Of a stretch of DNA of 52,196 bases, positions 1 through 52,196 are shown piece by piece (positions within the stretch are counted from its first letter, which is position 1; every line of letters starts with the position of its first letter). Position numbers and translations under genes: made by a program. Source of the stretch: Candidatus Saganbacteria bacterium CG08_land_8_20_14_0_20_45_16 (lineage in GTDB: Bacteria > Margulisbacteria > WOR-1 > O2-12-FULL-45-9); NCBI GenBank assembly GCA_002774365.1, contig PEYM01000002.1, positions 1 to 52,196 on the forward strand, in the 5' to 3' direction. The notes under the pieces were generated by a model. It was given only the letters and a program-made list of their open reading frames with translations, had not been told where the DNA came from and did not search any database.

Positions 1-60
1 CATTTTCACTTTGCCCAATCCGGACATTATCACGTTGCTGCTACATTAAATTTTTAAGGC

Positions 61-88
61 TTGACAAAGCAAAGCTGTGTGCTAAAAT
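61..88 (+). promoter_or_regulatory. sigma70-type promoter of the pilin gene
   Basis: TTGACA (61-66), 16-nt spacer, TGc-TAAAAT (83-88). A strong SD (AGGAGGT) follows, before ATG 116. Confidence 0.7.
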
Positions 89-115
89 TTTGGCACAAGG
101 AGGTGAGAGATTAAC

Positions 116-490
116 ATGAAAAAAGGTTTTACTTTAATTGAGTTGGTTATGGTGATCGTTATTTTGGGCATTTTAGCTGCGACGGCTTTGCCTAGGTTTA
201 TTGATCTATCCACAAAGGCCCAAGAAAATGCGACCAAAGGCGCGCTTGGAGGGATCAGGGCAGCGATTGCGATTAAATATGCCAGTGAAGCGGCCAATGG
301 TAATGCTGCTTTTCCAGCCAGTATTTATGAATCATTGTTTGGCGACAGTAAGATCCCAGCTGAACCGTACAGTAATAATAGCGGAGTTACGGTTACTTCT
401 GGACCACCAACTGCTGATGGAACAGGTTGGTTATATGACAGTTCGACAGGGCAGGTTTGGGTAAATGACAGTGATTACGCATCTTACTAG
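116..490 (+). CDS. type IV pilin / prepilin-type N-terminal methylation domain protein
   Basis: MKKG|FTLIELVMVIVILGILAATALPRF is a class III signal peptide with Glu at +5. The gene has its own promoter, SD and terminator. Confidence 0.92.
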   Translation: MKKGFTLIELVMVIVILGILAATALPRFIDLSTKAQENATKGALGGIRAAIAIKYASEAANGNAAFPASIYESLFGDSKIPAEPYSNNSGVTVTSGPPTADGTGWLYDSSTGQVWVNDSDYASY

Positions 491-516
491 TTACTAGTAA
501 CTTTTTTAATTGACGC

Positions 517-554
517 AGGCTCTATTCCAGGTACTTGGAATAGAGCCTTTTCTT
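517..554 (+). terminator. Rho-independent terminator after pilin
   Basis: Perfect 13-bp stem AGGCTCTATTCCA / TGGAATAGAGCCT with a 6-nt loop, followed by TTTTCTT. Confidence 0.85.
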
Positions 555-596
555 ATGCTAGATTCTTAAGGAGAAACGTAACGATTGAGGGCAATG

Positions 597-614
597 GCCC
601 TCACCCCAGACAAG
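597..614. repeat. partial copy of REP-like element (GCCCTCACCCCAGACAAG)
   Basis: 18 bp identical to 10530-10547. Confidence 0.6.
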
Positions 615-651
615 CTAATGTTTTGGGATCAATGAGCGAAGGACAATTATA

Positions 652-3057
652 ATGAAAAAGACAAGTTGGAACAATCTCTTTGTTTTTTTGTTCTTTTTGG
701 GGGGTTCCTTACTCTGGTTCTATAAAGAGGCTTTTCAAGGACGTCTTTTTTGTTTTAGTGACCTGACTTTTTATTTTTACCCTTATCGCTATTTTATGGT
801 GGAGTGCCTAAAGCAGGGCGTTATCCCGCTCTGGAACCCAAATTTGCTGCTGGGCTATCCATTTTTGGCAACCTTGCAGACTGGTTTTTTTTATCCTCTC
901 TCCTTGCTCTATTTGTTGCTGCCTTTTGATTTGGCTTTTAATTGGTTTTTGCTTTTACACTATCCCTTAGCGGCATTTTTTATGTACCTCTTAGCCCGCG
1001 ACCTAAAGCGATCTCTAGCCGCGGCTAGTGCCAGTGGCCTGGTCTTTGCCTTTTGCGGTTATTCCCTGTCGGTCTTACACATGCCGACTACTTTGGCCTC
1101 AATCATTTGGGTCCCGCTGGTTTTGTTAACTTTTAGAAAATTGCTGGCTGGCCCAGCTGCAGCCCTTTGGTCAACTGGTTTAAGATTGATTTTGTTTGCC
1201 CTAACTTTAACCCTGGTCTTTCTTGGCGGCGAGCCAACCATTAGTTATTGCACGCTGCTTTTATTGCTTGGATATCTGCTTATCTTTGATCTGCCGCAAT
1301 TTTGGCGCGGCCTTGGTTACCTAATAGCTGGCTGGTGCTTGAGCGCGGCCTTGGCGGCTGTCCAGTTATTGCCTTTTTTGGAATTGCTGGCTCACTCATC
1401 TCGTCTTAGTGGTCTGACTTTTACTGAAGCTGCTTATTTTTCCCTTGAACCCAGAAAGCTGCTTGAGTTTTTGCTGCCTTATTTTTTTCATTTGACAGAG
1501 TTCCCATGGGTAGAGACAGGCTGGCTTAAGGTTCCATATTTGGGGATTGTGCCACTGACCTTGGCCTTGCTGGCCTTGCTATTTCATCAGGACAGGCGGC
1601 GTTGGTTGCTAGTTGGGGCGGCTTTGCTCTTATTGCTCGTGATTGGCGGCTCTTATTCGCCCATACCGCTTTATGCTCTTTTGTTCAAGTATGTTCCTGG
1701 CTTTGGCTTTTTTCGCTATCCGATCAAGTTTGTTTTTTTACTGGTCTTTTTACTGGCCGTAGCAGTTGGCTTTGCCCTGGACTTGCTCTGGCAGCTTGGG
1801 CCCAGACTAAAAAAAGGCCTAGAGATTATTTTGCTGGGCTGGCTGGTGTTATTTGGCCTGTCTCTTTGCTTAGCCAAGCAACCAGTGGTTTTTTGGCTTT
1901 TGCTGCAACCTCTTTTTAGTCAAGAAATTTCCCAGGGGCTAACGCCTTATCTAACTCAAATTACAGTGCCGCGCGATCTAGCTAATCTTTTGCTTAGCCA
2001 AGCCCTGGTTTTAGTTTTGCTTTTTTGGGCTTGGGTTGGGGCTGGGCGGCTGGTCCGTCGGCCTTTTTTTCTGGCTGGCTTGGTGGCGCTCATTTTTTTC
2101 GATCTTTTCTCAGCCAATGCTAACAGTAACTTAGTCGTTAACCAGTCTGAATATAAAATTGTTCCGCCGAATGTGTTGCGGCTAAAGCAGGACCAATCGC
2201 TTTTTAGATGTTTTGCTAGCCCACGCCTTTATTTCAAGGCCCGCAGCGAAACAGTGAATGATTTTTACCATTATCCGCTAGCGTTAGCCGCCTTGAGAAA
2301 TCGGCTCTGTCCTAATCAGAATATGCTCTTTGGCCTGGTCCAGGTGGATGGTTATGAGTCTATCCGCGGGGTTGACCAGGAGGAGATGATCAAAAGAATT
2401 GCTTTGCTAGACAGGCTTGACCAGACCCGCGTCCTTGATTTGCTTAACATTAAATACCTTGTGACTGCTGGCCGGCTGGCCCAGCCAGGTTATAAGCTGG
2501 TTAGTTATAACCCAAAAGATGCCAAAGGGACCCCGATTTTTCTATATGAAAATCAGCATGTTTTGCCGCGGGCTTTCTTGGTCAAACAGGCCAGAATTAT
2601 TAAGGACCGCAGGAAAATTTTAGCCTATCTTTTTAGCAACCAGTTTGAGCCTCAGCGCGAGGTGATTTTAGAAGCTGATCCGCATCAGGCTATTGACCAA
2701 GCAAAGCCCAATGGCTTATCAGATCAAGTGCTGGTCAAAGAGTACTCGCCTAATAGGGTCAGGCTTGAGGTTGTATCTTCTCAAGACCAGTTTTTGTTTT
2801 TGAGCGATTGGTATTATCCTGGCTGGCAAGCAACAGTTGCTGGCCAGCCGGTCGTGATCAGGCGGGCGAATTATATGTTCCGGGCAATTAGGGTGGGGCC
2901 AGGCAGGCAGACTGTGGAATTTGTCTATCGGCCAGCTTCTTTTATTGTTGGGGCAGCGATCTCTCTGTTGACCTGGCTGGGAATGGTGTTTTGGCTGGCC
3001 TTGGGTTGGTGGCGCCTGGCTCGTGCCAAGGAGAGTGTTATAATAAAAGGGCCATGA
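652..3057 (+). CDS. YfhO-family (GT-C fold) multi-TM glycosyltransferase
   Basis: N-terminal DL..YFYP..PLWNP..LGYPFLA..FYP motif, many TM helices, C-terminal LFLSDWYYPGWQATV motif. Confidence 0.85.
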   Translation: MKKTSWNNLFVFLFFLGGSLLWFYKEAFQGRLFCFSDLTFYFYPYRYFMVECLKQGVIPLWNPNLLLGYPFLATLQTGFFYPLSLLYLLLPFDLAFNWFLLLHYPLAAFFMYLLARDLKRSLAAASASGLVFAFCGYSLSVLHMPTTLASIIWVPLVLLTFRKLLAGPAAALWSTGLRLILFALTLTLVFLGGEPTISYCTLLLLLGYLLIFDLPQFWRGLGYLIAGWCLSAALAAVQLLPFLELLAHSSRLSGLTFTEAAYFSLEPRKLLEFLLPYFFHLTEFPWVETGWLKVPYLGIVPLTLALLALLFHQDRRRWLLVGAALLLLLVIGGSYSPIPLYALLFKYVPGFGFFRYPIKFVFLLVFLLAVAVGFALDLLWQLGPRLKKGLEIILLGWLVLFGLSLCLAKQPVVFWLLLQPLFSQEISQGLTPYLTQITVPRDLANLLLSQALVLVLLFWAWVGAGRLVRRPFFLAGLVALIFFDLFSANANSNLVVNQSEYKIVPPNVLRLKQDQSLFRCFASPRLYFKARSETVNDFYHYPLALAALRNRLCPNQNMLFGLVQVDGYESIRGVDQEEMIKRIALLDRLDQTRVLDLLNIKYLVTAGRLAQPGYKLVSYNPKDAKGTPIFLYENQHVLPRAFLVKQARIIKDRRKILAYLFSNQFEPQREVILEADPHQAIDQAKPNGLSDQVLVKEYSPNRVRLEVVSSQDQFLFLSDWYYPGWQATVAGQPVVIRRANYMFRAIRVGPGRQTVEFVYRPASFIVGAAISLLTWLGMVFWLALGWWRLARAKESVIIKGP

Positions 3058-5318
3058 TCAAACAAGAGAATATTTTTGCCTTTTTGTTCTTTCTGCTCTT
3101 AACTATTTTATTCTTTGGCCGGTTCCTTTCTGGTCAAGAGGTCTTGGCCTATAAAGACTTATCGCGTTATTTTTATCCGCTTAAATATTTGATGGTGGCC
3201 CAGGTCAAGAGCGGCCATTTCCCACTCTGGAACCCTTATATTTTTTGCGGATTTCCTTTGCTCGCTACGCTGCAAGTGGGCTGCTTTTATCCCTTGAGCT
3301 TAATTTTCTATTTATTGCCTTTTAAGCTAGCCTTTAATTATTTTACTATCTTGCATTATTTTTTGGCAGCTTCGTTTATGTATCTTTTGCTGCGCCATTA
3401 TGCGTTAGGTTTTGCCAGTGCCCTGTTTGGCGGGATTGTTTTTGCTTTCTCTGGATATTTGCTTTCGGTTTCAAACATGAACACCTCACTGGCCGCGGTC
3501 ACTTGGTTGCCATTGGTAGTGCTGTGGGCTGATCGCTTATTTGCTTGTTTTTCTTGGGGCAATTTGCTGGTTTTAGCTGTTTTGCTGGCTGTCCAGTTCT
3601 TGGGTGGTGAGCCCACGATAATTTATGTTACCCTGTTTTTCCTTGCTGTTTATGCTGCGGTGGTGGCCCGGTCAAGCCGCGCTTATATTTTAAGCCTGGG
3701 GCGTTTGGTCCTGGCTGGTCTGATTGGTTTGGGGTTAGTCGCGGTTCAGCTTTTTCCTTTTCTGGAGTTGACCCGTTATTCAGATCGTCTGGTTCGGACA
3801 GCTTTTGACCTTGTAACTTTTCGTTCTTTTCCACCACGGGAGCTTTTGACTTTTGTTTTTCCCTATTTTTTTGGCAACCTGACCCGTTTTGGCGGCTATG
3901 GTGAAACGCTTTTGGGGCAGATGAACCAGGATTGGTTGATCTCGCCGTATCTAGGCTTATTGCCCCTGCTCTTTGTTGGTTTAGCTTTTTTTAAAGCCAA
4001 GCGCAAACTTTCATTTTTCTTGTTGGGGGTTACTCTTGTTTCTCTCTTGCTGGCTTTTGGCCGCTACACCCCTTTTTACCGGCTGGTTTTTTTGCTGCCT
4101 GGGATTGCTGCGATTCGTTTTCCGGTTAAGTATCTTTTTTTAACGACTTTTTGTTTAACGCTTTTAGCGAGTTTTGGCTTTTCCGCTATGTTGGAAGCAC
4201 TTAATCAAAAGCCAGAGAAGCTGGTTGTTTTTTTGCGTTGGCTTTGGTCGGTAATTATTTTTTTGCTGCTTGTTTTTTTGGCTGCTTATCTGTTGCGCTG
4301 GCAGCTTTTTACTTTTTTGTTGGGCCGCTATCACCAGCTCCCCTTGTTTTTTGTCAATTTGCTGGGCTATCTGGTTGAGTTTAATTTAAGCAGCTTGCTT
4401 TTTGTCTTGCTTTATTTAATTGCCCTGGCCTTGCTCCTTTATTTAGTACTCAAGGGGCGCTTGAAGAAAATACTTTTCTTGGCCTTGCTATTTCTTTTGT
4501 TAATCGCTGACCTTTTTGCCAATGGTTACCCGATCCCGATCGCAGCCAAGGCCTGGGTTTTTGATCAGACCCCGACCAACTTTGCGATCTTGCAAAAAGA
4601 TCCTGGGCTGTTCCGTTTTTTCTATACGCCAGAGCTGGAAGCAGAGGGCCGCTCGATCTATGGCCATGATTACAGCCAGGCTTTGTTCAATACCAAGGAC
4701 AATTTTACTGCTAACTGGCATATTCCTTACGGCTTTTATGATTTTTATGGCTATGAATCAATTAAGCCATGGCAGTTTTTTAAATATTACCAAACTAATT
4801 TTACTAAGGAGAAATTTGCCCAAAACCTTAAGTCCTTATCTTTTTATAATGTGAAATATATTGCTTCAATAGAAAGGTTAAAGTTTTCTAGCTTGAAACT
4901 GCTTCGGCACAAAAAGGCCTATGGTCAAGACCTTTACCTTTATGAGAATACCAAAGTCCTGCCTCGGGCTTATTGCCTTGACGCTCATGGCCGCCCGCAG
5001 CTTAAAGGTGAAAAGGTGATTGTCAAAAAGTACTTACCCGGTGAGATTGAAATTCTGGCAACCCTTGATGGGCCGGGCCATCTGTTTTTGAGCGAGGCTT
5101 ATTATCCTGGCTGGCGTGCCTTGGTCAATGGGGTGGAGGCAAAGATAGAAAAAGGGAACAATTTTTTCATGGCACTGCCGCTGGGCCAAGGGACTTACTC
5201 GATTAAATTTATTTATGATCCGCTCTCCTTTAAGTTGGGCGGACTTATTAGCTTGGCCACTTTACTGATGATCTTGGTGGGCTCGGTTATGAAATACCGG
5301 GTTGGGGGTGTGCGGTGA
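3054..5318 (+). CDS. YfhO-family (GT-C fold) glycosyltransferase, tandem paralog
   Basis: Same motifs (DLSRYFYP, PLWNP, LFLSEAYYPGW). ATG 3054 overlaps the upstream stop (ATGA), so it is preferred over 2991. Confidence 0.85.
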   Translation: MIKQENIFAFLFFLLLTILFFGRFLSGQEVLAYKDLSRYFYPLKYLMVAQVKSGHFPLWNPYIFCGFPLLATLQVGCFYPLSLIFYLLPFKLAFNYFTILHYFLAASFMYLLLRHYALGFASALFGGIVFAFSGYLLSVSNMNTSLAAVTWLPLVVLWADRLFACFSWGNLLVLAVLLAVQFLGGEPTIIYVTLFFLAVYAAVVARSSRAYILSLGRLVLAGLIGLGLVAVQLFPFLELTRYSDRLVRTAFDLVTFRSFPPRELLTFVFPYFFGNLTRFGGYGETLLGQMNQDWLISPYLGLLPLLFVGLAFFKAKRKLSFFLLGVTLVSLLLAFGRYTPFYRLVFLLPGIAAIRFPVKYLFLTTFCLTLLASFGFSAMLEALNQKPEKLVVFLRWLWSVIIFLLLVFLAAYLLRWQLFTFLLGRYHQLPLFFVNLLGYLVEFNLSSLLFVLLYLIALALLLYLVLKGRLKKILFLALLFLLLIADLFANGYPIPIAAKAWVFDQTPTNFAILQKDPGLFRFFYTPELEAEGRSIYGHDYSQALFNTKDNFTANWHIPYGFYDFYGYESIKPWQFFKYYQTNFTKEKFAQNLKSLSFYNVKYIASIERLKFSSLKLLRHKKAYGQDLYLYENTKVLPRAYCLDAHGRPQLKGEKVIVKKYLPGEIEILATLDGPGHLFLSEAYYPGWRALVNGVEAKIEKGNNFFMALPLGQGTYSIKFIYDPLSFKLGGLISLATLLMILVGSVMKYRVGGVR

Positions 5319-6010
5319 AGCTTTCTTGTTTTTTCCCAATGTATAATGAAGCGGCAAATATCAAGGCAGTGGTTGCTTCTGCTGTCTCTGTTTTGGCTAA
5401 AAGCAGCCAGGAGTTTGAGGTCATTATTGTTAATGATGGGAGTAGTGACCGCACCCAAGTGATTGCCGAGGAGCTGGCGAAAAATGACCCTAGGATCAAA
5501 GTGGTCAATCATGCGGCCAACCAAGGCTATGGCGCGGCGCTGCGCTCAGGCTTTGCTGCTTGCCAACATGAAATTATTTTTCAATGTGATGGCGATAATC
5601 AGTACCAGTTAGCAGAACTCAAACTGCTCTTGCCTTATTTAAATGATTATGATTTTGTGATTGGATATCGGCTTAAGCGGGCCGACCCTTTTTACAGGGT
5701 CCTGGAGGCGCTCTGGTACCGTTTTTTGCTTTTAGTCTTGTTTCGTTTAAATTTACGCGACACTAATTGTGCTTTTAAGCTCTTTAAAAAGAGTATTCTT
5801 GAGCAGTTAAAGCTTGAGTCTAATGGGGCAATTATTAATGGCGAAGTCTTTGTTAAAGCGAGAAAATTTGGGTTTACTAATATTAAGCAAGTGGGGGTCC
5901 ATCACTATCCCCGGCCCAAAGGGGCGCAAACAGGGGCCAAGCCTCGGGTCTTGCTTGAAGCTCTAGCTTCTATTTTGCGATTGTGGTGGCAGGGACGTAG
6001 TTGTCAATAG
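5315..6010 (+). CDS. GT2 glycosyltransferase (DPM1/GtrB-like polyprenyl-phosphate sugar transferase)
   Basis: PMYNE, VNDGSSD, NQGYGAAL, DGDNQY and DTNCAFKLF motifs. Confidence 0.85.
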   Translation: MKLSCFFPMYNEAANIKAVVASAVSVLAKSSQEFEVIIVNDGSSDRTQVIAEELAKNDPRIKVVNHAANQGYGAALRSGFAACQHEIIFQCDGDNQYQLAELKLLLPYLNDYDFVIGYRLKRADPFYRVLEALWYRFLLLVLFRLNLRDTNCAFKLFKKSILEQLKLESNGAIINGEVFVKARKFGFTNIKQVGVHHYPRPKGAQTGAKPRVLLEALASILRLWWQGRSCQ

Positions 6011-6524
6011 CTTGTTTAAGCATGGCTGGATTGTGGGCAAACCAATCTTCAAGTAAACGGGCAACGGTAAAGGCTGTCTGAATATCCTCCATTACAGTAG
6101 GGATCTCTTCTTGCTTGTCTATATCGGCCATATTTTTGCAATTTTCTGATATCAAGAAATTTAAATTGCTTTCTAAGGCAACTATTCTGTTGCTGAGATA
6201 GTCTGTTAAAGCATCAATATTTGCTAATTCTGCTACTGATGAATAACGAGGGCCGTCCTCCCCAATTCCATAAGTAGCTAAATCTTGCAACAAGGCCTCT
6301 TCTGTTTTTTGGGGATTGTTGCAATATTTGACAAATTTAGCTCCCTTGATCTCGGCTTGCAAAGTTTTTAAGATCTCAAACATGGTCTGCTTGGGCCCTT
6401 TTGTCACGAAGCTGCCTTTGTTTCTGGCTTGGTGCAAGAGGGTAAAGAGTAAGCACTGGGTTGATCTATGAAAAACTGGTGGCAAAGGAATTGTTTTAAT
6501 TCTTTGAATGTTGCTAATTGCCAT
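5970..6524 (-). CDS. orphan hypothetical protein (184 aa)
   Basis: Fills the gap between the GT2 gene and proS. SD AAGGAG and the TGAAATTT-N15-GATA motif lie upstream. No family recognised. Confidence 0.65.
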   Translation of the reverse strand: MAISNIQRIKTIPLPPVFHRSTQCLLFTLLHQARNKGSFVTKGPKQTMFEILKTLQAEIKGAKFVKYCNNPQKTEEALLQDLATYGIGEDGPRYSSVAELANIDALTDYLSNRIVALESNLNFLISENCKNMADIDKQEEIPTVMEDIQTAFTVARLLEDWFAHNPAMLKQAIDNYVPATTIAK

Positions 6525-6552
6525 TTGTTTTATGCTCCTTCCTACAAGCTAA

Positions 6553-6579
6553 TATCTTCTCTTTCCTTCATAAATTTCA
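6553..6579 (-). promoter_or_regulatory. sigma-28-like motif TGAAATTT-N15-GATA
   Basis: Minus strand reads GTGAAATTT ATGAAGGAAAGAGAA GATATT. Confidence 0.6.
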
Positions 6580-6654
6580 CTTTTAATGCGGCTATTTTTG
6601 TGATATAATAAAGGTTGATCGAGGCCGTATTTTGGGGAGGCAGAGCTAATTTAG

Positions 6655-7908
6655 ATGAAGTTTTCGCAATTGGTGGCGCCAACGCTTCGAGAAGACCCTG
6701 CAGAGGCCGAGATTGTATCCCACAAATTATTACTTCGCGCGGGTTTTATTCGCAAACTGGCTACCGGCGTCTACACTTACTTACCCCTTGGTTTAAAAGT
6801 CTTAAATAATGTTACCCGGGTTGTTCGCGAAGAAATGGACCGTGCTGGAGCCCAAGAAATCTTTATGCCGGTTCTGCAGCCAGCTGAGCTCTGGCAGGAG
6901 ACTGGCCGTTGGAAACAGTATGGTAAAGAACTTTTTCGGATCAAAGACCGACACGAGCGCGATTTTTGCCTGGGCCCAACGCACGAAGAGGTCATTACTG
7001 ACCTAGTTAAAAATTCAATCAATTCATACCGTAGTTTGCCGGTCACTCTTTATCAAATCCAGACCAAATTTCGTGATGAGATCCGCCCGCGTTTTGGCTT
7101 AATGCGCGGCCGTGAATTTATGATGAAGGATGCTTACAGTTTCCACCCTAATGAAGCTGATCTTGACCGTGAATATCAAAATATGCACCAGACCTATTGT
7201 CGGATTTTTGAGCGCTTGGGCCTGAAGTTTAGGGTAGTTGAAGCGGCGGCTGGTTTGATTGGCGGCGGTTATTCCCAAGAGTTTATGGTCTTGGCCGAAA
7301 CAGGCGAAGATGAGATTTTTTGCTGCCAGGCTTGTGATTACGCGGCCAGTCGCGAGTTGCTCGAGGCTAATGTTTGCCCCAAGTGTGGGAGCAGCAAATA
7401 TGAGCTGATCCGCGGGATTGAGGTTGGCCATATTTTTAAGCTCGGCACTAAGTATTCTTCAAAAATGAAGTGTGTTTATGTTGATGAGAACAATCAAGAA
7501 CAGCCAATGGTCATGGGCTGCTACGGGATTGGGGTGGCCAGAACAGCTCAAGCTGCGATTGAGCAGAACCATGATAAAGATGGCATTATTTGGCCCATGC
7601 CCCTAGCGCCTTATAAAATAGCCGTAGTTCCTGTAAACATTGAGGAAACTGAGCAGCGGGAAGTGGCGGAAAAATTGTATAGGGCGATGAGCGGTGAGGG
7701 GGGCGGGGTGAGCGTGCTTTTTGACGATCGAGACAAGCGGATTGGGGCCAAGCTCAAAGATATTGATCTGATTGGGATCCCGATCAAAGTGATTGTTGGT
7801 CCCAAAGGTTTAAAAGAGGGTAAGGTTGAGGTTAAGTGGCGCCGCGACGGCAAAACCGAGCTGGTCGCCAAGGAAAAGGTAGTGGAATGGTTAGCACAAT
7901 CCCTTTAG
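6655..7908 (+). CDS. proS: prolyl-tRNA synthetase (short form without INS editing domain)
   Basis: [58 protein letters not shown] motifs. Confidence 0.97.
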
Positions 7909-9299
7909 ACGATAAACCCAAAGAGGCTTGCGGGGTCTACGGTATTTTTTCTTTTAATGGCGAGCCTTTGGCCAAGTTGGTTTATTACGGGCTTTATGCT
8001 TTGCAGCACCGTGGCCAAGAATCAGCTGGTATTTACACCTCAAATGGCCAACAGCTTCAAGGGAAGGTTGGCATGGGCTTGGTCAACATGATCTTTAATG
8101 AGGAAAACCTTAAAGAGCTCAAAGGCAATATTGCTTTGGGCCATGTTCGCTACTCCACTACGGGTTCTTCGATTCTAGCTAATGCTCAGCCAGTGGTGAT
8201 GACCACCAAATACGGGCCAATTGCCTTGGTTCACAATGGCAATCTTATTAATACCGCGGATTTGCGGGCAGAACTGCCTAACCATAAATGGCAGAGCACA
8301 AATGATACAGAGGTTATTGCCGCCCACATTGCGAACTCCAGCGCACCCAACCTTCAGGCAGCGATCATTGAGACATTAAACAAATGTCGAGGCGCGTTTT
8401 CGCTGGGAATTATGAGCCTAGACACGCTTTTTGCGGTGCGTGATCCGCATGGTATTAGGCCGTTATCTGTTGGCAAGCTCAAAGATGCTTATGTGATTGC
8501 CTCGGAAACCTGCGCGCTTGATGTGGTGGGCGCTGAATTTGTGCGTGATGTATCGGCCGGCGAATTGGTCATTATTAATAAAGATGGCTTGCAGTCCAAG
8601 ACTTGGGCCAGGGGCGTGGACGAGGCTTTGTGTGTTTTTGAGTTTATTTATTTTGCCAGGCCAGACAGTGTGATTAATGGCCGCAGTTTTCATGATGTTA
8701 GGGTTAACTTGGGTAAGTACCTGGCCAAAGAGCAGTCGGTTGACGCTGAAATGGTTATTGCTGTGCCTGATTCTGGCATTCCCGCAGCTATTGGCTTTGC
8801 TAAGGAATCAGGGATTCCTTTTACCGAAGGGTTGATTAAAAACCGCTACATTGGCCGGACTTTTATCCAGCCAACCCAAGCCATGAGGGAAATTGGAGTG
8901 CGTATGAAATTAAACCCGATCAGGGACTCTGTGCGCGGGAAAAAGCTGGTGCTGATCGATGATTCAATTGTCAGAGGCACGACCTCAAGGCAGATCGTCA
9001 GGCTCTTGCGGGAAAATGGGGCCAGGGAAGTCCATGTGCGGGTCTCTTCTCCGCCAATTATGTACCCTTGTTTTTACGGTATTGATACGTCGACCCGGGC
9101 AGAATTGATTGCGGCCAACTTATCGATTGAAGGGATCAGAAAATACATTGAGGCTGATAGCTTAGGTTATTTATCGCTCAGGAGCTTAGCCAAAGCTATT
9201 AACTTGCCTAGGGATCGGTTATGCATGGCGTGTCTTAATGGTGATTATCCAGTGAAGCTGCCAGAGAAATTAGAGAGCTTAAAGTTATTTTTTGAATAA
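7887..9299 (+). CDS. purF: amidophosphoribosyltransferase
   Basis: Propeptide then EA|[23 protein letters not shown] and [12 protein letters not shown] 7887 is the likely start. Confidence 0.97.
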
Positions 9300-9308
9300 G
9301 AAGGGGAG

Positions 9309-9515
9309 GTGAAAAAAATGGAAAATTGCAGTTCTTTCCCAAAATGCACTCAATGTGACAAGGGGCAAATGTTGCCGCTGTCTGATTTTTCCAATAATTC
9401 GGTTGCGATCAGATATAAAGCGTGGGCCTGTACCAACAGGGAGTGCCGTTTCTTTGTTGTCCTTAGAGGTGGAGATGTTTATTACGGTACCGCAACGTCA
9501 GAAGCAGCCAGATAA
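9309..9515 (+). CDS. small putative zinc-ribbon protein
   Basis: CTQC...CTNREC cysteine pairs, SD GGGAGG, position inside the pur operon. Confidence 0.65.
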   Translation: MKKMENCSSFPKCTQCDKGQMLPLSDFSNNSVAIRYKAWACTNRECRFFVVLRGGDVYYGTATSEAAR

Positions 9516-9546
9516 GTTTTAAGTTTAACTAGGAGGGTTGAGAGAT

Positions 9547-10530
9547 ATGGTTACCTATAAGCAGGCTGGGGTAGATGTTGATGCGGGCAATGAGGTGGTC
9601 AAGCGGATTAAAAAATTTGCCAAGGGGATTGGCTTTTTTGGCGGCTTGTATCCGCTGGGCAAAAATTATTTAGTGGGGGCGGCCGATGGGGTGGGAACAA
9701 AACTAAAAATTGCTTTTGCCATGAACCGCCATGATACAGTTGGGATCGATCTGGTGGCTATGAATGTTGATGACGTGGTTGTTTGCGGGGCTAAGCCGCT
9801 CTTTTTTCTTGATTACATTGGGGCGCAAAAGGTCCACCCGCCGCAGATAGAAAAAATTATCAGAGGGATTGCTCTTGGCTGTAAAAAAGCCGAGTGTCAG
9901 CTGCTTGGCGGTGAGACGGCTGAGCTGCCAGACATGTACCGAGATGGTGAGTATGATCTGGCTGGTTTTTGCGTGGGCCTGGTAGAGCGGGACAAGCTGA
10001 TCATGGGAGCTAAGATCAGGAGCGGAGACAAGTTGATTGGCCTGGCCTCTTCTGGGCTGCACAGTAATGGCTATACCTTGGCCCGCAAGGTCTTGCTGGA
10101 AAAATCACGGCTTGACCTTAAGCAATATGTTGATGATCTTGATAAGACCTTGGGCGATGAACTGCTTACCCCGACCAAGATCTATACGCCAGCGATCCTT
10201 AAATTGATCAAACGTTTTAACATTAAAGGCATGGCGCATATTACTGGTGGCGGCCTGCCGGAAAACATTGCTCGGGTGCTGCCAAAAAACGTTCAAGTGG
10301 TGATTGATTTAAATTCCTGGAAACCCCAGACTATCTTTAGGTTGATCCAGCGTTTAGGCAAAGTTTCTCAAGATGAGATGTTCCGCACCTTTAATATGGG
10401 GATTGGCATGGTTGTAGTGGTGGCAGCAAAAGATGTTGATAAGGTCCTGGCTTTTCTCAAAAAACAGGGCGAAAAGGCCTTTATGATCGGTGATATTGAA
10501 CGGGGAAAGCGGGAAGTAATTATTATTTAG
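9547..10530 (+). CDS. purM: phosphoribosylformylglycinamidine cyclo-ligase
   Basis: YKQAGVD, DGVGTK, GGETAE, SSGLHSNG, HITGGG and TFNMGIG motifs. Start is 9547 ATG or 9538 TTG. Confidence 0.97.
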   Translation: MVTYKQAGVDVDAGNEVVKRIKKFAKGIGFFGGLYPLGKNYLVGAADGVGTKLKIAFAMNRHDTVGIDLVAMNVDDVVVCGAKPLFFLDYIGAQKVHPPQIEKIIRGIALGCKKAECQLLGGETAELPDMYRDGEYDLAGFCVGLVERDKLIMGAKIRSGDKLIGLASSGLHSNGYTLARKVLLEKSRLDLKQYVDDLDKTLGDELLTPTKIYTPAILKLIKRFNIKGMAHITGGGLPENIARVLPKNVQVVIDLNSWKPQTIFRLIQRLGKVSQDEMFRTFNMGIGMVVVVAAKDVDKVLAFLKKQGEKAFMIGDIERGKREVIII

Positions 10531-10584
10531 CCCTCACCCCAGACAAGTTGAGTCTTTGCCCCCTCTTCTTTTGGGAGAGGGGTG
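10530..10584. repeat. REP-like palindromic element
   Basis: CCCTCACCCC...CCCCTCTTC-TTTT-GGGAGAGGGG hairpin between purM and purN. Related to 597-614 and 35925-35978. Confidence 0.7.
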
Positions 10585-10602
10585 ATTTGCGAAGTGTAAA
10601 TT

Positions 10603-11181
10603 ATGATAAATATCGGAGTTTTGATCTCTGGCCGTGGTTCTAACTTGCAAGCAATTATTGAGGCTTGTGAGAATGGGGATATTTCAGCCAGGGTAGCTAT
10701 TGTTATTTCTAATAAAGCAGAGGTCTATGGCCTTGAGCGGGCCAGGCAGCGCAATATCCCTACCGCGGTTTTAACTTCAGAAAAGGAAATTGTCCAAGAG
10801 CTAGAAAAATACGAAGTTGAGTTGGTTTGTTTGGCTGGCTACATGAAGATTGTTGGCGCAGCGCTCCTTAAAAAATATTTTGGTAAAATGATTAATATCC
10901 ACCCCTCACTTTTGCCTTCGTTTCCCGGTCTGCACGGTCAAAAGCAAGCGTTGGATTATGGTGTTAAAGTTTCCGGAGTGACTGTTCACTTTGTTGATGA
11001 GGGGTGCGACACTGGCCCGATAATTTTGCAAGCCACGGTTCCTGTCTTAGATGATGACACAGAAGACACTTTATCTGCTAGAATACTTGAGCAAGAACAC
11101 AAGCTTTATCCGCAAACGATTAAGCTGTTTGCACAGGGGAAGCTTCAATTGGTAGGGCGAAAGGTGTGTGTGTCTGCTTGA
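10603..11181 (+). CDS. purN: phosphoribosylglycinamide formyltransferase
   Basis: ISGRGSNLQA, NIHPSLLPSFPG, GVTVHFVDEG.DTGPII. Confidence 0.97.
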   Translation: MINIGVLISGRGSNLQAIIEACENGDISARVAIVISNKAEVYGLERARQRNIPTAVLTSEKEIVQELEKYEVELVCLAGYMKIVGAALLKKYFGKMINIHPSLLPSFPGLHGQKQALDYGVKVSGVTVHFVDEGCDTGPIILQATVPVLDDDTEDTLSARILEQEHKLYPQTIKLFAQGKLQLVGRKVCVSA

Positions 11182-13021
11182 AATATTCAATCAGGCTAGG
11201 GTGTTCTCCGATTATTTTTTCTAATATTAGTTTTGCTTTGGCTTGTCCTTTTGCCAGTCTAGTTTGATCTTCTTCGGTGAAGCCGTAAAAGCTCCCTTTT
11301 TTAACCCATTCTTGTAGTTCTGGATGAAAGAGAGCAGTGAGAGCAGTAGCAAATATTTTTACATCTTCCTCTCTGCTTTCTCTTTTTAAATAAACAATGG
11401 CATTTCTATTTTGTTCTTCGGCTGCCTCTAGGATTTTTAAGGTGACAATTCCTTGGAAGGGATAAGAGAGCCCAGCATCTGTGAGGGTGTTGGTGTATTC
11501 ATAGACATTTTCTAGCGACATGGTTTTGTACATCTGCTGCAAGATGCCAAATTCTGCTAGGTGGTGAGCGTAATTTGATGAGGTCTCTTCATTGCAGATT
11601 CGTTGCAATTTTCCCCCGTCTTTTTCATTAAGAGAGGCGCGCGCCCTTAAGAGATCTGCCAGGAGTACTGCTGCCTCAAGATTGTTCTCTTGAGCCAGCC
11701 GTAAAAGGCGCAAAAATAGTTGATCTGCCAAACCATTAAGATTGTTCTTATAGTAAAGATTTATTTTTCTAAAAATAGCTTTTGTCCTAATGAAATTAAT
11801 CAGATCAGCTGCTGGTAGGGCGTCAATGGCTCGCTGACGCTCGGCGACCTCTAACTGGTAGAGAAAATCAAGCTCAGTATCATTACAGATTGTGGCAATA
11901 GTTGCTTGGTCTTTTTGCTCGATTAGCTCAATCAACCTTTGTTCAACCTTTTTTTTCATCGCGCGCAGCGCCGCAAAATGTGGGGCTTGGGTAGGTTTCC
12001 TTGGCTCATAGTTGTCAATCCAGGCTTTGGTTGCAAAATCATGGAGAGAGCTAGGAAGGACAAATGTCATTGCTTTTGCCAAAAGGCCGGTCTGGGCGCA
12101 GCAGACATACTCAGTAGCTCCGGGTTTTTCAAAAATTAGCTGCCCAAGACTAGCCTGGGCTTCAAGATCACTTTCTTTGGCTAGTGTTAAAAGTCTTTGG
12201 GTGATCTGCTCATCGTGTGGAGATAGCTGCTTTGTGCTGTCAGTAAGGGTGCTAAGGTGAGCTGTTTTTGAATAGGCCAAGAAGGTCTCTTTTGATAGGA
12301 GTGGAATGATTCTTGCCCAGAGCTCTTGATCTTCGCTGGTATTGGTAAAAGGGTTGAGCTGAGAATTGGTCACTATTTCTGCTAAGGCTTCTTGGGCGAC
12401 CGCGTCACCTTCTTCAGCTAAACTTAAGAGCCTTTGGCCAACTGCTTGTTGGAGTTTAGGGATCGAAAATCTTTCCTTCCCAATACGATGTAGCGCTCCT
12501 ACCTCGAGGCTTTTGACCAGCCTAATCACAACATCTTCTGGCAGACTGCTAGCAAGGATGCTGGCCGGGGCTTCAAGCTGGCGGACATATTCTGCCAGCC
12601 CAGCCCTAACTTCACTTTGGTTGCTTTCAGCTAGCTCTAAAATAGTTTCCAAAGATGTTCTGGGCAAATCACCCCTCCCCCTCATTGACCTAATCGTTTC
12701 CATTAGAGCATTTAAAACGTTTCTGATTCCTGCGGCTGGTAGGACAGTCAGGGTATTGGCCAGCACCCCGCATCTTGATAAATGCTCAAGATACTGAATT
12801 GACCATTGTCCGGCCCTCTCGCCCAGTCGTTCCTTGACCTTGGCACTCCCTTCTTCGGCTAGTTTGACCAGGCCTAAGGTTACTAAATCAGTTGGCCAGG
12901 TCAAACTTTCGCTGCGCATTGCTAGCTCGAGCGCTTGCAATTCAGCCAACAGTTTTTTTGGTAAGATCATGGGTCTTTTGTCTTGATCTTTTGGTGGATC
13001 AGAAAGGGCAGAAAGTCTCAC
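11120..13021 (-). CDS. orphan alpha-helical repeat protein (633 aa)
   Basis: Long ORF with recurring LxxLAExxDxxAxxxL units. No family recognised. Confidence 0.7.
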   Translation of the reverse strand: MRLSALSDPPKDQDKRPMILPKKLLAELQALELAMRSESLTWPTDLVTLGLVKLAEEGSAKVKERLGERAGQWSIQYLEHLSRCGVLANTLTVLPAAGIRNVLNALMETIRSMRGRGDLPRTSLETILELAESNQSEVRAGLAEYVRQLEAPASILASSLPEDVVIRLVKSLEVGALHRIGKERFSIPKLQQAVGQRLLSLAEEGDAVAQEALAEIVTNSQLNPFTNTSEDQELWARIIPLLSKETFLAYSKTAHLSTLTDSTKQLSPHDEQITQRLLTLAKESDLEAQASLGQLIFEKPGATEYVCCAQTGLLAKAMTFVLPSSLHDFATKAWIDNYEPRKPTQAPHFAALRAMKKKVEQRLIELIEQKDQATIATICNDTELDFLYQLEVAERQRAIDALPAADLINFIRTKAIFRKINLYYKNNLNGLADQLFLRLLRLAQENNLEAAVLLADLLRARASLNEKDGGKLQRICNEETSSNYAHHLAEFGILQQMYKTMSLENVYEYTNTLTDAGLSYPFQGIVTLKILEAAEEQNRNAIVYLKRESREEDVKIFATALTALFHPELQEWVKKGSFYGFTEEDQTRLAKGQAKAKLILEKIIGEHPSLIEYFKQTHTPFALPIEASPVQTA

Positions 13022-13510
13022 CCTAAAAAGCCTTGATCCTGATGAGTCAAAAAAAGAGTCGAAAGTCGATCGTTTAAAAAGTTTTGCGTGGCTAGGTCAC
13101 CGTCTTCTGCTAAAGTGACCAGCTGTTCAAAAACCTCGTCCAATGAGTGTTTAAGATCATTGCCATTAAAGACAAGGTCATCACGGCTGGCTAAGGCGAA
13201 AAGAGCTTCGAGGCTAAGGAGGCTAAGGAGGCTTAGCACACTTGCTAGCTGGCCACGCTGGCAGAATGATTCCATATCCGTGGCCTTTAATTGAGGGATA
13301 CATTCATCTAGAAAGGTGCGGATTTTTTGGCTGTTGTGGGCAACTGCAATGAGCTTGTGAAAAACTTCTCTCTGCCTTTCATGAGTGGTTAAATGAGCTT
13401 GGTCGATGATCCTTGTTCGGAGTAATCTCGTTTTTAGCCATTGACGTGTTGCTTTGTTTTGCAGCAGTATTTCCAGAGCCTTGGTAGAGCCGCTCTCATA
13501 GATTTGTGCG
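13018..13510 (-). pseudogene. 5'-truncated fragment of the same helical-repeat family
   Basis: Contains LVTLAEDGDLATQNFL. No credible start outside the divergent MNT gene. Its stop overlaps the next ORF (GTGA). Confidence 0.45.
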
Positions 13511-13537
13511 AGAAAAAATATGCTATAATTACCGGAA

Positions 13538-13834
13538 ATGGGAACAAAAGAAATTATAAGTAGAATTAGAAAACATCTTGCTTCCTTGAGAGAAGAATAT
13601 AATGTGGCTAAGATTGGTGTTTTTGGGTCAACGGTTAGAGGAGGGCAGACAACCAAAAGTGACATTGATATCTTAATTGATTTTTCGCGGCCAATTGGTT
13701 TTTTTAAATTTATTCAGCTCGAGAATTTATTGAGCAAAATGCTTAATAAACGCGTAGACCTAGTTTCTCGGAAAGCTCTGAAGCCCGCCATCAAAAGAGG
13801 GATCCTTAAGGAGGTTGTCTTTGTCAATGGTTAG
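13538..13834 (+). CDS. minimal nucleotidyltransferase (MNT) antitoxin
   Basis: FGSTVRG...SDIDILID (GSx10DxD), 98 aa, paired with a HEPN gene. Confidence 0.9.
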   Translation: MGTKEIISRIRKHLASLREEYNVAKIGVFGSTVRGGQTTKSDIDILIDFSRPIGFFKFIQLENLLSKMLNKRVDLVSRKALKPAIKRGILKEVVFVNG

Positions 13835-14174
13835 GGGGACAAAGCTTTATTTTGAGGATATTTTAAGCTCGATCAAGAAAATTGAGAGATATATAAAAAA
13901 TGTTTCACTCTTGACCTTTCAAAAGGATGAAAAAACTATCGATGCGGTAGTTAGAAATCTGGAAATTATCGGAGAAGCTGCTAACAACATTCCTGAAAAA
14001 GTGAAAGCTGAGAGCAAAGATATTCCCTGGCAGCAGATTATCGGTATGCGCAATAAAGTTATCCATGAGTATTTTGGTGTTGATATTGATATGCTTTGGC
14101 AGACCTTAATTGCTGATATCCCTCAGCTTTTAAAGCAGATTAAAGCACTTAAAAAGAATAAATTGTCGTATTAA
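13815..14174 (+). CDS. HEPN / DUF86 RNase toxin
   Basis: DAVVRNLEIIGEAA and IPW..I.GMRNKVIHEYFG (intact Rx4H). The true start may be ATG 13827. Confidence 0.9.
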   Translation: MSLSMVRGTKLYFEDILSSIKKIERYIKNVSLLTFQKDEKTIDAVVRNLEIIGEAANNIPEKVKAESKDIPWQQIIGMRNKVIHEYFGVDIDMLWQTLIADIPQLLKQIKALKKNKLSY

Positions 14175-14195
14175 TTTGGAAAAGAGGTAAAGTAA

Positions 14196-15824
14196 ATGGC
14201 AAAAAAGAAAACTCAAAACTCAAAATTCAAAACTCAAAAATTAAAATCTAAAATTCAAAAATCAAAACCATACGCGCTTCTTTCGGTTTCTGATAAATCA
14301 GGGCTGGATAAGTTTGCCAAAGGGTTAAAAGAGCTTGGGTTTGAAATTGTCTCTTCTGGCGGCACAGCGGATTTTTTGACCAAAGCCAAAATTAAAGTTA
14401 CTAAGGTCCAAAAGTTGACCAAGTATCCTCACATGCTGGATGGCCGGGTCAAAACCTTGCACCCAGTGATTCATGGCGCGATTTTAGCTGATCAAACAAA
14501 CCCTAAGCACTTAAAAGAACTGGCAAAATACAAGATCAATCCTTTTCGGATTGTGGTCTGCAACCTTTATCCATTTGAAAAAGTGATCTCAAAAGCAGAT
14601 TTTACCCATGAAGAGGCCATTGAAAATATTGATATTGGTGGGCCCTGCATGGTGCGGGCCGCGGCCAAAAACCACAAGAGCGTGGCGATTATTGTTGACC
14701 CTGCTGATTACAGCTTGGTCTTAGATGAGCTGAAAAATAATCAAGGGAAAATCCCGCCAGGGATGCGAGAGAGCTTGGCTAAAAAGGCTTTTGAGTACAC
14801 TCGCTATTATGATTCCGTGATCGTTAAGTACCTCTACTCGCGCGGGGTGGCAGAAGAAACCTTGCCTGCTCAGGTTGAGCTCCAACTGGAAAAGATCCAG
14901 GACTTAAGATACGGCGAGAACCCGCATCAAAAAGCCGCGCTTTACCGCGAGGTTAAGATTGGTTCGTGGGCAATGGGCTCGCAAGTTACCCGGGCCAAAC
15001 AGCTTGGGGGCAAAGAGCTCTCTTTTAATAATTACGTGGATATGGACGCTGCCTGGTCAGCGGCTAATGCTTTTGCTGACCCTACGATTGCTATTATTAA
15101 GCATACCAATCCTTGTGGTCTGGCTAGTGATGAGAGTTTGGTCGAAGCTTATAAAAAAGCCTATGCTGGTGATCCGGTCTCAGCCTTTGGCGGCATTGTG
15201 GCAGCCAACCGCCGCATTGATGAGGAGACCGCGATTGAGATCGCAAAACTTTTTGTCGAGGTGGTTATTGCTCCTGGCTATACTCCCAAGGCGCTTATGG
15301 TCCTTAAGGGGAAGAACAATTTGCGGATTATGGAGATGGGGGAGGGCTCGATCAATAAGCCTTTTACTGGTCTAGACATAAAACGGATCAGCGGTGGGCT
15401 GCTCTTGCAAGAGCCAGACCTAGCTCAGCTTGGGCTGGGCGAGATCAAGGTGGTCACAACAAAAGAGCCGACCTTAGAGCAGATGGAAGACCTTTTCTTT
15501 GCCTGGAACGTGGCCAAGTATGTTAAATCAAATACCATTGTTATTGCTAATAACAAGCAAGCAATTGGGATTGGCGCGGGTCAAATGAGCCGGATCGAGG
15601 CGGCTGGCCTAGCGATCCAGCGTTCGCGCACCGCGGTGAAGGGTGCGGTGCTGGCCTCTGATGCTTTCTTCCCATTTCCTGATGTTGTGGAATTTGCTGG
15701 CAAGCATGGCATTAGCGCTATTATTCAACCGGGTGGCTCCAAAAAAGATCAGGACTCAATTGATAAGGCTAATGAACTGGGGATTGCCATGGTCTTTACT
15801 GGCCGTAGGCATTTTAGACATTAA
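14196..15824 (+). CDS. purH: bifunctional AICAR transformylase / IMP cyclohydrolase
   Basis: ALLSVSDK, GRVKTLHP, IDIGGP, LRYGENPHQ, KHTNPCG, ASDAFFPF and FTGRRHFRH motifs. Confidence 0.97.
   Translation: MAKKKTQNSKFKTQKLKSKIQKSKPYALLSVSDKSGLDKFAKGLKELGFEIVSSGGTADFLTKAKIKVTKVQKLTKYPHMLDGRVKTLHPVIHGAILADQTNPKHLKELAKYKINPFRIVVCNLYPFEKVISKADFTHEEAIENIDIGGPCMVRAAAKNHKSVAIIVDPADYSLVLDELKNNQGKIPPGMRESLAKKAFEYTRYYDSVIVKYLYSRGVAEETLPAQVELQLEKIQDLRYGENPHQKAALYREVKIGSWAMGSQVTRAKQLGGKELSFNNYVDMDAAWSAANAFADPTIAIIKHTNPCGLASDESLVEAYKKAYAGDPVSAFGGIVAANRRIDEETAIEIAKLFVEVVIAPGYTPKALMVLKGKNNLRIMEMGEGSINKPFTGLDIKRISGGLLLQEPDLAQLGLGEIKVVTTKEPTLEQMEDLFFAWNVAKYVKSNTIVIANNKQAIGIGAGQMSRIEAAGLAIQRSRTAVKGAVLASDAFFPFPDVVEFAGKHGISAIIQPGGSKKDQDSIDKANELGIAMVFTGRRHFRH
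14208..14270 (+). repeat. in-frame heptamer array (AAAACTC/AAAATTC x9) in the purH N-terminus
   Basis: Nine 7-nt units (63 nt) encode KTQNSKFKTQKLKSKIQKSKP. Confidence 0.9.
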
Positions 15825-15842
15825 AAAAAGGGGGGGGTAATA

Positions 15843-17150
15843 ATGACAAAATTAAACAGTCCCAGGTCCTATGCTCTAGGTTCTACGTCTACTATTGCAG
15901 GTCAAAAGTGTAAACGACATCGGACATCGGACTTGGGACCTCGTACATTACTCTGTTTGACATTTTTAATTTTTAATTTGACATTGGTTTTGGGTGTTTC
16001 GGCCTTAGCCTTTGACTTTGGCAGCAGCCCCGTTATCACCACTATTGGGACTGATGCGGAAAAAAGTACAGCGCTCTCGTCCCAAATTGGCGATCTAAGC
16101 TTGGGTTTCATAAAAGTTGGCAGTAAAGAGGTGACGAATCTTTCTTGGCGTCCTAATTTTAAGTTGGGGGTCTTGGGATTGGGTCTTGATATTAATTATG
16201 CTTTGGGCGAAGAGAAGCCAAACGGTTATGAAAATATTGTTTTGCGTTATGTTGAATATGATGATGGCAGCAGGGGGTTGCGTTATGGGATTATTGAGAG
16301 TTTAACTTGGGGCCATGGGTTATTGATCAAAAATTACACCAATTGGCTGGCTGGTCTAATTTTACTTAATAATGATCAACTGGCGCTTTTGGGTTATGCA
16401 ACTTTACAAGAACGTTACGTGGTGCGTGGGCTTTGGTCGAAGACCGGGGTTATGGGCTTGCGGCTAGAAGAGAAAGTTAACCCTATGCTCAAGCTTGGTC
16501 AGACATATATTGTTGATAATGATGGGGTGATGCTCTCAGGGACAACTGAGGTGCAAAAGGTGGCTGGGGTAGGGCTCGATGCAACTGTCCCACTGCCGCT
16601 AAATTTTGAAGCCTTTGCTGAATGGGCGCAATTAGTCGGGCATGGCAGTGGTTTTAGCACAGGCCTTTCTTGGGCTTATGATTTATTGGTGGCAGACGCG
16701 TCATTTTTGGCAGCTTACCGGATGTTAGACAATGGTTTTGTGCCTGGGTACTTTGGTCAAGATTATGAGACCAACCCGATCAATTTAACTTCGGCTGAGG
16801 CGACTGGGAATATTAAAAATGGTTATGTAACTCAATTAGGGATTAATGCTCTGGGTTTGGCTGCCCTTAAAGTAGCTTATGAAAATTATAATGACAGTGA
16901 TTCTGCCTCAGTTATGGCTGATCTCTTTGCCAAACTGCCACAGGATGTTGAGGTGACAGGCTATTATAAGCAGCCTAATTTTACTAACTTTCGCTCCTTA
17001 TCTCTTGAGCAAGGGGCAATTATGGGGGGGTCGATTGCTTATCCAGTTAATCCATATACACGCGTAGTGGTCCACTATAAAAAGATTTACAACCCTGATA
17101 CAGCTTCGGTTGAAGAGTCGCAGTATTATGAGTTGAGGTTTAGTTTCTAG
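15843..17150 (+). CDS. putative outer-membrane beta-barrel protein
   Basis: Hydrophobic signal segment ending ALA, many amphipathic Gly/Tyr-rich strands, C-terminal YYELRFSF (terminal Phe). Confidence 0.65.
   Translation: MTKLNSPRSYALGSTSTIAGQKCKRHRTSDLGPRTLLCLTFLIFNLTLVLGVSALAFDFGSSPVITTIGTDAEKSTALSSQIGDLSLGFIKVGSKEVTNLSWRPNFKLGVLGLGLDINYALGEEKPNGYENIVLRYVEYDDGSRGLRYGIIESLTWGHGLLIKNYTNWLAGLILLNNDQLALLGYATLQERYVVRGLWSKTGVMGLRLEEKVNPMLKLGQTYIVDNDGVMLSGTTEVQKVAGVGLDATVPLPLNFEAFAEWAQLVGHGSGFSTGLSWAYDLLVADASFLAAYRMLDNGFVPGYFGQDYETNPINLTSAEATGNIKNGYVTQLGINALGLAALKVAYENYNDSDSASVMADLFAKLPQDVEVTGYYKQPNFTNFRSLSLEQGAIMGGSIAYPVNPYTRVVVHYKKIYNPDTASVEESQYYELRFSF
15858..15984. repeat. three in-frame heptamer arrays in the signal region of the OMP gene
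   Basis: CCCAGGT/TCTAGGT-type (15861-88), CGGACAT-type x5 (15914-48), TTGACAT/TTTTAAT-type (15957-84). Confidence 0.75.
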
Positions 17151-17195
17151 GGGTTTGGGAATTTTGGGGACTGGGCGCTGGGGGCTAGGGGGGAT
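17151..17195. repeat. intergenic G-rich heptamer array (TGGGGAC/TGGGCGC/TGGGGGC)
   Basis: Degenerate 7-nt periodicity immediately after the stop codon. Confidence 0.55.
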
Positions 17196-17222
17196 TGCTT
17201 AAGTTTTTGTTTGTCTTCACAT

Positions 17223-17249
17223 TGAAATTTTTCTCCCAAGGTGCTGATA
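17223..17249 (+). promoter_or_regulatory. sigma-28-like motif TGAAATTT-N15-GATA
   Basis: TGAAATTT TTCTCCCAAGGTGCT GATAAAT, followed by SD AAGGAGG and ATG 17287. Confidence 0.65.
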
Positions 17250-17286
17250 AATATCTGGCTAGATTTTTTTAAGGAGGGCCAGATTA

Positions 17287-18055
17287 TGAGCAGAGTTGGG
17301 AGTCCCCGTCGTCTGGATGCAACTGCAATTTTTACAATATTTTAAAGTCCAGGTTAGAGCAGTCGCGTTTGAGGGGGGAGAAACAGAAGCGTTTGCCTTA
17401 GCTTTGCTCAGAGATCGGTCGCGGGGGCAGAAGTAGGATTTTCCCAGCTTTTCTCTTTTTGAAATGAAATTGTTTAATGCGGCACGAGAGAAGCTTAGGC
17501 GGAGGTAGCTGTAAGCGCTACACGATGATTTACTTGTCTGTCAATCAACCACTCAGATTACTAAGGTCACCTGAGGCAATAACTAATCAAAAGATGAATA
17601 AAGGGCGAATTCACCCGCGGTTTTTGCGTTTGGACCATCCTTATGTTTCTGCGCAAATTTTATTGCAGTGGGGATTCCCAGAGGAGGTAGTTTTTGTAGT
17701 AGCCCATCATCATGGGAGTGCGGTTTGCCAAGATAAAATAGGAAAAAACGTTGCGGATAACTTGAATGGTTTTGACCTTCGTTATCTCGGCCAGGCTCCG
17801 CCCACCCCAATGGCGGCTTTACTTATGATTGCTGATAAGATTGAGGCTACACTTAATGGTTCACTTTATGGCAATGAATTAACCTCAACGGAGATTGAAG
17901 AGAAAATCACCCTTACCATTTCGGAGGTAATGAGGAGTTTACGTCGAGAGAAACAACTGGTTAATAGCGGACTCACTTTCCATGATCTAGAAGAGGTTGA
18001 AACAGCCTTTAAAAATGAATTGCTCCGTTTACACTCTTTACCTCGGCTGGCTTGA
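17287..18055 (+). pseudogene. disrupted HD-domain phosphohydrolase gene (PgpH/YqfF-like C-terminus)
   Basis: ORF 17477-18055 has HHHG...LRYLGQAP..PMAALLMIADKIEA...QL..SGLT. The SD-associated ATG 17287 reads only 19 codons, and no HD dyad is seen in frame. Confidence 0.6.
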
Positions 18056-18062
18056 CCGGTGG

Positions 18063-18089
18063 TGAAATTTTCCCCATGGTATTGTGATA
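18063..18089 (+). promoter_or_regulatory. sigma-28-like motif TGAAATTT-N15-GATA
   Basis: TGAAATTT TCCCCATGGTATTGT GATAAAT, ending 10 nt before ATG 18100. Confidence 0.65.
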
Positions 18090-18099
18090 AATATTTGTT

Positions 18100-18927
18100 A
18101 TGCCAATTGTTTTTAGGGAAGTAACCCTATATCAGCCGCGTTATCCAATTGTAGATGCACATTCCCACGGGTTTGAGCATGAAAAACATTTTGTTGAGAT
18201 GGCCAATCGATATGTCTCGCCCAGGGAGACCTTGCCCCTTTTTGGTGATGCTAGTGTCCAAGCCGCCAATGATACTATGGTGCGAGTGGGTATTTATTTG
18301 AGGATTCTTAAAAATCTGGCAGCTAAACCAACCTCTGTGCCAGCAGCTAATGACTTTGCCTTGAGGGTTGATTTGCAGTATCCAAACTTGGCGCCAACAG
18401 GGACCATCTATCTGGACTATGAACACAATGAAGCCGAGGTTGAGTGCCTGGCTGAGGCTGGGATCCGGGGGATTGCGTTAGATTCATGCTGGCAAGGATT
18501 TCACGTAAATGATCGAAGATTGGCTGATGTTTATCGCAAGATCTCTGCCTATCGCATGTTTGTTCTGATGCACGCCGGAGTTGATTCAAACGCCCCTCCC
18601 CGTGATGTTGAAACTTGGCCTGATCAAGTACTGGGAGCCAAGGATATGTTGCCTGACTCAATTGTAATTGCGGCCCACTTGGGGGCCAATATGAACCTTA
18701 AGCTAGCCAAAAACTATCGGGGAGTACAAGGTATCCTGCTTGACTTGGCCTGGCTGATGGAGTGCTGCCAAGGTTATGGCGTTTATTCAGTAATTACTTG
18801 GGAGGAGATTGCTGAAACTATTGACGTGGTTGGACCTGGAATGGTTATTTATTCCTCTGATTATCCGTGGGGTGACCCTGGCGCGCAGATAAGATTTTGG
18901 GAAGAGCACTTGCCAGACGAGGCTTGA
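18100..18927 (+). CDS. amidohydrolase_2-family metal-dependent hydrolase (probably C-terminally truncated)
   Basis: DAHSH, MHAG, IAAHLG and YSSDYPW motifs. Confidence 0.8.
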   Translation: MPIVFREVTLYQPRYPIVDAHSHGFEHEKHFVEMANRYVSPRETLPLFGDASVQAANDTMVRVGIYLRILKNLAAKPTSVPAANDFALRVDLQYPNLAPTGTIYLDYEHNEAEVECLAEAGIRGIALDSCWQGFHVNDRRLADVYRKISAYRMFVLMHAGVDSNAPPRDVETWPDQVLGAKDMLPDSIVIAAHLGANMNLKLAKNYRGVQGILLDLAWLMECCQGYGVYSVITWEEIAETIDVVGPGMVIYSSDYPWGDPGAQIRFWEEHLPDEA

Positions 18928-18960
18928 CGCAAAATTTCTCATGAAAATGCTAAGCAGCAA

Positions 18961-19758
18961 TTAAAACTGGCAGCTTAAAATCCGATCATGACCACTTAGG
19001 TCTTTAATTATGTTTATTCTATTGTATTTTTTTGTTCCTTCAGCTAGTTTCCTGACCGCTTCTCCTTGGTTATAGCCTATTTCTATGAGTAAGTAGTGTG
19101 GTAGTGCCGTAGTACCGTAGTACGGGGCTTGGGTGATTAGTCTTTTGATATAAGTAAGCCCATCTGGCCCGCCGTCAAGGGCAGGGTGTGGTTCAAAATC
19201 TTTAACATCAGGCTCAAGCTTTGCTATTTCAGATGTTGGGATATAGGGCGGGTTAGAGACGATCAGATCAAACTTTTTCGTTAAGCCAGTTAGCAAATCT
19301 CCTTGCTTAAATTCACAGCGATCCTGAACCTGGTGAAATTCTGCGTTCCTTTGAGAGATCTTAAGGGCTTTGGCTGAAGAATCAATTCCAATTACCTGAA
19401 CATTTGGTAAATATTTGGCTAGGCTGACTGCGATACAGCCAGAGCCAGTGCCGATATCCGCAATTCGATATTCGATATTCGATAGCCGTAATAATTTTAT
19501 TGTTGCCTCAACTAGCAGCTCTGTCTCTGGGCGGGGGATGAGGACGTTTTGGCCAATATAGAACTCTAGTCCCATAAAGGGTTGGTTCTTGACCAAGTAG
19601 GCAATTGGTTCATGGTTTAAGCGACGCTTGATCAGTTCGTTGTAATGCTTTTGTTCGCTTGGGGTTAATGCTCTTTTCGGATGACTAAAAAGTTTGGCGC
19701 GCTCGATCTTTAAAACATGGCAGAGGATGACCTCTTTTTCAAATTGGGGAACAACCAT
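18961..19758 (-). CDS. prmC: release factor glutamine methyltransferase
   Basis: EPIAY, LIPRPETE, DIGTGSG and SNPPY motifs; lies downstream of prfA. Confidence 0.95.
   Translation of the reverse strand: MVVPQFEKEVILCHVLKIERAKLFSHPKRALTPSEQKHYNELIKRRLNHEPIAYLVKNQPFMGLEFYIGQNVLIPRPETELLVEATIKLLRLSNIEYRIADIGTGSGCIAVSLAKYLPNVQVIGIDSSAKALKISQRNAEFHQVQDRCEFKQGDLLTGLTKKFDLIVSNPPYIPTSEIAKLEPDVKDFEPHPALDGGPDGLTYIKRLITQAPYYGTTALPHYLLIEIGYNQGEAVRKLAEGTKKYNRINIIKDLSGHDRILSCQF
19093..19124. repeat. in-frame octamer array (GTAGTGCC/GTAGTACC x4) in prmC
   Basis: Four 8-nt units encoding YYGTTALPHY. Confidence 0.8.
19464..19484. repeat. in-frame heptamer array (TTCGATA x3) in prmC
   Basis: Three perfect units encoding LSNIEYR just before the SAM-binding motif. 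Confidence 0.8.
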
Positions 19759-20816
19759 TATAATTTTTTGAGCTTGGCTGCGCGGTCAGCGTCAATTAAG
19801 GCTTCGATGGCCTCGTTAATGTCACCGTCAAGAAAATCATTTAAGCGGTAGATGGTAAAACCAATCCGATGATCAGTGATGCGGCCCTGGGGAAAATTAT
19901 AGGTCCTGATCTTTTCTGATCGGTCACCAGTGCCGACCATGATCTTGCGGGTTTCTGACCTTTCTTTCCTGGCTTTTTCTTCGGCTTGTTCTAGCAGCTT
20001 TGTCTTTAAGAGTTTCATGGCCTTGACCCTGTTTTGCAACTGGGAGCGCTCTTCTTGGCAAGCGACTACTAGCCCTGTTGGCAGGTGGGTAATTCTAATG
20101 GCCGAGCTGACCTTGTTGACGTTTTGGCCGCCTGGTCCGCCAGCCCGGTAGGTGTCAACCCGAAGGTCACTCTGATCAATTTTTACGTCAACATCTTCAG
20201 CCTCTGGCATAACCACGACTGTGGCTGCCGAAGTGTGTACCCTGCCGTTGCTTTCTGTGGCTGGGACCCGCTGGACACGGTGAGTCCCGCCTTCATATTT
20301 TAAACGGCTATAAGCGCCATGGCCGATAAGATTAAAGGTAACCTCTTTGTAGCCGCCCAGGCCAGTGGGGCTGGAGCTGATTATTTCAGTTTTCCAGCCA
20401 GAACGTTCGGCAAAGCGCAAGTACATGCGCAGGAGCTCTCCGGCAAACAAAGCTGCTTCCTCACCGCCGGTGCCAGCCCTGATCTCCATAATAATGTTTT
20501 TGTCATCAAATGGGTCTTTGGGTAAAAGCAAGATCTTTATCTTTTTGGCCAGTTGGGCTTCTTTGGCCTCTAGTTTTTCCAGCTCAATTTTGGCCATTTC
20601 TTGCATTTCTGAATCGTTTAAAAGGGCCTTTGTTTCCTTAATTTCTTGGAAAACCTTGAGGTATGCTTGGCCTTTCTCATAAATTCCCTTTAAATCACCC
20701 AGTTCTTTGGAATAGCTTTGGAATTTCTCGCGGTCTGAGATGATCACGGGGTCAGAGAGAAGTTTTTCTAGTTCCTTGTAGCGATCAATAGGCGTAGCTA
20801 GTTTTTTCTCCAGCAT
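19758..20816 (-). CDS. prfA: peptide chain release factor 1
   Basis: GTGGEEAALF, RVQRVPAT (PxT anticodon) and GGQ motifs. Confidence 0.97.
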   Translation of the reverse strand: MLEKKLATPIDRYKELEKLLSDPVIISDREKFQSYSKELGDLKGIYEKGQAYLKVFQEIKETKALLNDSEMQEMAKIELEKLEAKEAQLAKKIKILLLPKDPFDDKNIIMEIRAGTGGEEAALFAGELLRMYLRFAERSGWKTEIISSSPTGLGGYKEVTFNLIGHGAYSRLKYEGGTHRVQRVPATESNGRVHTSAATVVVMPEAEDVDVKIDQSDLRVDTYRAGGPGGQNVNKVSSAIRITHLPTGLVVACQEERSQLQNRVKAMKLLKTKLLEQAEEKARKERSETRKIMVGTGDRSEKIRTYNFPQGRITDHRIGFTIYRLNDFLDGDINEAIEALIDADRAAKLKKL

Positions 20817-20825
20817 TAAACTAGG

Positions 20826-21107
20826 CTACTTTTTGGCTTTAGCTTTGGCTTTGGTGGTTTTGGTTGCGGTTTTCTTCTTTTTAACGGTTTTCTTGGGCTT
20901 GCGCAGGGTGACATTAGCATAGCGCTTCCTGAATTTTTCAACTCGGCCTTCGCTATCGATCAATTTTTGTTTGCCGGTAAAGAGCGGGTGGCAGGCGGAA
21001 CAAATGTCAACGTGCAGTTTTTCTTTGGTTGAACCAATGTCAAAAACAGCGCCACAAGCGCAATGGGCTGTGGTGGCATAATATTTGGGATGGATCTTTT
21101 CTTTCAT
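20826..21107 (-). CDS. rpmE: 50S ribosomal protein L31 (Zn-binding type, Lys-rich tail)
   Basis: [31 protein letters not shown]. Confidence 0.96.
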
Positions 21108-21114
21108 AATGTAT

Positions 21115-21960
21115 TTATTTTAGCACAGGCCTGGGGATTTGTCCACGGGCTGTGATCATAATAATATCGGTGTAGGCGTACAATTTAGCTGGATTAAAGA
21201 CCTGGCAGGGCAGGCAAAGGATGAGGCCAAGGCAGAGGGCTAGCCGATAAAGATGAAAGGTCAATTCGCCGTAATGTTTGCGGCAAAAGTAAAGCCCGCC
21301 GCGAAAGCCTTCGATAAAAAGTTTAGGGTTGAATTTACGCTTGCTGCTGTAACCACCATAATGCACGATCTCGGCGGCTGGGACAAAATAAATTTTCCAG
21401 CCAGCCCTGCGGATCGAAAGACACCAATCTAGATCATCATTGTAGAAAAAAAGATTTTCATCCATTAGGCCGACTTGTGAGAGTACCTCTTTTCTGACCA
21501 TGAGGGCAGCGCCAATTACAAAGTCGACGCTTGTTGGTACTTTGGCTCGCCAAAACTTTTTCCCCAAAAGCCCTCCTTGATGCTGAAGCGTGCCATTGGT
21601 ATTTAAAAGCTTAGGACCGCAAGCCCCGGCAGATGGGGTTTGATCCATAAATTGGACAAGTTTGTTAAGTGCCCCAGCTTTGACAAGGGTGTCGTCGTTG
21701 AGTAGCATAATGTAGCGTCCGTGAGCGATCTTGAGCCCCAGATTGCTGGCTTTGATAAAACCCAAATTAGAATCATTCTCAATTAGTTTAACTTCGGGAA
21801 ACTCTGTTTTAATCAGGGTTTGCGAGCCATCGCTTGAAGCGTTATCTGAGACTATTATTTCAAGATTAAGCTGTTGCGGGCGATGGTAGATGGAGTGCAG
21901 ACACTCTTTGAGTAGTTTTTTGTTATTGGTGTTAACGATAATGATGGATAGGTCTTTCAT
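21115..21960 (-). CDS. GT2 glycosyltransferase (WbbL/rhamnosyltransferase-like)
   Basis: [26 protein letters not shown] and YNDDLDWC motifs. Confidence 0.88.
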
Positions 21961-21962
21961 GT

Positions 21963-23357
21963 TTAAGGATGACCTTCGTTTTCTTTATAATCATCAAACC
22001 GCAACATCTTATAGTGGCTGATATAATCTTCGATCAAATTAAGTTGATAATTAATTTCTGTCACTGTTGAAAAATGTTCTGCGGCTTGTTGCCTAATGGT
22101 TGTGTTATCTTCGCCAAAATAGAGAACGCTTTCGCCTTTTTTAAGGTCAGGGATGCCCCAAAGCTCATACTGTTTTTCTCCCCACAGCGAGCCAGGCTTC
22201 ATAAAGCCGGTCGCCAGATAAATTGGTCTTTGAGTGTAAAATTCAAGTAAAGAGGCCGCGACATTGGTCCTGGCAAAAATCTTTGTTCCTGACGGCAAGG
22301 CTTGGGCCAGCTGTTGGTTCTGATGATAAGCTGATTGGGAGCTTAAAATTGCTGGGGAGATCCAAAACAGAATGCTGATGATTAAAAGCAAAAAAACAAT
22401 GACTGCGGTAAAGAATTTTCTCAAGCGCTTTTGGCTTTCCCAGAGATAAGCAATAGTTAGTGGAATGGCGGCAATGTAGCCGACCGAGGGCCAATGTGCC
22501 CAGACCTTAATCTTAACAGCGGCTAGCAAAAAGACCAAGAGTGGCACAGCTGAAAAATAGACGAACACCCTGGTGAGCGGGCCGCGTTTTAAACCAAACC
22601 GCCAGGCGCCCCAAAGGGCAAAACAAAAGAAAGGTGTGAAATGCACCAGCTGGTCCCCAATAAAGGCTGGAAAATTTGTGCCGAGGGTGTCTGATGTGGT
22701 CTTAGCCGCGTGAAAAGCAAAAGAGGCGAATTGATGTTGGGCATTCCAGATCAAAACTGGGCTAAAAACCAAAAGCGATAGTAAAAATGCCAGGTAGGGT
22801 TGCCGGCTCTTGAACCAGGGCCTTTGCTCAGGAGTGGTAATGGTAAAAAGAAAAAGGCTTGGCCAGAAAAGCAGCATGGTGTATTTGCTAAGACAGCCCA
22901 GGCCAACGAGCAGTCCCAGTAGATACCAGAGCTGCAAGTTTTGAGATTTAATAATTTTGATAAGCACCAGCAAGCTGGCGCACCAGAAAAATGTCAAGGG
23001 CAGCTCCACAAACATGGTTAGCCAAATGATCAAGAAATGTGGAATAATCTGAAAAAAGACCGCGGACCAGAAAGCGATTTCTTTATTAAAGATCTCTTTA
23101 GCGATAAAAAAGATAAACAGACTGACAGCAGTAGCGATGAGCAGTGTGCCTAACCGTAAACCGATCAAGCTGGACGTGCCGCCGGTCAAGAGAAAACTTA
23201 AATAAGCAACCATGGGTGGATGGTCTACATAAGAGAGGGCGAGGTGTTTTGACCAGAGCCAATAATAAGACTCGTCTGCAGTAATAGGGAAGAGCAAGCT
23301 AAGCAAGAGCCGGAGCAGGGCAAAGCCAGCCAAGGTAATAATTAGTTTTTGGGTCAT
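21963..23357 (-). CDS. ArnT/PMT_2-family (GT39/83) membrane glycosyltransferase
   Basis: DESYYWLWSKHL...YVDHPPM and LSKYT motifs; multi-TM. Confidence 0.85.
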   Translation of the reverse strand: MTQKLIITLAGFALLRLLLSLLFPITADESYYWLWSKHLALSYVDHPPMVAYLSFLLTGGTSSLIGLRLGTLLIATAVSLFIFFIAKEIFNKEIAFWSAVFFQIIPHFLIIWLTMFVELPLTFFWCASLLVLIKIIKSQNLQLWYLLGLLVGLGCLSKYTMLLFWPSLFLFTITTPEQRPWFKSRQPYLAFLLSLLVFSPVLIWNAQHQFASFAFHAAKTTSDTLGTNFPAFIGDQLVHFTPFFCFALWGAWRFGLKRGPLTRVFVYFSAVPLLVFLLAAVKIKVWAHWPSVGYIAAIPLTIAYLWESQKRLRKFFTAVIVFLLLIISILFWISPAILSSQSAYHQNQQLAQALPSGTKIFARTNVAASLLEFYTQRPIYLATGFMKPGSLWGEKQYELWGIPDLKKGESVLYFGEDNTTIRQQAAEHFSTVTEINYQLNLIEDYISHYKMLRFDDYKENEGHP

Positions 23358-24754
23358 TATGGCAATTCTCCTCCCTTATAGCCAAAACAGTGGTAGATTT
23401 CAGTCTTGCTGGGAATTTCCGCGTCTTTGGTGAAAATTCTTTTTTGGGGATCTTTTGTCACCTGCTGAAAAAGCAAAATAAGCTGATCATAAACTTCCTT
23501 TTCGTTAAGCGCAAAATAAAGGGCATTGTCGCCATTTTTAAGGGCTGGCTTTCCCCAGAGATCAAATTGCCTTAGCCTGCCAGGCGCCATTTGGACAGTG
23601 ACGTGACCGTGAAACGCCACTAGACCGGCTAGCCCTAAATTATTGGCTAGATAAAAAGTGTACCCATTTTTGGGCGTAGCATTTTTGATGAATTCCGGTA
23701 GTTTTTGATTGATAGTAAATTCTTGGCCAATTAGTTCTGGTGGGGTGGGGAAGAAAAACAAATAGTAGCCCAGAGCTAGGCTGTTGAGCAATAATGCAAA
23801 GAATAAGGTTAAACCGACCAGCCACGTTCGCGTTTTGCCTGACAGCTGCCCGAGCAAAAGGACTGCTGGCAGATAAGCAGCCGCAGGCCAATGCCCGCCC
23901 ACCGTCATCAGTGGAGCAAGGGCCAGAAAAACCAGCAAGACTGGCAGAGAAAAAGCAGCCAGTAAAGTTGTTCGCGGATCAAATTTCCTTAATTGCCAGA
24001 GCAGATAAAAAACCGCGCCAAAAACAATTGGCGTGTATAGGGCTGTTTCCAGAGCAATAAAAGAGAGGAGATTTTGCAGATAGTTTGGTGTGCCTCCCAT
24101 CTTGCCTGACCAGTAAAACAAAGGGACAAAGCCTTGCTTTAAGTTCCAGATAATGACTGGTGAAAAAATGGCCAAGGCGAGCAGGGCGGCCGCATAAGGT
24201 TGAAGTTTAGACAACCAAAAGCGTTGTTCTTTATTTAGGATAAGGTAGAGCCCAACTGCTGGGAAAAACAAGAGCATAACATAATCACTCAAAAGGCCAA
24301 GGCCAACAGTTGTCCCTAGGGCCAACCAGAGCCAGGGTTGGCTGGTCTTAATAAGGCGGCAAAAAAGATAAAGGCTTAGTGCCCAGTAAAAGAGAAAGGG
24401 TTGTTGGGGGACTAAGAAAAGGCTGCCGCCAAAGAAAATTGGCAGGAGATTGAAAATAACTGCTGATATTATTCCGGCTTGCTGGCTAAAAAGCTCTTGC
24501 CCGATCTTGTAGACCAGCCAGGTGGTTAGCGTGACTAAAAGAATTGCACCCAGTCTGATAGCTAGTTCTGTATTGCCGAACAATAAGGTTAAGCCTTTTA
24601 TGTAGTAAGCGATCATCGGGGGATGGTCGACATAGCTTAGATCTAAATGTTTTGACCAGAGCCAATAAAAGGCCTCGTCGCCGATCAGGGGAAGATAGCG
24701 CGCCAGACAAATCTTGAAAATATTTAGGACTATTAGAAAAACAGCAAAATGCAT
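23357..24754 (-). CDS. ArnT/PMT_2-family membrane glycosyltransferase, tandem paralog
   Basis: DEAFYWLWSKHLDLSYVDHPPM motif; multi-TM. Confidence 0.85.
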   Translation of the reverse strand: MHFAVFLIVLNIFKICLARYLPLIGDEAFYWLWSKHLDLSYVDHPPMIAYYIKGLTLLFGNTELAIRLGAILLVTLTTWLVYKIGQELFSQQAGIISAVIFNLLPIFFGGSLFLVPQQPFLFYWALSLYLFCRLIKTSQPWLWLALGTTVGLGLLSDYVMLLFFPAVGLYLILNKEQRFWLSKLQPYAAALLALAIFSPVIIWNLKQGFVPLFYWSGKMGGTPNYLQNLLSFIALETALYTPIVFGAVFYLLWQLRKFDPRTTLLAAFSLPVLLVFLALAPLMTVGGHWPAAAYLPAVLLLGQLSGKTRTWLVGLTLFFALLLNSLALGYYLFFFPTPPELIGQEFTINQKLPEFIKNATPKNGYTFYLANNLGLAGLVAFHGHVTVQMAPGRLRQFDLWGKPALKNGDNALYFALNEKEVYDQLILLFQQVTKDPQKRIFTKDAEIPSKTEIYHCFGYKGGELP

Positions 24755-24783
24755 ATTAATCTAAAATTATATCACGCAAAAAA

Positions 24784-24810
24784 TGAAATTTTTTGTCTTT
24801 TTGTCTGATA
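24784..24810 (+). promoter_or_regulatory. sigma-28-like motif TGAAATTT-N15-GATA
   Basis: TGAAATTT TTTGTCTTTTTGTCT GATAGAT upstream of orphan 24936. Confidence 0.6.
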
Positions 24811-24935
24811 GATCATATAGAGAGTTCCAAAAAATTTGATTTTCTTTGCTTGTCGACGAGACGTCGAGCCTGAGAGGCTTGGCTACGCGGGCAAAAGGCC
24901 AATTATTCTGAGCTTTCGTATAGAGGAGATAAAGC

Positions 24936-25709
24936 ATGACACTAGGCGATACCAGAAACATTACCAGTTCATATCAGCAGCAAGTAGCTGGTTTAGAGCG
25001 ATTAGCCCACCAAGCTAAAGCCCTGGGAATTCTAAGACAGGCACAGGCGGTTTTAGCCCCTCCCAGTATGACTCCAATTTTTACTGGTTTTTTTTCACTC
25101 AGGATCAAAAAAGTTGACCTTGCTGGTTTTCTTACAGGGTTGGAGAGCACTAGGATTTCGCTGGCGCTAGCTGATCGGGCCTTACTGGATATAACTGAAC
25201 TGTTTAGACGTTTGAGTAATGGGCCAGATTCAAGAGATCAGATACTTGCTGAGCTTGATTTTGGCGAGTTTTTGGTCGAACTGAGTAATGGTTCTACTGT
25301 GGCCGAACTCCTGTTGCAAGATTGGCAAGTTGAGCTTAAAGCTCCTTTTTTAGGGAGACCCCTTTTGTCTTACTCGAGTGCTGAGAATGTAACCATCGAG
25401 ACATTGTTAGGTGATGATATATTAGGTTTAGACAAGAGTGATCCGGTTGCTAGGGTTGATCTATCCTGGCCATATCCTTGTTTTGTGGCCCAATATCTTA
25501 TCCCAGATGTTCTAGGGGCTAAGGCTGTTAAGCGTTATGGGCCAAACAAAGTGACTGGGCTCCAATCAGCCAGAGATGTATTTATTAGGGCTAATACTTT
25601 AGGATTATCTTTTTTTCTTGAGACTTTTGAGGTGTTCGGTCGTTTGTTAAGTGCTTTGCTGAGACAGTGCCTTGAGATAAAACTAGGTGTACCGAAAAAG
25701 AGCGTTTAG
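24936..25709 (+). CDS. orphan hypothetical protein (257 aa)
   Basis: SD GAGGAG, fills an intergenic gap, motif upstream. Confidence 0.7.
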   Translation: MTLGDTRNITSSYQQQVAGLERLAHQAKALGILRQAQAVLAPPSMTPIFTGFFSLRIKKVDLAGFLTGLESTRISLALADRALLDITELFRRLSNGPDSRDQILAELDFGEFLVELSNGSTVAELLLQDWQVELKAPFLGRPLLSYSSAENVTIETLLGDDILGLDKSDPVARVDLSWPYPCFVAQYLIPDVLGAKAVKRYGPNKVTGLQSARDVFIRANTLGLSFFLETFEVFGRLLSALLRQCLEIKLGVPKKSV

Positions 25710-25749
25710 CCCTCACTCTCTAACCTCAAAAGTGATAAAATAATTAGGC

Positions 25750-26736
25750 ATGCGGATATTAATTACTAAATTAGGGGCGATAGGGGATGTTATTAGGACG
25801 ACCTCAATTCTTAAAGGGCTGAGAGAGAAATATCAGCCAGTCGAGCTTGATTGGCTAACCTCTCTGGCGGCTAAATCAGTTCTTTTAAATAATCATTTGA
25901 TTGACCACCTTTATACTTGGGAGGAGCGGGATACCCTTTCTTCTTATGATTTGGTCATTGGCTTAGAGGATGAACTTGAGATTTGTGAATTGGTTCACAA
26001 ACTTGGGCAGGGAAAAATTCTCGGGGCTTTTGCCAAAGATGGGGAAGGCACCTACACACCTTCGGCCTGGTTTGATATGTCGGTAATCTCAAAATTTGGG
26101 CTGACGAGGGCTAATGAGCTTAAGAAGCTGAACAAGAAGACCTTTCAGCAGCATATGGGGGAGCTATTAGGGGTGAGGTGTGGGGAGTATGTTTTTGAGT
26201 TGATGGAGGAGGAACGGGAGTATGGGAGGAAGGGGATTAGGGATTTGGGCTTAGGGGCTAGGGAGAAAATTATTGGGATTAATACCGGGGCTGGAAAGCG
26301 CTGGCCACTGAAAGCGCTTACAATTGAAAAGACGATTGAGATTGTGAAACGATTCACTAATGAACTGGGGTTGGTTTCCCTGATCTTGGGTGGGGAAGAG
26401 GAACAAGAGCGCAACAAGATTATTGCCAAAGAAACAGGAATGCCTAGTGCTGGTGTCCACCCCCTGCGTTATTTTGCGGCCATTATTGATCAAACCCAAG
26501 CGCTGCTTTCATCTGATAGCCTAGCCTTGCACTTTGGCCTAGCCCTTAAAAAACCGGTCGTGGCCTTTTTTGGGCCGACCTCGTCAACTGAGATTGAACT
26601 TTATGGGTGCGGCATCAAGGTTTTGCCAAAACTTGATTGTTTGACTTGTTATCAAAAAAAGTGCAATCAAAAGAGTAATTGCCTGGATAGTTTGGCTGTT
26701 GACGAGATTGTGGAGGGGGTTAAATGCAGCATCTAG
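25750..26736 (+). CDS. GT9 (heptosyltransferase-like) glycosyltransferase
   Basis: KLGAIGDV, DSLALH...AFFGPT and Cys-rich C-terminus. In-frame GGGATTA-type array at 26233-26260. Confidence 0.88.
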   Translation: MRILITKLGAIGDVIRTTSILKGLREKYQPVELDWLTSLAAKSVLLNNHLIDHLYTWEERDTLSSYDLVIGLEDELEICELVHKLGQGKILGAFAKDGEGTYTPSAWFDMSVISKFGLTRANELKKLNKKTFQQHMGELLGVRCGEYVFELMEEEREYGRKGIRDLGLGAREKIIGINTGAGKRWPLKALTIEKTIEIVKRFTNELGLVSLILGGEEEQERNKIIAKETGMPSAGVHPLRYFAAIIDQTQALLSSDSLALHFGLALKKPVVAFFGPTSSTEIELYGCGIKVLPKLDCLTCYQKKCNQKSNCLDSLAVDEIVEGVKCSI

Positions 26737-27596
26737 GCTTAATGATGACCTGTAATGAAGAGGATTGTATTGAAGAGGTTATGAATGAGCATACCAAATA
26801 TTTTGACAAGATTTTGGTAATTGATGGTTCAACAGACAAGACCGAAAAAATAATCCGCAGCTTTGACGCGGTTAAGTTTTTCATGAAGGATAGCGAGGTC
26901 ATTGATCAAATGCCTGGGCGAGTGATTTTTGATGGTATTCGTAAGTTTATCTTAGAAAAAGCCCAGGAAATGTATGGTTATGATGGTTGGATTACCTTGC
27001 TTCATGGGGACGAGATTTTCTACGATAACCCGATTGAGATCGCTGAAAAAGCAGAAAAAGCTGGAGTAGAAAAGGTCAACTGGTATGCGATGAATTTCTT
27101 TTTGCATACTTCTGATCTGAACCGCGACCTTGAATCAATCAAATCAGTCCAAGAACGGCTCCCTTGGTATTCTCCTGGGGCGCTGGAGATCAGGCAGTAT
27201 AAGCACAAAAAAGGGATCTATTATAATTTGGGGCAGGGGGGGAAGGTTTTGGCCGAAGGGGTGGGGTGGCAGGCTTATAAATATTTTCCAATTTACAAAC
27301 ATTATCCTTACCGCTCAGCTGCGCAGATCCTCAAAAAAAAGAGGCAAAACGAACAGACTGGTTTTTCTTGCAGCTATCAACAGGTGGCTGAGGCTAAAGA
27401 TTGTTTTCATAATGTGTTGCCTGGCTTTAAGGTTGCTCGCAGGTTTGATGGCTCGTTCCATGAGTTTGAGATCAAAAATCAGGGGTCAATGTTTTGGCGT
27501 TGGCTTCGGGCCTACCGCTATCAACCAATTAAGATTGGTAATCCCTTTGATGGCTTAGGGGATCAGCTTAAACAATTGTTTGTAGCAAAAAAATAA
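26724..27596 (+). CDS. GT2-like glycosyltransferase
   Basis: NEEDCI, VIDGSTD and LHGDE motifs. Confidence 0.7.
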   Translation: MQHLGLMMTCNEEDCIEEVMNEHTKYFDKILVIDGSTDKTEKIIRSFDAVKFFMKDSEVIDQMPGRVIFDGIRKFILEKAQEMYGYDGWITLLHGDEIFYDNPIEIAEKAEKAGVEKVNWYAMNFFLHTSDLNRDLESIKSVQERLPWYSPGALEIRQYKHKKGIYYNLGQGGKVLAEGVGWQAYKYFPIYKHYPYRSAAQILKKKRQNEQTGFSCSYQQVAEAKDCFHNVLPGFKVARRFDGSFHEFEIKNQGSMFWRWLRAYRYQPIKIGNPFDGLGDQLKQLFVAKK

Positions 27597-28464
27597 TAGT
27601 TTTGATAATCGCATAAAGCAACGCTAAGATAATCCCTGCCTGCAACACATCTAAGAACATTAAGATTGGGACTTGCCAGAAACCATAATGTTTCTTAAAG
27701 AAATAATTGCGGCTCTGGCGCCAAATGTACGCTCCCCGCAGACTTTGCCGTAATCCCTTCCATTGGCCAAACGCTTGCCCGCCATAGTGAATGATCTCTG
27801 CCTCTGGTAAAAAATAAATTTTCCAGCCAGCTTGCTTGATCCGATAACAAAGGTCAACTTCGTCGTACCAAAAAATAATTGTTTCATCAAAAGCCCCGAT
27901 CTTATCTAGTAGCTCTTTTCTCACTAATAGGGCGGCGCCCATTGGTTGGTCGACTTCTCTTAATTCATTGTGCTGCCACCACGACATCATGTATTTGCCA
28001 AAGAGTTTTGTTTTGGTAAAAATAGCATCGAGGAACAAGGTGTTATAGAGTTGGGTTTCAATGGTTGGAAAGGCTCGGCAAGAGAGTTGGAGCGAGCTGT
28101 CAGGGTTGAGCAGCCGCGGGCCCAGGCCGCCGCAATCAGCTTGTTTTTCCAGAAAAGCGATCATTTTGCTTAGAGCAGCAGGCTTGATAACTGTATCAGG
28201 GTTGAGAAAAAGGACGTATTTGCCAGTTGCTTGTTTAAAAGCTCGATTGTTTCCCTTGGTGAATCCCAGGTTGCTTTCATTTTGCAAATATTTTACTTGG
28301 GGGAATTCCGTGGTGACCATTTTAGCGGTGCCGTCGCTTGAGAGATTGTCCGAAACAAAAACTTCTAGCTCTAAATTATCTTGGTTTTGAAAGATTGAGG
28401 CTAAGCAATCCCTAAGCAGTTTTTCTACATTCCAACTGACGATAATTATTGATAGGTCAAGCAT
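27568..28464 (-). CDS. GT2 glycosyltransferase (WbbL-like)
   Basis: DLSIIIVSWN, NLGF..GNN, FLNPD and DEVDLC motifs. Confidence 0.88.
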   Translation of the reverse strand: MLDLSIIIVSWNVEKLLRDCLASIFQNQDNLELEVFVSDNLSSDGTAKMVTTEFPQVKYLQNESNLGFTKGNNRAFKQATGKYVLFLNPDTVIKPAALSKMIAFLEKQADCGGLGPRLLNPDSSLQLSCRAFPTIETQLYNTLFLDAIFTKTKLFGKYMMSWWQHNELREVDQPMGAALLVRKELLDKIGAFDETIIFWYDEVDLCYRIKQAGWKIYFLPEAEIIHYGGQAFGQWKGLRQSLRGAYIWRQSRNYFFKKHYGFWQVPILMFLDVLQAGIILALLYAIIKTIIFLLQTIV

Positions 28465-29326
28465 TGGCTAAGGCCTCTTTTATTCCGCTTAAATAATAGT
28501 ATTGTTCCAAAATATGCCTGGCGAAGTCAGATTTTTCTGCTTTGACCTCAATAAATTTAAGCAACTTGGGTAATCTTTGAATCAAGGAATGGAGCCCCAT
28601 GGCCAGAGGGTTCATGCCGACAAAGAGCTTGATTTGCATGTTTGGATGTCGGCGATAAAAAACTGCGGCTGATTTGCCCATCTTAAACATGATAGTAAGA
28701 AAATCTTTTTTGGAGACAGGGTGGAGGTGATGGTTTAAGGCGTGAGGGAGAAAGCGAAGTTTTACCCCCATTTTGTTGAGTCGATAACCAAGCTCAATAT
28801 CTTCCCAGCCATATTCCTTGAAGCTTTCATCAAATAGGCCAGCTTTAAAAATCAGCTCTTTAGAAATCGATAAGTTGCCAGTTAGAAAATATGACCAAGG
28901 GATTTTTTGCCAAGGTTTAAATTTGGTTGGGAGCTCAGTATCAGTTAGGTCTTCACGCCGCAGGCGAATTGTTTGGCCGGCAAAAGCAGTGTTGGGATAT
29001 TTAACCTTGGCAGCCAAATGCTCAGCCAGCCAATTGGGCTCACAAGGGATATCAGCGTCAGTAAAAACAATTGTTTCGCCTTGGGCCACCCGCAGGGCGT
29101 TATTTCTGGCCTTGACTTTCCCTTTGTTTTCTTGGCGAAAATAATTGAGGTGGCAGGGGGCTTTTAGCCCGTTAACCATCTCCTTGGTCCCATCGTTTGA
29201 CAGGCTGTCAACTAAGACGATCTCAAATTGGTCAGCTGGATAGGTTTGAGCAAAGAGAGACTCCAGCGTCTTTTTGAGAAGCTCACGCTGGTTTAAGGTG
29301 CCAATTATAATGCTAGCTGTGATCAT
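28457..29326 (-). CDS. GT2 glycosyltransferase
   Basis: ARN, FTDAD and FDESF..YGWEDIELGYR motifs. Confidence 0.88.
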   Translation of the reverse strand: MITASIIIGTLNQRELLKKTLESLFAQTYPADQFEIVLVDSLSNDGTKEMVNGLKAPCHLNYFRQENKGKVKARNNALRVAQGETIVFTDADIPCEPNWLAEHLAAKVKYPNTAFAGQTIRLRREDLTDTELPTKFKPWQKIPWSYFLTGNLSISKELIFKAGLFDESFKEYGWEDIELGYRLNKMGVKLRFLPHALNHHLHPVSKKDFLTIMFKMGKSAAVFYRRHPNMQIKLFVGMNPLAMGLHSLIQRLPKLLKFIEVKAEKSDFARHILEQYYYLSGIKEALANA

Positions 29327-29330
29327 GTTC

Positions 29331-30737
29331 TTAAAATAGTGATTGCTGAAATGTTCTGCGATAGAGCGCCAGCAAATCTTGTCCTTCTTTATAGCCTTTA
29401 ACTATTATTGTTGCATTAGTAGTGTATATGCCAGAGAGCCAGTTAGCAAGCTTGGTTGTTAGGTAAGCTTTTTGGCCTAAATGGTGCAGGATCAGAATAT
29501 TTTCAGTTTCAATGGTTTTAAGCAGCTGGTGCAGTGAGGTTTGCTTGGCATTTTGCTTGACCGCGTGATAACCTTGTTGCTTTAAATGGTTTTCTAGTGA
29601 TTCAGCTTGGGCTTGGTTTTTGTCGTCATAAATGATCAAGGTATTGAAAGATAGTTTTTGCCAATCAAGCACGCGATGGGATTCTCCAGCTTGAAGCTTT
29701 TTAGCCGCATTAACAACGTCGGCTGCAGAGATTGTTTCTGTACAATACTTTTCTTGGCACCTGCCGGCATCGCAAAAGATCGGGCACCTGGCTTGCGGGT
29801 GGGCATAGAGGATAATGTGGGGTGATTTATAGGTAGCCCAGCGCACTGGTTTGACGTTTTTAGCTAAAATTATCAAGACCACTGGAGTGCCAACTGCGCC
29901 GGCAATATGGGTGGGTCCGGTATCTGCCCCAATATAGATGTTGAGCCGTTTGATGAGGGCCATCATCTCAGGAATAGTGGTCTGGTTGATCAGGTTAAGC
30001 GGTGGGTGTTGGCAGAGCTTAATGATTTTTTGGCCAGAGGCTTGCTCCTTTGGCCCGCCGGTTAAAATGACCTTAGCGCTAAGCTGGTCAGCAAGCTGAT
30101 CAATGACTGCTGCGTATTTTTCCGCGTCCCAAGACCTTGACGAAGTGCAGCCAGGGTGGACCCCGATTAAATAATCATTATCCAAAACACCTAGGGCAGC
30201 CAATCTCTGTCTAAATTTAGTGATTGTTGCTTCAGGTACGGGCATGTTTAATTTTGGGATTTCAGCTTTTAGGCCAACGCTCTCTAAAAGATCTAAATGG
30301 AGCTCAACAATGTGCTTGGTGTAATCTTTGTACTTGATGATTTTACCGCAGTTGTAAAATAGACCGAGCAGCAATCTTGATTTGTCTCCTAAACGATAGG
30401 GGATTCTGGCTAAGTATTGCAGCAGGGTGTGTTTGATGTTAAAACTATAAAAATCAATTGAGAGGTCAAACTTTTTCGCCCTGATCTCAGCCACATATTT
30501 TAAAAAGGCAGGGAGACTCTTTGCTTGTCCACCTTTGATCTTATCGATAATAATTTCATCAATATCTGGATGGTGAGCCATGACCTCAGCGGTGTATTGT
30601 TGCAGGAGAAGGGCAATCTTTGCCGCTGGAAAGGCTTTTCTAATTGCGGCAATGGCTGGGGTGATCAAGACCAGATCGCCAATCGCGTCTGGCCTAACAA
30701 TTAATATTTTCTTAATTTTATCTTTGGGTAATTTCAT
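29331..30737 (-). CDS. GT9 glycosyltransferase with C-terminal extension
   Basis: RPDAIGD, HPG and DTGPTHIA motifs. Confidence 0.88.
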   Translation of the reverse strand: MKLPKDKIKKILIVRPDAIGDLVLITPAIAAIRKAFPAAKIALLLQQYTAEVMAHHPDIDEIIIDKIKGGQAKSLPAFLKYVAEIRAKKFDLSIDFYSFNIKHTLLQYLARIPYRLGDKSRLLLGLFYNCGKIIKYKDYTKHIVELHLDLLESVGLKAEIPKLNMPVPEATITKFRQRLAALGVLDNDYLIGVHPGCTSSRSWDAEKYAAVIDQLADQLSAKVILTGGPKEQASGQKIIKLCQHPPLNLINQTTIPEMMALIKRLNIYIGADTGPTHIAGAVGTPVVLIILAKNVKPVRWATYKSPHIILYAHPQARCPIFCDAGRCQEKYCTETISAADVVNAAKKLQAGESHRVLDWQKLSFNTLIIYDDKNQAQAESLENHLKQQGYHAVKQNAKQTSLHQLLKTIETENILILHHLGQKAYLTTKLANWLSGIYTTNATIIVKGYKEGQDLLALYRRTFQQSLF

Positions 30738-30738
30738 C

Positions 30739-31515
30739 TTAAAACAACTCGCTTAGCGGCCGAGATTTAACGTTGGTTTTTTTTGGGGCAAAAGTTTCAG
30801 CTGCCCCGACAGCTAACCCCCTTTTTTTAGATTCAGTTTTGAATTTTTGCCAACGATTCCCTCGGGCCAGCAGCTCGGCCTCTGATTTTAGGTTGCCCCA
30901 GTGGATCATTTTGATCTCTCTTTTAATTCTACACCATTGCCAGCCTTGATCAGTGCCAAAAAAACCAGGGTGGATAGGTTTACCTTTGTAAGCTGGCCGC
31001 TCGTGGACCTTATAAATGTAGCTGATCTCTGGCAGGTTGCGAAAAAGCCGCAGCTGCAGGTCCGCGTTAGGCTGGCCAATAAAATGGTCTGGGTCAGGAA
31101 AAAGCGCGACGCGGGGAAAACTAAAAGCAACAGTTGATTGGTCGTGAATAATCTTATCAATCACTGCTGGGCTGTTAGGGGAGAGGGTTTCATCAGCATC
31201 TAGGGCTAAGATCCAATCACCGCGGCAATGTTTCTTGGCAAGATTTCTTTGTTCGGCAAAAGAATCGCCCATTGGCTGCTCGATCAATTTAAGATTAAAG
31301 TGACTGCCATATTTATTTACAAAAGTTTTAGTTTGGTCAGTTGAACCGCCATCAACCACCACCACCTCAAAGGGGTTGTAATTTTTGAGGTGATCAAACC
31401 ATTGTTTGATTAAATTTTCCTCGTCTAAAACAATGAGCATGATCGAGAGCTTTTGAGGCGTATTTTCGTAGTGCTTAAAGAGCATAGCCTTATTGGCCCC
31501 TGACCAAAGTTTCAT
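30739..31515 (-). CDS. GT2 glycosyltransferase (WaaE/beta-1,4-glucosyltransferase-like)
   Basis: VDGGSTD, FAEQRN, LDADE, LRLF and VHE motifs. The start may be ATG 31485. Confidence 0.85.
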   Translation of the reverse strand: MKLWSGANKAMLFKHYENTPQKLSIMLIVLDEENLIKQWFDHLKNYNPFEVVVVDGGSTDQTKTFVNKYGSHFNLKLIEQPMGDSFAEQRNLAKKHCRGDWILALDADETLSPNSPAVIDKIIHDQSTVAFSFPRVALFPDPDHFIGQPNADLQLRLFRNLPEISYIYKVHERPAYKGKPIHPGFFGTDQGWQWCRIKREIKMIHWGNLKSEAELLARGNRWQKFKTESKKRGLAVGAAETFAPKKTNVKSRPLSELF

Positions 31516-32917
31516 AGTAGTTTATTAAATCTTGGCTCGATATTGATTTTGGTAAACCTGTGGCTATAACCAGGTCAGTTTTGTAGTATTTTTTAAGCAG
31601 GAACAACCTTAGGCGAACAAAAAGAGAGGGCTGGCCAATCAAGTGCAGGAGATTAACTTTTTCTTGGTTAAAAAGCTTGATCAAGGTAGAGAGGTGAGTG
31701 TTTTGCCGGACCAATAAAGCTTTATAGCCGTCTTGCTTTAAGCAGTTGGTAATATCTTTGGCCTCCTTGCTAGAGTTATTGTGCCAAAGGACAATTGAGT
31801 AAGATAATTTTTGCCAAGCTGCTCTGATTTCAGGCTTGTTTTTTAAACCCTGGTGATTAAGAAGTTTTTGGGCTGCGGTGTATACCTCTGCTGGTGTTAC
31901 ATCTTCCTGGCAGAGGTCAAGCTGGCAAGAGGGGGCTGAGCATCTTTTGGGGCAGGGGCTTGTCCCTCTTTTTAAAATTATTTGTTCGGTTTCCCATGGG
32001 CCCCACTGGGTGGGGAGCTGGCTTTTAGAGAGAAAGATGGCCAGGGTAGGGACCTTAAGGGCGGCTCCTAAATGCATGGGGCCACTGTCAAAGCAGATGT
32101 GGAGCTGACAGAGCCGCAAAATTGAGATCAGCTGGCCAACATCACTTTGGCCAACCAGATTGATTACTTGTTCTTTGGAAAATTGCTGACTAATGGTTTG
32201 GGCTTGGCCAGCAAATTCTTGTCCGCCTAAAAGCAGCACTCTAACTTTTGGCTCTGCCAGCAGGAGTTTAATTAATTCAATTTGCCGCTCTGGCCGCCAG
32301 TATTTATTGGCCCCGCTCGTACCCAGGGAGAAAGCAATTAAAACATCATTGGTGTTAAAGTTATGGTCTGCTGAAATTTGCTCGATAAAGGCGTGGTCCT
32401 TAAAATTTATAGTTGGCGAGATGATTGTTTCGCAATTTGGACAAACAGGCCGCAGCAATTGCAAATTAAGCTCAAGGTAATGATAGTTAAAATGATAGAA
32501 CTTTCTCTTAAGGCCAAGGTTAAATGTCCAGCCAGCGCGATAGGTCAGCTTGTCTCCAATCCGCCAGGGGATCCCTGCTAGCCAGCCCAGATAAGCGTGG
32601 GTTTCATTGCCCCAGGTCAGGACAGATAAGTCAAATTTTTTAGCTTTGATCTGGCGGGCGAAATTTAATAGCTTAAAGATGTTACTGCTTGGTTGGTTTT
32701 TCTTTTGAGCGTCAAGCTCGTCAATTATTATTTCGTCAATCAAGGGATTGCCAGCAAAGATTGGTTGGCTTAGCTGGCGGCACATGACAGTTAAATGGGC
32801 CAGGGGAAAGACTTGCTTTAGCTGGGAAATCAGTGGCAGAGCCATAACATCGTCGCCCAGGCCATGATTTCTGCCAAGTAGGATCCTTTTAATTTCTGGT
32901 CTGGGGTATTTGGTCAT
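31490..32917 (-). CDS. GT9 glycosyltransferase with C-terminal extension
   Basis: GLGDD and DSGPMHLGAAL motifs; paralog of 29331-30737. Confidence 0.88.
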   Translation of the reverse strand: MTKYPRPEIKRILLGRNHGLGDDVMALPLISQLKQVFPLAHLTVMCRQLSQPIFAGNPLIDEIIIDELDAQKKNQPSSNIFKLLNFARQIKAKKFDLSVLTWGNETHAYLGWLAGIPWRIGDKLTYRAGWTFNLGLKRKFYHFNYHYLELNLQLLRPVCPNCETIISPTINFKDHAFIEQISADHNFNTNDVLIAFSLGTSGANKYWRPERQIELIKLLLAEPKVRVLLLGGQEFAGQAQTISQQFSKEQVINLVGQSDVGQLISILRLCQLHICFDSGPMHLGAALKVPTLAIFLSKSQLPTQWGPWETEQIILKRGTSPCPKRCSAPSCQLDLCQEDVTPAEVYTAAQKLLNHQGLKNKPEIRAAWQKLSYSIVLWHNNSSKEAKDITNCLKQDGYKALLVRQNTHLSTLIKLFNQEKVNLLHLIGQPSLFVRLRLFLLKKYYKTDLVIATGLPKSISSQDLINYYETLVRGQ

Positions 32918-32963
32918 CCCAGCTTAAGTTTAGCAAAATATGGTAAAATAATAAACCAAAAGC

Positions 32964-33926
32964 ATGACTAAACCACTTTTAACAATTGGGATCCCAACAT
33001 ATAAACGGCCAGAGTGCCTTGGCCCACTCTTAGCCGAGATCATGCCAGCTTGTGAGGCGCGTGGGATTGAGGTTTTGGTCAGTAGCAATTCTCAGGATGC
33101 GGCCACGAAACAAATCCTCGCCAAATTTGCCGAGTACCGTTATTTTCAAGGAGTGATCAATCAGGAAAACCTTGGTTTTGACGGTAATATTCTAGCTTTG
33201 CTAAAAAAGGCCCAGGGTTCTTTTCTTTGGCTTCTAAGTGATGATGACGTCCTAGATATCTCTCGGCTTGATGCGCTCCTTAATTTAATCACGGCGCAGC
33301 CTGAGGTTGGCCTTTTCTATCTTAATTATAAATATCTTGATGGCCAGGGATATCCCGCAATCAGGGGCCAGGAGTTGAAATATTCATTAAATAGCCAGCA
33401 AAAATATCTGGACACGATCTTGCATAAAGGGACGCTGATCTCAACTAACATTGTTAATCTGAATTATTATCGGGCCATCACAATCAATCCAGATTGTCTT
33501 GGTGAGGGGTGGATCCATCTGCATATTTTTTTGAACTTAGCCAATTATTTGGCCAGCCAAGGGGTTAAGAACATTACAGTTACAGATATTCTTGTCCAGC
33601 AGCAAACTGGCAAGGCGCACCACACTATGCCAGAGTTTGCAGACTTGTTTATTACTAAATTTCTCTTAACATTAGAGCGCTCAACCCATGATAATCTTGA
33701 CCTGGAAAAATTCAAAGAGAATTTTTTTAAGTTAAACATAAAAGCCAGGTTGTTTTGTTTGGGGGAGGGGCTGGACTACGCAAGCTTCTGCCGGGTTTTT
33801 AGGCTGGTGCTACGACATTTTCCTCTCAGCCCGTTGGATAAAGTACATTTTTTCTTGGCCAATATTGGCTTGCGCGGGCTCGTTCATTTGATGTCACTCT
33901 TTGGCCGTCGCCAACAAGCAGGATAA
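32964..33926 (+). CDS. GT2 glycosyltransferase (RfbV-like)
   Basis: LLTIGIPTYKR, NLGFDGN and WLLSDDD motifs. Confidence 0.82.
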   Translation: MTKPLLTIGIPTYKRPECLGPLLAEIMPACEARGIEVLVSSNSQDAATKQILAKFAEYRYFQGVINQENLGFDGNILALLKKAQGSFLWLLSDDDVLDISRLDALLNLITAQPEVGLFYLNYKYLDGQGYPAIRGQELKYSLNSQQKYLDTILHKGTLISTNIVNLNYYRAITINPDCLGEGWIHLHIFLNLANYLASQGVKNITVTDILVQQQTGKAHHTMPEFADLFITKFLLTLERSTHDNLDLEKFKENFFKLNIKARLFCLGEGLDYASFCRVFRLVLRHFPLSPLDKVHFFLANIGLRGLVHLMSLFGRRQQAG

Positions 33927-33928
33927 TT

Positions 33929-35458
33929 TTACTTGTTTTTTGCTCGCCGTGATTTTAAGAGCAGATAATATTTTTTTTCAGCCACCAGCTTAAAGTTTGG
34001 GTCAGCCATGACTTTATCAAACCATATTTGATATTCTTTTTGTGCAATTGGGGCGCGTGGGACCTCGCCGATAAAAGTAAATTCTAAGAGCTTGGCATAA
34101 TTCTTTTCTTTGAGCAATTGCTTGATCACAGGCGTGTAATCGCCCTCAAGCGGCCAAGTTGGGTCAAGTTTACATAAAATAAGGTAGTCTGATTGCTCAT
34201 AATTTTTGGGGAAGATCCAAATATTTTTGCGATGAGCTAGATGGGGATAGAGATTTCCTAAGGCTGAAATTGCCGCATCTTTAGGGACCAGGGGGAGTAG
34301 TGCCTGGCCGTCCCTAACAGCTGGAGTGACGGTAGTGTAGCGGAAGAAAAAGCCCAAGAAGAAGTAAAGCATTGATAGGACCAGACAAAAGATCATTGTT
34401 CGCCGGATCAGTTTTAAAATGCGTTCTTTGGCGCTTGGCTCCTGTATGGTCTGAAGCAGCTTTTCCAGCCCCAAAATAGCGGACATGAAGACAAAAGGAA
34501 TTGTGGCTGATGGGTAGCGCGTGCCGAGCTGGTACATGTCGCTGTAGGTACTTAAGAGGTTTTGGGCCAAGGCTGGAATAGCTGGGATAAGGGCCGAGGG
34601 TGCCAAGAAAGAGAGAAAGGCCACTGGCAAAAAAAGCCCCACTAGGTAAAGTATTTTGTCGGTAATAAGGATGTGCTTAAAAACAAAAAAAGGCCTAGTG
34701 AACAAGGTTTTTAAGGCTGCAGCTGTAGAAGTGCCCAGATACGCGTAGCGTTCAAAATAAGTGTAATTTGTTCCCTTAAAATAAGGAATAATTATTTGTA
34801 GGTCGATGACAAACAGTGCAAGGCCGCCGAGCAAAAGCGAGCTGCCAAGCAGTTTGGGTTTTTTCTTCAAAAGAATGTACCCGCCCAAAAAAGCTGCTAC
34901 GAGTGCTACGTCTTCTTGGCAGAACAGGGCAACCAACAGCCAGAGCAAAAAGGGCCTGTATTTATCGTTTAGCAGATAGTAAAAAGCCAGGAGCAGCGGG
35001 GTGATGGCCAGCGCAATTTGGTAAAAACCCTGAAAAGTAATGTTAACAGTTGGTATATATAGTAAATAGGCCAGCGGAAAAAGCAAGGTAAAAGGGCTGT
35101 CTTTTAGGCGTTCTTTGGCTAACCAATAAATTGGCAGTGCGCCCAGTGCGATTAATATTGTCTGGGTGATAAACAAGAACCTTGGGCCCAGGCCAAAGAA
35201 ATAAAAAGGCAAAAACAGCAGTAGGATAGGGTCTAGGTGATCACCTAAGGTGCAGTAGCCCTTGATCTCACTATAGAAGAAATTTCCCTGAAGGGTATTC
35301 CAGATCAAGTTATCATTATAGCCGTCGTCAAGCGCGTGATTATTAAAAGTGTATTGCTGCATCAGTCGGACATAGCAGAAGAAAACAGTAAAAATAATGA
35401 TAAACCAGATAACTTTTCTTAAGATTTTATCTTGGCTGAATAATTTCATTGAGGTCAA
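33929..35458 (-). CDS. DUF2079-family membrane protein (predicted GT-C)
   Basis: D.G...NLIWNT, LGDHLDP and CQED motifs; multi-TM. Confidence 0.7.
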   Translation of the reverse strand: MTSMKLFSQDKILRKVIWFIIIFTVFFCYVRLMQQYTFNNHALDDGYNDNLIWNTLQGNFFYSEIKGYCTLGDHLDPILLLFLPFYFFGLGPRFLFITQTILIALGALPIYWLAKERLKDSPFTLLFPLAYLLYIPTVNITFQGFYQIALAITPLLLAFYYLLNDKYRPFLLWLLVALFCQEDVALVAAFLGGYILLKKKPKLLGSSLLLGGLALFVIDLQIIIPYFKGTNYTYFERYAYLGTSTAAALKTLFTRPFFVFKHILITDKILYLVGLFLPVAFLSFLAPSALIPAIPALAQNLLSTYSDMYQLGTRYPSATIPFVFMSAILGLEKLLQTIQEPSAKERILKLIRRTMIFCLVLSMLYFFLGFFFRYTTVTPAVRDGQALLPLVPKDAAISALGNLYPHLAHRKNIWIFPKNYEQSDYLILCKLDPTWPLEGDYTPVIKQLLKEKNYAKLLEFTFIGEVPRAPIAQKEYQIWFDKVMADPNFKLVAEKKYYLLLKSRRAKNK

Positions 35459-36458
35459 TTCCGATCTGTTTAATGGCCCTGCCTTGTCCCATCCTGGACT
35501 GGCCGGTTTGGCTCATTTGCTCTTGTCGGTCTGGGTCCTTTACCAATTCCCACACTTGGCCTGCGATAAAGCTGGGATCAAAGTGATCGATAAGTATCAG
35601 TGCCTCCCCCAGCAGTTCTTTTTGGGCCTTGGCAAACTTTTTGTTGTATTGAGAACCGCGGCCTGGAAAGGCAATTATTGGGATCCCACAGCCAGCTGCC
35701 TGCTCATTGCCAGTGCCAGAGAGGCCAATAATCATAGTTGCTTGTTCTAAGACTTGCTCAAATGGTTTATTTTGCAGGTAAGCTGGCACGTCTTTTTCTT
35801 TAGTCGCGGTGATAAGCGCAACCTCAACTTGAGCAGGCTTTAATTTAATGATTTCTTTAGCAATGTCAGCAAAGTCTTTAAGGTTTAATTTAGCGTCAGC
35901 GCGGGTCCCAGGGAGGAAGCCGATCCTCACCCCGGCCGAGCTTTGTTCGGCCACCCCTCTCCATTTTATGGAGAGGGGAAGAAGGCAGTCCATTAGCGGA
36001 TTACCAACGTATTTAGCAAAAGTTAGGTCTTTTAAGGTTTCCTCATCGCGCACATAGGTCTTGATGGCGTATTTTTTAAGCAAAAATTTTTCCCATGGAG
36101 TGTAATTATAGCCAAACGTTTTATAATAACTTGATTTATTAACCCCGACAAAGACAAAGGGTGCGCCGGCAATGAGTGCGCCAATGATTGGGACAAGATC
36201 GCCAATGGCGATGCTTACATCTATCTTGCCTCTAAGTCTTTTGAGGGCAAGGATGTTTTTGATGGTTTGGCCGAGTAAGCCACGACGAATGTCCTGCCAC
36301 AAGAATTTAAAATTGCGCAGGGAAAAACCGCCTGATGGCAGGCTGGTATTAACTAATGGCAGCTTAGTTATCTCACAGCTTTGACCAAACTCTGCTATGA
36401 GCTTATCTGCTACTAGATCCTCGGCGTGGCCGTTGCTAATGAGGAGGATTTTTTTCAT
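35427..36458 (-). CDS. lipid-A-disaccharide synthase-related GT-B protein
   Basis: ISNGHAED, PSGGF, VGNPLMD, LPGTR and GTGNEQAAGCG motifs. Confidence 0.78.
   Translation of the reverse strand: MKKILLISNGHAEDLVADKLIAEFGQSCEITKLPLVNTSLPSGGFSLRNFKFLWQDIRRGLLGQTIKNILALKRLRGKIDVSIAIGDLVPIIGALIAGAPFVFVGVNKSSYYKTFGYNYTPWEKFLLKKYAIKTYVRDEETLKDLTFAKYVGNPLMDCLLPLSIKWRGVAEQSSAGVRIGFLPGTRADAKLNLKDFADIAKEIIKLKPAQVEVALITATKEKDVPAYLQNKPFEQVLEQATMIIGLSGTGNEQAAGCGIPIIAFPGRGSQYNKKFAKAQKELLGEALILIDHFDPSFIAGQVWELVKDPDRQEQMSQTGQSRMGQGRAIKQIGIDLNEIIQPR
35925..35978. repeat. 54-bp double-hairpin REP-like element inserted in-frame
   Basis: CCTCACCCC-GGCCGAG-CTTTG-TTCGGCC-A-CCCCTCTCCAT-TTT-ATGGAGAGGGG. Confidence 0.75.
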
Positions 36459-37150
36459 TTGTATATCAACCTAAACTTTAATACTAACCAAAGTGTTTTG
36501 AGGAGAACGGCCAGATTAAGTTTTGTTTCTCCTCGGGTCCGGTCCTCAAAAACAATTGGGGTTTCATAAATAGAAAAGCCGTTGAGCTTTACATTATAGA
36601 GTATCTCCGAGACAATAGGCGGGCCGACCGAGATCATTTGCTCAAGCGGCAGGGCTGCTAAAACTTTTCGTCTAAAACAGCGATAGCCTGATGTTGGGTC
36701 TTTAACTTTTAGCCCCAGGACTAGTTTAATATAGGTTTGGGCAAATTTAGTGACAATTTGGCGGATAAAACTCCGGTCAATGTCTTTGCCGCCAGGGACA
36801 AAACGCGAACCTAAGACAACGTCGTGGTTTTGGATATGTTTTAAGAGGTCGGGAATATATTTGGGGTGGTGAGAAAAGTCCGCGTCCATTTCAATGATAT
36901 AGTCAGCCCCTTCTTTGAGCGCAAATTTAAAGGCTTCAATTCCAGCCCGCCCGCGACCGCGATCCTTAGTGCGGATGATTGTTTTAACCCCAGGGATTTT
37001 TTGGGCAATCTGCCCAGTGCCATCAGGGGAGTTATCATCAACAACCACTGGAACCAGGCCTTCGATTTTTAGGTTTAGGATGGCTTTTAACAGCCCCTCA
37101 ATATTCTCTGCTTCATTATAGGTTGGTATGATGACGTAGGTTCTGGGCAT
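36455..37150 (-). CDS. polyprenol monophosphomannose synthase (DPM1-like GT2)
   Basis: IPTYNEAEN, VDDNSPDGT, EMDADFSH and DPTSGYR motifs. Confidence 0.9.
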   Translation of the reverse strand: MPRTYVIIPTYNEAENIEGLLKAILNLKIEGLVPVVVDDNSPDGTGQIAQKIPGVKTIIRTKDRGRGRAGIEAFKFALKEGADYIIEMDADFSHHPKYIPDLLKHIQNHDVVLGSRFVPGGKDIDRSFIRQIVTKFAQTYIKLVLGLKVKDPTSGYRCFRRKVLAALPLEQMISVGPPIVSEILYNVKLNGFSIYETPIVFEDRTRGETKLNLAVLLKTLWLVLKFRLIYK

Positions 37151-37155
37151 AGAAA

Positions 37156-37290
37156 CTAAAGCTTTGTTTTAATCGCGTCAATATGTTTAGAGATTGACTG
37201 CGGGGCGTTCTGGATAAATGCTTTGATTCTGTCCCATTTTATGTCGAGATATTGAGCGATGCTTTCCTTCTGTGCCTTATCTAGAATCAT
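37156..37290 (-). pseudogene. internally deleted HEPN/DUF86 toxin remnant (44 aa)
   Basis: MILDKAQKESIA-QYLDIKWDRIKAFIQ... Its ATG overlaps the MNT stop. It retains DUF86-like post-His residues but lacks Rx4H. Confidence 0.6.
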
Positions 37291-37688
37291 AAGCCAGCTC
37301 CTTGTTTTCTTTGTTTTTCCCGCAATCTAAAAAGGTCAATGATAAAATCCTGCATATCTTCGGCTTCGCTTGATATTTCCAGGAGTTTTTTTAAGTAGAA
37401 AGCATAATTTTTAATAAGCAGTTTTTTTCCGCGCAGGGCAGACCAGGCAACAGTTGGCCTGGCTTCTGGAAGAAGAATTAAATCAACTTCTGTTTGCAGC
37501 AACGATTCTAACTCTTGCCAAAGATGGTTAAATTCATCTCTTGATAATTCTTTAGTCGGCCAGATGGCAATATCAAAATCTGATCTACTTGAGGCTTTAC
37601 CTTTTGCCTGGGAGCCAAAGAGAAAAGCCAAGCTGATATTTTGTTTGTTTTTGAAGAAATTTTTTAGATTTTCAAGTTGGTTGCCCAT
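37287..37688 (-). CDS. MntA-like nucleotidyltransferase antitoxin
   Basis: AFLFGSQAKG...SDFDIAI and EVDLILL motifs. Confidence 0.88.
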   Translation of the reverse strand: MGNQLENLKNFFKNKQNISLAFLFGSQAKGKASSRSDFDIAIWPTKELSRDEFNHLWQELESLLQTEVDLILLPEARPTVAWSALRGKKLLIKNYAFYLKKLLEISSEAEDMQDFIIDLFRLREKQRKQGAGL

Positions 37689-37765
37689 CTAATAAAAGTA
37701 TAGGAAATCAGGGGTGATTAGTCAATATGTCCTGCGACAGACGGACGATGAAATCAAAATCCCAC

Positions 37766-37794
37766 TTGCAAATTTCTGGGGGGGGGGGGAAAAT
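37766..37794 (+). promoter_or_regulatory. putative promoter with a G12 homopolymer in the spacer
   Basis: TTGCAA (37766-71), 17 nt, GAAAAT. The G12 run spans 37778-37789. Confidence 0.45.
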
Positions 37795-37834
37795 ACAAGT
37801 GTCTTAAAACTTTATAAAATGAGGAGGTGAAATA

Positions 37835-38275
37835 ATGAAGAAACTTATCGGGTGTTTGTTAGTTTTTTTAGTTGGTGTTCTTTGCCTGGCAACTTACGCC
37901 ACGCCCTCTATCGATCGTAGCAGGATCCCAACTCTTGTGAACATCAGGGTTGTTTATAGCGATGGGCATGGAATTGTTACGGGCGCAAATAGAGAATGTT
38001 GGGTGTATGTTTGGCGGGTTGAGCGAGGGAGCCCAATGTTGACTCAAGTCACAAAGGGTAAAACAACGAACGGTACTTTTGTTGCACGTTTAGCCACTGG
38101 TAATTATATCGCGACGGTTCAAAAAACTGGGCTTGGAGAAAATATTGCTCAGGGGGCGGCTTATAGTAAAGAGCCAGAAAGTTTTGAAATAGTAATGACT
38201 CCTGTCGTGAAAATCATTACCGTTAAATTGCCTTTTTCTTTAAGAGGGGATATGGTATCTGATAGCGCGGATTAG
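37835..38275 (+). CDS. secreted hypothetical protein, beta-rich (Ig/prealbumin-like)
   Basis: SD GAGGAGGT, Sec signal peptide, G.T.NGTF...L..GNY.A.V pattern. Confidence 0.75.
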   Translation: MKKLIGCLLVFLVGVLCLATYATPSIDRSRIPTLVNIRVVYSDGHGIVTGANRECWVYVWRVERGSPMLTQVTKGKTTNGTFVARLATGNYIATVQKTGLGENIAQGAAYSKEPESFEIVMTPVVKIITVKLPFSLRGDMVSDSAD

Positions 38276-38298
38276 GATTGGAAATAGAGAAGCGAATG

Positions 38299-38333
38299 AA
38301 CCAGCTGGTTTAGATTCCCTAAGCCAGCTGGTT
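38299..38333. terminator. hairpin between convergent genes (likely bidirectional terminator)
   Basis: AACCAGCTGGTTTAG-ATTCC-CTAAGCCAGCTGGTT, a 15-bp stem with one G:U pair. Confidence 0.7.
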
Positions 38334-38340
38334 TGATGTT

Positions 38341-39888
38341 TTAATAGACTACGACCAAATCTCCCTTTTTATTTAAAGCCGTAGGTTTTTTTTTGAGCTT
38401 ATTATATTCTTCGATAGTTGTAAAACAATACCCCTTTTTATTCTTCAAGAATATAACCAATTCTTTTTCTGTTTCCAAATAAATTATTGGCTTGGAGTTG
38501 TAGAAAACTATCCCCGGCCTATTGCCAACGTTATAAGCGGCGATGAGCGAGGCTCCGACAACCTCGCTTACGCGTTGTGCTAATTCTTTGGTTCCTTTAT
38601 ATTCTTCAACCGCGGGGAGGGTTTGGGTAGTCAAAATAGCGGTCATGACAAAAACCATGATAGGCAGGGTGACAAAGCTTAATTGATATTTTTTGAATAT
38701 GAAAAAAAGAATAGAGACCAAACTACCGCAGGCAATGATAGTGCCCAAAAGCTGAAGCTGCGGCATTAAGGCTTCGTATGATCCAGAATATTGCCGGCCT
38801 GCGATAGCTGCGGCGATAAAGACTAGGGCAACCACGATGGCTAGTCCAATGTTTGAAATTAGCATGGCGTGGCGCTCGCTTTTCTGAAAATCAACCCAGA
38901 GCTTCCCAACCATAATAGCCAGAAAAGGATAGATTGGGAGGATGTAGTTCGGTAGTTTTGTTTTCGCGATTGAGAAAACTAGAAAAACAGGAATAATATA
39001 GCAAAGGGTCAGGATTGCTGGGTGGCTGGGTAGCTTGGTTGCTTGGGATCGGTTAGTTGCGGCTTTCCAGGTTTTAACAAGTGCATACGGAATAAAATGT
39101 GACCAAGGGAAAAAGCCTAAGAGTAGTGCGGGGAGATAGTAGTACAGGGGGCCAGGGTGGCCAGAGACAACTCCTTGGAACCTTGAAAGAAAAAGAAAAC
39201 CAAGCACAAATTGGGTAAACTTTTCACCGTGCAAAACCCACTCAGCTGCATACCACGGCCCGCCAATCGCCAAAATTATTAGAAACCCTTGAAGCAACTG
39301 GAGTTCCTTGAGTTTTTTCAGCTCTTTGGTAAAAAGCAAAAATAGAAAAATAGCAAAGCCTGGCATGGCAATGGCAATAATTCCTTTGATGAGTGTTCCT
39401 AAAGCTAACCAGAAATACATTAGCTTATATTTTCCCTGCCAAAAACAGTAAAGACCAGCCGTGATAAAAAAGACCAGCAAGACATCAAGCTCCGCGATCC
39501 TTGATTGGATTAAAAACTGGAACGCGGTCATTAGAACTATGGCGGAGAGCAAGCCGACTTTCTTATTGTAAAAGACTTTGCCCAGGAGAAAAGTGGTGAT
39601 CACAGTTAAAACCCCAAAGATCGCGGCTGGCAGGCGGATTGCCCATTCGTTAAAGTCGATTAATATGGTAAACATTCTGGCGAGCCAAAAATAGAGTGGG
39701 GGTTTGTCAAAGATGATCTGGCTGTTAAAGTGCATCGTAATCCAGTCGCTAGTCAGCATAATTTGTTTGATAAACTCGCCATAGGTTGTCTCAGCCGCGT
39801 CATAGAGAGAAAAGCTGCCGAGTTTGAAAAAAAAGAGAAGGGCAGATGTAGCTATCAATATTAAGAGTAAATTTTTTGTTTTGTTCAT
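38341..39888 (-). CDS. ArnT-family (GT83) glycosyltransferase
   Basis: D..E..Y, FDKPPLYFW, KG and KLPNYILP motifs. In-frame octamer array at 39013-39044. Confidence 0.88.
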   Translation of the reverse strand: MNKTKNLLLILIATSALLFFFKLGSFSLYDAAETTYGEFIKQIMLTSDWITMHFNSQIIFDKPPLYFWLARMFTILIDFNEWAIRLPAAIFGVLTVITTFLLGKVFYNKKVGLLSAIVLMTAFQFLIQSRIAELDVLLVFFITAGLYCFWQGKYKLMYFWLALGTLIKGIIAIAMPGFAIFLFLLFTKELKKLKELQLLQGFLIILAIGGPWYAAEWVLHGEKFTQFVLGFLFLSRFQGVVSGHPGPLYYYLPALLLGFFPWSHFIPYALVKTWKAATNRSQATKLPSHPAILTLCYIIPVFLVFSIAKTKLPNYILPIYPFLAIMVGKLWVDFQKSERHAMLISNIGLAIVVALVFIAAAIAGRQYSGSYEALMPQLQLLGTIIACGSLVSILFFIFKKYQLSFVTLPIMVFVMTAILTTQTLPAVEEYKGTKELAQRVSEVVGASLIAAYNVGNRPGIVFYNSKPIIYLETEKELVIFLKNKKGYCFTTIEEYNKLKKKPTALNKKGDLVVVY

Positions 39889-39895
39889 TATTGCT

Positions 39896-40774
39896 TTAGT
39901 AGGTGAGGGGCTTTGAGCTTACCATCCTCTTTGTTTCATACTCATTCAAAAACATCCACCAATGATCTGGGTTTTGTTTGATGAACTCTTCAAAAACAGC
40001 AGCCACCGCTTGCATGGATTCCTGACGGTTCTCCTTGTTGACTTTTATGGGCTGATGAATTTGTACTATGTTTTTTCTGCCAGTACGTTTGACTAAGAAG
40101 GGGACAACGGGGGCGCCCGAGCGTTGGGCTAGAGTGACCCAACCCGTGGCCACTGGCATGGATTTGCCTAAAAACCGGAGATATTCATGTCGGCTCTCTA
40201 AAGCGCCAGTATCAGCCATCAGATAAATGATCTCGTTGTTAGCGAGCGCCTTGAGGCTCTCTTGGTACATATTTCCTTGGAGGATATTAACAAGCTTGGC
40301 GCCGCCGGCCTGGCGGCTCTGGTTGACCAGCTCAAAAATAGGGTCGTTGGTCGCGCGCAGGATGCCGGTCACTTTATAATCATGCGTTGGTAAAAGGCTG
40401 CCGGCCGCTTCGTAATTGCCTGCGTGGATGGTCAAAAGAATGACCCCTTTTTTTTCAGCTAGGGCTTGGTCTAAATGGTCCTTACCCTCAAAGGCAAAAA
40501 CTGGAGAGGAGTGTTCCTTTTTAAAAAAGGGGAAACAGAGCAGTTCAAAAGCAGAATAACTTACATTCTTGATCAGCTTGCTGGCGATCTGCTTGGCCGG
40601 GCTTTGGGGGAGCAGCAGTTTGATGTTGTTGATCACGCTTTTTTTAAGCGGGGTCATTTTTGCTATGGCTTGCAACAGCCAGGCTGAGCTGTACATGATC
40701 GAGAGGGCAACCCTGGCCGGTAGACGGAAAACAAGTGAGAAGAAGCCCTGCAATATTTTTAGGAGTAATATCAT
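39896..40774 (-). CDS. lipid A late acyltransferase (LpxL/HtrB family)
   Basis: KGVILLTIHAGNYE (HxxxxE), LA.RSGAPVVP and NPDHWW motifs; adjacent to msbA. Confidence 0.82.
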   Translation of the reverse strand: MILLLKILQGFFSLVFRLPARVALSIMYSSAWLLQAIAKMTPLKKSVINNIKLLLPQSPAKQIASKLIKNVSYSAFELLCFPFFKKEHSSPVFAFEGKDHLDQALAEKKGVILLTIHAGNYEAAGSLLPTHDYKVTGILRATNDPIFELVNQSRQAGGAKLVNILQGNMYQESLKALANNEIIYLMADTGALESRHEYLRFLGKSMPVATGWVTLAQRSGAPVVPFLVKRTGRKNIVQIHQPIKVNKENRQESMQAVAAVFEEFIKQNPDHWWMFLNEYETKRMVSSKPLTY

Positions 40775-42492
40775 GCCTTGTTATTAAATTGAATTGCGTA
40801 GAGATATTTATAGAGCCCGTCTTTTTGTAGCAGTTCTTGATGCGAGCCAATCTCCAAGATTTGTTTATTATCAATGACCACAATCCGATTAGCGTGCTCT
40901 ACGGCGTAAAGCCGGTGGGCAATAATAAAAGTCGTGCGGCCTTTCATTAGTCGTTCTAAGGCATCTCGGATCAAACTTTCGGTCTCTGCGTCAAGAGAAG
41001 AAGTGGCCTCGTCTAAAATTAAAATTCTGGGATCTCTTAGAATTGCCCTAGCAATTGCAACCCGCTGTCGCTCGCCACCAGAGAGCCGACTGCCGCGCTC
41101 TGCCACCTGCGTTTCATATTTTTTTGGCAAGCTGTTAATAAAGTCGTGAATATTGGCAAACTTGGCAGCCTCGATAATCTCTGCTTCGCTTGCGTTGGGC
41201 CGGCCATAAGCGATGTTGTCTTTAATGGTACCTGAAAAAAGCGCGATTTCTTGGGGGACCACGGCAATCTGCTTTCTAAGGCTCTCAAGCTTGGCTGTCT
41301 TAATATCTTGGCCATCAACTAATATCCTGCCGCTAGTTGGGTCGTAAAATCTGAGCAACAAGCTGGTGAGCGTGCTTTTGCCAGCCCCGGTCCGGCCAAC
41401 CAAGGCAATGATTTCGCCTGGCTTAACTTTTAGATTGATGTTTTGCAAGACTTCCTCATTCTCATAAGCAAAAGAGATGTTTTCAAAATTAATCTCTCCA
41501 TTTATCCTAGGGAGTTTCTTGGCTCCAGGTAAGTCAGCAATTGAGGGCTTAACATCCAAGACCTCAAAAATTCTCTTAGTTGAAGCCATGCCTTGTTGAA
41601 TAATACTGTACGCCTTGCTCAAAGTGTTACCTGGGTCAGTCATTATTCCTAGGGCCGTGGCAAAAGAGATAAGTTGAGGCAAGGACAAGCTGCCGCTGAT
41701 GATTTCTCGGCCGCCAAACCAGACAATCCCAACCACAGCAATGGTTTGCAAGAGCGCAATAACTGGATTTTGCGTGGCCAGGATCTGGACGGCTCGCATG
41801 CTAATGTCAAAGGATTTTTCGGTTTTACCTTTGAATTTTGCCAACTCTTCTTTTTCCATGGCAAATGACTTAACCGTCTTGACCTGAGAGATGGTTTCTT
41901 GCAGGTGAGAGGTGATGTCAGCGGCTTTTTGCTGGACCCCTTCGCTGATCTCTCGGATCTCTTTGGCAAAGATGCGGATTACTTGGACAATGAGGGGGAG
42001 GGCGACCAAGGTCAAAAGCGAGAGCTGCCAGTTTAGCCAAAAAATATAGCCCATCAGGCCGAGCAAGAGGAGCGAATGTGGGATCAGGGTGACAAAACCA
42101 GTAAAGAGGGTGGCTTGCAAGGTTTGGATATCGTTCATTACTCGCGAGACCAGTTCTCCGGTGTTCCATTTAGCATAGAAATCAAGAGAGAGATCTTGCA
42201 AATGTTCGTAGACTTGATTGCGCAGGTCAACGATGATCCTTTGGGCCACAAAATAAGACAAATATTCTTGGCCATATTGGAACAAGCCTTTAAGCACGAA
42301 CAAGCCAATCATCCCCAGGGCTGAAAGATTGAGCAGGAACATGTTTTTATCTTCAATCAATTGGAAGATATAGCCGACCAAGGGGGCAATCAAGAGGGTG
42401 GTGCTTGTAACCAATGCAGTACAAATGGTCCCGCCAATGATTTGGGAATAGTAGGGTTTGATGAATTTAAGCAATCTAGCGTATAATTTCAT
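40771..42492 (-). CDS. msbA: MsbA-like ABC exporter
   Basis: TMD plus NBD with GRTGAGKS, LSGGERQR and LDEATS; lipid A gene context. Confidence 0.82.
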   Translation of the reverse strand: MKLYARLLKFIKPYYSQIIGGTICTALVTSTTLLIAPLVGYIFQLIEDKNMFLLNLSALGMIGLFVLKGLFQYGQEYLSYFVAQRIIVDLRNQVYEHLQDLSLDFYAKWNTGELVSRVMNDIQTLQATLFTGFVTLIPHSLLLLGLMGYIFWLNWQLSLLTLVALPLIVQVIRIFAKEIREISEGVQQKAADITSHLQETISQVKTVKSFAMEKEELAKFKGKTEKSFDISMRAVQILATQNPVIALLQTIAVVGIVWFGGREIISGSLSLPQLISFATALGIMTDPGNTLSKAYSIIQQGMASTKRIFEVLDVKPSIADLPGAKKLPRINGEINFENISFAYENEEVLQNINLKVKPGEIIALVGRTGAGKSTLTSLLLRFYDPTSGRILVDGQDIKTAKLESLRKQIAVVPQEIALFSGTIKDNIAYGRPNASEAEIIEAAKFANIHDFINSLPKKYETQVAERGSRLSGGERQRVAIARAILRDPRILILDEATSSLDAETESLIRDALERLMKGRTTFIIAHRLYAVEHANRIVVIDNKQILEIGSHQELLQKDGLYKYLYAIQFNNKA

Positions 42493-43573
42493 TTATTTCC
42501 TCTGTGATTTTAGCGGCTGCGCCAGCTGCTCCCATGGTGGCTAGCAGCTCAGCAGACATCTTTTCCCTCTTTGGTTTATCTTTTAACAGAGCAATAACCT
42601 TATTAGCTACCTCTTGCGGATCTATTACACCTCGTATCTCTTCAACAATCTCCTGGTCTGCCTTGATATTAGGCAAAGCAAAAAAGCGGGTTTGTTTGTT
42701 CATTATCTCGGCAAACTTCTTTTTAAGCCTGATCCCAAAATAGGGGATTTTGGAAATATAGTGGGCAATCCCCTCAAGCGGGATAACGTCTATGTTGTCC
42801 AGCGGGAAAACCACCAGCATCGGGATCCCCCTGGCGGCTAGTCTGGCAGTATTTGTGCCTGGAATAGTAATAACCAGTTCTGAATTATGCGCTTCTTCAA
42901 ACGAGATCATCTTTGCCTCTGGAATTTCTATTGCCTTCTCAAATGGCGAATCAACAATTTGACATTTGACATTTTTAATTTGACATTTGATCTCTTGAAT
43001 TATTTTGGTATAGATCGGGGTAGTGTGCTTGATTTGCCAGGCACGGCTCCCAGGCATAAAAGTGATGACGTTTTCTTCCGGCTGCCATTTGGGCATGCTT
43101 GAGACTGAATCAACCATTAAATTGCCGACAATTTCCAGTTTGTCTTTGAGTAAACTGCGGCGGTCAAGCTTTTGTTGTGACTGAATGTCCGGGCAAAAGA
43201 ACTTTTTGTAAAAACCAACCCAGCCAATGTAATCCTGGACATAGGCGTAGGCCGGATATTTTAGTTTCTTAGCGATTAGAACGGCGTGGGCCAGGTCGCC
43301 GCCCAAAAAAAGAACTGTTCCCTGGCTGGAAAAATCAATTTTCGGCTTTTGGTTCTTGAGGATCCAGCTTTTGTATTCTTTTTGGGTAATGGTTTGGGTA
43401 ATACCCTTAATGGTCCTGATATATTCCAGCTCTTTGCCGCTGGTGTATTGGCAGGGGGTAAGGACTAGAAATATCCGTCTAGTAGGGTTCTGGGCATATA
43501 TTGTTTCAGCCACAGGCTTGGCTAAGGCTGAAAGTTCTCCAGGGCTATTAACGACGATAACAATATCAGGCAT
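42476..43573 (-). CDS. lipid-A-disaccharide synthase-like protein (LpxB-type)
   Basis: NSPGE, FLGGD, VGNLMVD, MPGSR, PGTNTA and ALPNI motifs. In-frame TTTGACA array at 42958-42992. Confidence 0.75.
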   Translation of the reverse strand: MPDIVIVVNSPGELSALAKPVAETIYAQNPTRRIFLVLTPCQYTSGKELEYIRTIKGITQTITQKEYKSWILKNQKPKIDFSSQGTVLFLGGDLAHAVLIAKKLKYPAYAYVQDYIGWVGFYKKFFCPDIQSQQKLDRRSLLKDKLEIVGNLMVDSVSSMPKWQPEENVITFMPGSRAWQIKHTTPIYTKIIQEIKCQIKNVKCQIVDSPFEKAIEIPEAKMISFEEAHNSELVITIPGTNTARLAARGIPMLVVFPLDNIDVIPLEGIAHYISKIPYFGIRLKKKFAEIMNKQTRFFALPNIKADQEIVEEIRGVIDPQEVANKVIALLKDKPKREKMSAELLATMGAAGAAAKITEEINEIIR

Positions 43574-43595
43574 AGCTTTTATTATATCGAAAAAC

Positions 43596-43626
43596 TGAAA
43601 TTTTAGCCAATAGCTAACGAGATAAA
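43596..43626 (+). promoter_or_regulatory. variant sigma-28-like motif TGAAATTT-N15-GAGATAAA
   Basis: Directly before ATG 43633. Confidence 0.45.
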
Positions 43627-43632
43627 GTTACA

Positions 43633-44226
43633 ATGCACAGGATAGTTAATTATAACCGACCTATTTTTGATCGAGGTTTGTCTAGTTGGCAAGCTCGTTT
43701 TAAAGGTTCTAGCAATCCACCTTTAGTGAGTTTGCGTAGGAGAAAGGCCGAGGTTGCTTCTTTTTTAAGAGCTATTCAAAACTATCGCCGAATGCCGATT
43801 GGAGCAGGAAAGTTTACTTCTGGGGTCAAGGGTGATTATAAGGTAAAAGCAAATGAACGTTTTGCGTTTATGGGGTATTTTGAATTCTTGACCGCGAAGG
43901 TTTATGCGTCTTGCCCCAAGTCCAAGCCCAATCCCATAAATGCGGAAATTAATCTTATTTTTTCCAAAGTGTTCGAGCTAATGGACGGCTTGCAAAAAAC
44001 AGTCTTTGATAAAGTCCTGCTGGATGTTTTCCTACTTGGATATGTGCTAGGAACTGACTCGACTAAACTTGATCGAGCCAGCGAGGAATACAGAGCTTTT
44101 GCTGCTAAAATGGACCCTGTTTGCCAAAAGCATAGTTGGGAGACGATCAGGGTGATGAAGCAAATTGATCACGAGCTTGACCGATTGCTTGCTTTGTTTG
44201 GTTTGACTGTTGATTCGAAGTTCTAA
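43633..44226 (+). CDS. orphan hypothetical protein (197 aa)
   Basis: Fills the gap between the LpxB-like gene and thrC on the opposite strand. Basic N-terminus, helical C-terminus. Confidence 0.65.
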   Translation: MHRIVNYNRPIFDRGLSSWQARFKGSSNPPLVSLRRRKAEVASFLRAIQNYRRMPIGAGKFTSGVKGDYKVKANERFAFMGYFEFLTAKVYASCPKSKPNPINAEINLIFSKVFELMDGLQKTVFDKVLLDVFLLGYVLGTDSTKLDRASEEYRAFAAKMDPVCQKHSWETIRVMKQIDHELDRLLALFGLTVDSKF

Positions 44227-45272
44227 TAGTCTAGTCTTTTTGCTACTTCAGCTGCCTTGCAGGGGATACGAGTTGGCTTTTCCCCATATTTAATAGCATT
44301 GTCAGGATCTTTTAAGCCGTGGCCAGTTAAAACACAAACCACAGTTGCGCCAACAGAAACTTTACCTGCTTTGACAGATTTTAGAAGTCCGGCCACAGAC
44401 GCAGCCGAGGCTGGTTCGCAGAAGATACCTTCTTTGGCGGCGATCATTTTGTATGCTTCAATAATTTCCTTGTCAGAGACCATATCAATAAAACCGCCAG
44501 AGTCTTGGGCCGCGGCTTCGGCCTGTTTCCAGCTCGCAGGATTGCCGATCCTAATCGCGGTGGCTAGTGTTTCCGGCTTTTCAATAATATGGCCGCGGAC
44601 AATTGGGGCGGCACCTTCAGCCTGAAAACCAATCATCTTGGGCAATTTATTGATCTTGCCTGCCTTTTTGTATTCAGTATAACCCTTCCAATAAGCCGTG
44701 ATGTTGCCGGCATTGCCAACTGGGATAGCGTGAAAGTCAGGCACTGCCTCAAGTTGATTGCAAATTTCAAAAGCCCCTGTTTTTTGCCCCTCAATTCTGA
44801 ATGGATTGATTGAGTTAACAATTTCAACTGGATATTTTTTCCCCATTTCACGAACAAGCTCGAGGGCTTGATCGAAATTACCATCAACCTCAAAAACCTT
44901 GGCCCCGTGCAGAATCGCTTGCGAAAGTTTGCCCAGGGCGATCTTACCCTTGGGAATAATGACAATGCAATCCATTCCAGCGCGAACAGAATAAGCCGCA
45001 GCCGAGGCCGAGGTGTTACCTGTAGAGGCGCAAATCACTGCCTTGCAACCTTTTTCCGCGGCTTTGGAAATTGCCAGGCACATCCCACGATCCTTGAATG
45101 AACCAGTTGGGTTGGCTCCTTCGTATTTAAGATAAACTTGGCAGTTAGTCAGCTTGGAAAGATGTTCAGCTGGGAGTAGTGGGGTGTTCCCCTCATAAAA
45201 AGTAACAATGGGGGTCTTTTCAGTAACAGGGAGATATTCTTGGTACTCTTTGACAACGCCTTGCCAATGCAT
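44223..45272 (-). CDS. thrC: threonine synthase
   Basis: NPTGSFKDRG, ASTGNTSAS, PVGNAGN and LTGHGLKD motifs. Confidence 0.96.
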   Translation of the reverse strand: MHWQGVVKEYQEYLPVTEKTPIVTFYEGNTPLLPAEHLSKLTNCQVYLKYEGANPTGSFKDRGMCLAISKAAEKGCKAVICASTGNTSASAAAYSVRAGMDCIVIIPKGKIALGKLSQAILHGAKVFEVDGNFDQALELVREMGKKYPVEIVNSINPFRIEGQKTGAFEICNQLEAVPDFHAIPVGNAGNITAYWKGYTEYKKAGKINKLPKMIGFQAEGAAPIVRGHIIEKPETLATAIRIGNPASWKQAEAAAQDSGGFIDMVSDKEIIEAYKMIAAKEGIFCEPASAASVAGLLKSVKAGKVSVGATVVCVLTGHGLKDPDNAIKYGEKPTRIPCKAAEVAKRLDY

Positions 45273-45301
45273 GGGGCAATTATAACATGAGGAATAAAAC
45301 T

Positions 45302-45778
45302 CTAAAAGCGAATATCTTTAGGGATTGGGATTTGGCCGGTAGCCTTGAGCGGGGCCGTAAGACCAAGTTCTAACAATTTAATCTCCAGTGTCCCTTCGAT
45401 CTGGTAAGTAAGCTCTTTTCCGCCTTTGGCCAAGGCGGCAAGAACTCCTAAGCTGGTGCCAAACAATTTATCATAGCTGATCATTACTGGGATGGTAATA
45501 ATTTTTTTGCTGTTAGCAGGGATATTAAAGCCGGGTTTAGTTTCGCTAATAAATTCCTGGTCATTGATAAATATCTTATATTGGTATTTGGTCAGGTCTA
45601 TGGCGAGTGAGTTGGGGTTTTCAACGGAAAAAAGAAAAGACAGCTCAAGTCCTTGCCGTGTGACCTTGCTAAGGTTATAGTTAATAAAATCCACCTTGGG
45701 TGGTTGTGGCTCAAAGCAACCGATCAAAGAAAGCCCAATAAAAGCCAACAGAAAAATGAGGAGCATTTTTTTGATCAT
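45302..45778 (-). CDS. LEA_2/WHy-domain lipoprotein
   Basis: Lipobox LIGC and V.NPN motif. ATG 45778 is preferred as the start. Confidence 0.8.
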   Translation of the reverse strand: MIKKMLLIFLLAFIGLSLIGCFEPQPPKVDFINYNLSKVTRQGLELSFLFSVENPNSLAIDLTKYQYKIFINDQEFISETKPGFNIPANSKKIITIPVMISYDKLFGTSLGVLAALAKGGKELTYQIEGTLEIKLLELGLTAPLKATGQIPIPKDIRF

Positions 45779-45866
45779 GCCATTGAATATAACAAATCTA
45801 GCTGGGAGATGCAAGAATAGCTAGCCTTGCCTGGAAAACCTGGGCTGCTCGTGATAAAATAAAACT

Positions 45867-48698
45867 ATGGAGTATAAAAAGACTTTAAACCTGCCGCAAA
45901 CCGACTTTCCTATCCGGGCTAAACTAGCTGAAATCGAAGCGGAAATGACAGCTTTTTGGGCCAAGCAAGATGTTTATCATCAAATGGGGAAGAGATTCGA
46001 CCTTCGAAATTCGAAAGCCGATAGTCGTTATATTCTCCATGATGGCCCACCATATCCCAACGGAGATATTCACCTGGGCCACGCGCTCAACAAAATCCTC
46101 AAAGATATAATTGTTAAGTATAAATCTATGCAAGGGTTTTATGCTCCTTATGTTCCTGGTTGGGACTGCCACGGTTTACCCATTGAAACTCAGTTGATTA
46201 AAGACTTAGGTGAGGACGAGAGAAATAAATTTCGAGAGCCTGCTCACAAAGTTGAATTTCGGAAAAGATGCAAAGAGTACGCCCTAAAATATGTTGATTT
46301 GCAAAGGACGGAATTTAAGCGCTTGGGGATTTTTGGCGAATGGGACAAGCCGTATTTAACAATTAATTATGAATATGAAGCTAAAATTATTGAGCTTTTC
46401 GGGGTCTTAGCTGAAAAGGGTTATATCTATCGCGGGTTAAAGCCAATCCATTGGTGTCCGCATTGTGAGACAGCTTTAGCCGAGGCTGAGATTGAGTATG
46501 AGGATGATAAGTCGCCGTCGATTTTTGTCAGATTTAAGGTTTCAAGGGACCAGGGTACCAAGGGATCAAAGGACTGGATGCCTCGAAACCTTGATCCCTC
46601 GATGCCTCTTTCTTTAGTGATTTGGACCACAACACCATGGACCTTGCCGGCTAATGTGGCGATTGCTGCTCATCCGGAATATGAATATGTTTTTTTAAAA
46701 TCCGAAATCCTAAATCCTAAATCCGAACAAGGAGAGGTATATATTATTGCCGAGGGGTTGGTTGAGGAGTTTGTTAAGAAATTAGAGCTTAAGGAATATA
46801 AAATTATTGGCAAGATGTCAGGAAAAAATCTTGAAGGGGTCAAATACCAGCACCCCTTTATTGAGCGCGAAGGTCAGGTGGTACTTGATACTTATGTCAC
46901 GCTAGAACAGGGGACAGGCTTGGTCCACATTGCGCCAGGACATGGGATGGAAGACTACGGGGTCGGCTTAAAATACAAGCTTCCAATTGTGATGCCGGTT
47001 AATGCCATGGGGCATTTTGACAGCTCGGTCCCAGATTTTATCCAGGGGAAATTTTATGCTGGCGCTAATAAAATCATTACTGAAAAAATGCAGCAAGATG
47101 GCTCGCTTTTAAAGCTTGAATTCATGAAGCATTCATACCCACATTGCTGGCGTTGCAAAAAACCAGTGATCTTCCGCGCGACCGAGCAGTGGTTTGTTTC
47201 AGTGGACCATAATAATATGCGTGGAGAAGCGCTCAAGGCTATTGGTCACACTAAGTGGTTTCCGGCCTGGGGGGAGAACAGAATTCGTGGGATGGTTGAA
47301 GGTCGGCCTGACTGGTGTATTTCGCGTCAGCGCAGTTGGGGGGTGCCGATCCCTGTTTTCTATTGCCAAAAATGCCAGAAACCACACATGACTGGTGAGT
47401 TTAATCAGGCAATTATTAAATTAGTTAAAGAACACGGGACTAATGGTTGGTTTGCCAAAGAGGTCAAAGATATCTTGCCGGCCAATCTTAAATGCGATTG
47501 CGGCGGCACTGAATTTACCAAAGAAACAGATATTCTTGATGTCTGGTTTGAGTCTGGTTCGTCTCATGCGGCCGTGCTGGAGCAAAGAGCCGATCTTAGC
47601 TGGCCAGCTGATCTATATCTTGAAGGCTCTGACCAACATCGTGGCTGGTTTCAAACTTCGCTCTTGCTTGGTATTGGTTATAAAGGCAAGGCCCCATTTA
47701 AGGCGGTCTTAACCCACGGGTTTACAGTTGATGATAAGGGCAAGAAAATGAGCAAGTCTTTGGGCAATGTGATTTCGCCTCAGGAAGTTGTTAAGGAGTA
47801 TGGGGCGGATATTTTGCGGCTGTGGGTTGCCTCGACTGATTTCCGCAATGATATGGCGGCCTCGCAAAATATCTTAAAACAAGTGCGCGAGGCGTATCTT
47901 AAGATTCGTAATACTTGTCGGTTTCTTTTGAGTAATTTGGGGGATTTTAATTGCGAGCCACGAGCCACGAGCCACGAGTTACTAGAGATCGACAGATGGA
48001 TCTTGTTAAAGCTTAATCGTTTGATTGAGCTGGTAACTAAGGCTTATGATAGCTTTGAATTTCATGTTGTCTATCACTCGCTCTATGATTTTTGTGTTAA
48101 TGACTTGTCAGCTTTTTATCTAGATATGTCTAAAGACAGGCTTTATTGCGATGCTAAGGATGCGGTCTCTCGCACGTCTGCGCAATTTGCCATGCGAGAA
48201 ATCCTGATGGCGTTGATTAAGTTGATGTCGCCGGTACTTTCGTTTACAGCTGAGGATATTTATAAGTATGTAACCAGTAACCAGTTACCTGTAACCAGTG
48301 TGTTTTTGCTTGATTTTCCAAAAGTTGACAAGAAGTACCTTGATGAGCAGCTAGAGGCAAAGTGGGAAAAGATTTTAAAGCTAAGGGAAGAGGTTTATCA
48401 ATTAATTGAAAAGAAGCGGGCGGCCAAGGAAATTTCTGCTTCAGTTGAGGCTTTGGTTGAAATTGGGACAGAGGGCCGAGAGTGGCTAAAAGAGGTTGAG
48501 GCATTTTTGCCTATGGTCTTGATTGTTTCTCAGGTCAAACTTGTGGCAGGCAAGCAAATTGTGGTCAAACATGCTGATGGAAAAAAATGCGTTCGCTGTT
48601 GGCTCTGGAGTGAAACAGTTGGCCAAAACTCTAGTCACCCTGAGCTGTGTCAAAGATGTGCTAAGGTGGTCATGACTAAATTCGGGGATCAAGTATAG
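45867..48698 (+). CDS. ileS: isoleucyl-tRNA synthetase
   Basis: HDGPPY, HLGH, WTTTPWT, KMSKS and C-terminal CVRC...CQRC zinc finger. Confidence 0.98.
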   Translation: MEYKKTLNLPQTDFPIRAKLAEIEAEMTAFWAKQDVYHQMGKRFDLRNSKADSRYILHDGPPYPNGDIHLGHALNKILKDIIVKYKSMQGFYAPYVPGWDCHGLPIETQLIKDLGEDERNKFREPAHKVEFRKRCKEYALKYVDLQRTEFKRLGIFGEWDKPYLTINYEYEAKIIELFGVLAEKGYIYRGLKPIHWCPHCETALAEAEIEYEDDKSPSIFVRFKVSRDQGTKGSKDWMPRNLDPSMPLSLVIWTTTPWTLPANVAIAAHPEYEYVFLKSEILNPKSEQGEVYIIAEGLVEEFVKKLELKEYKIIGKMSGKNLEGVKYQHPFIEREGQVVLDTYVTLEQGTGLVHIAPGHGMEDYGVGLKYKLPIVMPVNAMGHFDSSVPDFIQGKFYAGANKIITEKMQQDGSLLKLEFMKHSYPHCWRCKKPVIFRATEQWFVSVDHNNMRGEALKAIGHTKWFPAWGENRIRGMVEGRPDWCISRQRSWGVPIPVFYCQKCQKPHMTGEFNQAIIKLVKEHGTNGWFAKEVKDILPANLKCDCGGTEFTKETDILDVWFESGSSHAAVLEQRADLSWPADLYLEGSDQHRGWFQTSLLLGIGYKGKAPFKAVLTHGFTVDDKGKKMSKSLGNVISPQEVVKEYGADILRLWVASTDFRNDMAASQNILKQVREAYLKIRNTCRFLLSNLGDFNCEPRATSHELLEIDRWILLKLNRLIELVTKAYDSFEFHVVYHSLYDFCVNDLSAFYLDMSKDRLYCDAKDAVSRTSAQFAMREILMALIKLMSPVLSFTAEDIYKYVTSNQLPVTSVFLLDFPKVDKKYLDEQLEAKWEKILKLREEVYQLIEKKRAAKEISASVEALVEIGTEGREWLKEVEAFLPMVLIVSQVKLVAGKQIVVKHADGKKCVRCWLWSETVGQNSSHPELCQRCAKVVMTKFGDQV
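45996..48297. repeat. five separate in-frame 7/8-nt tandem arrays within ileS
   Basis: TTCGAAA (45996-46023), CAAGGGAC plus inverted CCTCGATG (46543-46608), AAATCCT (46698-46725), CGAGCCA (47954-47981), GTAACCA (48270-48297). Confidence 0.85.
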
Positions 48699-48800
48699 AA
48701 TTAACTGTTTTAAGCTAGTAAAGAAATAATTGGCTGTTGTCTTCCAGTTAAACAGGGCTTGAGCTCTTTCGCTTAGATTTTTATTGATTTTCACATATTA

Positions 48801-48827
48801 TTATCGCCATGGTTTTGGGAAATTTCA
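48801..48827 (-). promoter_or_regulatory. sigma-28-like motif TGAAATTT-N11-GGCGATAA
   Basis: Minus strand reads TGAAATTT CCCAAAACCAT GGCGATAA, followed by GTG 48794. Confidence 0.6.
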
Positions 48828-48868
48828 GTTCAATTGAGCGCTATTTTATGTTAAAATAATTTTTCTAG

Positions 48869-50233
<1,365 letters not shown>

Positions 50234-50236
50234 GAT

Positions 50237-50271
50237 AAATGTCAAATGACAAATTACAAATGACAAATGAA
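50237..50271 (+). repeat. heptamer array (AAATGAC x5) forming the gene start
   Basis: Encodes MSNDKLQMTNE. Confidence 0.85.
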
Positions 50272-50619
50272 GGTAAACTATTAGAAGAGAGAGAGAATGT
50301 TATTCAGGAAGAAGAAGGGTTGTGGGCCAAGTTGAATGCCAGCGTGCTAAGGCTGGGGGAGCTGATGGAGAAAGCTAGAATTGACGAGTACACCTCAATG
50401 TTTACCCGTCCCTGGCGGTTCTTTTTTGTTAATTTTATTGGAGGGATATTTCGAGGTTTTGGGATCGCCGTGGGGATGACAATTGTGGCGGCGATAGTGC
50501 TTTATGTTTTTGCCAAGGTTTTAGTCCACATGGTTGATTTGCCTATCATTGGGATGTATATTGCTGAGCTGGTTAAATTTGTTAACCAGTATATTCAACA
50601 GGGGGTCACGGGGCACTGA
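50239..50619 (+). CDS. small membrane protein (DUF5665-like)
   Basis: EY....RPWR....NF.GGI.RG.G..VG.T and LPIIG.YIA motifs. Confidence 0.7.
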   Translation: MSNDKLQMTNEGKLLEERENVIQEEEGLWAKLNASVLRLGELMEKARIDEYTSMFTRPWRFFFVNFIGGIFRGFGIAVGMTIVAAIVLYVFAKVLVHMVDLPIIGMYIAELVKFVNQYIQQGVTGH

Positions 50620-51122
50620 TGTTGTTTTATCTGCTGGCGCTGGTTATCCTAGTGTTTGATCAGATTTTTAAGTACCTTGTCTATCATCTAATGTATTTTG
50701 GTCAGTCTGTTCCTTTATATTCCAATTTTCTCAAATTAACTTATGTGCGTAACACTGGCGCGGCTTTTTCTCTTTTTGTGGGTTTCTCTTCTTATCTAAT
50801 TGTGGTTGGGGTCATTGTGGTGCTGGCGGTTATCTACTTCCACCATCGCCTCTCGCCAAGAAATTATTGGATGCAAGTGGCTTTGGCTTTTGTTCTAGGT
50901 GGTAGTTTGGGTAATTTGCTGGACCGGATCTTTCGGTTTTATGTTATTGATTATATTGATATTACGATCTGGCCGGTCTTTAATTTTGCTGACATTATAA
51001 TCAATGTTGGGGTTATCATGATAGTCTTGAAATTGTTTGAAAAAGAGGCTAGTGAGGTCCATGAGATCAATGAAGAAGAGCGTTTTATTAAGGGGTTAGA
51101 GCATGTATCCGATCTTGACTAA
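50619..51122 (+). CDS. lspA: lipoprotein signal peptidase II
   Basis: DQ..K, NTGAAFS, GNLLDR, VIDY and FNFAD motifs. Confidence 0.95.
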   Translation: MLFYLLALVILVFDQIFKYLVYHLMYFGQSVPLYSNFLKLTYVRNTGAAFSLFVGFSSYLIVVGVIVVLAVIYFHHRLSPRNYWMQVALAFVLGGSLGNLLDRIFRFYVIDYIDITIWPVFNFADIIINVGVIMIVLKLFEKEASEVHEINEEERFIKGLEHVSDLD

Positions 51123-51852
51123 TCTTGGCCCGTTGGCAATCCATTCTTATGGTGTGATGGTGGCTTTGGGGTATTTGCTGGGAATTCTGGTTTCTTTGTT
51201 TTATGCTCGCAAAGAGGGGCTAGCCGCGGAAACAATCCTTGATCTAGCAGTCTGGGTGATTATTTCTGGGATAATTGGGGCTAGATTGTTTTATGTTATT
51301 GGCCAATGGGGTGATTATCGTCATAATCTTTTGGATATTGTTATGATCCAAAAGGGCGGGCTGGTAATTTTGGGTGGATTTTTAACTAATTTGTTAGTAG
51401 TATCGCTTTATTGCCGAGCTAAAAAAATTCTTTTGCTTAAGCTTTTTGACACCTTAGCCCCAGCTGCTGCCCTGGGCCTGGCCATTGGCCGCATTGGTTG
51501 TTTTTTGAATGGTTGCTGTTTTGGCTTGCCAACTAATTTGCCTTGGGGCTTAAAATTTCCCTTTGGTTCCTTGGCCCACTCCTACTTTCCTAATGAGGTC
51601 ATCCACCCGACCCAGCTTTATTCGAGTTTTTTACTGCTCTTAGTCTTTTTAGTGGTAACAATTATTATTTATCCGCGCAAAAAATATGATGGCCAGGTCT
51701 TTTATTGGTGGTTGATTCTTTACTCGCTCTATCGCTTTACTGTTGAGTTCTTCCGTTACAGCCCCATGCACTGGCTAACGCTCACCCCGTCGCAGTGGGT
51801 GGTGATTGGCTTGTTTGGATGTGGGGTGGTTGGTCTGCTGAAGAGACGGTAA
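51103..51852 (+). CDS. lgt: prolipoprotein diacylglyceryl transferase
   Basis: YG, GARLFYV, GRIGCFLNGCC.G, HPTQLY and RF.VEFFR motifs. Confidence 0.95.
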   Translation: MYPILTNLGPLAIHSYGVMVALGYLLGILVSLFYARKEGLAAETILDLAVWVIISGIIGARLFYVIGQWGDYRHNLLDIVMIQKGGLVILGGFLTNLLVVSLYCRAKKILLLKLFDTLAPAAALGLAIGRIGCFLNGCCFGLPTNLPWGLKFPFGSLAHSYFPNEVIHPTQLYSSFLLLLVFLVVTIIIYPRKKYDGQVFYWWLILYSLYRFTVEFFRYSPMHWLTLTPSQWVVIGLFGCGVVGLLKRR

Positions 51853-51923
51853 AAAGTGTGAGTGTGAGAGTGAGTGTGAGTAGTGAGTAGAAAAAATCAA
51901 GATTCAAGACACACACTTCACAT

Positions 51924-52163
51924 TCAAGACTTTTTTAGTAGGTTTGGAGGGGTAACACCTAACGACTCTGCTAATTTTAAAAATACGGATATCGAGACAT
52001 TCCTTTTCCCATGCTCAATTGTTTGAATGTATTTTGGATGCAAGCCGCATTTATCCGCAAAGGCTTCTATTGTTAACTTGTCTTTTTTGCGCAGGGCTTT
52101 AATTTCGTTTCCGAGTGAACTCAAAAGTTTCTTGTTCGGACTGGGAAAAGAAAGGGCTTTCAT
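51924..52163 (-). CDS. XRE-family HTH transcriptional regulator
   Basis: IKALRK...TIEAFA...GLHPKYI..IE.G.RN.S pattern. Confidence 0.88.
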   Translation of the reverse strand: MKALSFPSPNKKLLSSLGNEIKALRKKDKLTIEAFADKCGLHPKYIQTIEHGKRNVSISVFLKLAESLGVTPPNLLKKS

Positions 52164-52196
52164 AAGGACATTATCGTATCTCCGGGTGTATAATTA

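Follow-up and report, generated by a model that had tools for sequence, protein, structure and literature searches.

A fixed-spacing promoter-like motif and a probable sigma-28-type regulon in Candidatus Saganbacteria

Which factor, if any, reads the pair of short sequence blocks that recurs at almost constant spacing in front of scattered genes in the 52,196-nt stretch of Saganbacteria DNA analysed here (the window)? The initial annotation had proposed a dispersed set of orphan genes under one alternative sigma factor. An alternative-sigma regulon was supported, most probably a real, expanded regulon of the sigma-28 type that would use a variant of a known promoter type. The restriction to orphans did not hold, because the housekeeping sigma gene rpoD is a conserved member.

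The motif in the window and across the genome

The four N15 sites and the single N14 site reported initially were all present at exactly the positions given, and the sequence of the variant at 43596 was confirmed. The sites and their targets, with scores from a genome-wide matrix, are as follows.

6553..6579, minus strand: promoter-like site, TGAAATTT-N15-GATA, 25.5 bits, predicted start near 6545; target, Pfam-less ORF 5970-6524 (184 aa), with a leader of ~21 nt containing GGAAGGAG
17223..17249, plus strand: promoter-like site, TGAAATTT-N15-GATA, 27.3 bits, -10 block GCTGATAAAT; followed by AAGGAGGG, a 19-codon ORF (17286-17345) and then HD-domain ORF 17477-18055
18063..18089, plus strand: promoter-like site, TGAAATTT-N15-GATA, 19.1 bits, TGTGATAAAT; target, Amidohydro_2 ORF 18100-18927, ATG 10 nt after GATA
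24784..24810, plus strand: promoter-like site, TGAAATTT-N15-GATA, 24.9 bits, TCTGATAGAT; target, Pfam-less ORF 24936-25709 (257 aa), leader ~118 nt (24817-24925)
43596..43624, plus strand: promoter-like site, TGAAATTT-N15-GAGATAAA, strongest in the window at 33.9 bits, -10 block read as CGAGATAAAG; ATG of ORF 43633-44226 (197 aa) ~3 nt past the predicted start
48802..48827, minus strand: N14-spaced variant, weakest of the six, with a good -10 block, GGCGATAATAAT; target, 102-aa ORF 48486-48794, GTG 7 nt after GATA

All six sites are intergenic and point into an ORF, and at three of them (18063, 43596 and 48827) the start codon lies about 7–10 nt after GATA, both as originally described. At the 18063 site this distance means that the mRNA would be almost leaderless. 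The protein of ORF 43633-44226 had itself as the sole match in a collection of 5.8 billion proteins. For ORF 24936-25709, no usable relative was found in the ESM Atlas, where the stored model had a pLDDT of 0.33. Its leader holds a degenerate copy of a GAGAG...CTCTC palindromic element and folded no better than shuffles (z = −0.40), whereas full copies of the element elsewhere folded better (z = −3.8 to −7.5, mononucleotide shuffles). The 102-aa ORF 48486-48794 overlaps the 3' end of a convergent 943-aa gene. Neither Rfam (gathering thresholds) nor ARAGORN identified known RNA genes in the window, and the motif therefore does not belong to one.

Within the window, TGAAATTT-N14/15-GATA had five matches against 0.04 expected, and five were reached in none of 100 shuffles. 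The octamer TGAAATTT by itself was not enriched (8 copies, 7.7 expected); the signal therefore lies in two blocks at a fixed spacing. Of 92 copies in the whole genome, 86 had the N15 spacing, and in a scan of spacers from N10 to N19 each other spacing gave 0–6 matches. The N14 count of 6 is at background level, which makes the N14 site at 48827 statistically weaker; it also fell below the 14-bit threshold of the genome-wide matrix, which is 45 nt long and built in the N15 register. The initial annotation had staked its regulon on an excess over shuffled and intragenic sequence, and such an excess was found: at 14 bits or more, the matrix located 140 sites in the genome and 7 in simulated sequence, and at 18 bits or more, 132 and 0, respectively. 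The genome-wide consensus was aaaaaG-TGAAATTT-N14-CGATAwATAT, in which information peaked at TGAAATTT and at C-G-A-T-A, with an A-rich tract and a G standing before the TGAAATTT block; the 'GC' of the GCCGATAA consensus showed no conservation. Among the 140 matrix sites, 132 spacers were distinct, which identifies the sites as independent rather than as repeat copies. A few promoter-plus-leader cassettes did recur nearly unchanged, some of them at contig ends; a contig end lay within 200 nt of 15 of the 140 sites, and a palindromic repeat lay 3' of 13.

Positions were read from a crude greedy-ORF map (1651 ORFs in 1.78 Mb), which makes start codons and leader lengths approximate. On this map, 115 of the 140 matrix sites fell outside ORFs, though 92% of the genome is ORF and 7.6% lies outside. 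Most sites face a nearby start codon and many are nearly leaderless. Of 123 sites scoring at least 22 bits, 92 had an ORF of at least 60 aa within 400 nt, and from predicted start to start codon the distance was 0–5 nt in 20 cases, 6–20 nt in 23 and 21–50 nt in 22. The 20 sites at 0–5 nt have no space for a separate promoter. This pattern of leader lengths is consistent, if indirectly, with initiation about 7–8 nt after the -10 block.

Upstream regions lacking the motif were also searched. Of 400 such regions, 15 contained TTGAC.-N16-18-TA.AAT (0.15 in shuffles) and 35 contained TGnTATAAT (2.2 in shuffles). Hexamer enrichment in the motif-less regions mostly returned ribosome-binding-site and GC-rich words, and promoter boxes emerged only with explicit two-block patterns.

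Target genes and class-wide conservation

The roughly 130 promoters stand mostly before genes specific to the lineage and correspond to about 8% of the 1651 ORFs. Proteins downstream of the motif matched Pfam less often (14 of 40) than those of 20 motif-less control genes that likewise follow an intergenic gap (14 of 20; Fisher p = 0.014), and two of the window targets had no homologue in 40 class genomes, in agreement with the orphan-like gene content first described. An N-terminal hydrophobic segment was present in 2 of 78 regulon proteins versus 266 of 1199 others. Near the N-terminus these proteins carry much R, P and S; over residues 2–31, R was enriched 1.8-fold and P 1.6-fold, with Ile at 0.83-fold. 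The initial description of targets without Sec signals and with Arg- and Pro-rich N-termini thereby extended to the whole genome, while its mention of Ile did not. Likewise, the observation that the motif precedes no core gene was true inside the window and failed genome-wide, where it stands before rpoD and PPDK-like, RelA/SpoT-domain and LspA-domain genes. In the Pfam scan of 40 downstream proteins, none had a flagellar family. This gene content might reflect a life-stage or effector programme.

The motif is a property of the class. All 64 other class genomes searched contained it in exact form, with 5–207 copies per genome, and a reversed-pattern control gave 0–2. At rpoD, a same-strand motif occurred within 400 nt upstream in 29 of 30 class loci, with differing spacers. 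For a sigma-28 regulon, rpoD would be an unusual conserved member.

Candidate sigma factors and the flagellar remnant

The initial annotation had pointed to group 3 or 4 sigma factors and to flagellar-type export as things to look for, and the genome encodes both probable group-3 sigmas, in the form of two FliA/WhiG-like genes, and a flagellar-type export cluster. The two sigma genes lie on contigs designated C91 (243 aa) and C34 (196 aa). The best family of the C91 protein was TIGR02479 FliA_WhiG, at 134.7 bits under the NCBIfam curated cut-off of 189.6, and its closest solved structures were WhiG and FliA. TIGR02479 was likewise the best family of the C34 protein, which best matched FliA in its region 4; its score of 82.6 bits was again under the cut-off of 189.6. 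The surroundings of the C91 gene are as follows.

Contig C91, 18969-19697, minus strand: sigma gene, directly upstream of rod-protein matches and FliF
Contig C91, 18860-18907 and 18566-18652: Flg_bb_rod matches, 3' of the sigma gene
Contig C91, 17196-17708: FliF, 3' of the sigma gene

In 28 of 40 relatives, the coordinates as read place the C34-type gene downstream of flhA at a distance of no more than 1 kb. Distribution across the class cannot separate the two candidates, since both are class-wide (C91 type in 57 and C34 type in 63 of 64 genomes). Autoregulation is common for fliA. No matrix site was found near either FliA-like sigma gene in the genome itself, and none of at least 12 bits near the C91-type gene in nine related loci, so fliA-style autoregulation was not seen.

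On the export side, the gate proteins FlhA, FlhB, FliP and FliR are encoded, together with FliF, rod proteins, FliM/N and FlgE/G-like and FliK-like proteins. Pfam models for Flagellin_N, MCPsignal and MotA_ExbB had no match in this 95%-complete draft genome, nor did FliG_C or FlgM (PF04316). Among class genomes, likewise drafts searched with Pfam models, 39 of 41 contained FHIPEP, 4 of 41 FliG_C and 1 of 41 flagellin. No matrix site of at least 16 bits lay inside the flagellar clusters. The gene set fits what would be a flagellum-derived export system without a filament, of the kind found in Buchnera and Lysobacter.

Assignment of the motif and comparison with known systems

Sigma-70 promoters carry TTGACA at -35 and TATAAT at -10, with T at -12 and -7. 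The motif could be read as a strong, unusual variant of these for the housekeeping RpoD, with TGAAAT as a -35-like element, GATAAT or GATATA as a -10-like element 17–18 nt away and the A-tract as an UP element. The resemblance of xTGAAA to TTGACA and of GATAAT to TATAAT at about 17–18 nt, and the A-rich tract 5' of the -35 block, favour this, and the sites before rpoD would also fit RpoD autoregulation. The individual bases, however, argue otherwise: of the 140 sites, 120 have G or C and 12 have T just before TGAAA, 136 have G where -12 would fall, and at the position of -7, 100 have A and 36 have T, while the TTT that follows TGAAA with ~97% conservation is left unexplained by a sigma-70 -35 element. 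The genome's own RpoD also retains E. coli-like WWIRQAITR and TRERIRQ segments, which we take to mediate promoter recognition, and a separate canonical class (TTGAC-N17-TAnAAT or TGnTATAAT) is enriched before other genes. We regard assignment to RpoD as improbable.

Still less probable is that the motif, rather than being a promoter itself, binds a transcription factor or marks where a mobile repeat ends. The near-unchanged cassettes, contig-end sites and palindromic repeats described above would suit this, but with 132 distinct spacers a repeat-element origin was rejected for the set overall. Each site consists of two asymmetric blocks that always face the downstream gene, no space is left for another promoter in the 43 of 92 cases where the start codon is 0–20 nt away, and the orthologous rpoD position keeps its site despite diverged flanks and spacers. 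A reader might also be sought in two divergent tandem RpoD/RpoS-like sigmas on a further contig (C127), which are extra sigma-70-family proteins with an altered region 2.4. These genome-specific proteins were rejected on their distribution, since a search of 40 other class genomes, each of them motif-rich, gave no relative at E ≤ 1e-20, and a role for them is barely credible.

The reading we prefer, to which we give a probability of roughly three in four, is that the motif is the promoter of an alternative sigma factor of the sigma-28 (FliA/WhiG) family. The -35 element would be TGAAATTT, preceded by the A-tract and G, and the -10 element CGATA(w)A, with transcription predicted to start about 7–8 nt after CGATAA, at a conserved T-A/G-G near motif position +34. 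One of the two putative FliA-family sigmas linked to flagellar clusters, that of C91 or that of C34, would read the ~130 promoters. Points against this reading are the sub-cut-off scores of both FliA-like proteins, the failure to find the classical sigma-28 targets flagellin, MCP, MotA and FlgM, the lack of matrix sites inside the flagellar clusters and near the C91-type gene, the unconserved 'GC' and the presence of rpoD among the targets. We infer the FliA-type reader, its candidates and the start position from sequence.

Enterobacterial class 3 flagellar promoters, which are read by sigma-28, have the consensus TAAAGTTT-N11-GCCGATAA. Like them, the Saganbacteria motif has a -35 block of 8 nt with TTT as its last bases and a -10 block built on a CGATAA core; the spacing is equal once (T/G)AAA is aligned, and in both the consensus is stringent and rich in information. 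Unlike theirs, its -10 block shows no conservation of the GC of GCCGATAA and is followed by an AT-rich TATAT tract; genes for flagellin, the motor or chemotaxis are not among its targets, and FlgM was not found with PF04316. Chlamydial sigma-28 is a non-flagellar late-gene sigma in a lineage without flagella, with a small regulon. It likewise represents a sigma-28 family factor serving non-flagellar genes, although the genome analysed here has ~130 promoters and retains partial basal-body genes.

A parallel in register comes from Bdellovibrio bacteriovorus. In Karunker et al. (2013; PMC3627812), the FliA attack-phase motif TTAAG-N16-CCGATA was present at 92 of 140 mapped promoters and drove many non-flagellar or uncharacterised genes and some small RNAs, FliA being a recruited global regulator that still drives flagellar genes. 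The two-block register is the same. Bdellovibrio has flagella and experimentally mapped starts, whereas the Saganbacteria motif is known from genome sequence, with TGAAATTT as its -35 block, rpoD as a conserved target, two putative FliA-family sigmas, and flagellin, MCP, MotA and FliG not found. Buchnera is non-flagellated and has kept a flagellar type III export system. The same is described for Lysobacter enzymogenes OH11 in the portion consulted of PMC7688988. These systems, as presented there, resemble that of Saganbacteria in having an export gate, FliF, rod/hook proteins and FliM/N without flagellin; the excerpts on them gave no link to an expanded sigma-28 regulon.

A broader scenario joining these observations is speculative, and we think it rather unlikely in full. 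The Saganbacteria flagellum would have become a filament-less, motor-less type III export machine, with the former late-gene sigma-28 circuit expanded into one whose ~130 promoters switch on the cargo and feed back on rpoD. The putative cargo would be fast-evolving, signal-peptide-less, Arg/Pro/Ser-rich and largely orphan proteins, among them Ser/Thr kinases, PKD-repeat giants and membrane proteins with coiled coils. The scarcity of hydrophobic N-terminal segments among regulon proteins, and their R-, P- and S-rich N-termini, would be indirect evidence of such export. In this way, class 3 flagellar regulation could have given rise to a programme of secretion or cell interaction in a candidate phylum of free-living bacteria.

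The Saganbacteria lineage is sister to Cyanobacteria. For this uncultivated group, the motif offers a testable regulatory map in which one 27-nt rule predicts ~130 transcription units per genome. No earlier description of it was found in the Saganbacteria/Margulisbacteria literature, as judged by titles and the beginnings of abstracts. The rule is valid in each of the 64 further genomes of the class that were searched, and in them a sigma-28-type circuit would have outlived flagellin. If a FliA-type sigma is confirmed as reader, this would be a second independent case of FliA as a global regulator after Bdellovibrio and, as far as the literature was searched, the first in a flagellin-less lineage. 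The motif could also flag candidate export substrates or cell-surface effectors in metagenomes. Three features rarely seen together would meet here: a conserved promoter of alternative-sigma type ahead of the gene for the housekeeping sigma, a flagellar export apparatus retained in part, and a large set of family-less, rapidly turning-over proteins.

A two-block motif ahead of genes

The initial annotation had proposed a comparison with shuffled sequence, and in the window the motif TGAAATTT-N14/15-GATA stood far above that expectation, with five matches vs. a mean of 0.04 in dinucleotide-preserving shuffles, none of which reached five in 100 trials. The octamer TGAAATTT on its own was not enriched in the window (8 copies vs. 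7.7 expected), so the signal consists of two blocks at a fixed distance. All five coordinates reported earlier were recovered from the window sequence, the sixth site at 43596 was present as described, and all six sites were intergenic and faced an ORF. A Pfam scan likewise recovered the target types named there, with four ORFs lacking any family, a weak HD-domain match and an amidohydrolase.

Motif sites in the window and the ORFs ahead of them
6553-6579, minus strand: ORF 5970-6524, no Pfam family
17223-17249, plus strand: ORF 17477-18055, weak HD-domain match
18063-18089, plus strand: ORF 18100-18927, Amidohydro_2
24784-24810, plus strand: ORF 24936-25709, no Pfam family
43596, plus strand (variant): ORF 43633-44226, no Pfam family
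48802-48827, minus strand: ORF 48486-48794, no Pfam family

The exact pattern occurs 92 times in the assembly (1.78 Mb, 148 contigs, 44.7% G+C, rated 95% complete), of which the window forms contig C7. With the spacer fixed, N15 gave 86 matches genome-wide and each other spacer from N10 to N19 gave 0–6; GATA lay exactly 15 nt away for 86 of the 277 TGAAATTT octamers. An iterated 45-nt matrix identified 140 sites at ≥14 bits and 132 at ≥18 bits, compared with 7 and 0, respectively, when the genome was simulated with an order-2 Markov model. Its consensus was aaaaa-G-TGAAATTT-(t/c)(t/c)-N12-C-G-A-T-A-w-A-T-A-T-n-T-(A/G)-G, with information highest at the octamer and at C-G-A-T-A. Two arrangements of sites were also seen: divergent back-to-back pairs with a common A/T-rich core (contig:position, C20:31327(-)/31360(+) and C132:5760(-)/5784(+)) and tandem pairs before single large ORFs (C44:12547/12439 and C140:19237/19353).

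On a crude greedy map of ORFs ≥80 aa (1651 ORFs, 92.4% of the genome), 115 of the 140 matrix sites fell outside ORFs, 11 more lay ≤60 nt from an over-extended ORF start and 14 were deeper within ORFs; nearly all faced a downstream ORF. The predicted transcription start is motif position +34, 7–8 nt after CGATAA, and 124 of the 140 sites had a purine (A or G) there. Distances from it to the start codon were taken for 92 of the 123 sites scoring ≥22 bits, those with an ORF ≥60 aa within 400 nt.

Spacing between predicted start and start codon (92 sites)
0-5 nt: 20 sites
6-20 nt: 23 sites
21-50 nt: 22 sites
51-100 nt: 14 sites
101-200 nt: 11 sites
>200 nt: 2 sites

A start codon 0–5 nt from the predicted start leaves no space for another promoter, and the positions predict that mRNAs of this group, among them those of the ORFs starting at 18100 and 43633 in the window, would be leaderless or nearly so. 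Following the promoter at 17223, a 19-codon ORF (17286–17345) with a strong AAGGAGGG ribosome-binding site was observed, and the HD-domain ORF begins 130 nt beyond it; the small ORF might encode either a leader peptide or a small protein.

The exact N15 motif was found in 30/30 relatives of the same order (12–114 per genome; reversed-pattern control 0–1) and in 64/64 other genomes of the class WOR-1 (5–207 each, mostly 20–130; control 0–2). Other classes of the phylum mostly had 0–20 and occasionally 30–53 (control 0–4). Upstream of rpoD, a matrix site (≥12 bits) on the same strand was present within 400 nt in 29 of 30 class loci, the sole exception being locus L096 from genome G145. This site usually lies 37–67 nt ahead of the first Met, with both blocks kept and the spacer and flanks diverged.

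Candidate sigma factors for the motif

Following the suggestion that FliA-type sigma genes be sought, we identified five sigma-70-family proteins encoded by the genome, two of which are FliA-like.

Sigma-70-family genes, by contig
C67, 350 aa: RpoD, best match to RpoD models, motif upstream
C91, 243 aa: TIGR02479 FliA_WhiG match across the full length, 134.7 bits, under the 189.6 cut-off
C34, 196 aa: region 4 matching FliA best, 82.6 bits
C127:4862-7075, minus strand: tandem pair of divergent RpoD/RpoS-like genes, matching RpoD/RpoS-type models

RpoD was present in all 31 genomes searched (30 class genomes plus the one under study). Compared with solved structures, the C91 sigma matched WhiG and FliA best. 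Its orthologues occurred in 57/64 other class genomes at 58–76% identity, and matches outside the class were ≤38% identical. Here 23 kb separate the C34 sigma gene from flhA; the coordinates in 28 of 40 relatives place a gene of this type <1 kb downstream of flhA, in the same orientation. It was found in 63/64 class genomes (in G007 and G030 only as contig-end fragments), and most other genomes of the phylum had one match each at 31–40% identity. On this sequence evidence, either FliA-like protein is a candidate reader of the motif.

We consider it probable (roughly 0.75) that a FliA-family sigma directs RNA polymerase to the motif, with TGAAATTT serving as −35 element and CGATAA as −10 element; transcription would start 7–8 nt downstream of CGATAA, often at or beside the start codon, and the sigma would control ~130 transcription units. 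The motif agrees with a sigma-28 promoter. The enterobacterial sigma-28 consensus, TAAAGTTT-N11-GCCGATAA, has equal spacing to the Saganbacteria motif once (T/G)AAA is matched. The mapped Bdellovibrio FliA motif is TTAAG-N16-CCGATA (PMC3627812), in which GATA likewise lies 23 nt after the first T.

It is distinctly unlikely that the motif is instead a variant sigma-70 promoter read by RpoD. Under that reading the motif is a poor fit: of the 140 sites, just 12 have T as the first −35 base, whereas 136 have G at −12 and 100 have A at −7. An ordinary sigma-70 promoter class is also present in the genome. Among 400 upstream regions of motif-less genes with an intergenic gap ≥80 nt, TTGAC.-N16-18-TA.AAT was found in 15 (shuffles gave 0.15 and the opposite strand 3) and TGnTATAAT in 35 (2.2 and 12, respectively). 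In RpoD, the segments WWIRQAITR and TRERIRQ, which have a role in promoter recognition, remain similar to those of E. coli. A transcription-factor site or the end of a repeat is highly improbable; 132 distinct 14-nt spacers occur among the 140 sites, which are thus not copies of a repeat. Reading by the genome-specific C127 sigmas, each of which has a long C-terminal extension with a second region-4-like segment, has a negligible probability: no relatives were found at E ≤ 1e-20 in 40 other class genomes, so these proteins cannot explain a class-wide motif and were ruled out.

As a separate observation, CGAAA replaces CGATA in 19 of 140 sites (e.g., C13:30006, C135:6623, C121:59063), often followed by CTAAGTTA and not TATATAT. 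The two variants might match the two FliA-like sigmas.

Content of the putative regulon

Pfam matches at E ≤ 0.001 were obtained for 14 of the 40 top-scoring downstream ORFs outside the window (of 76 candidates), 12 of them above curated cut-offs. Families included PKD, Radical_SAM, Peptidase_A8, HD, Pkinase (twice), Ig_Rha78A_N, DDE_Tnp_1, Peptidase_M16, PPDK_N, DUF4116 and RelA_SpoT. Matches were more frequent (14/20; Fisher p = 0.014) among control genes drawn at random from 522 motif-less genes with an upstream gap ≥50 nt, which bears out the proposed tie between the motif and orphan genes. For ORFs 43633–44226 and 18100–18927, a search of 40 other class genomes, just two of them from the same family, gave no homologue at E ≤ 1e-5, and among ~5.8 billion proteins of similar length the former matched only itself.

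The N-termini of 78 regulon proteins were compared with those of 1199 control ORFs. A hydrophobic 15-mer occurred within the first 35 residues in 2/78 vs. 266/1199 (p = 2e-6) and within the first 70 in 6/78 vs. 315/1199, in agreement with the earlier remark that the orphans lack Sec signals. R (1.82x), P (1.61x) and S (1.41x) were over-represented at residues 2–31, and M, F, E and K under-represented; of the Arg/Ile/Pro richness described previously, Arg and Pro held, but Ile was not enriched (0.83x). GC3 was lower in regulon genes (0.39 vs. 0.46), and four small paralogue groups were found. The few Pfam and homologue matches, together with the few hydrophobic N-termini, indicate by sequence criteria that young or lineage-specific proteins lacking signal peptides are over-represented in the regulon. 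The initial annotation's scattered orphan set therefore stands in part, as conserved genes, above all rpoD, are also included. Ser/Thr protein kinase domains were noted among the regulon proteins (C50:8474–9562, C29:2189–3010, C12:5021–5924): two were confirmed by Pfam, and in the third, located at the end of a contig, a glycine loop resembling that of kinases was spotted by eye.

Flagellar context and recurring elements

A search for flagellar export systems, also suggested earlier, revealed export-gate and basal-body genes on two contigs.

Flagellar gene clusters
C34: FliK-like, FlgE/F/G-like, FliM/FliN, FliP, FliR, FlhB, FlhA
C91: sigma gene, then two rod-protein matches and FliF on the same strand

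Pfam models for Flagellin_N, MCPsignal, FliG_C, FlgM and MotA_ExbB found none in this draft genome. Across 41 class genomes including this one, FHIPEP was present in 39, FliG_C in 4 and flagellin in 1, absences being by Pfam model in draft genomes, two of which are single contigs. The gene-based picture is of a flagellar export gate and basal-body parts without detectable filament or motor genes. An export gate without a filament is also reported for Buchnera and Lysobacter (PMC7688988). Two proteins are encoded directly after flhA (C34:29309–33511; 12110–16312 in locus L115), one of 773 aa matching a BNR/YCF48-like repeat and one of 624 aa carrying S-layer homology domains. The FliG_C-bearing genomes G125, G127, G130 and G131 had 5, 24, 7 and 7 exact motif matches, which hints at a smaller regulon where more of the motor is kept, although these four are interrelated and FliG is missing from other genomes with few matches.

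Sigma-28 normally drives late export substrates. Because of this, and of the Sec-less, R/P/S-rich N-termini, the regulon may be imagined to encode cargo of a filament-less flagellar export machine, a reading we regard as speculative and rather doubtful.

The sigma-28 promoter as an element type and a global FliA regulon (Bdellovibrio) are already known. No earlier description of this motif or regulon was found in the literature on Saganbacteria/Margulisbacteria, judged mostly by title and abstract; what is new is a probable sigma-28-type regulon in an uncultivated candidate phylum, in a genome where the models used detected neither flagellin nor motor genes, with two FliA-family sigmas and rpoD as a conserved target.

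A family of palindromic elements of 100–170 nt, starting with GAGAGCTCCGAA and ending with TTCGGAGCTCTC, was also observed (e.g., on C135, C109, C134, C14, C67 and C107), and directly follows 13 of the 140 promoters at the predicted start. A loose 15-nt word for its 5' end had 30 genome matches, at least one of which, within a window ORF, is not an element. Full copies form a single extended hairpin when folded (z −3.8 to −7.5 vs. mononucleotide shuffles; −48 to −68 kcal/mol), and the window copy at 24817–24925 is degenerate (z −0.40). The element might stabilise mRNAs at their 5' end, or it might be a MITE-like repeat inserting at the TATA tract. Finally, a promoter-plus-leader cassette with the spacer TTGCCAAAATATGC and leader end TTTTTCGGAGCTCTC is near-identical before different genes, often at contig ends (C12, C26, C33, C94, C120, C126, C146, C147), and some promoter copies may have spread within a mobile or duplicated unit.
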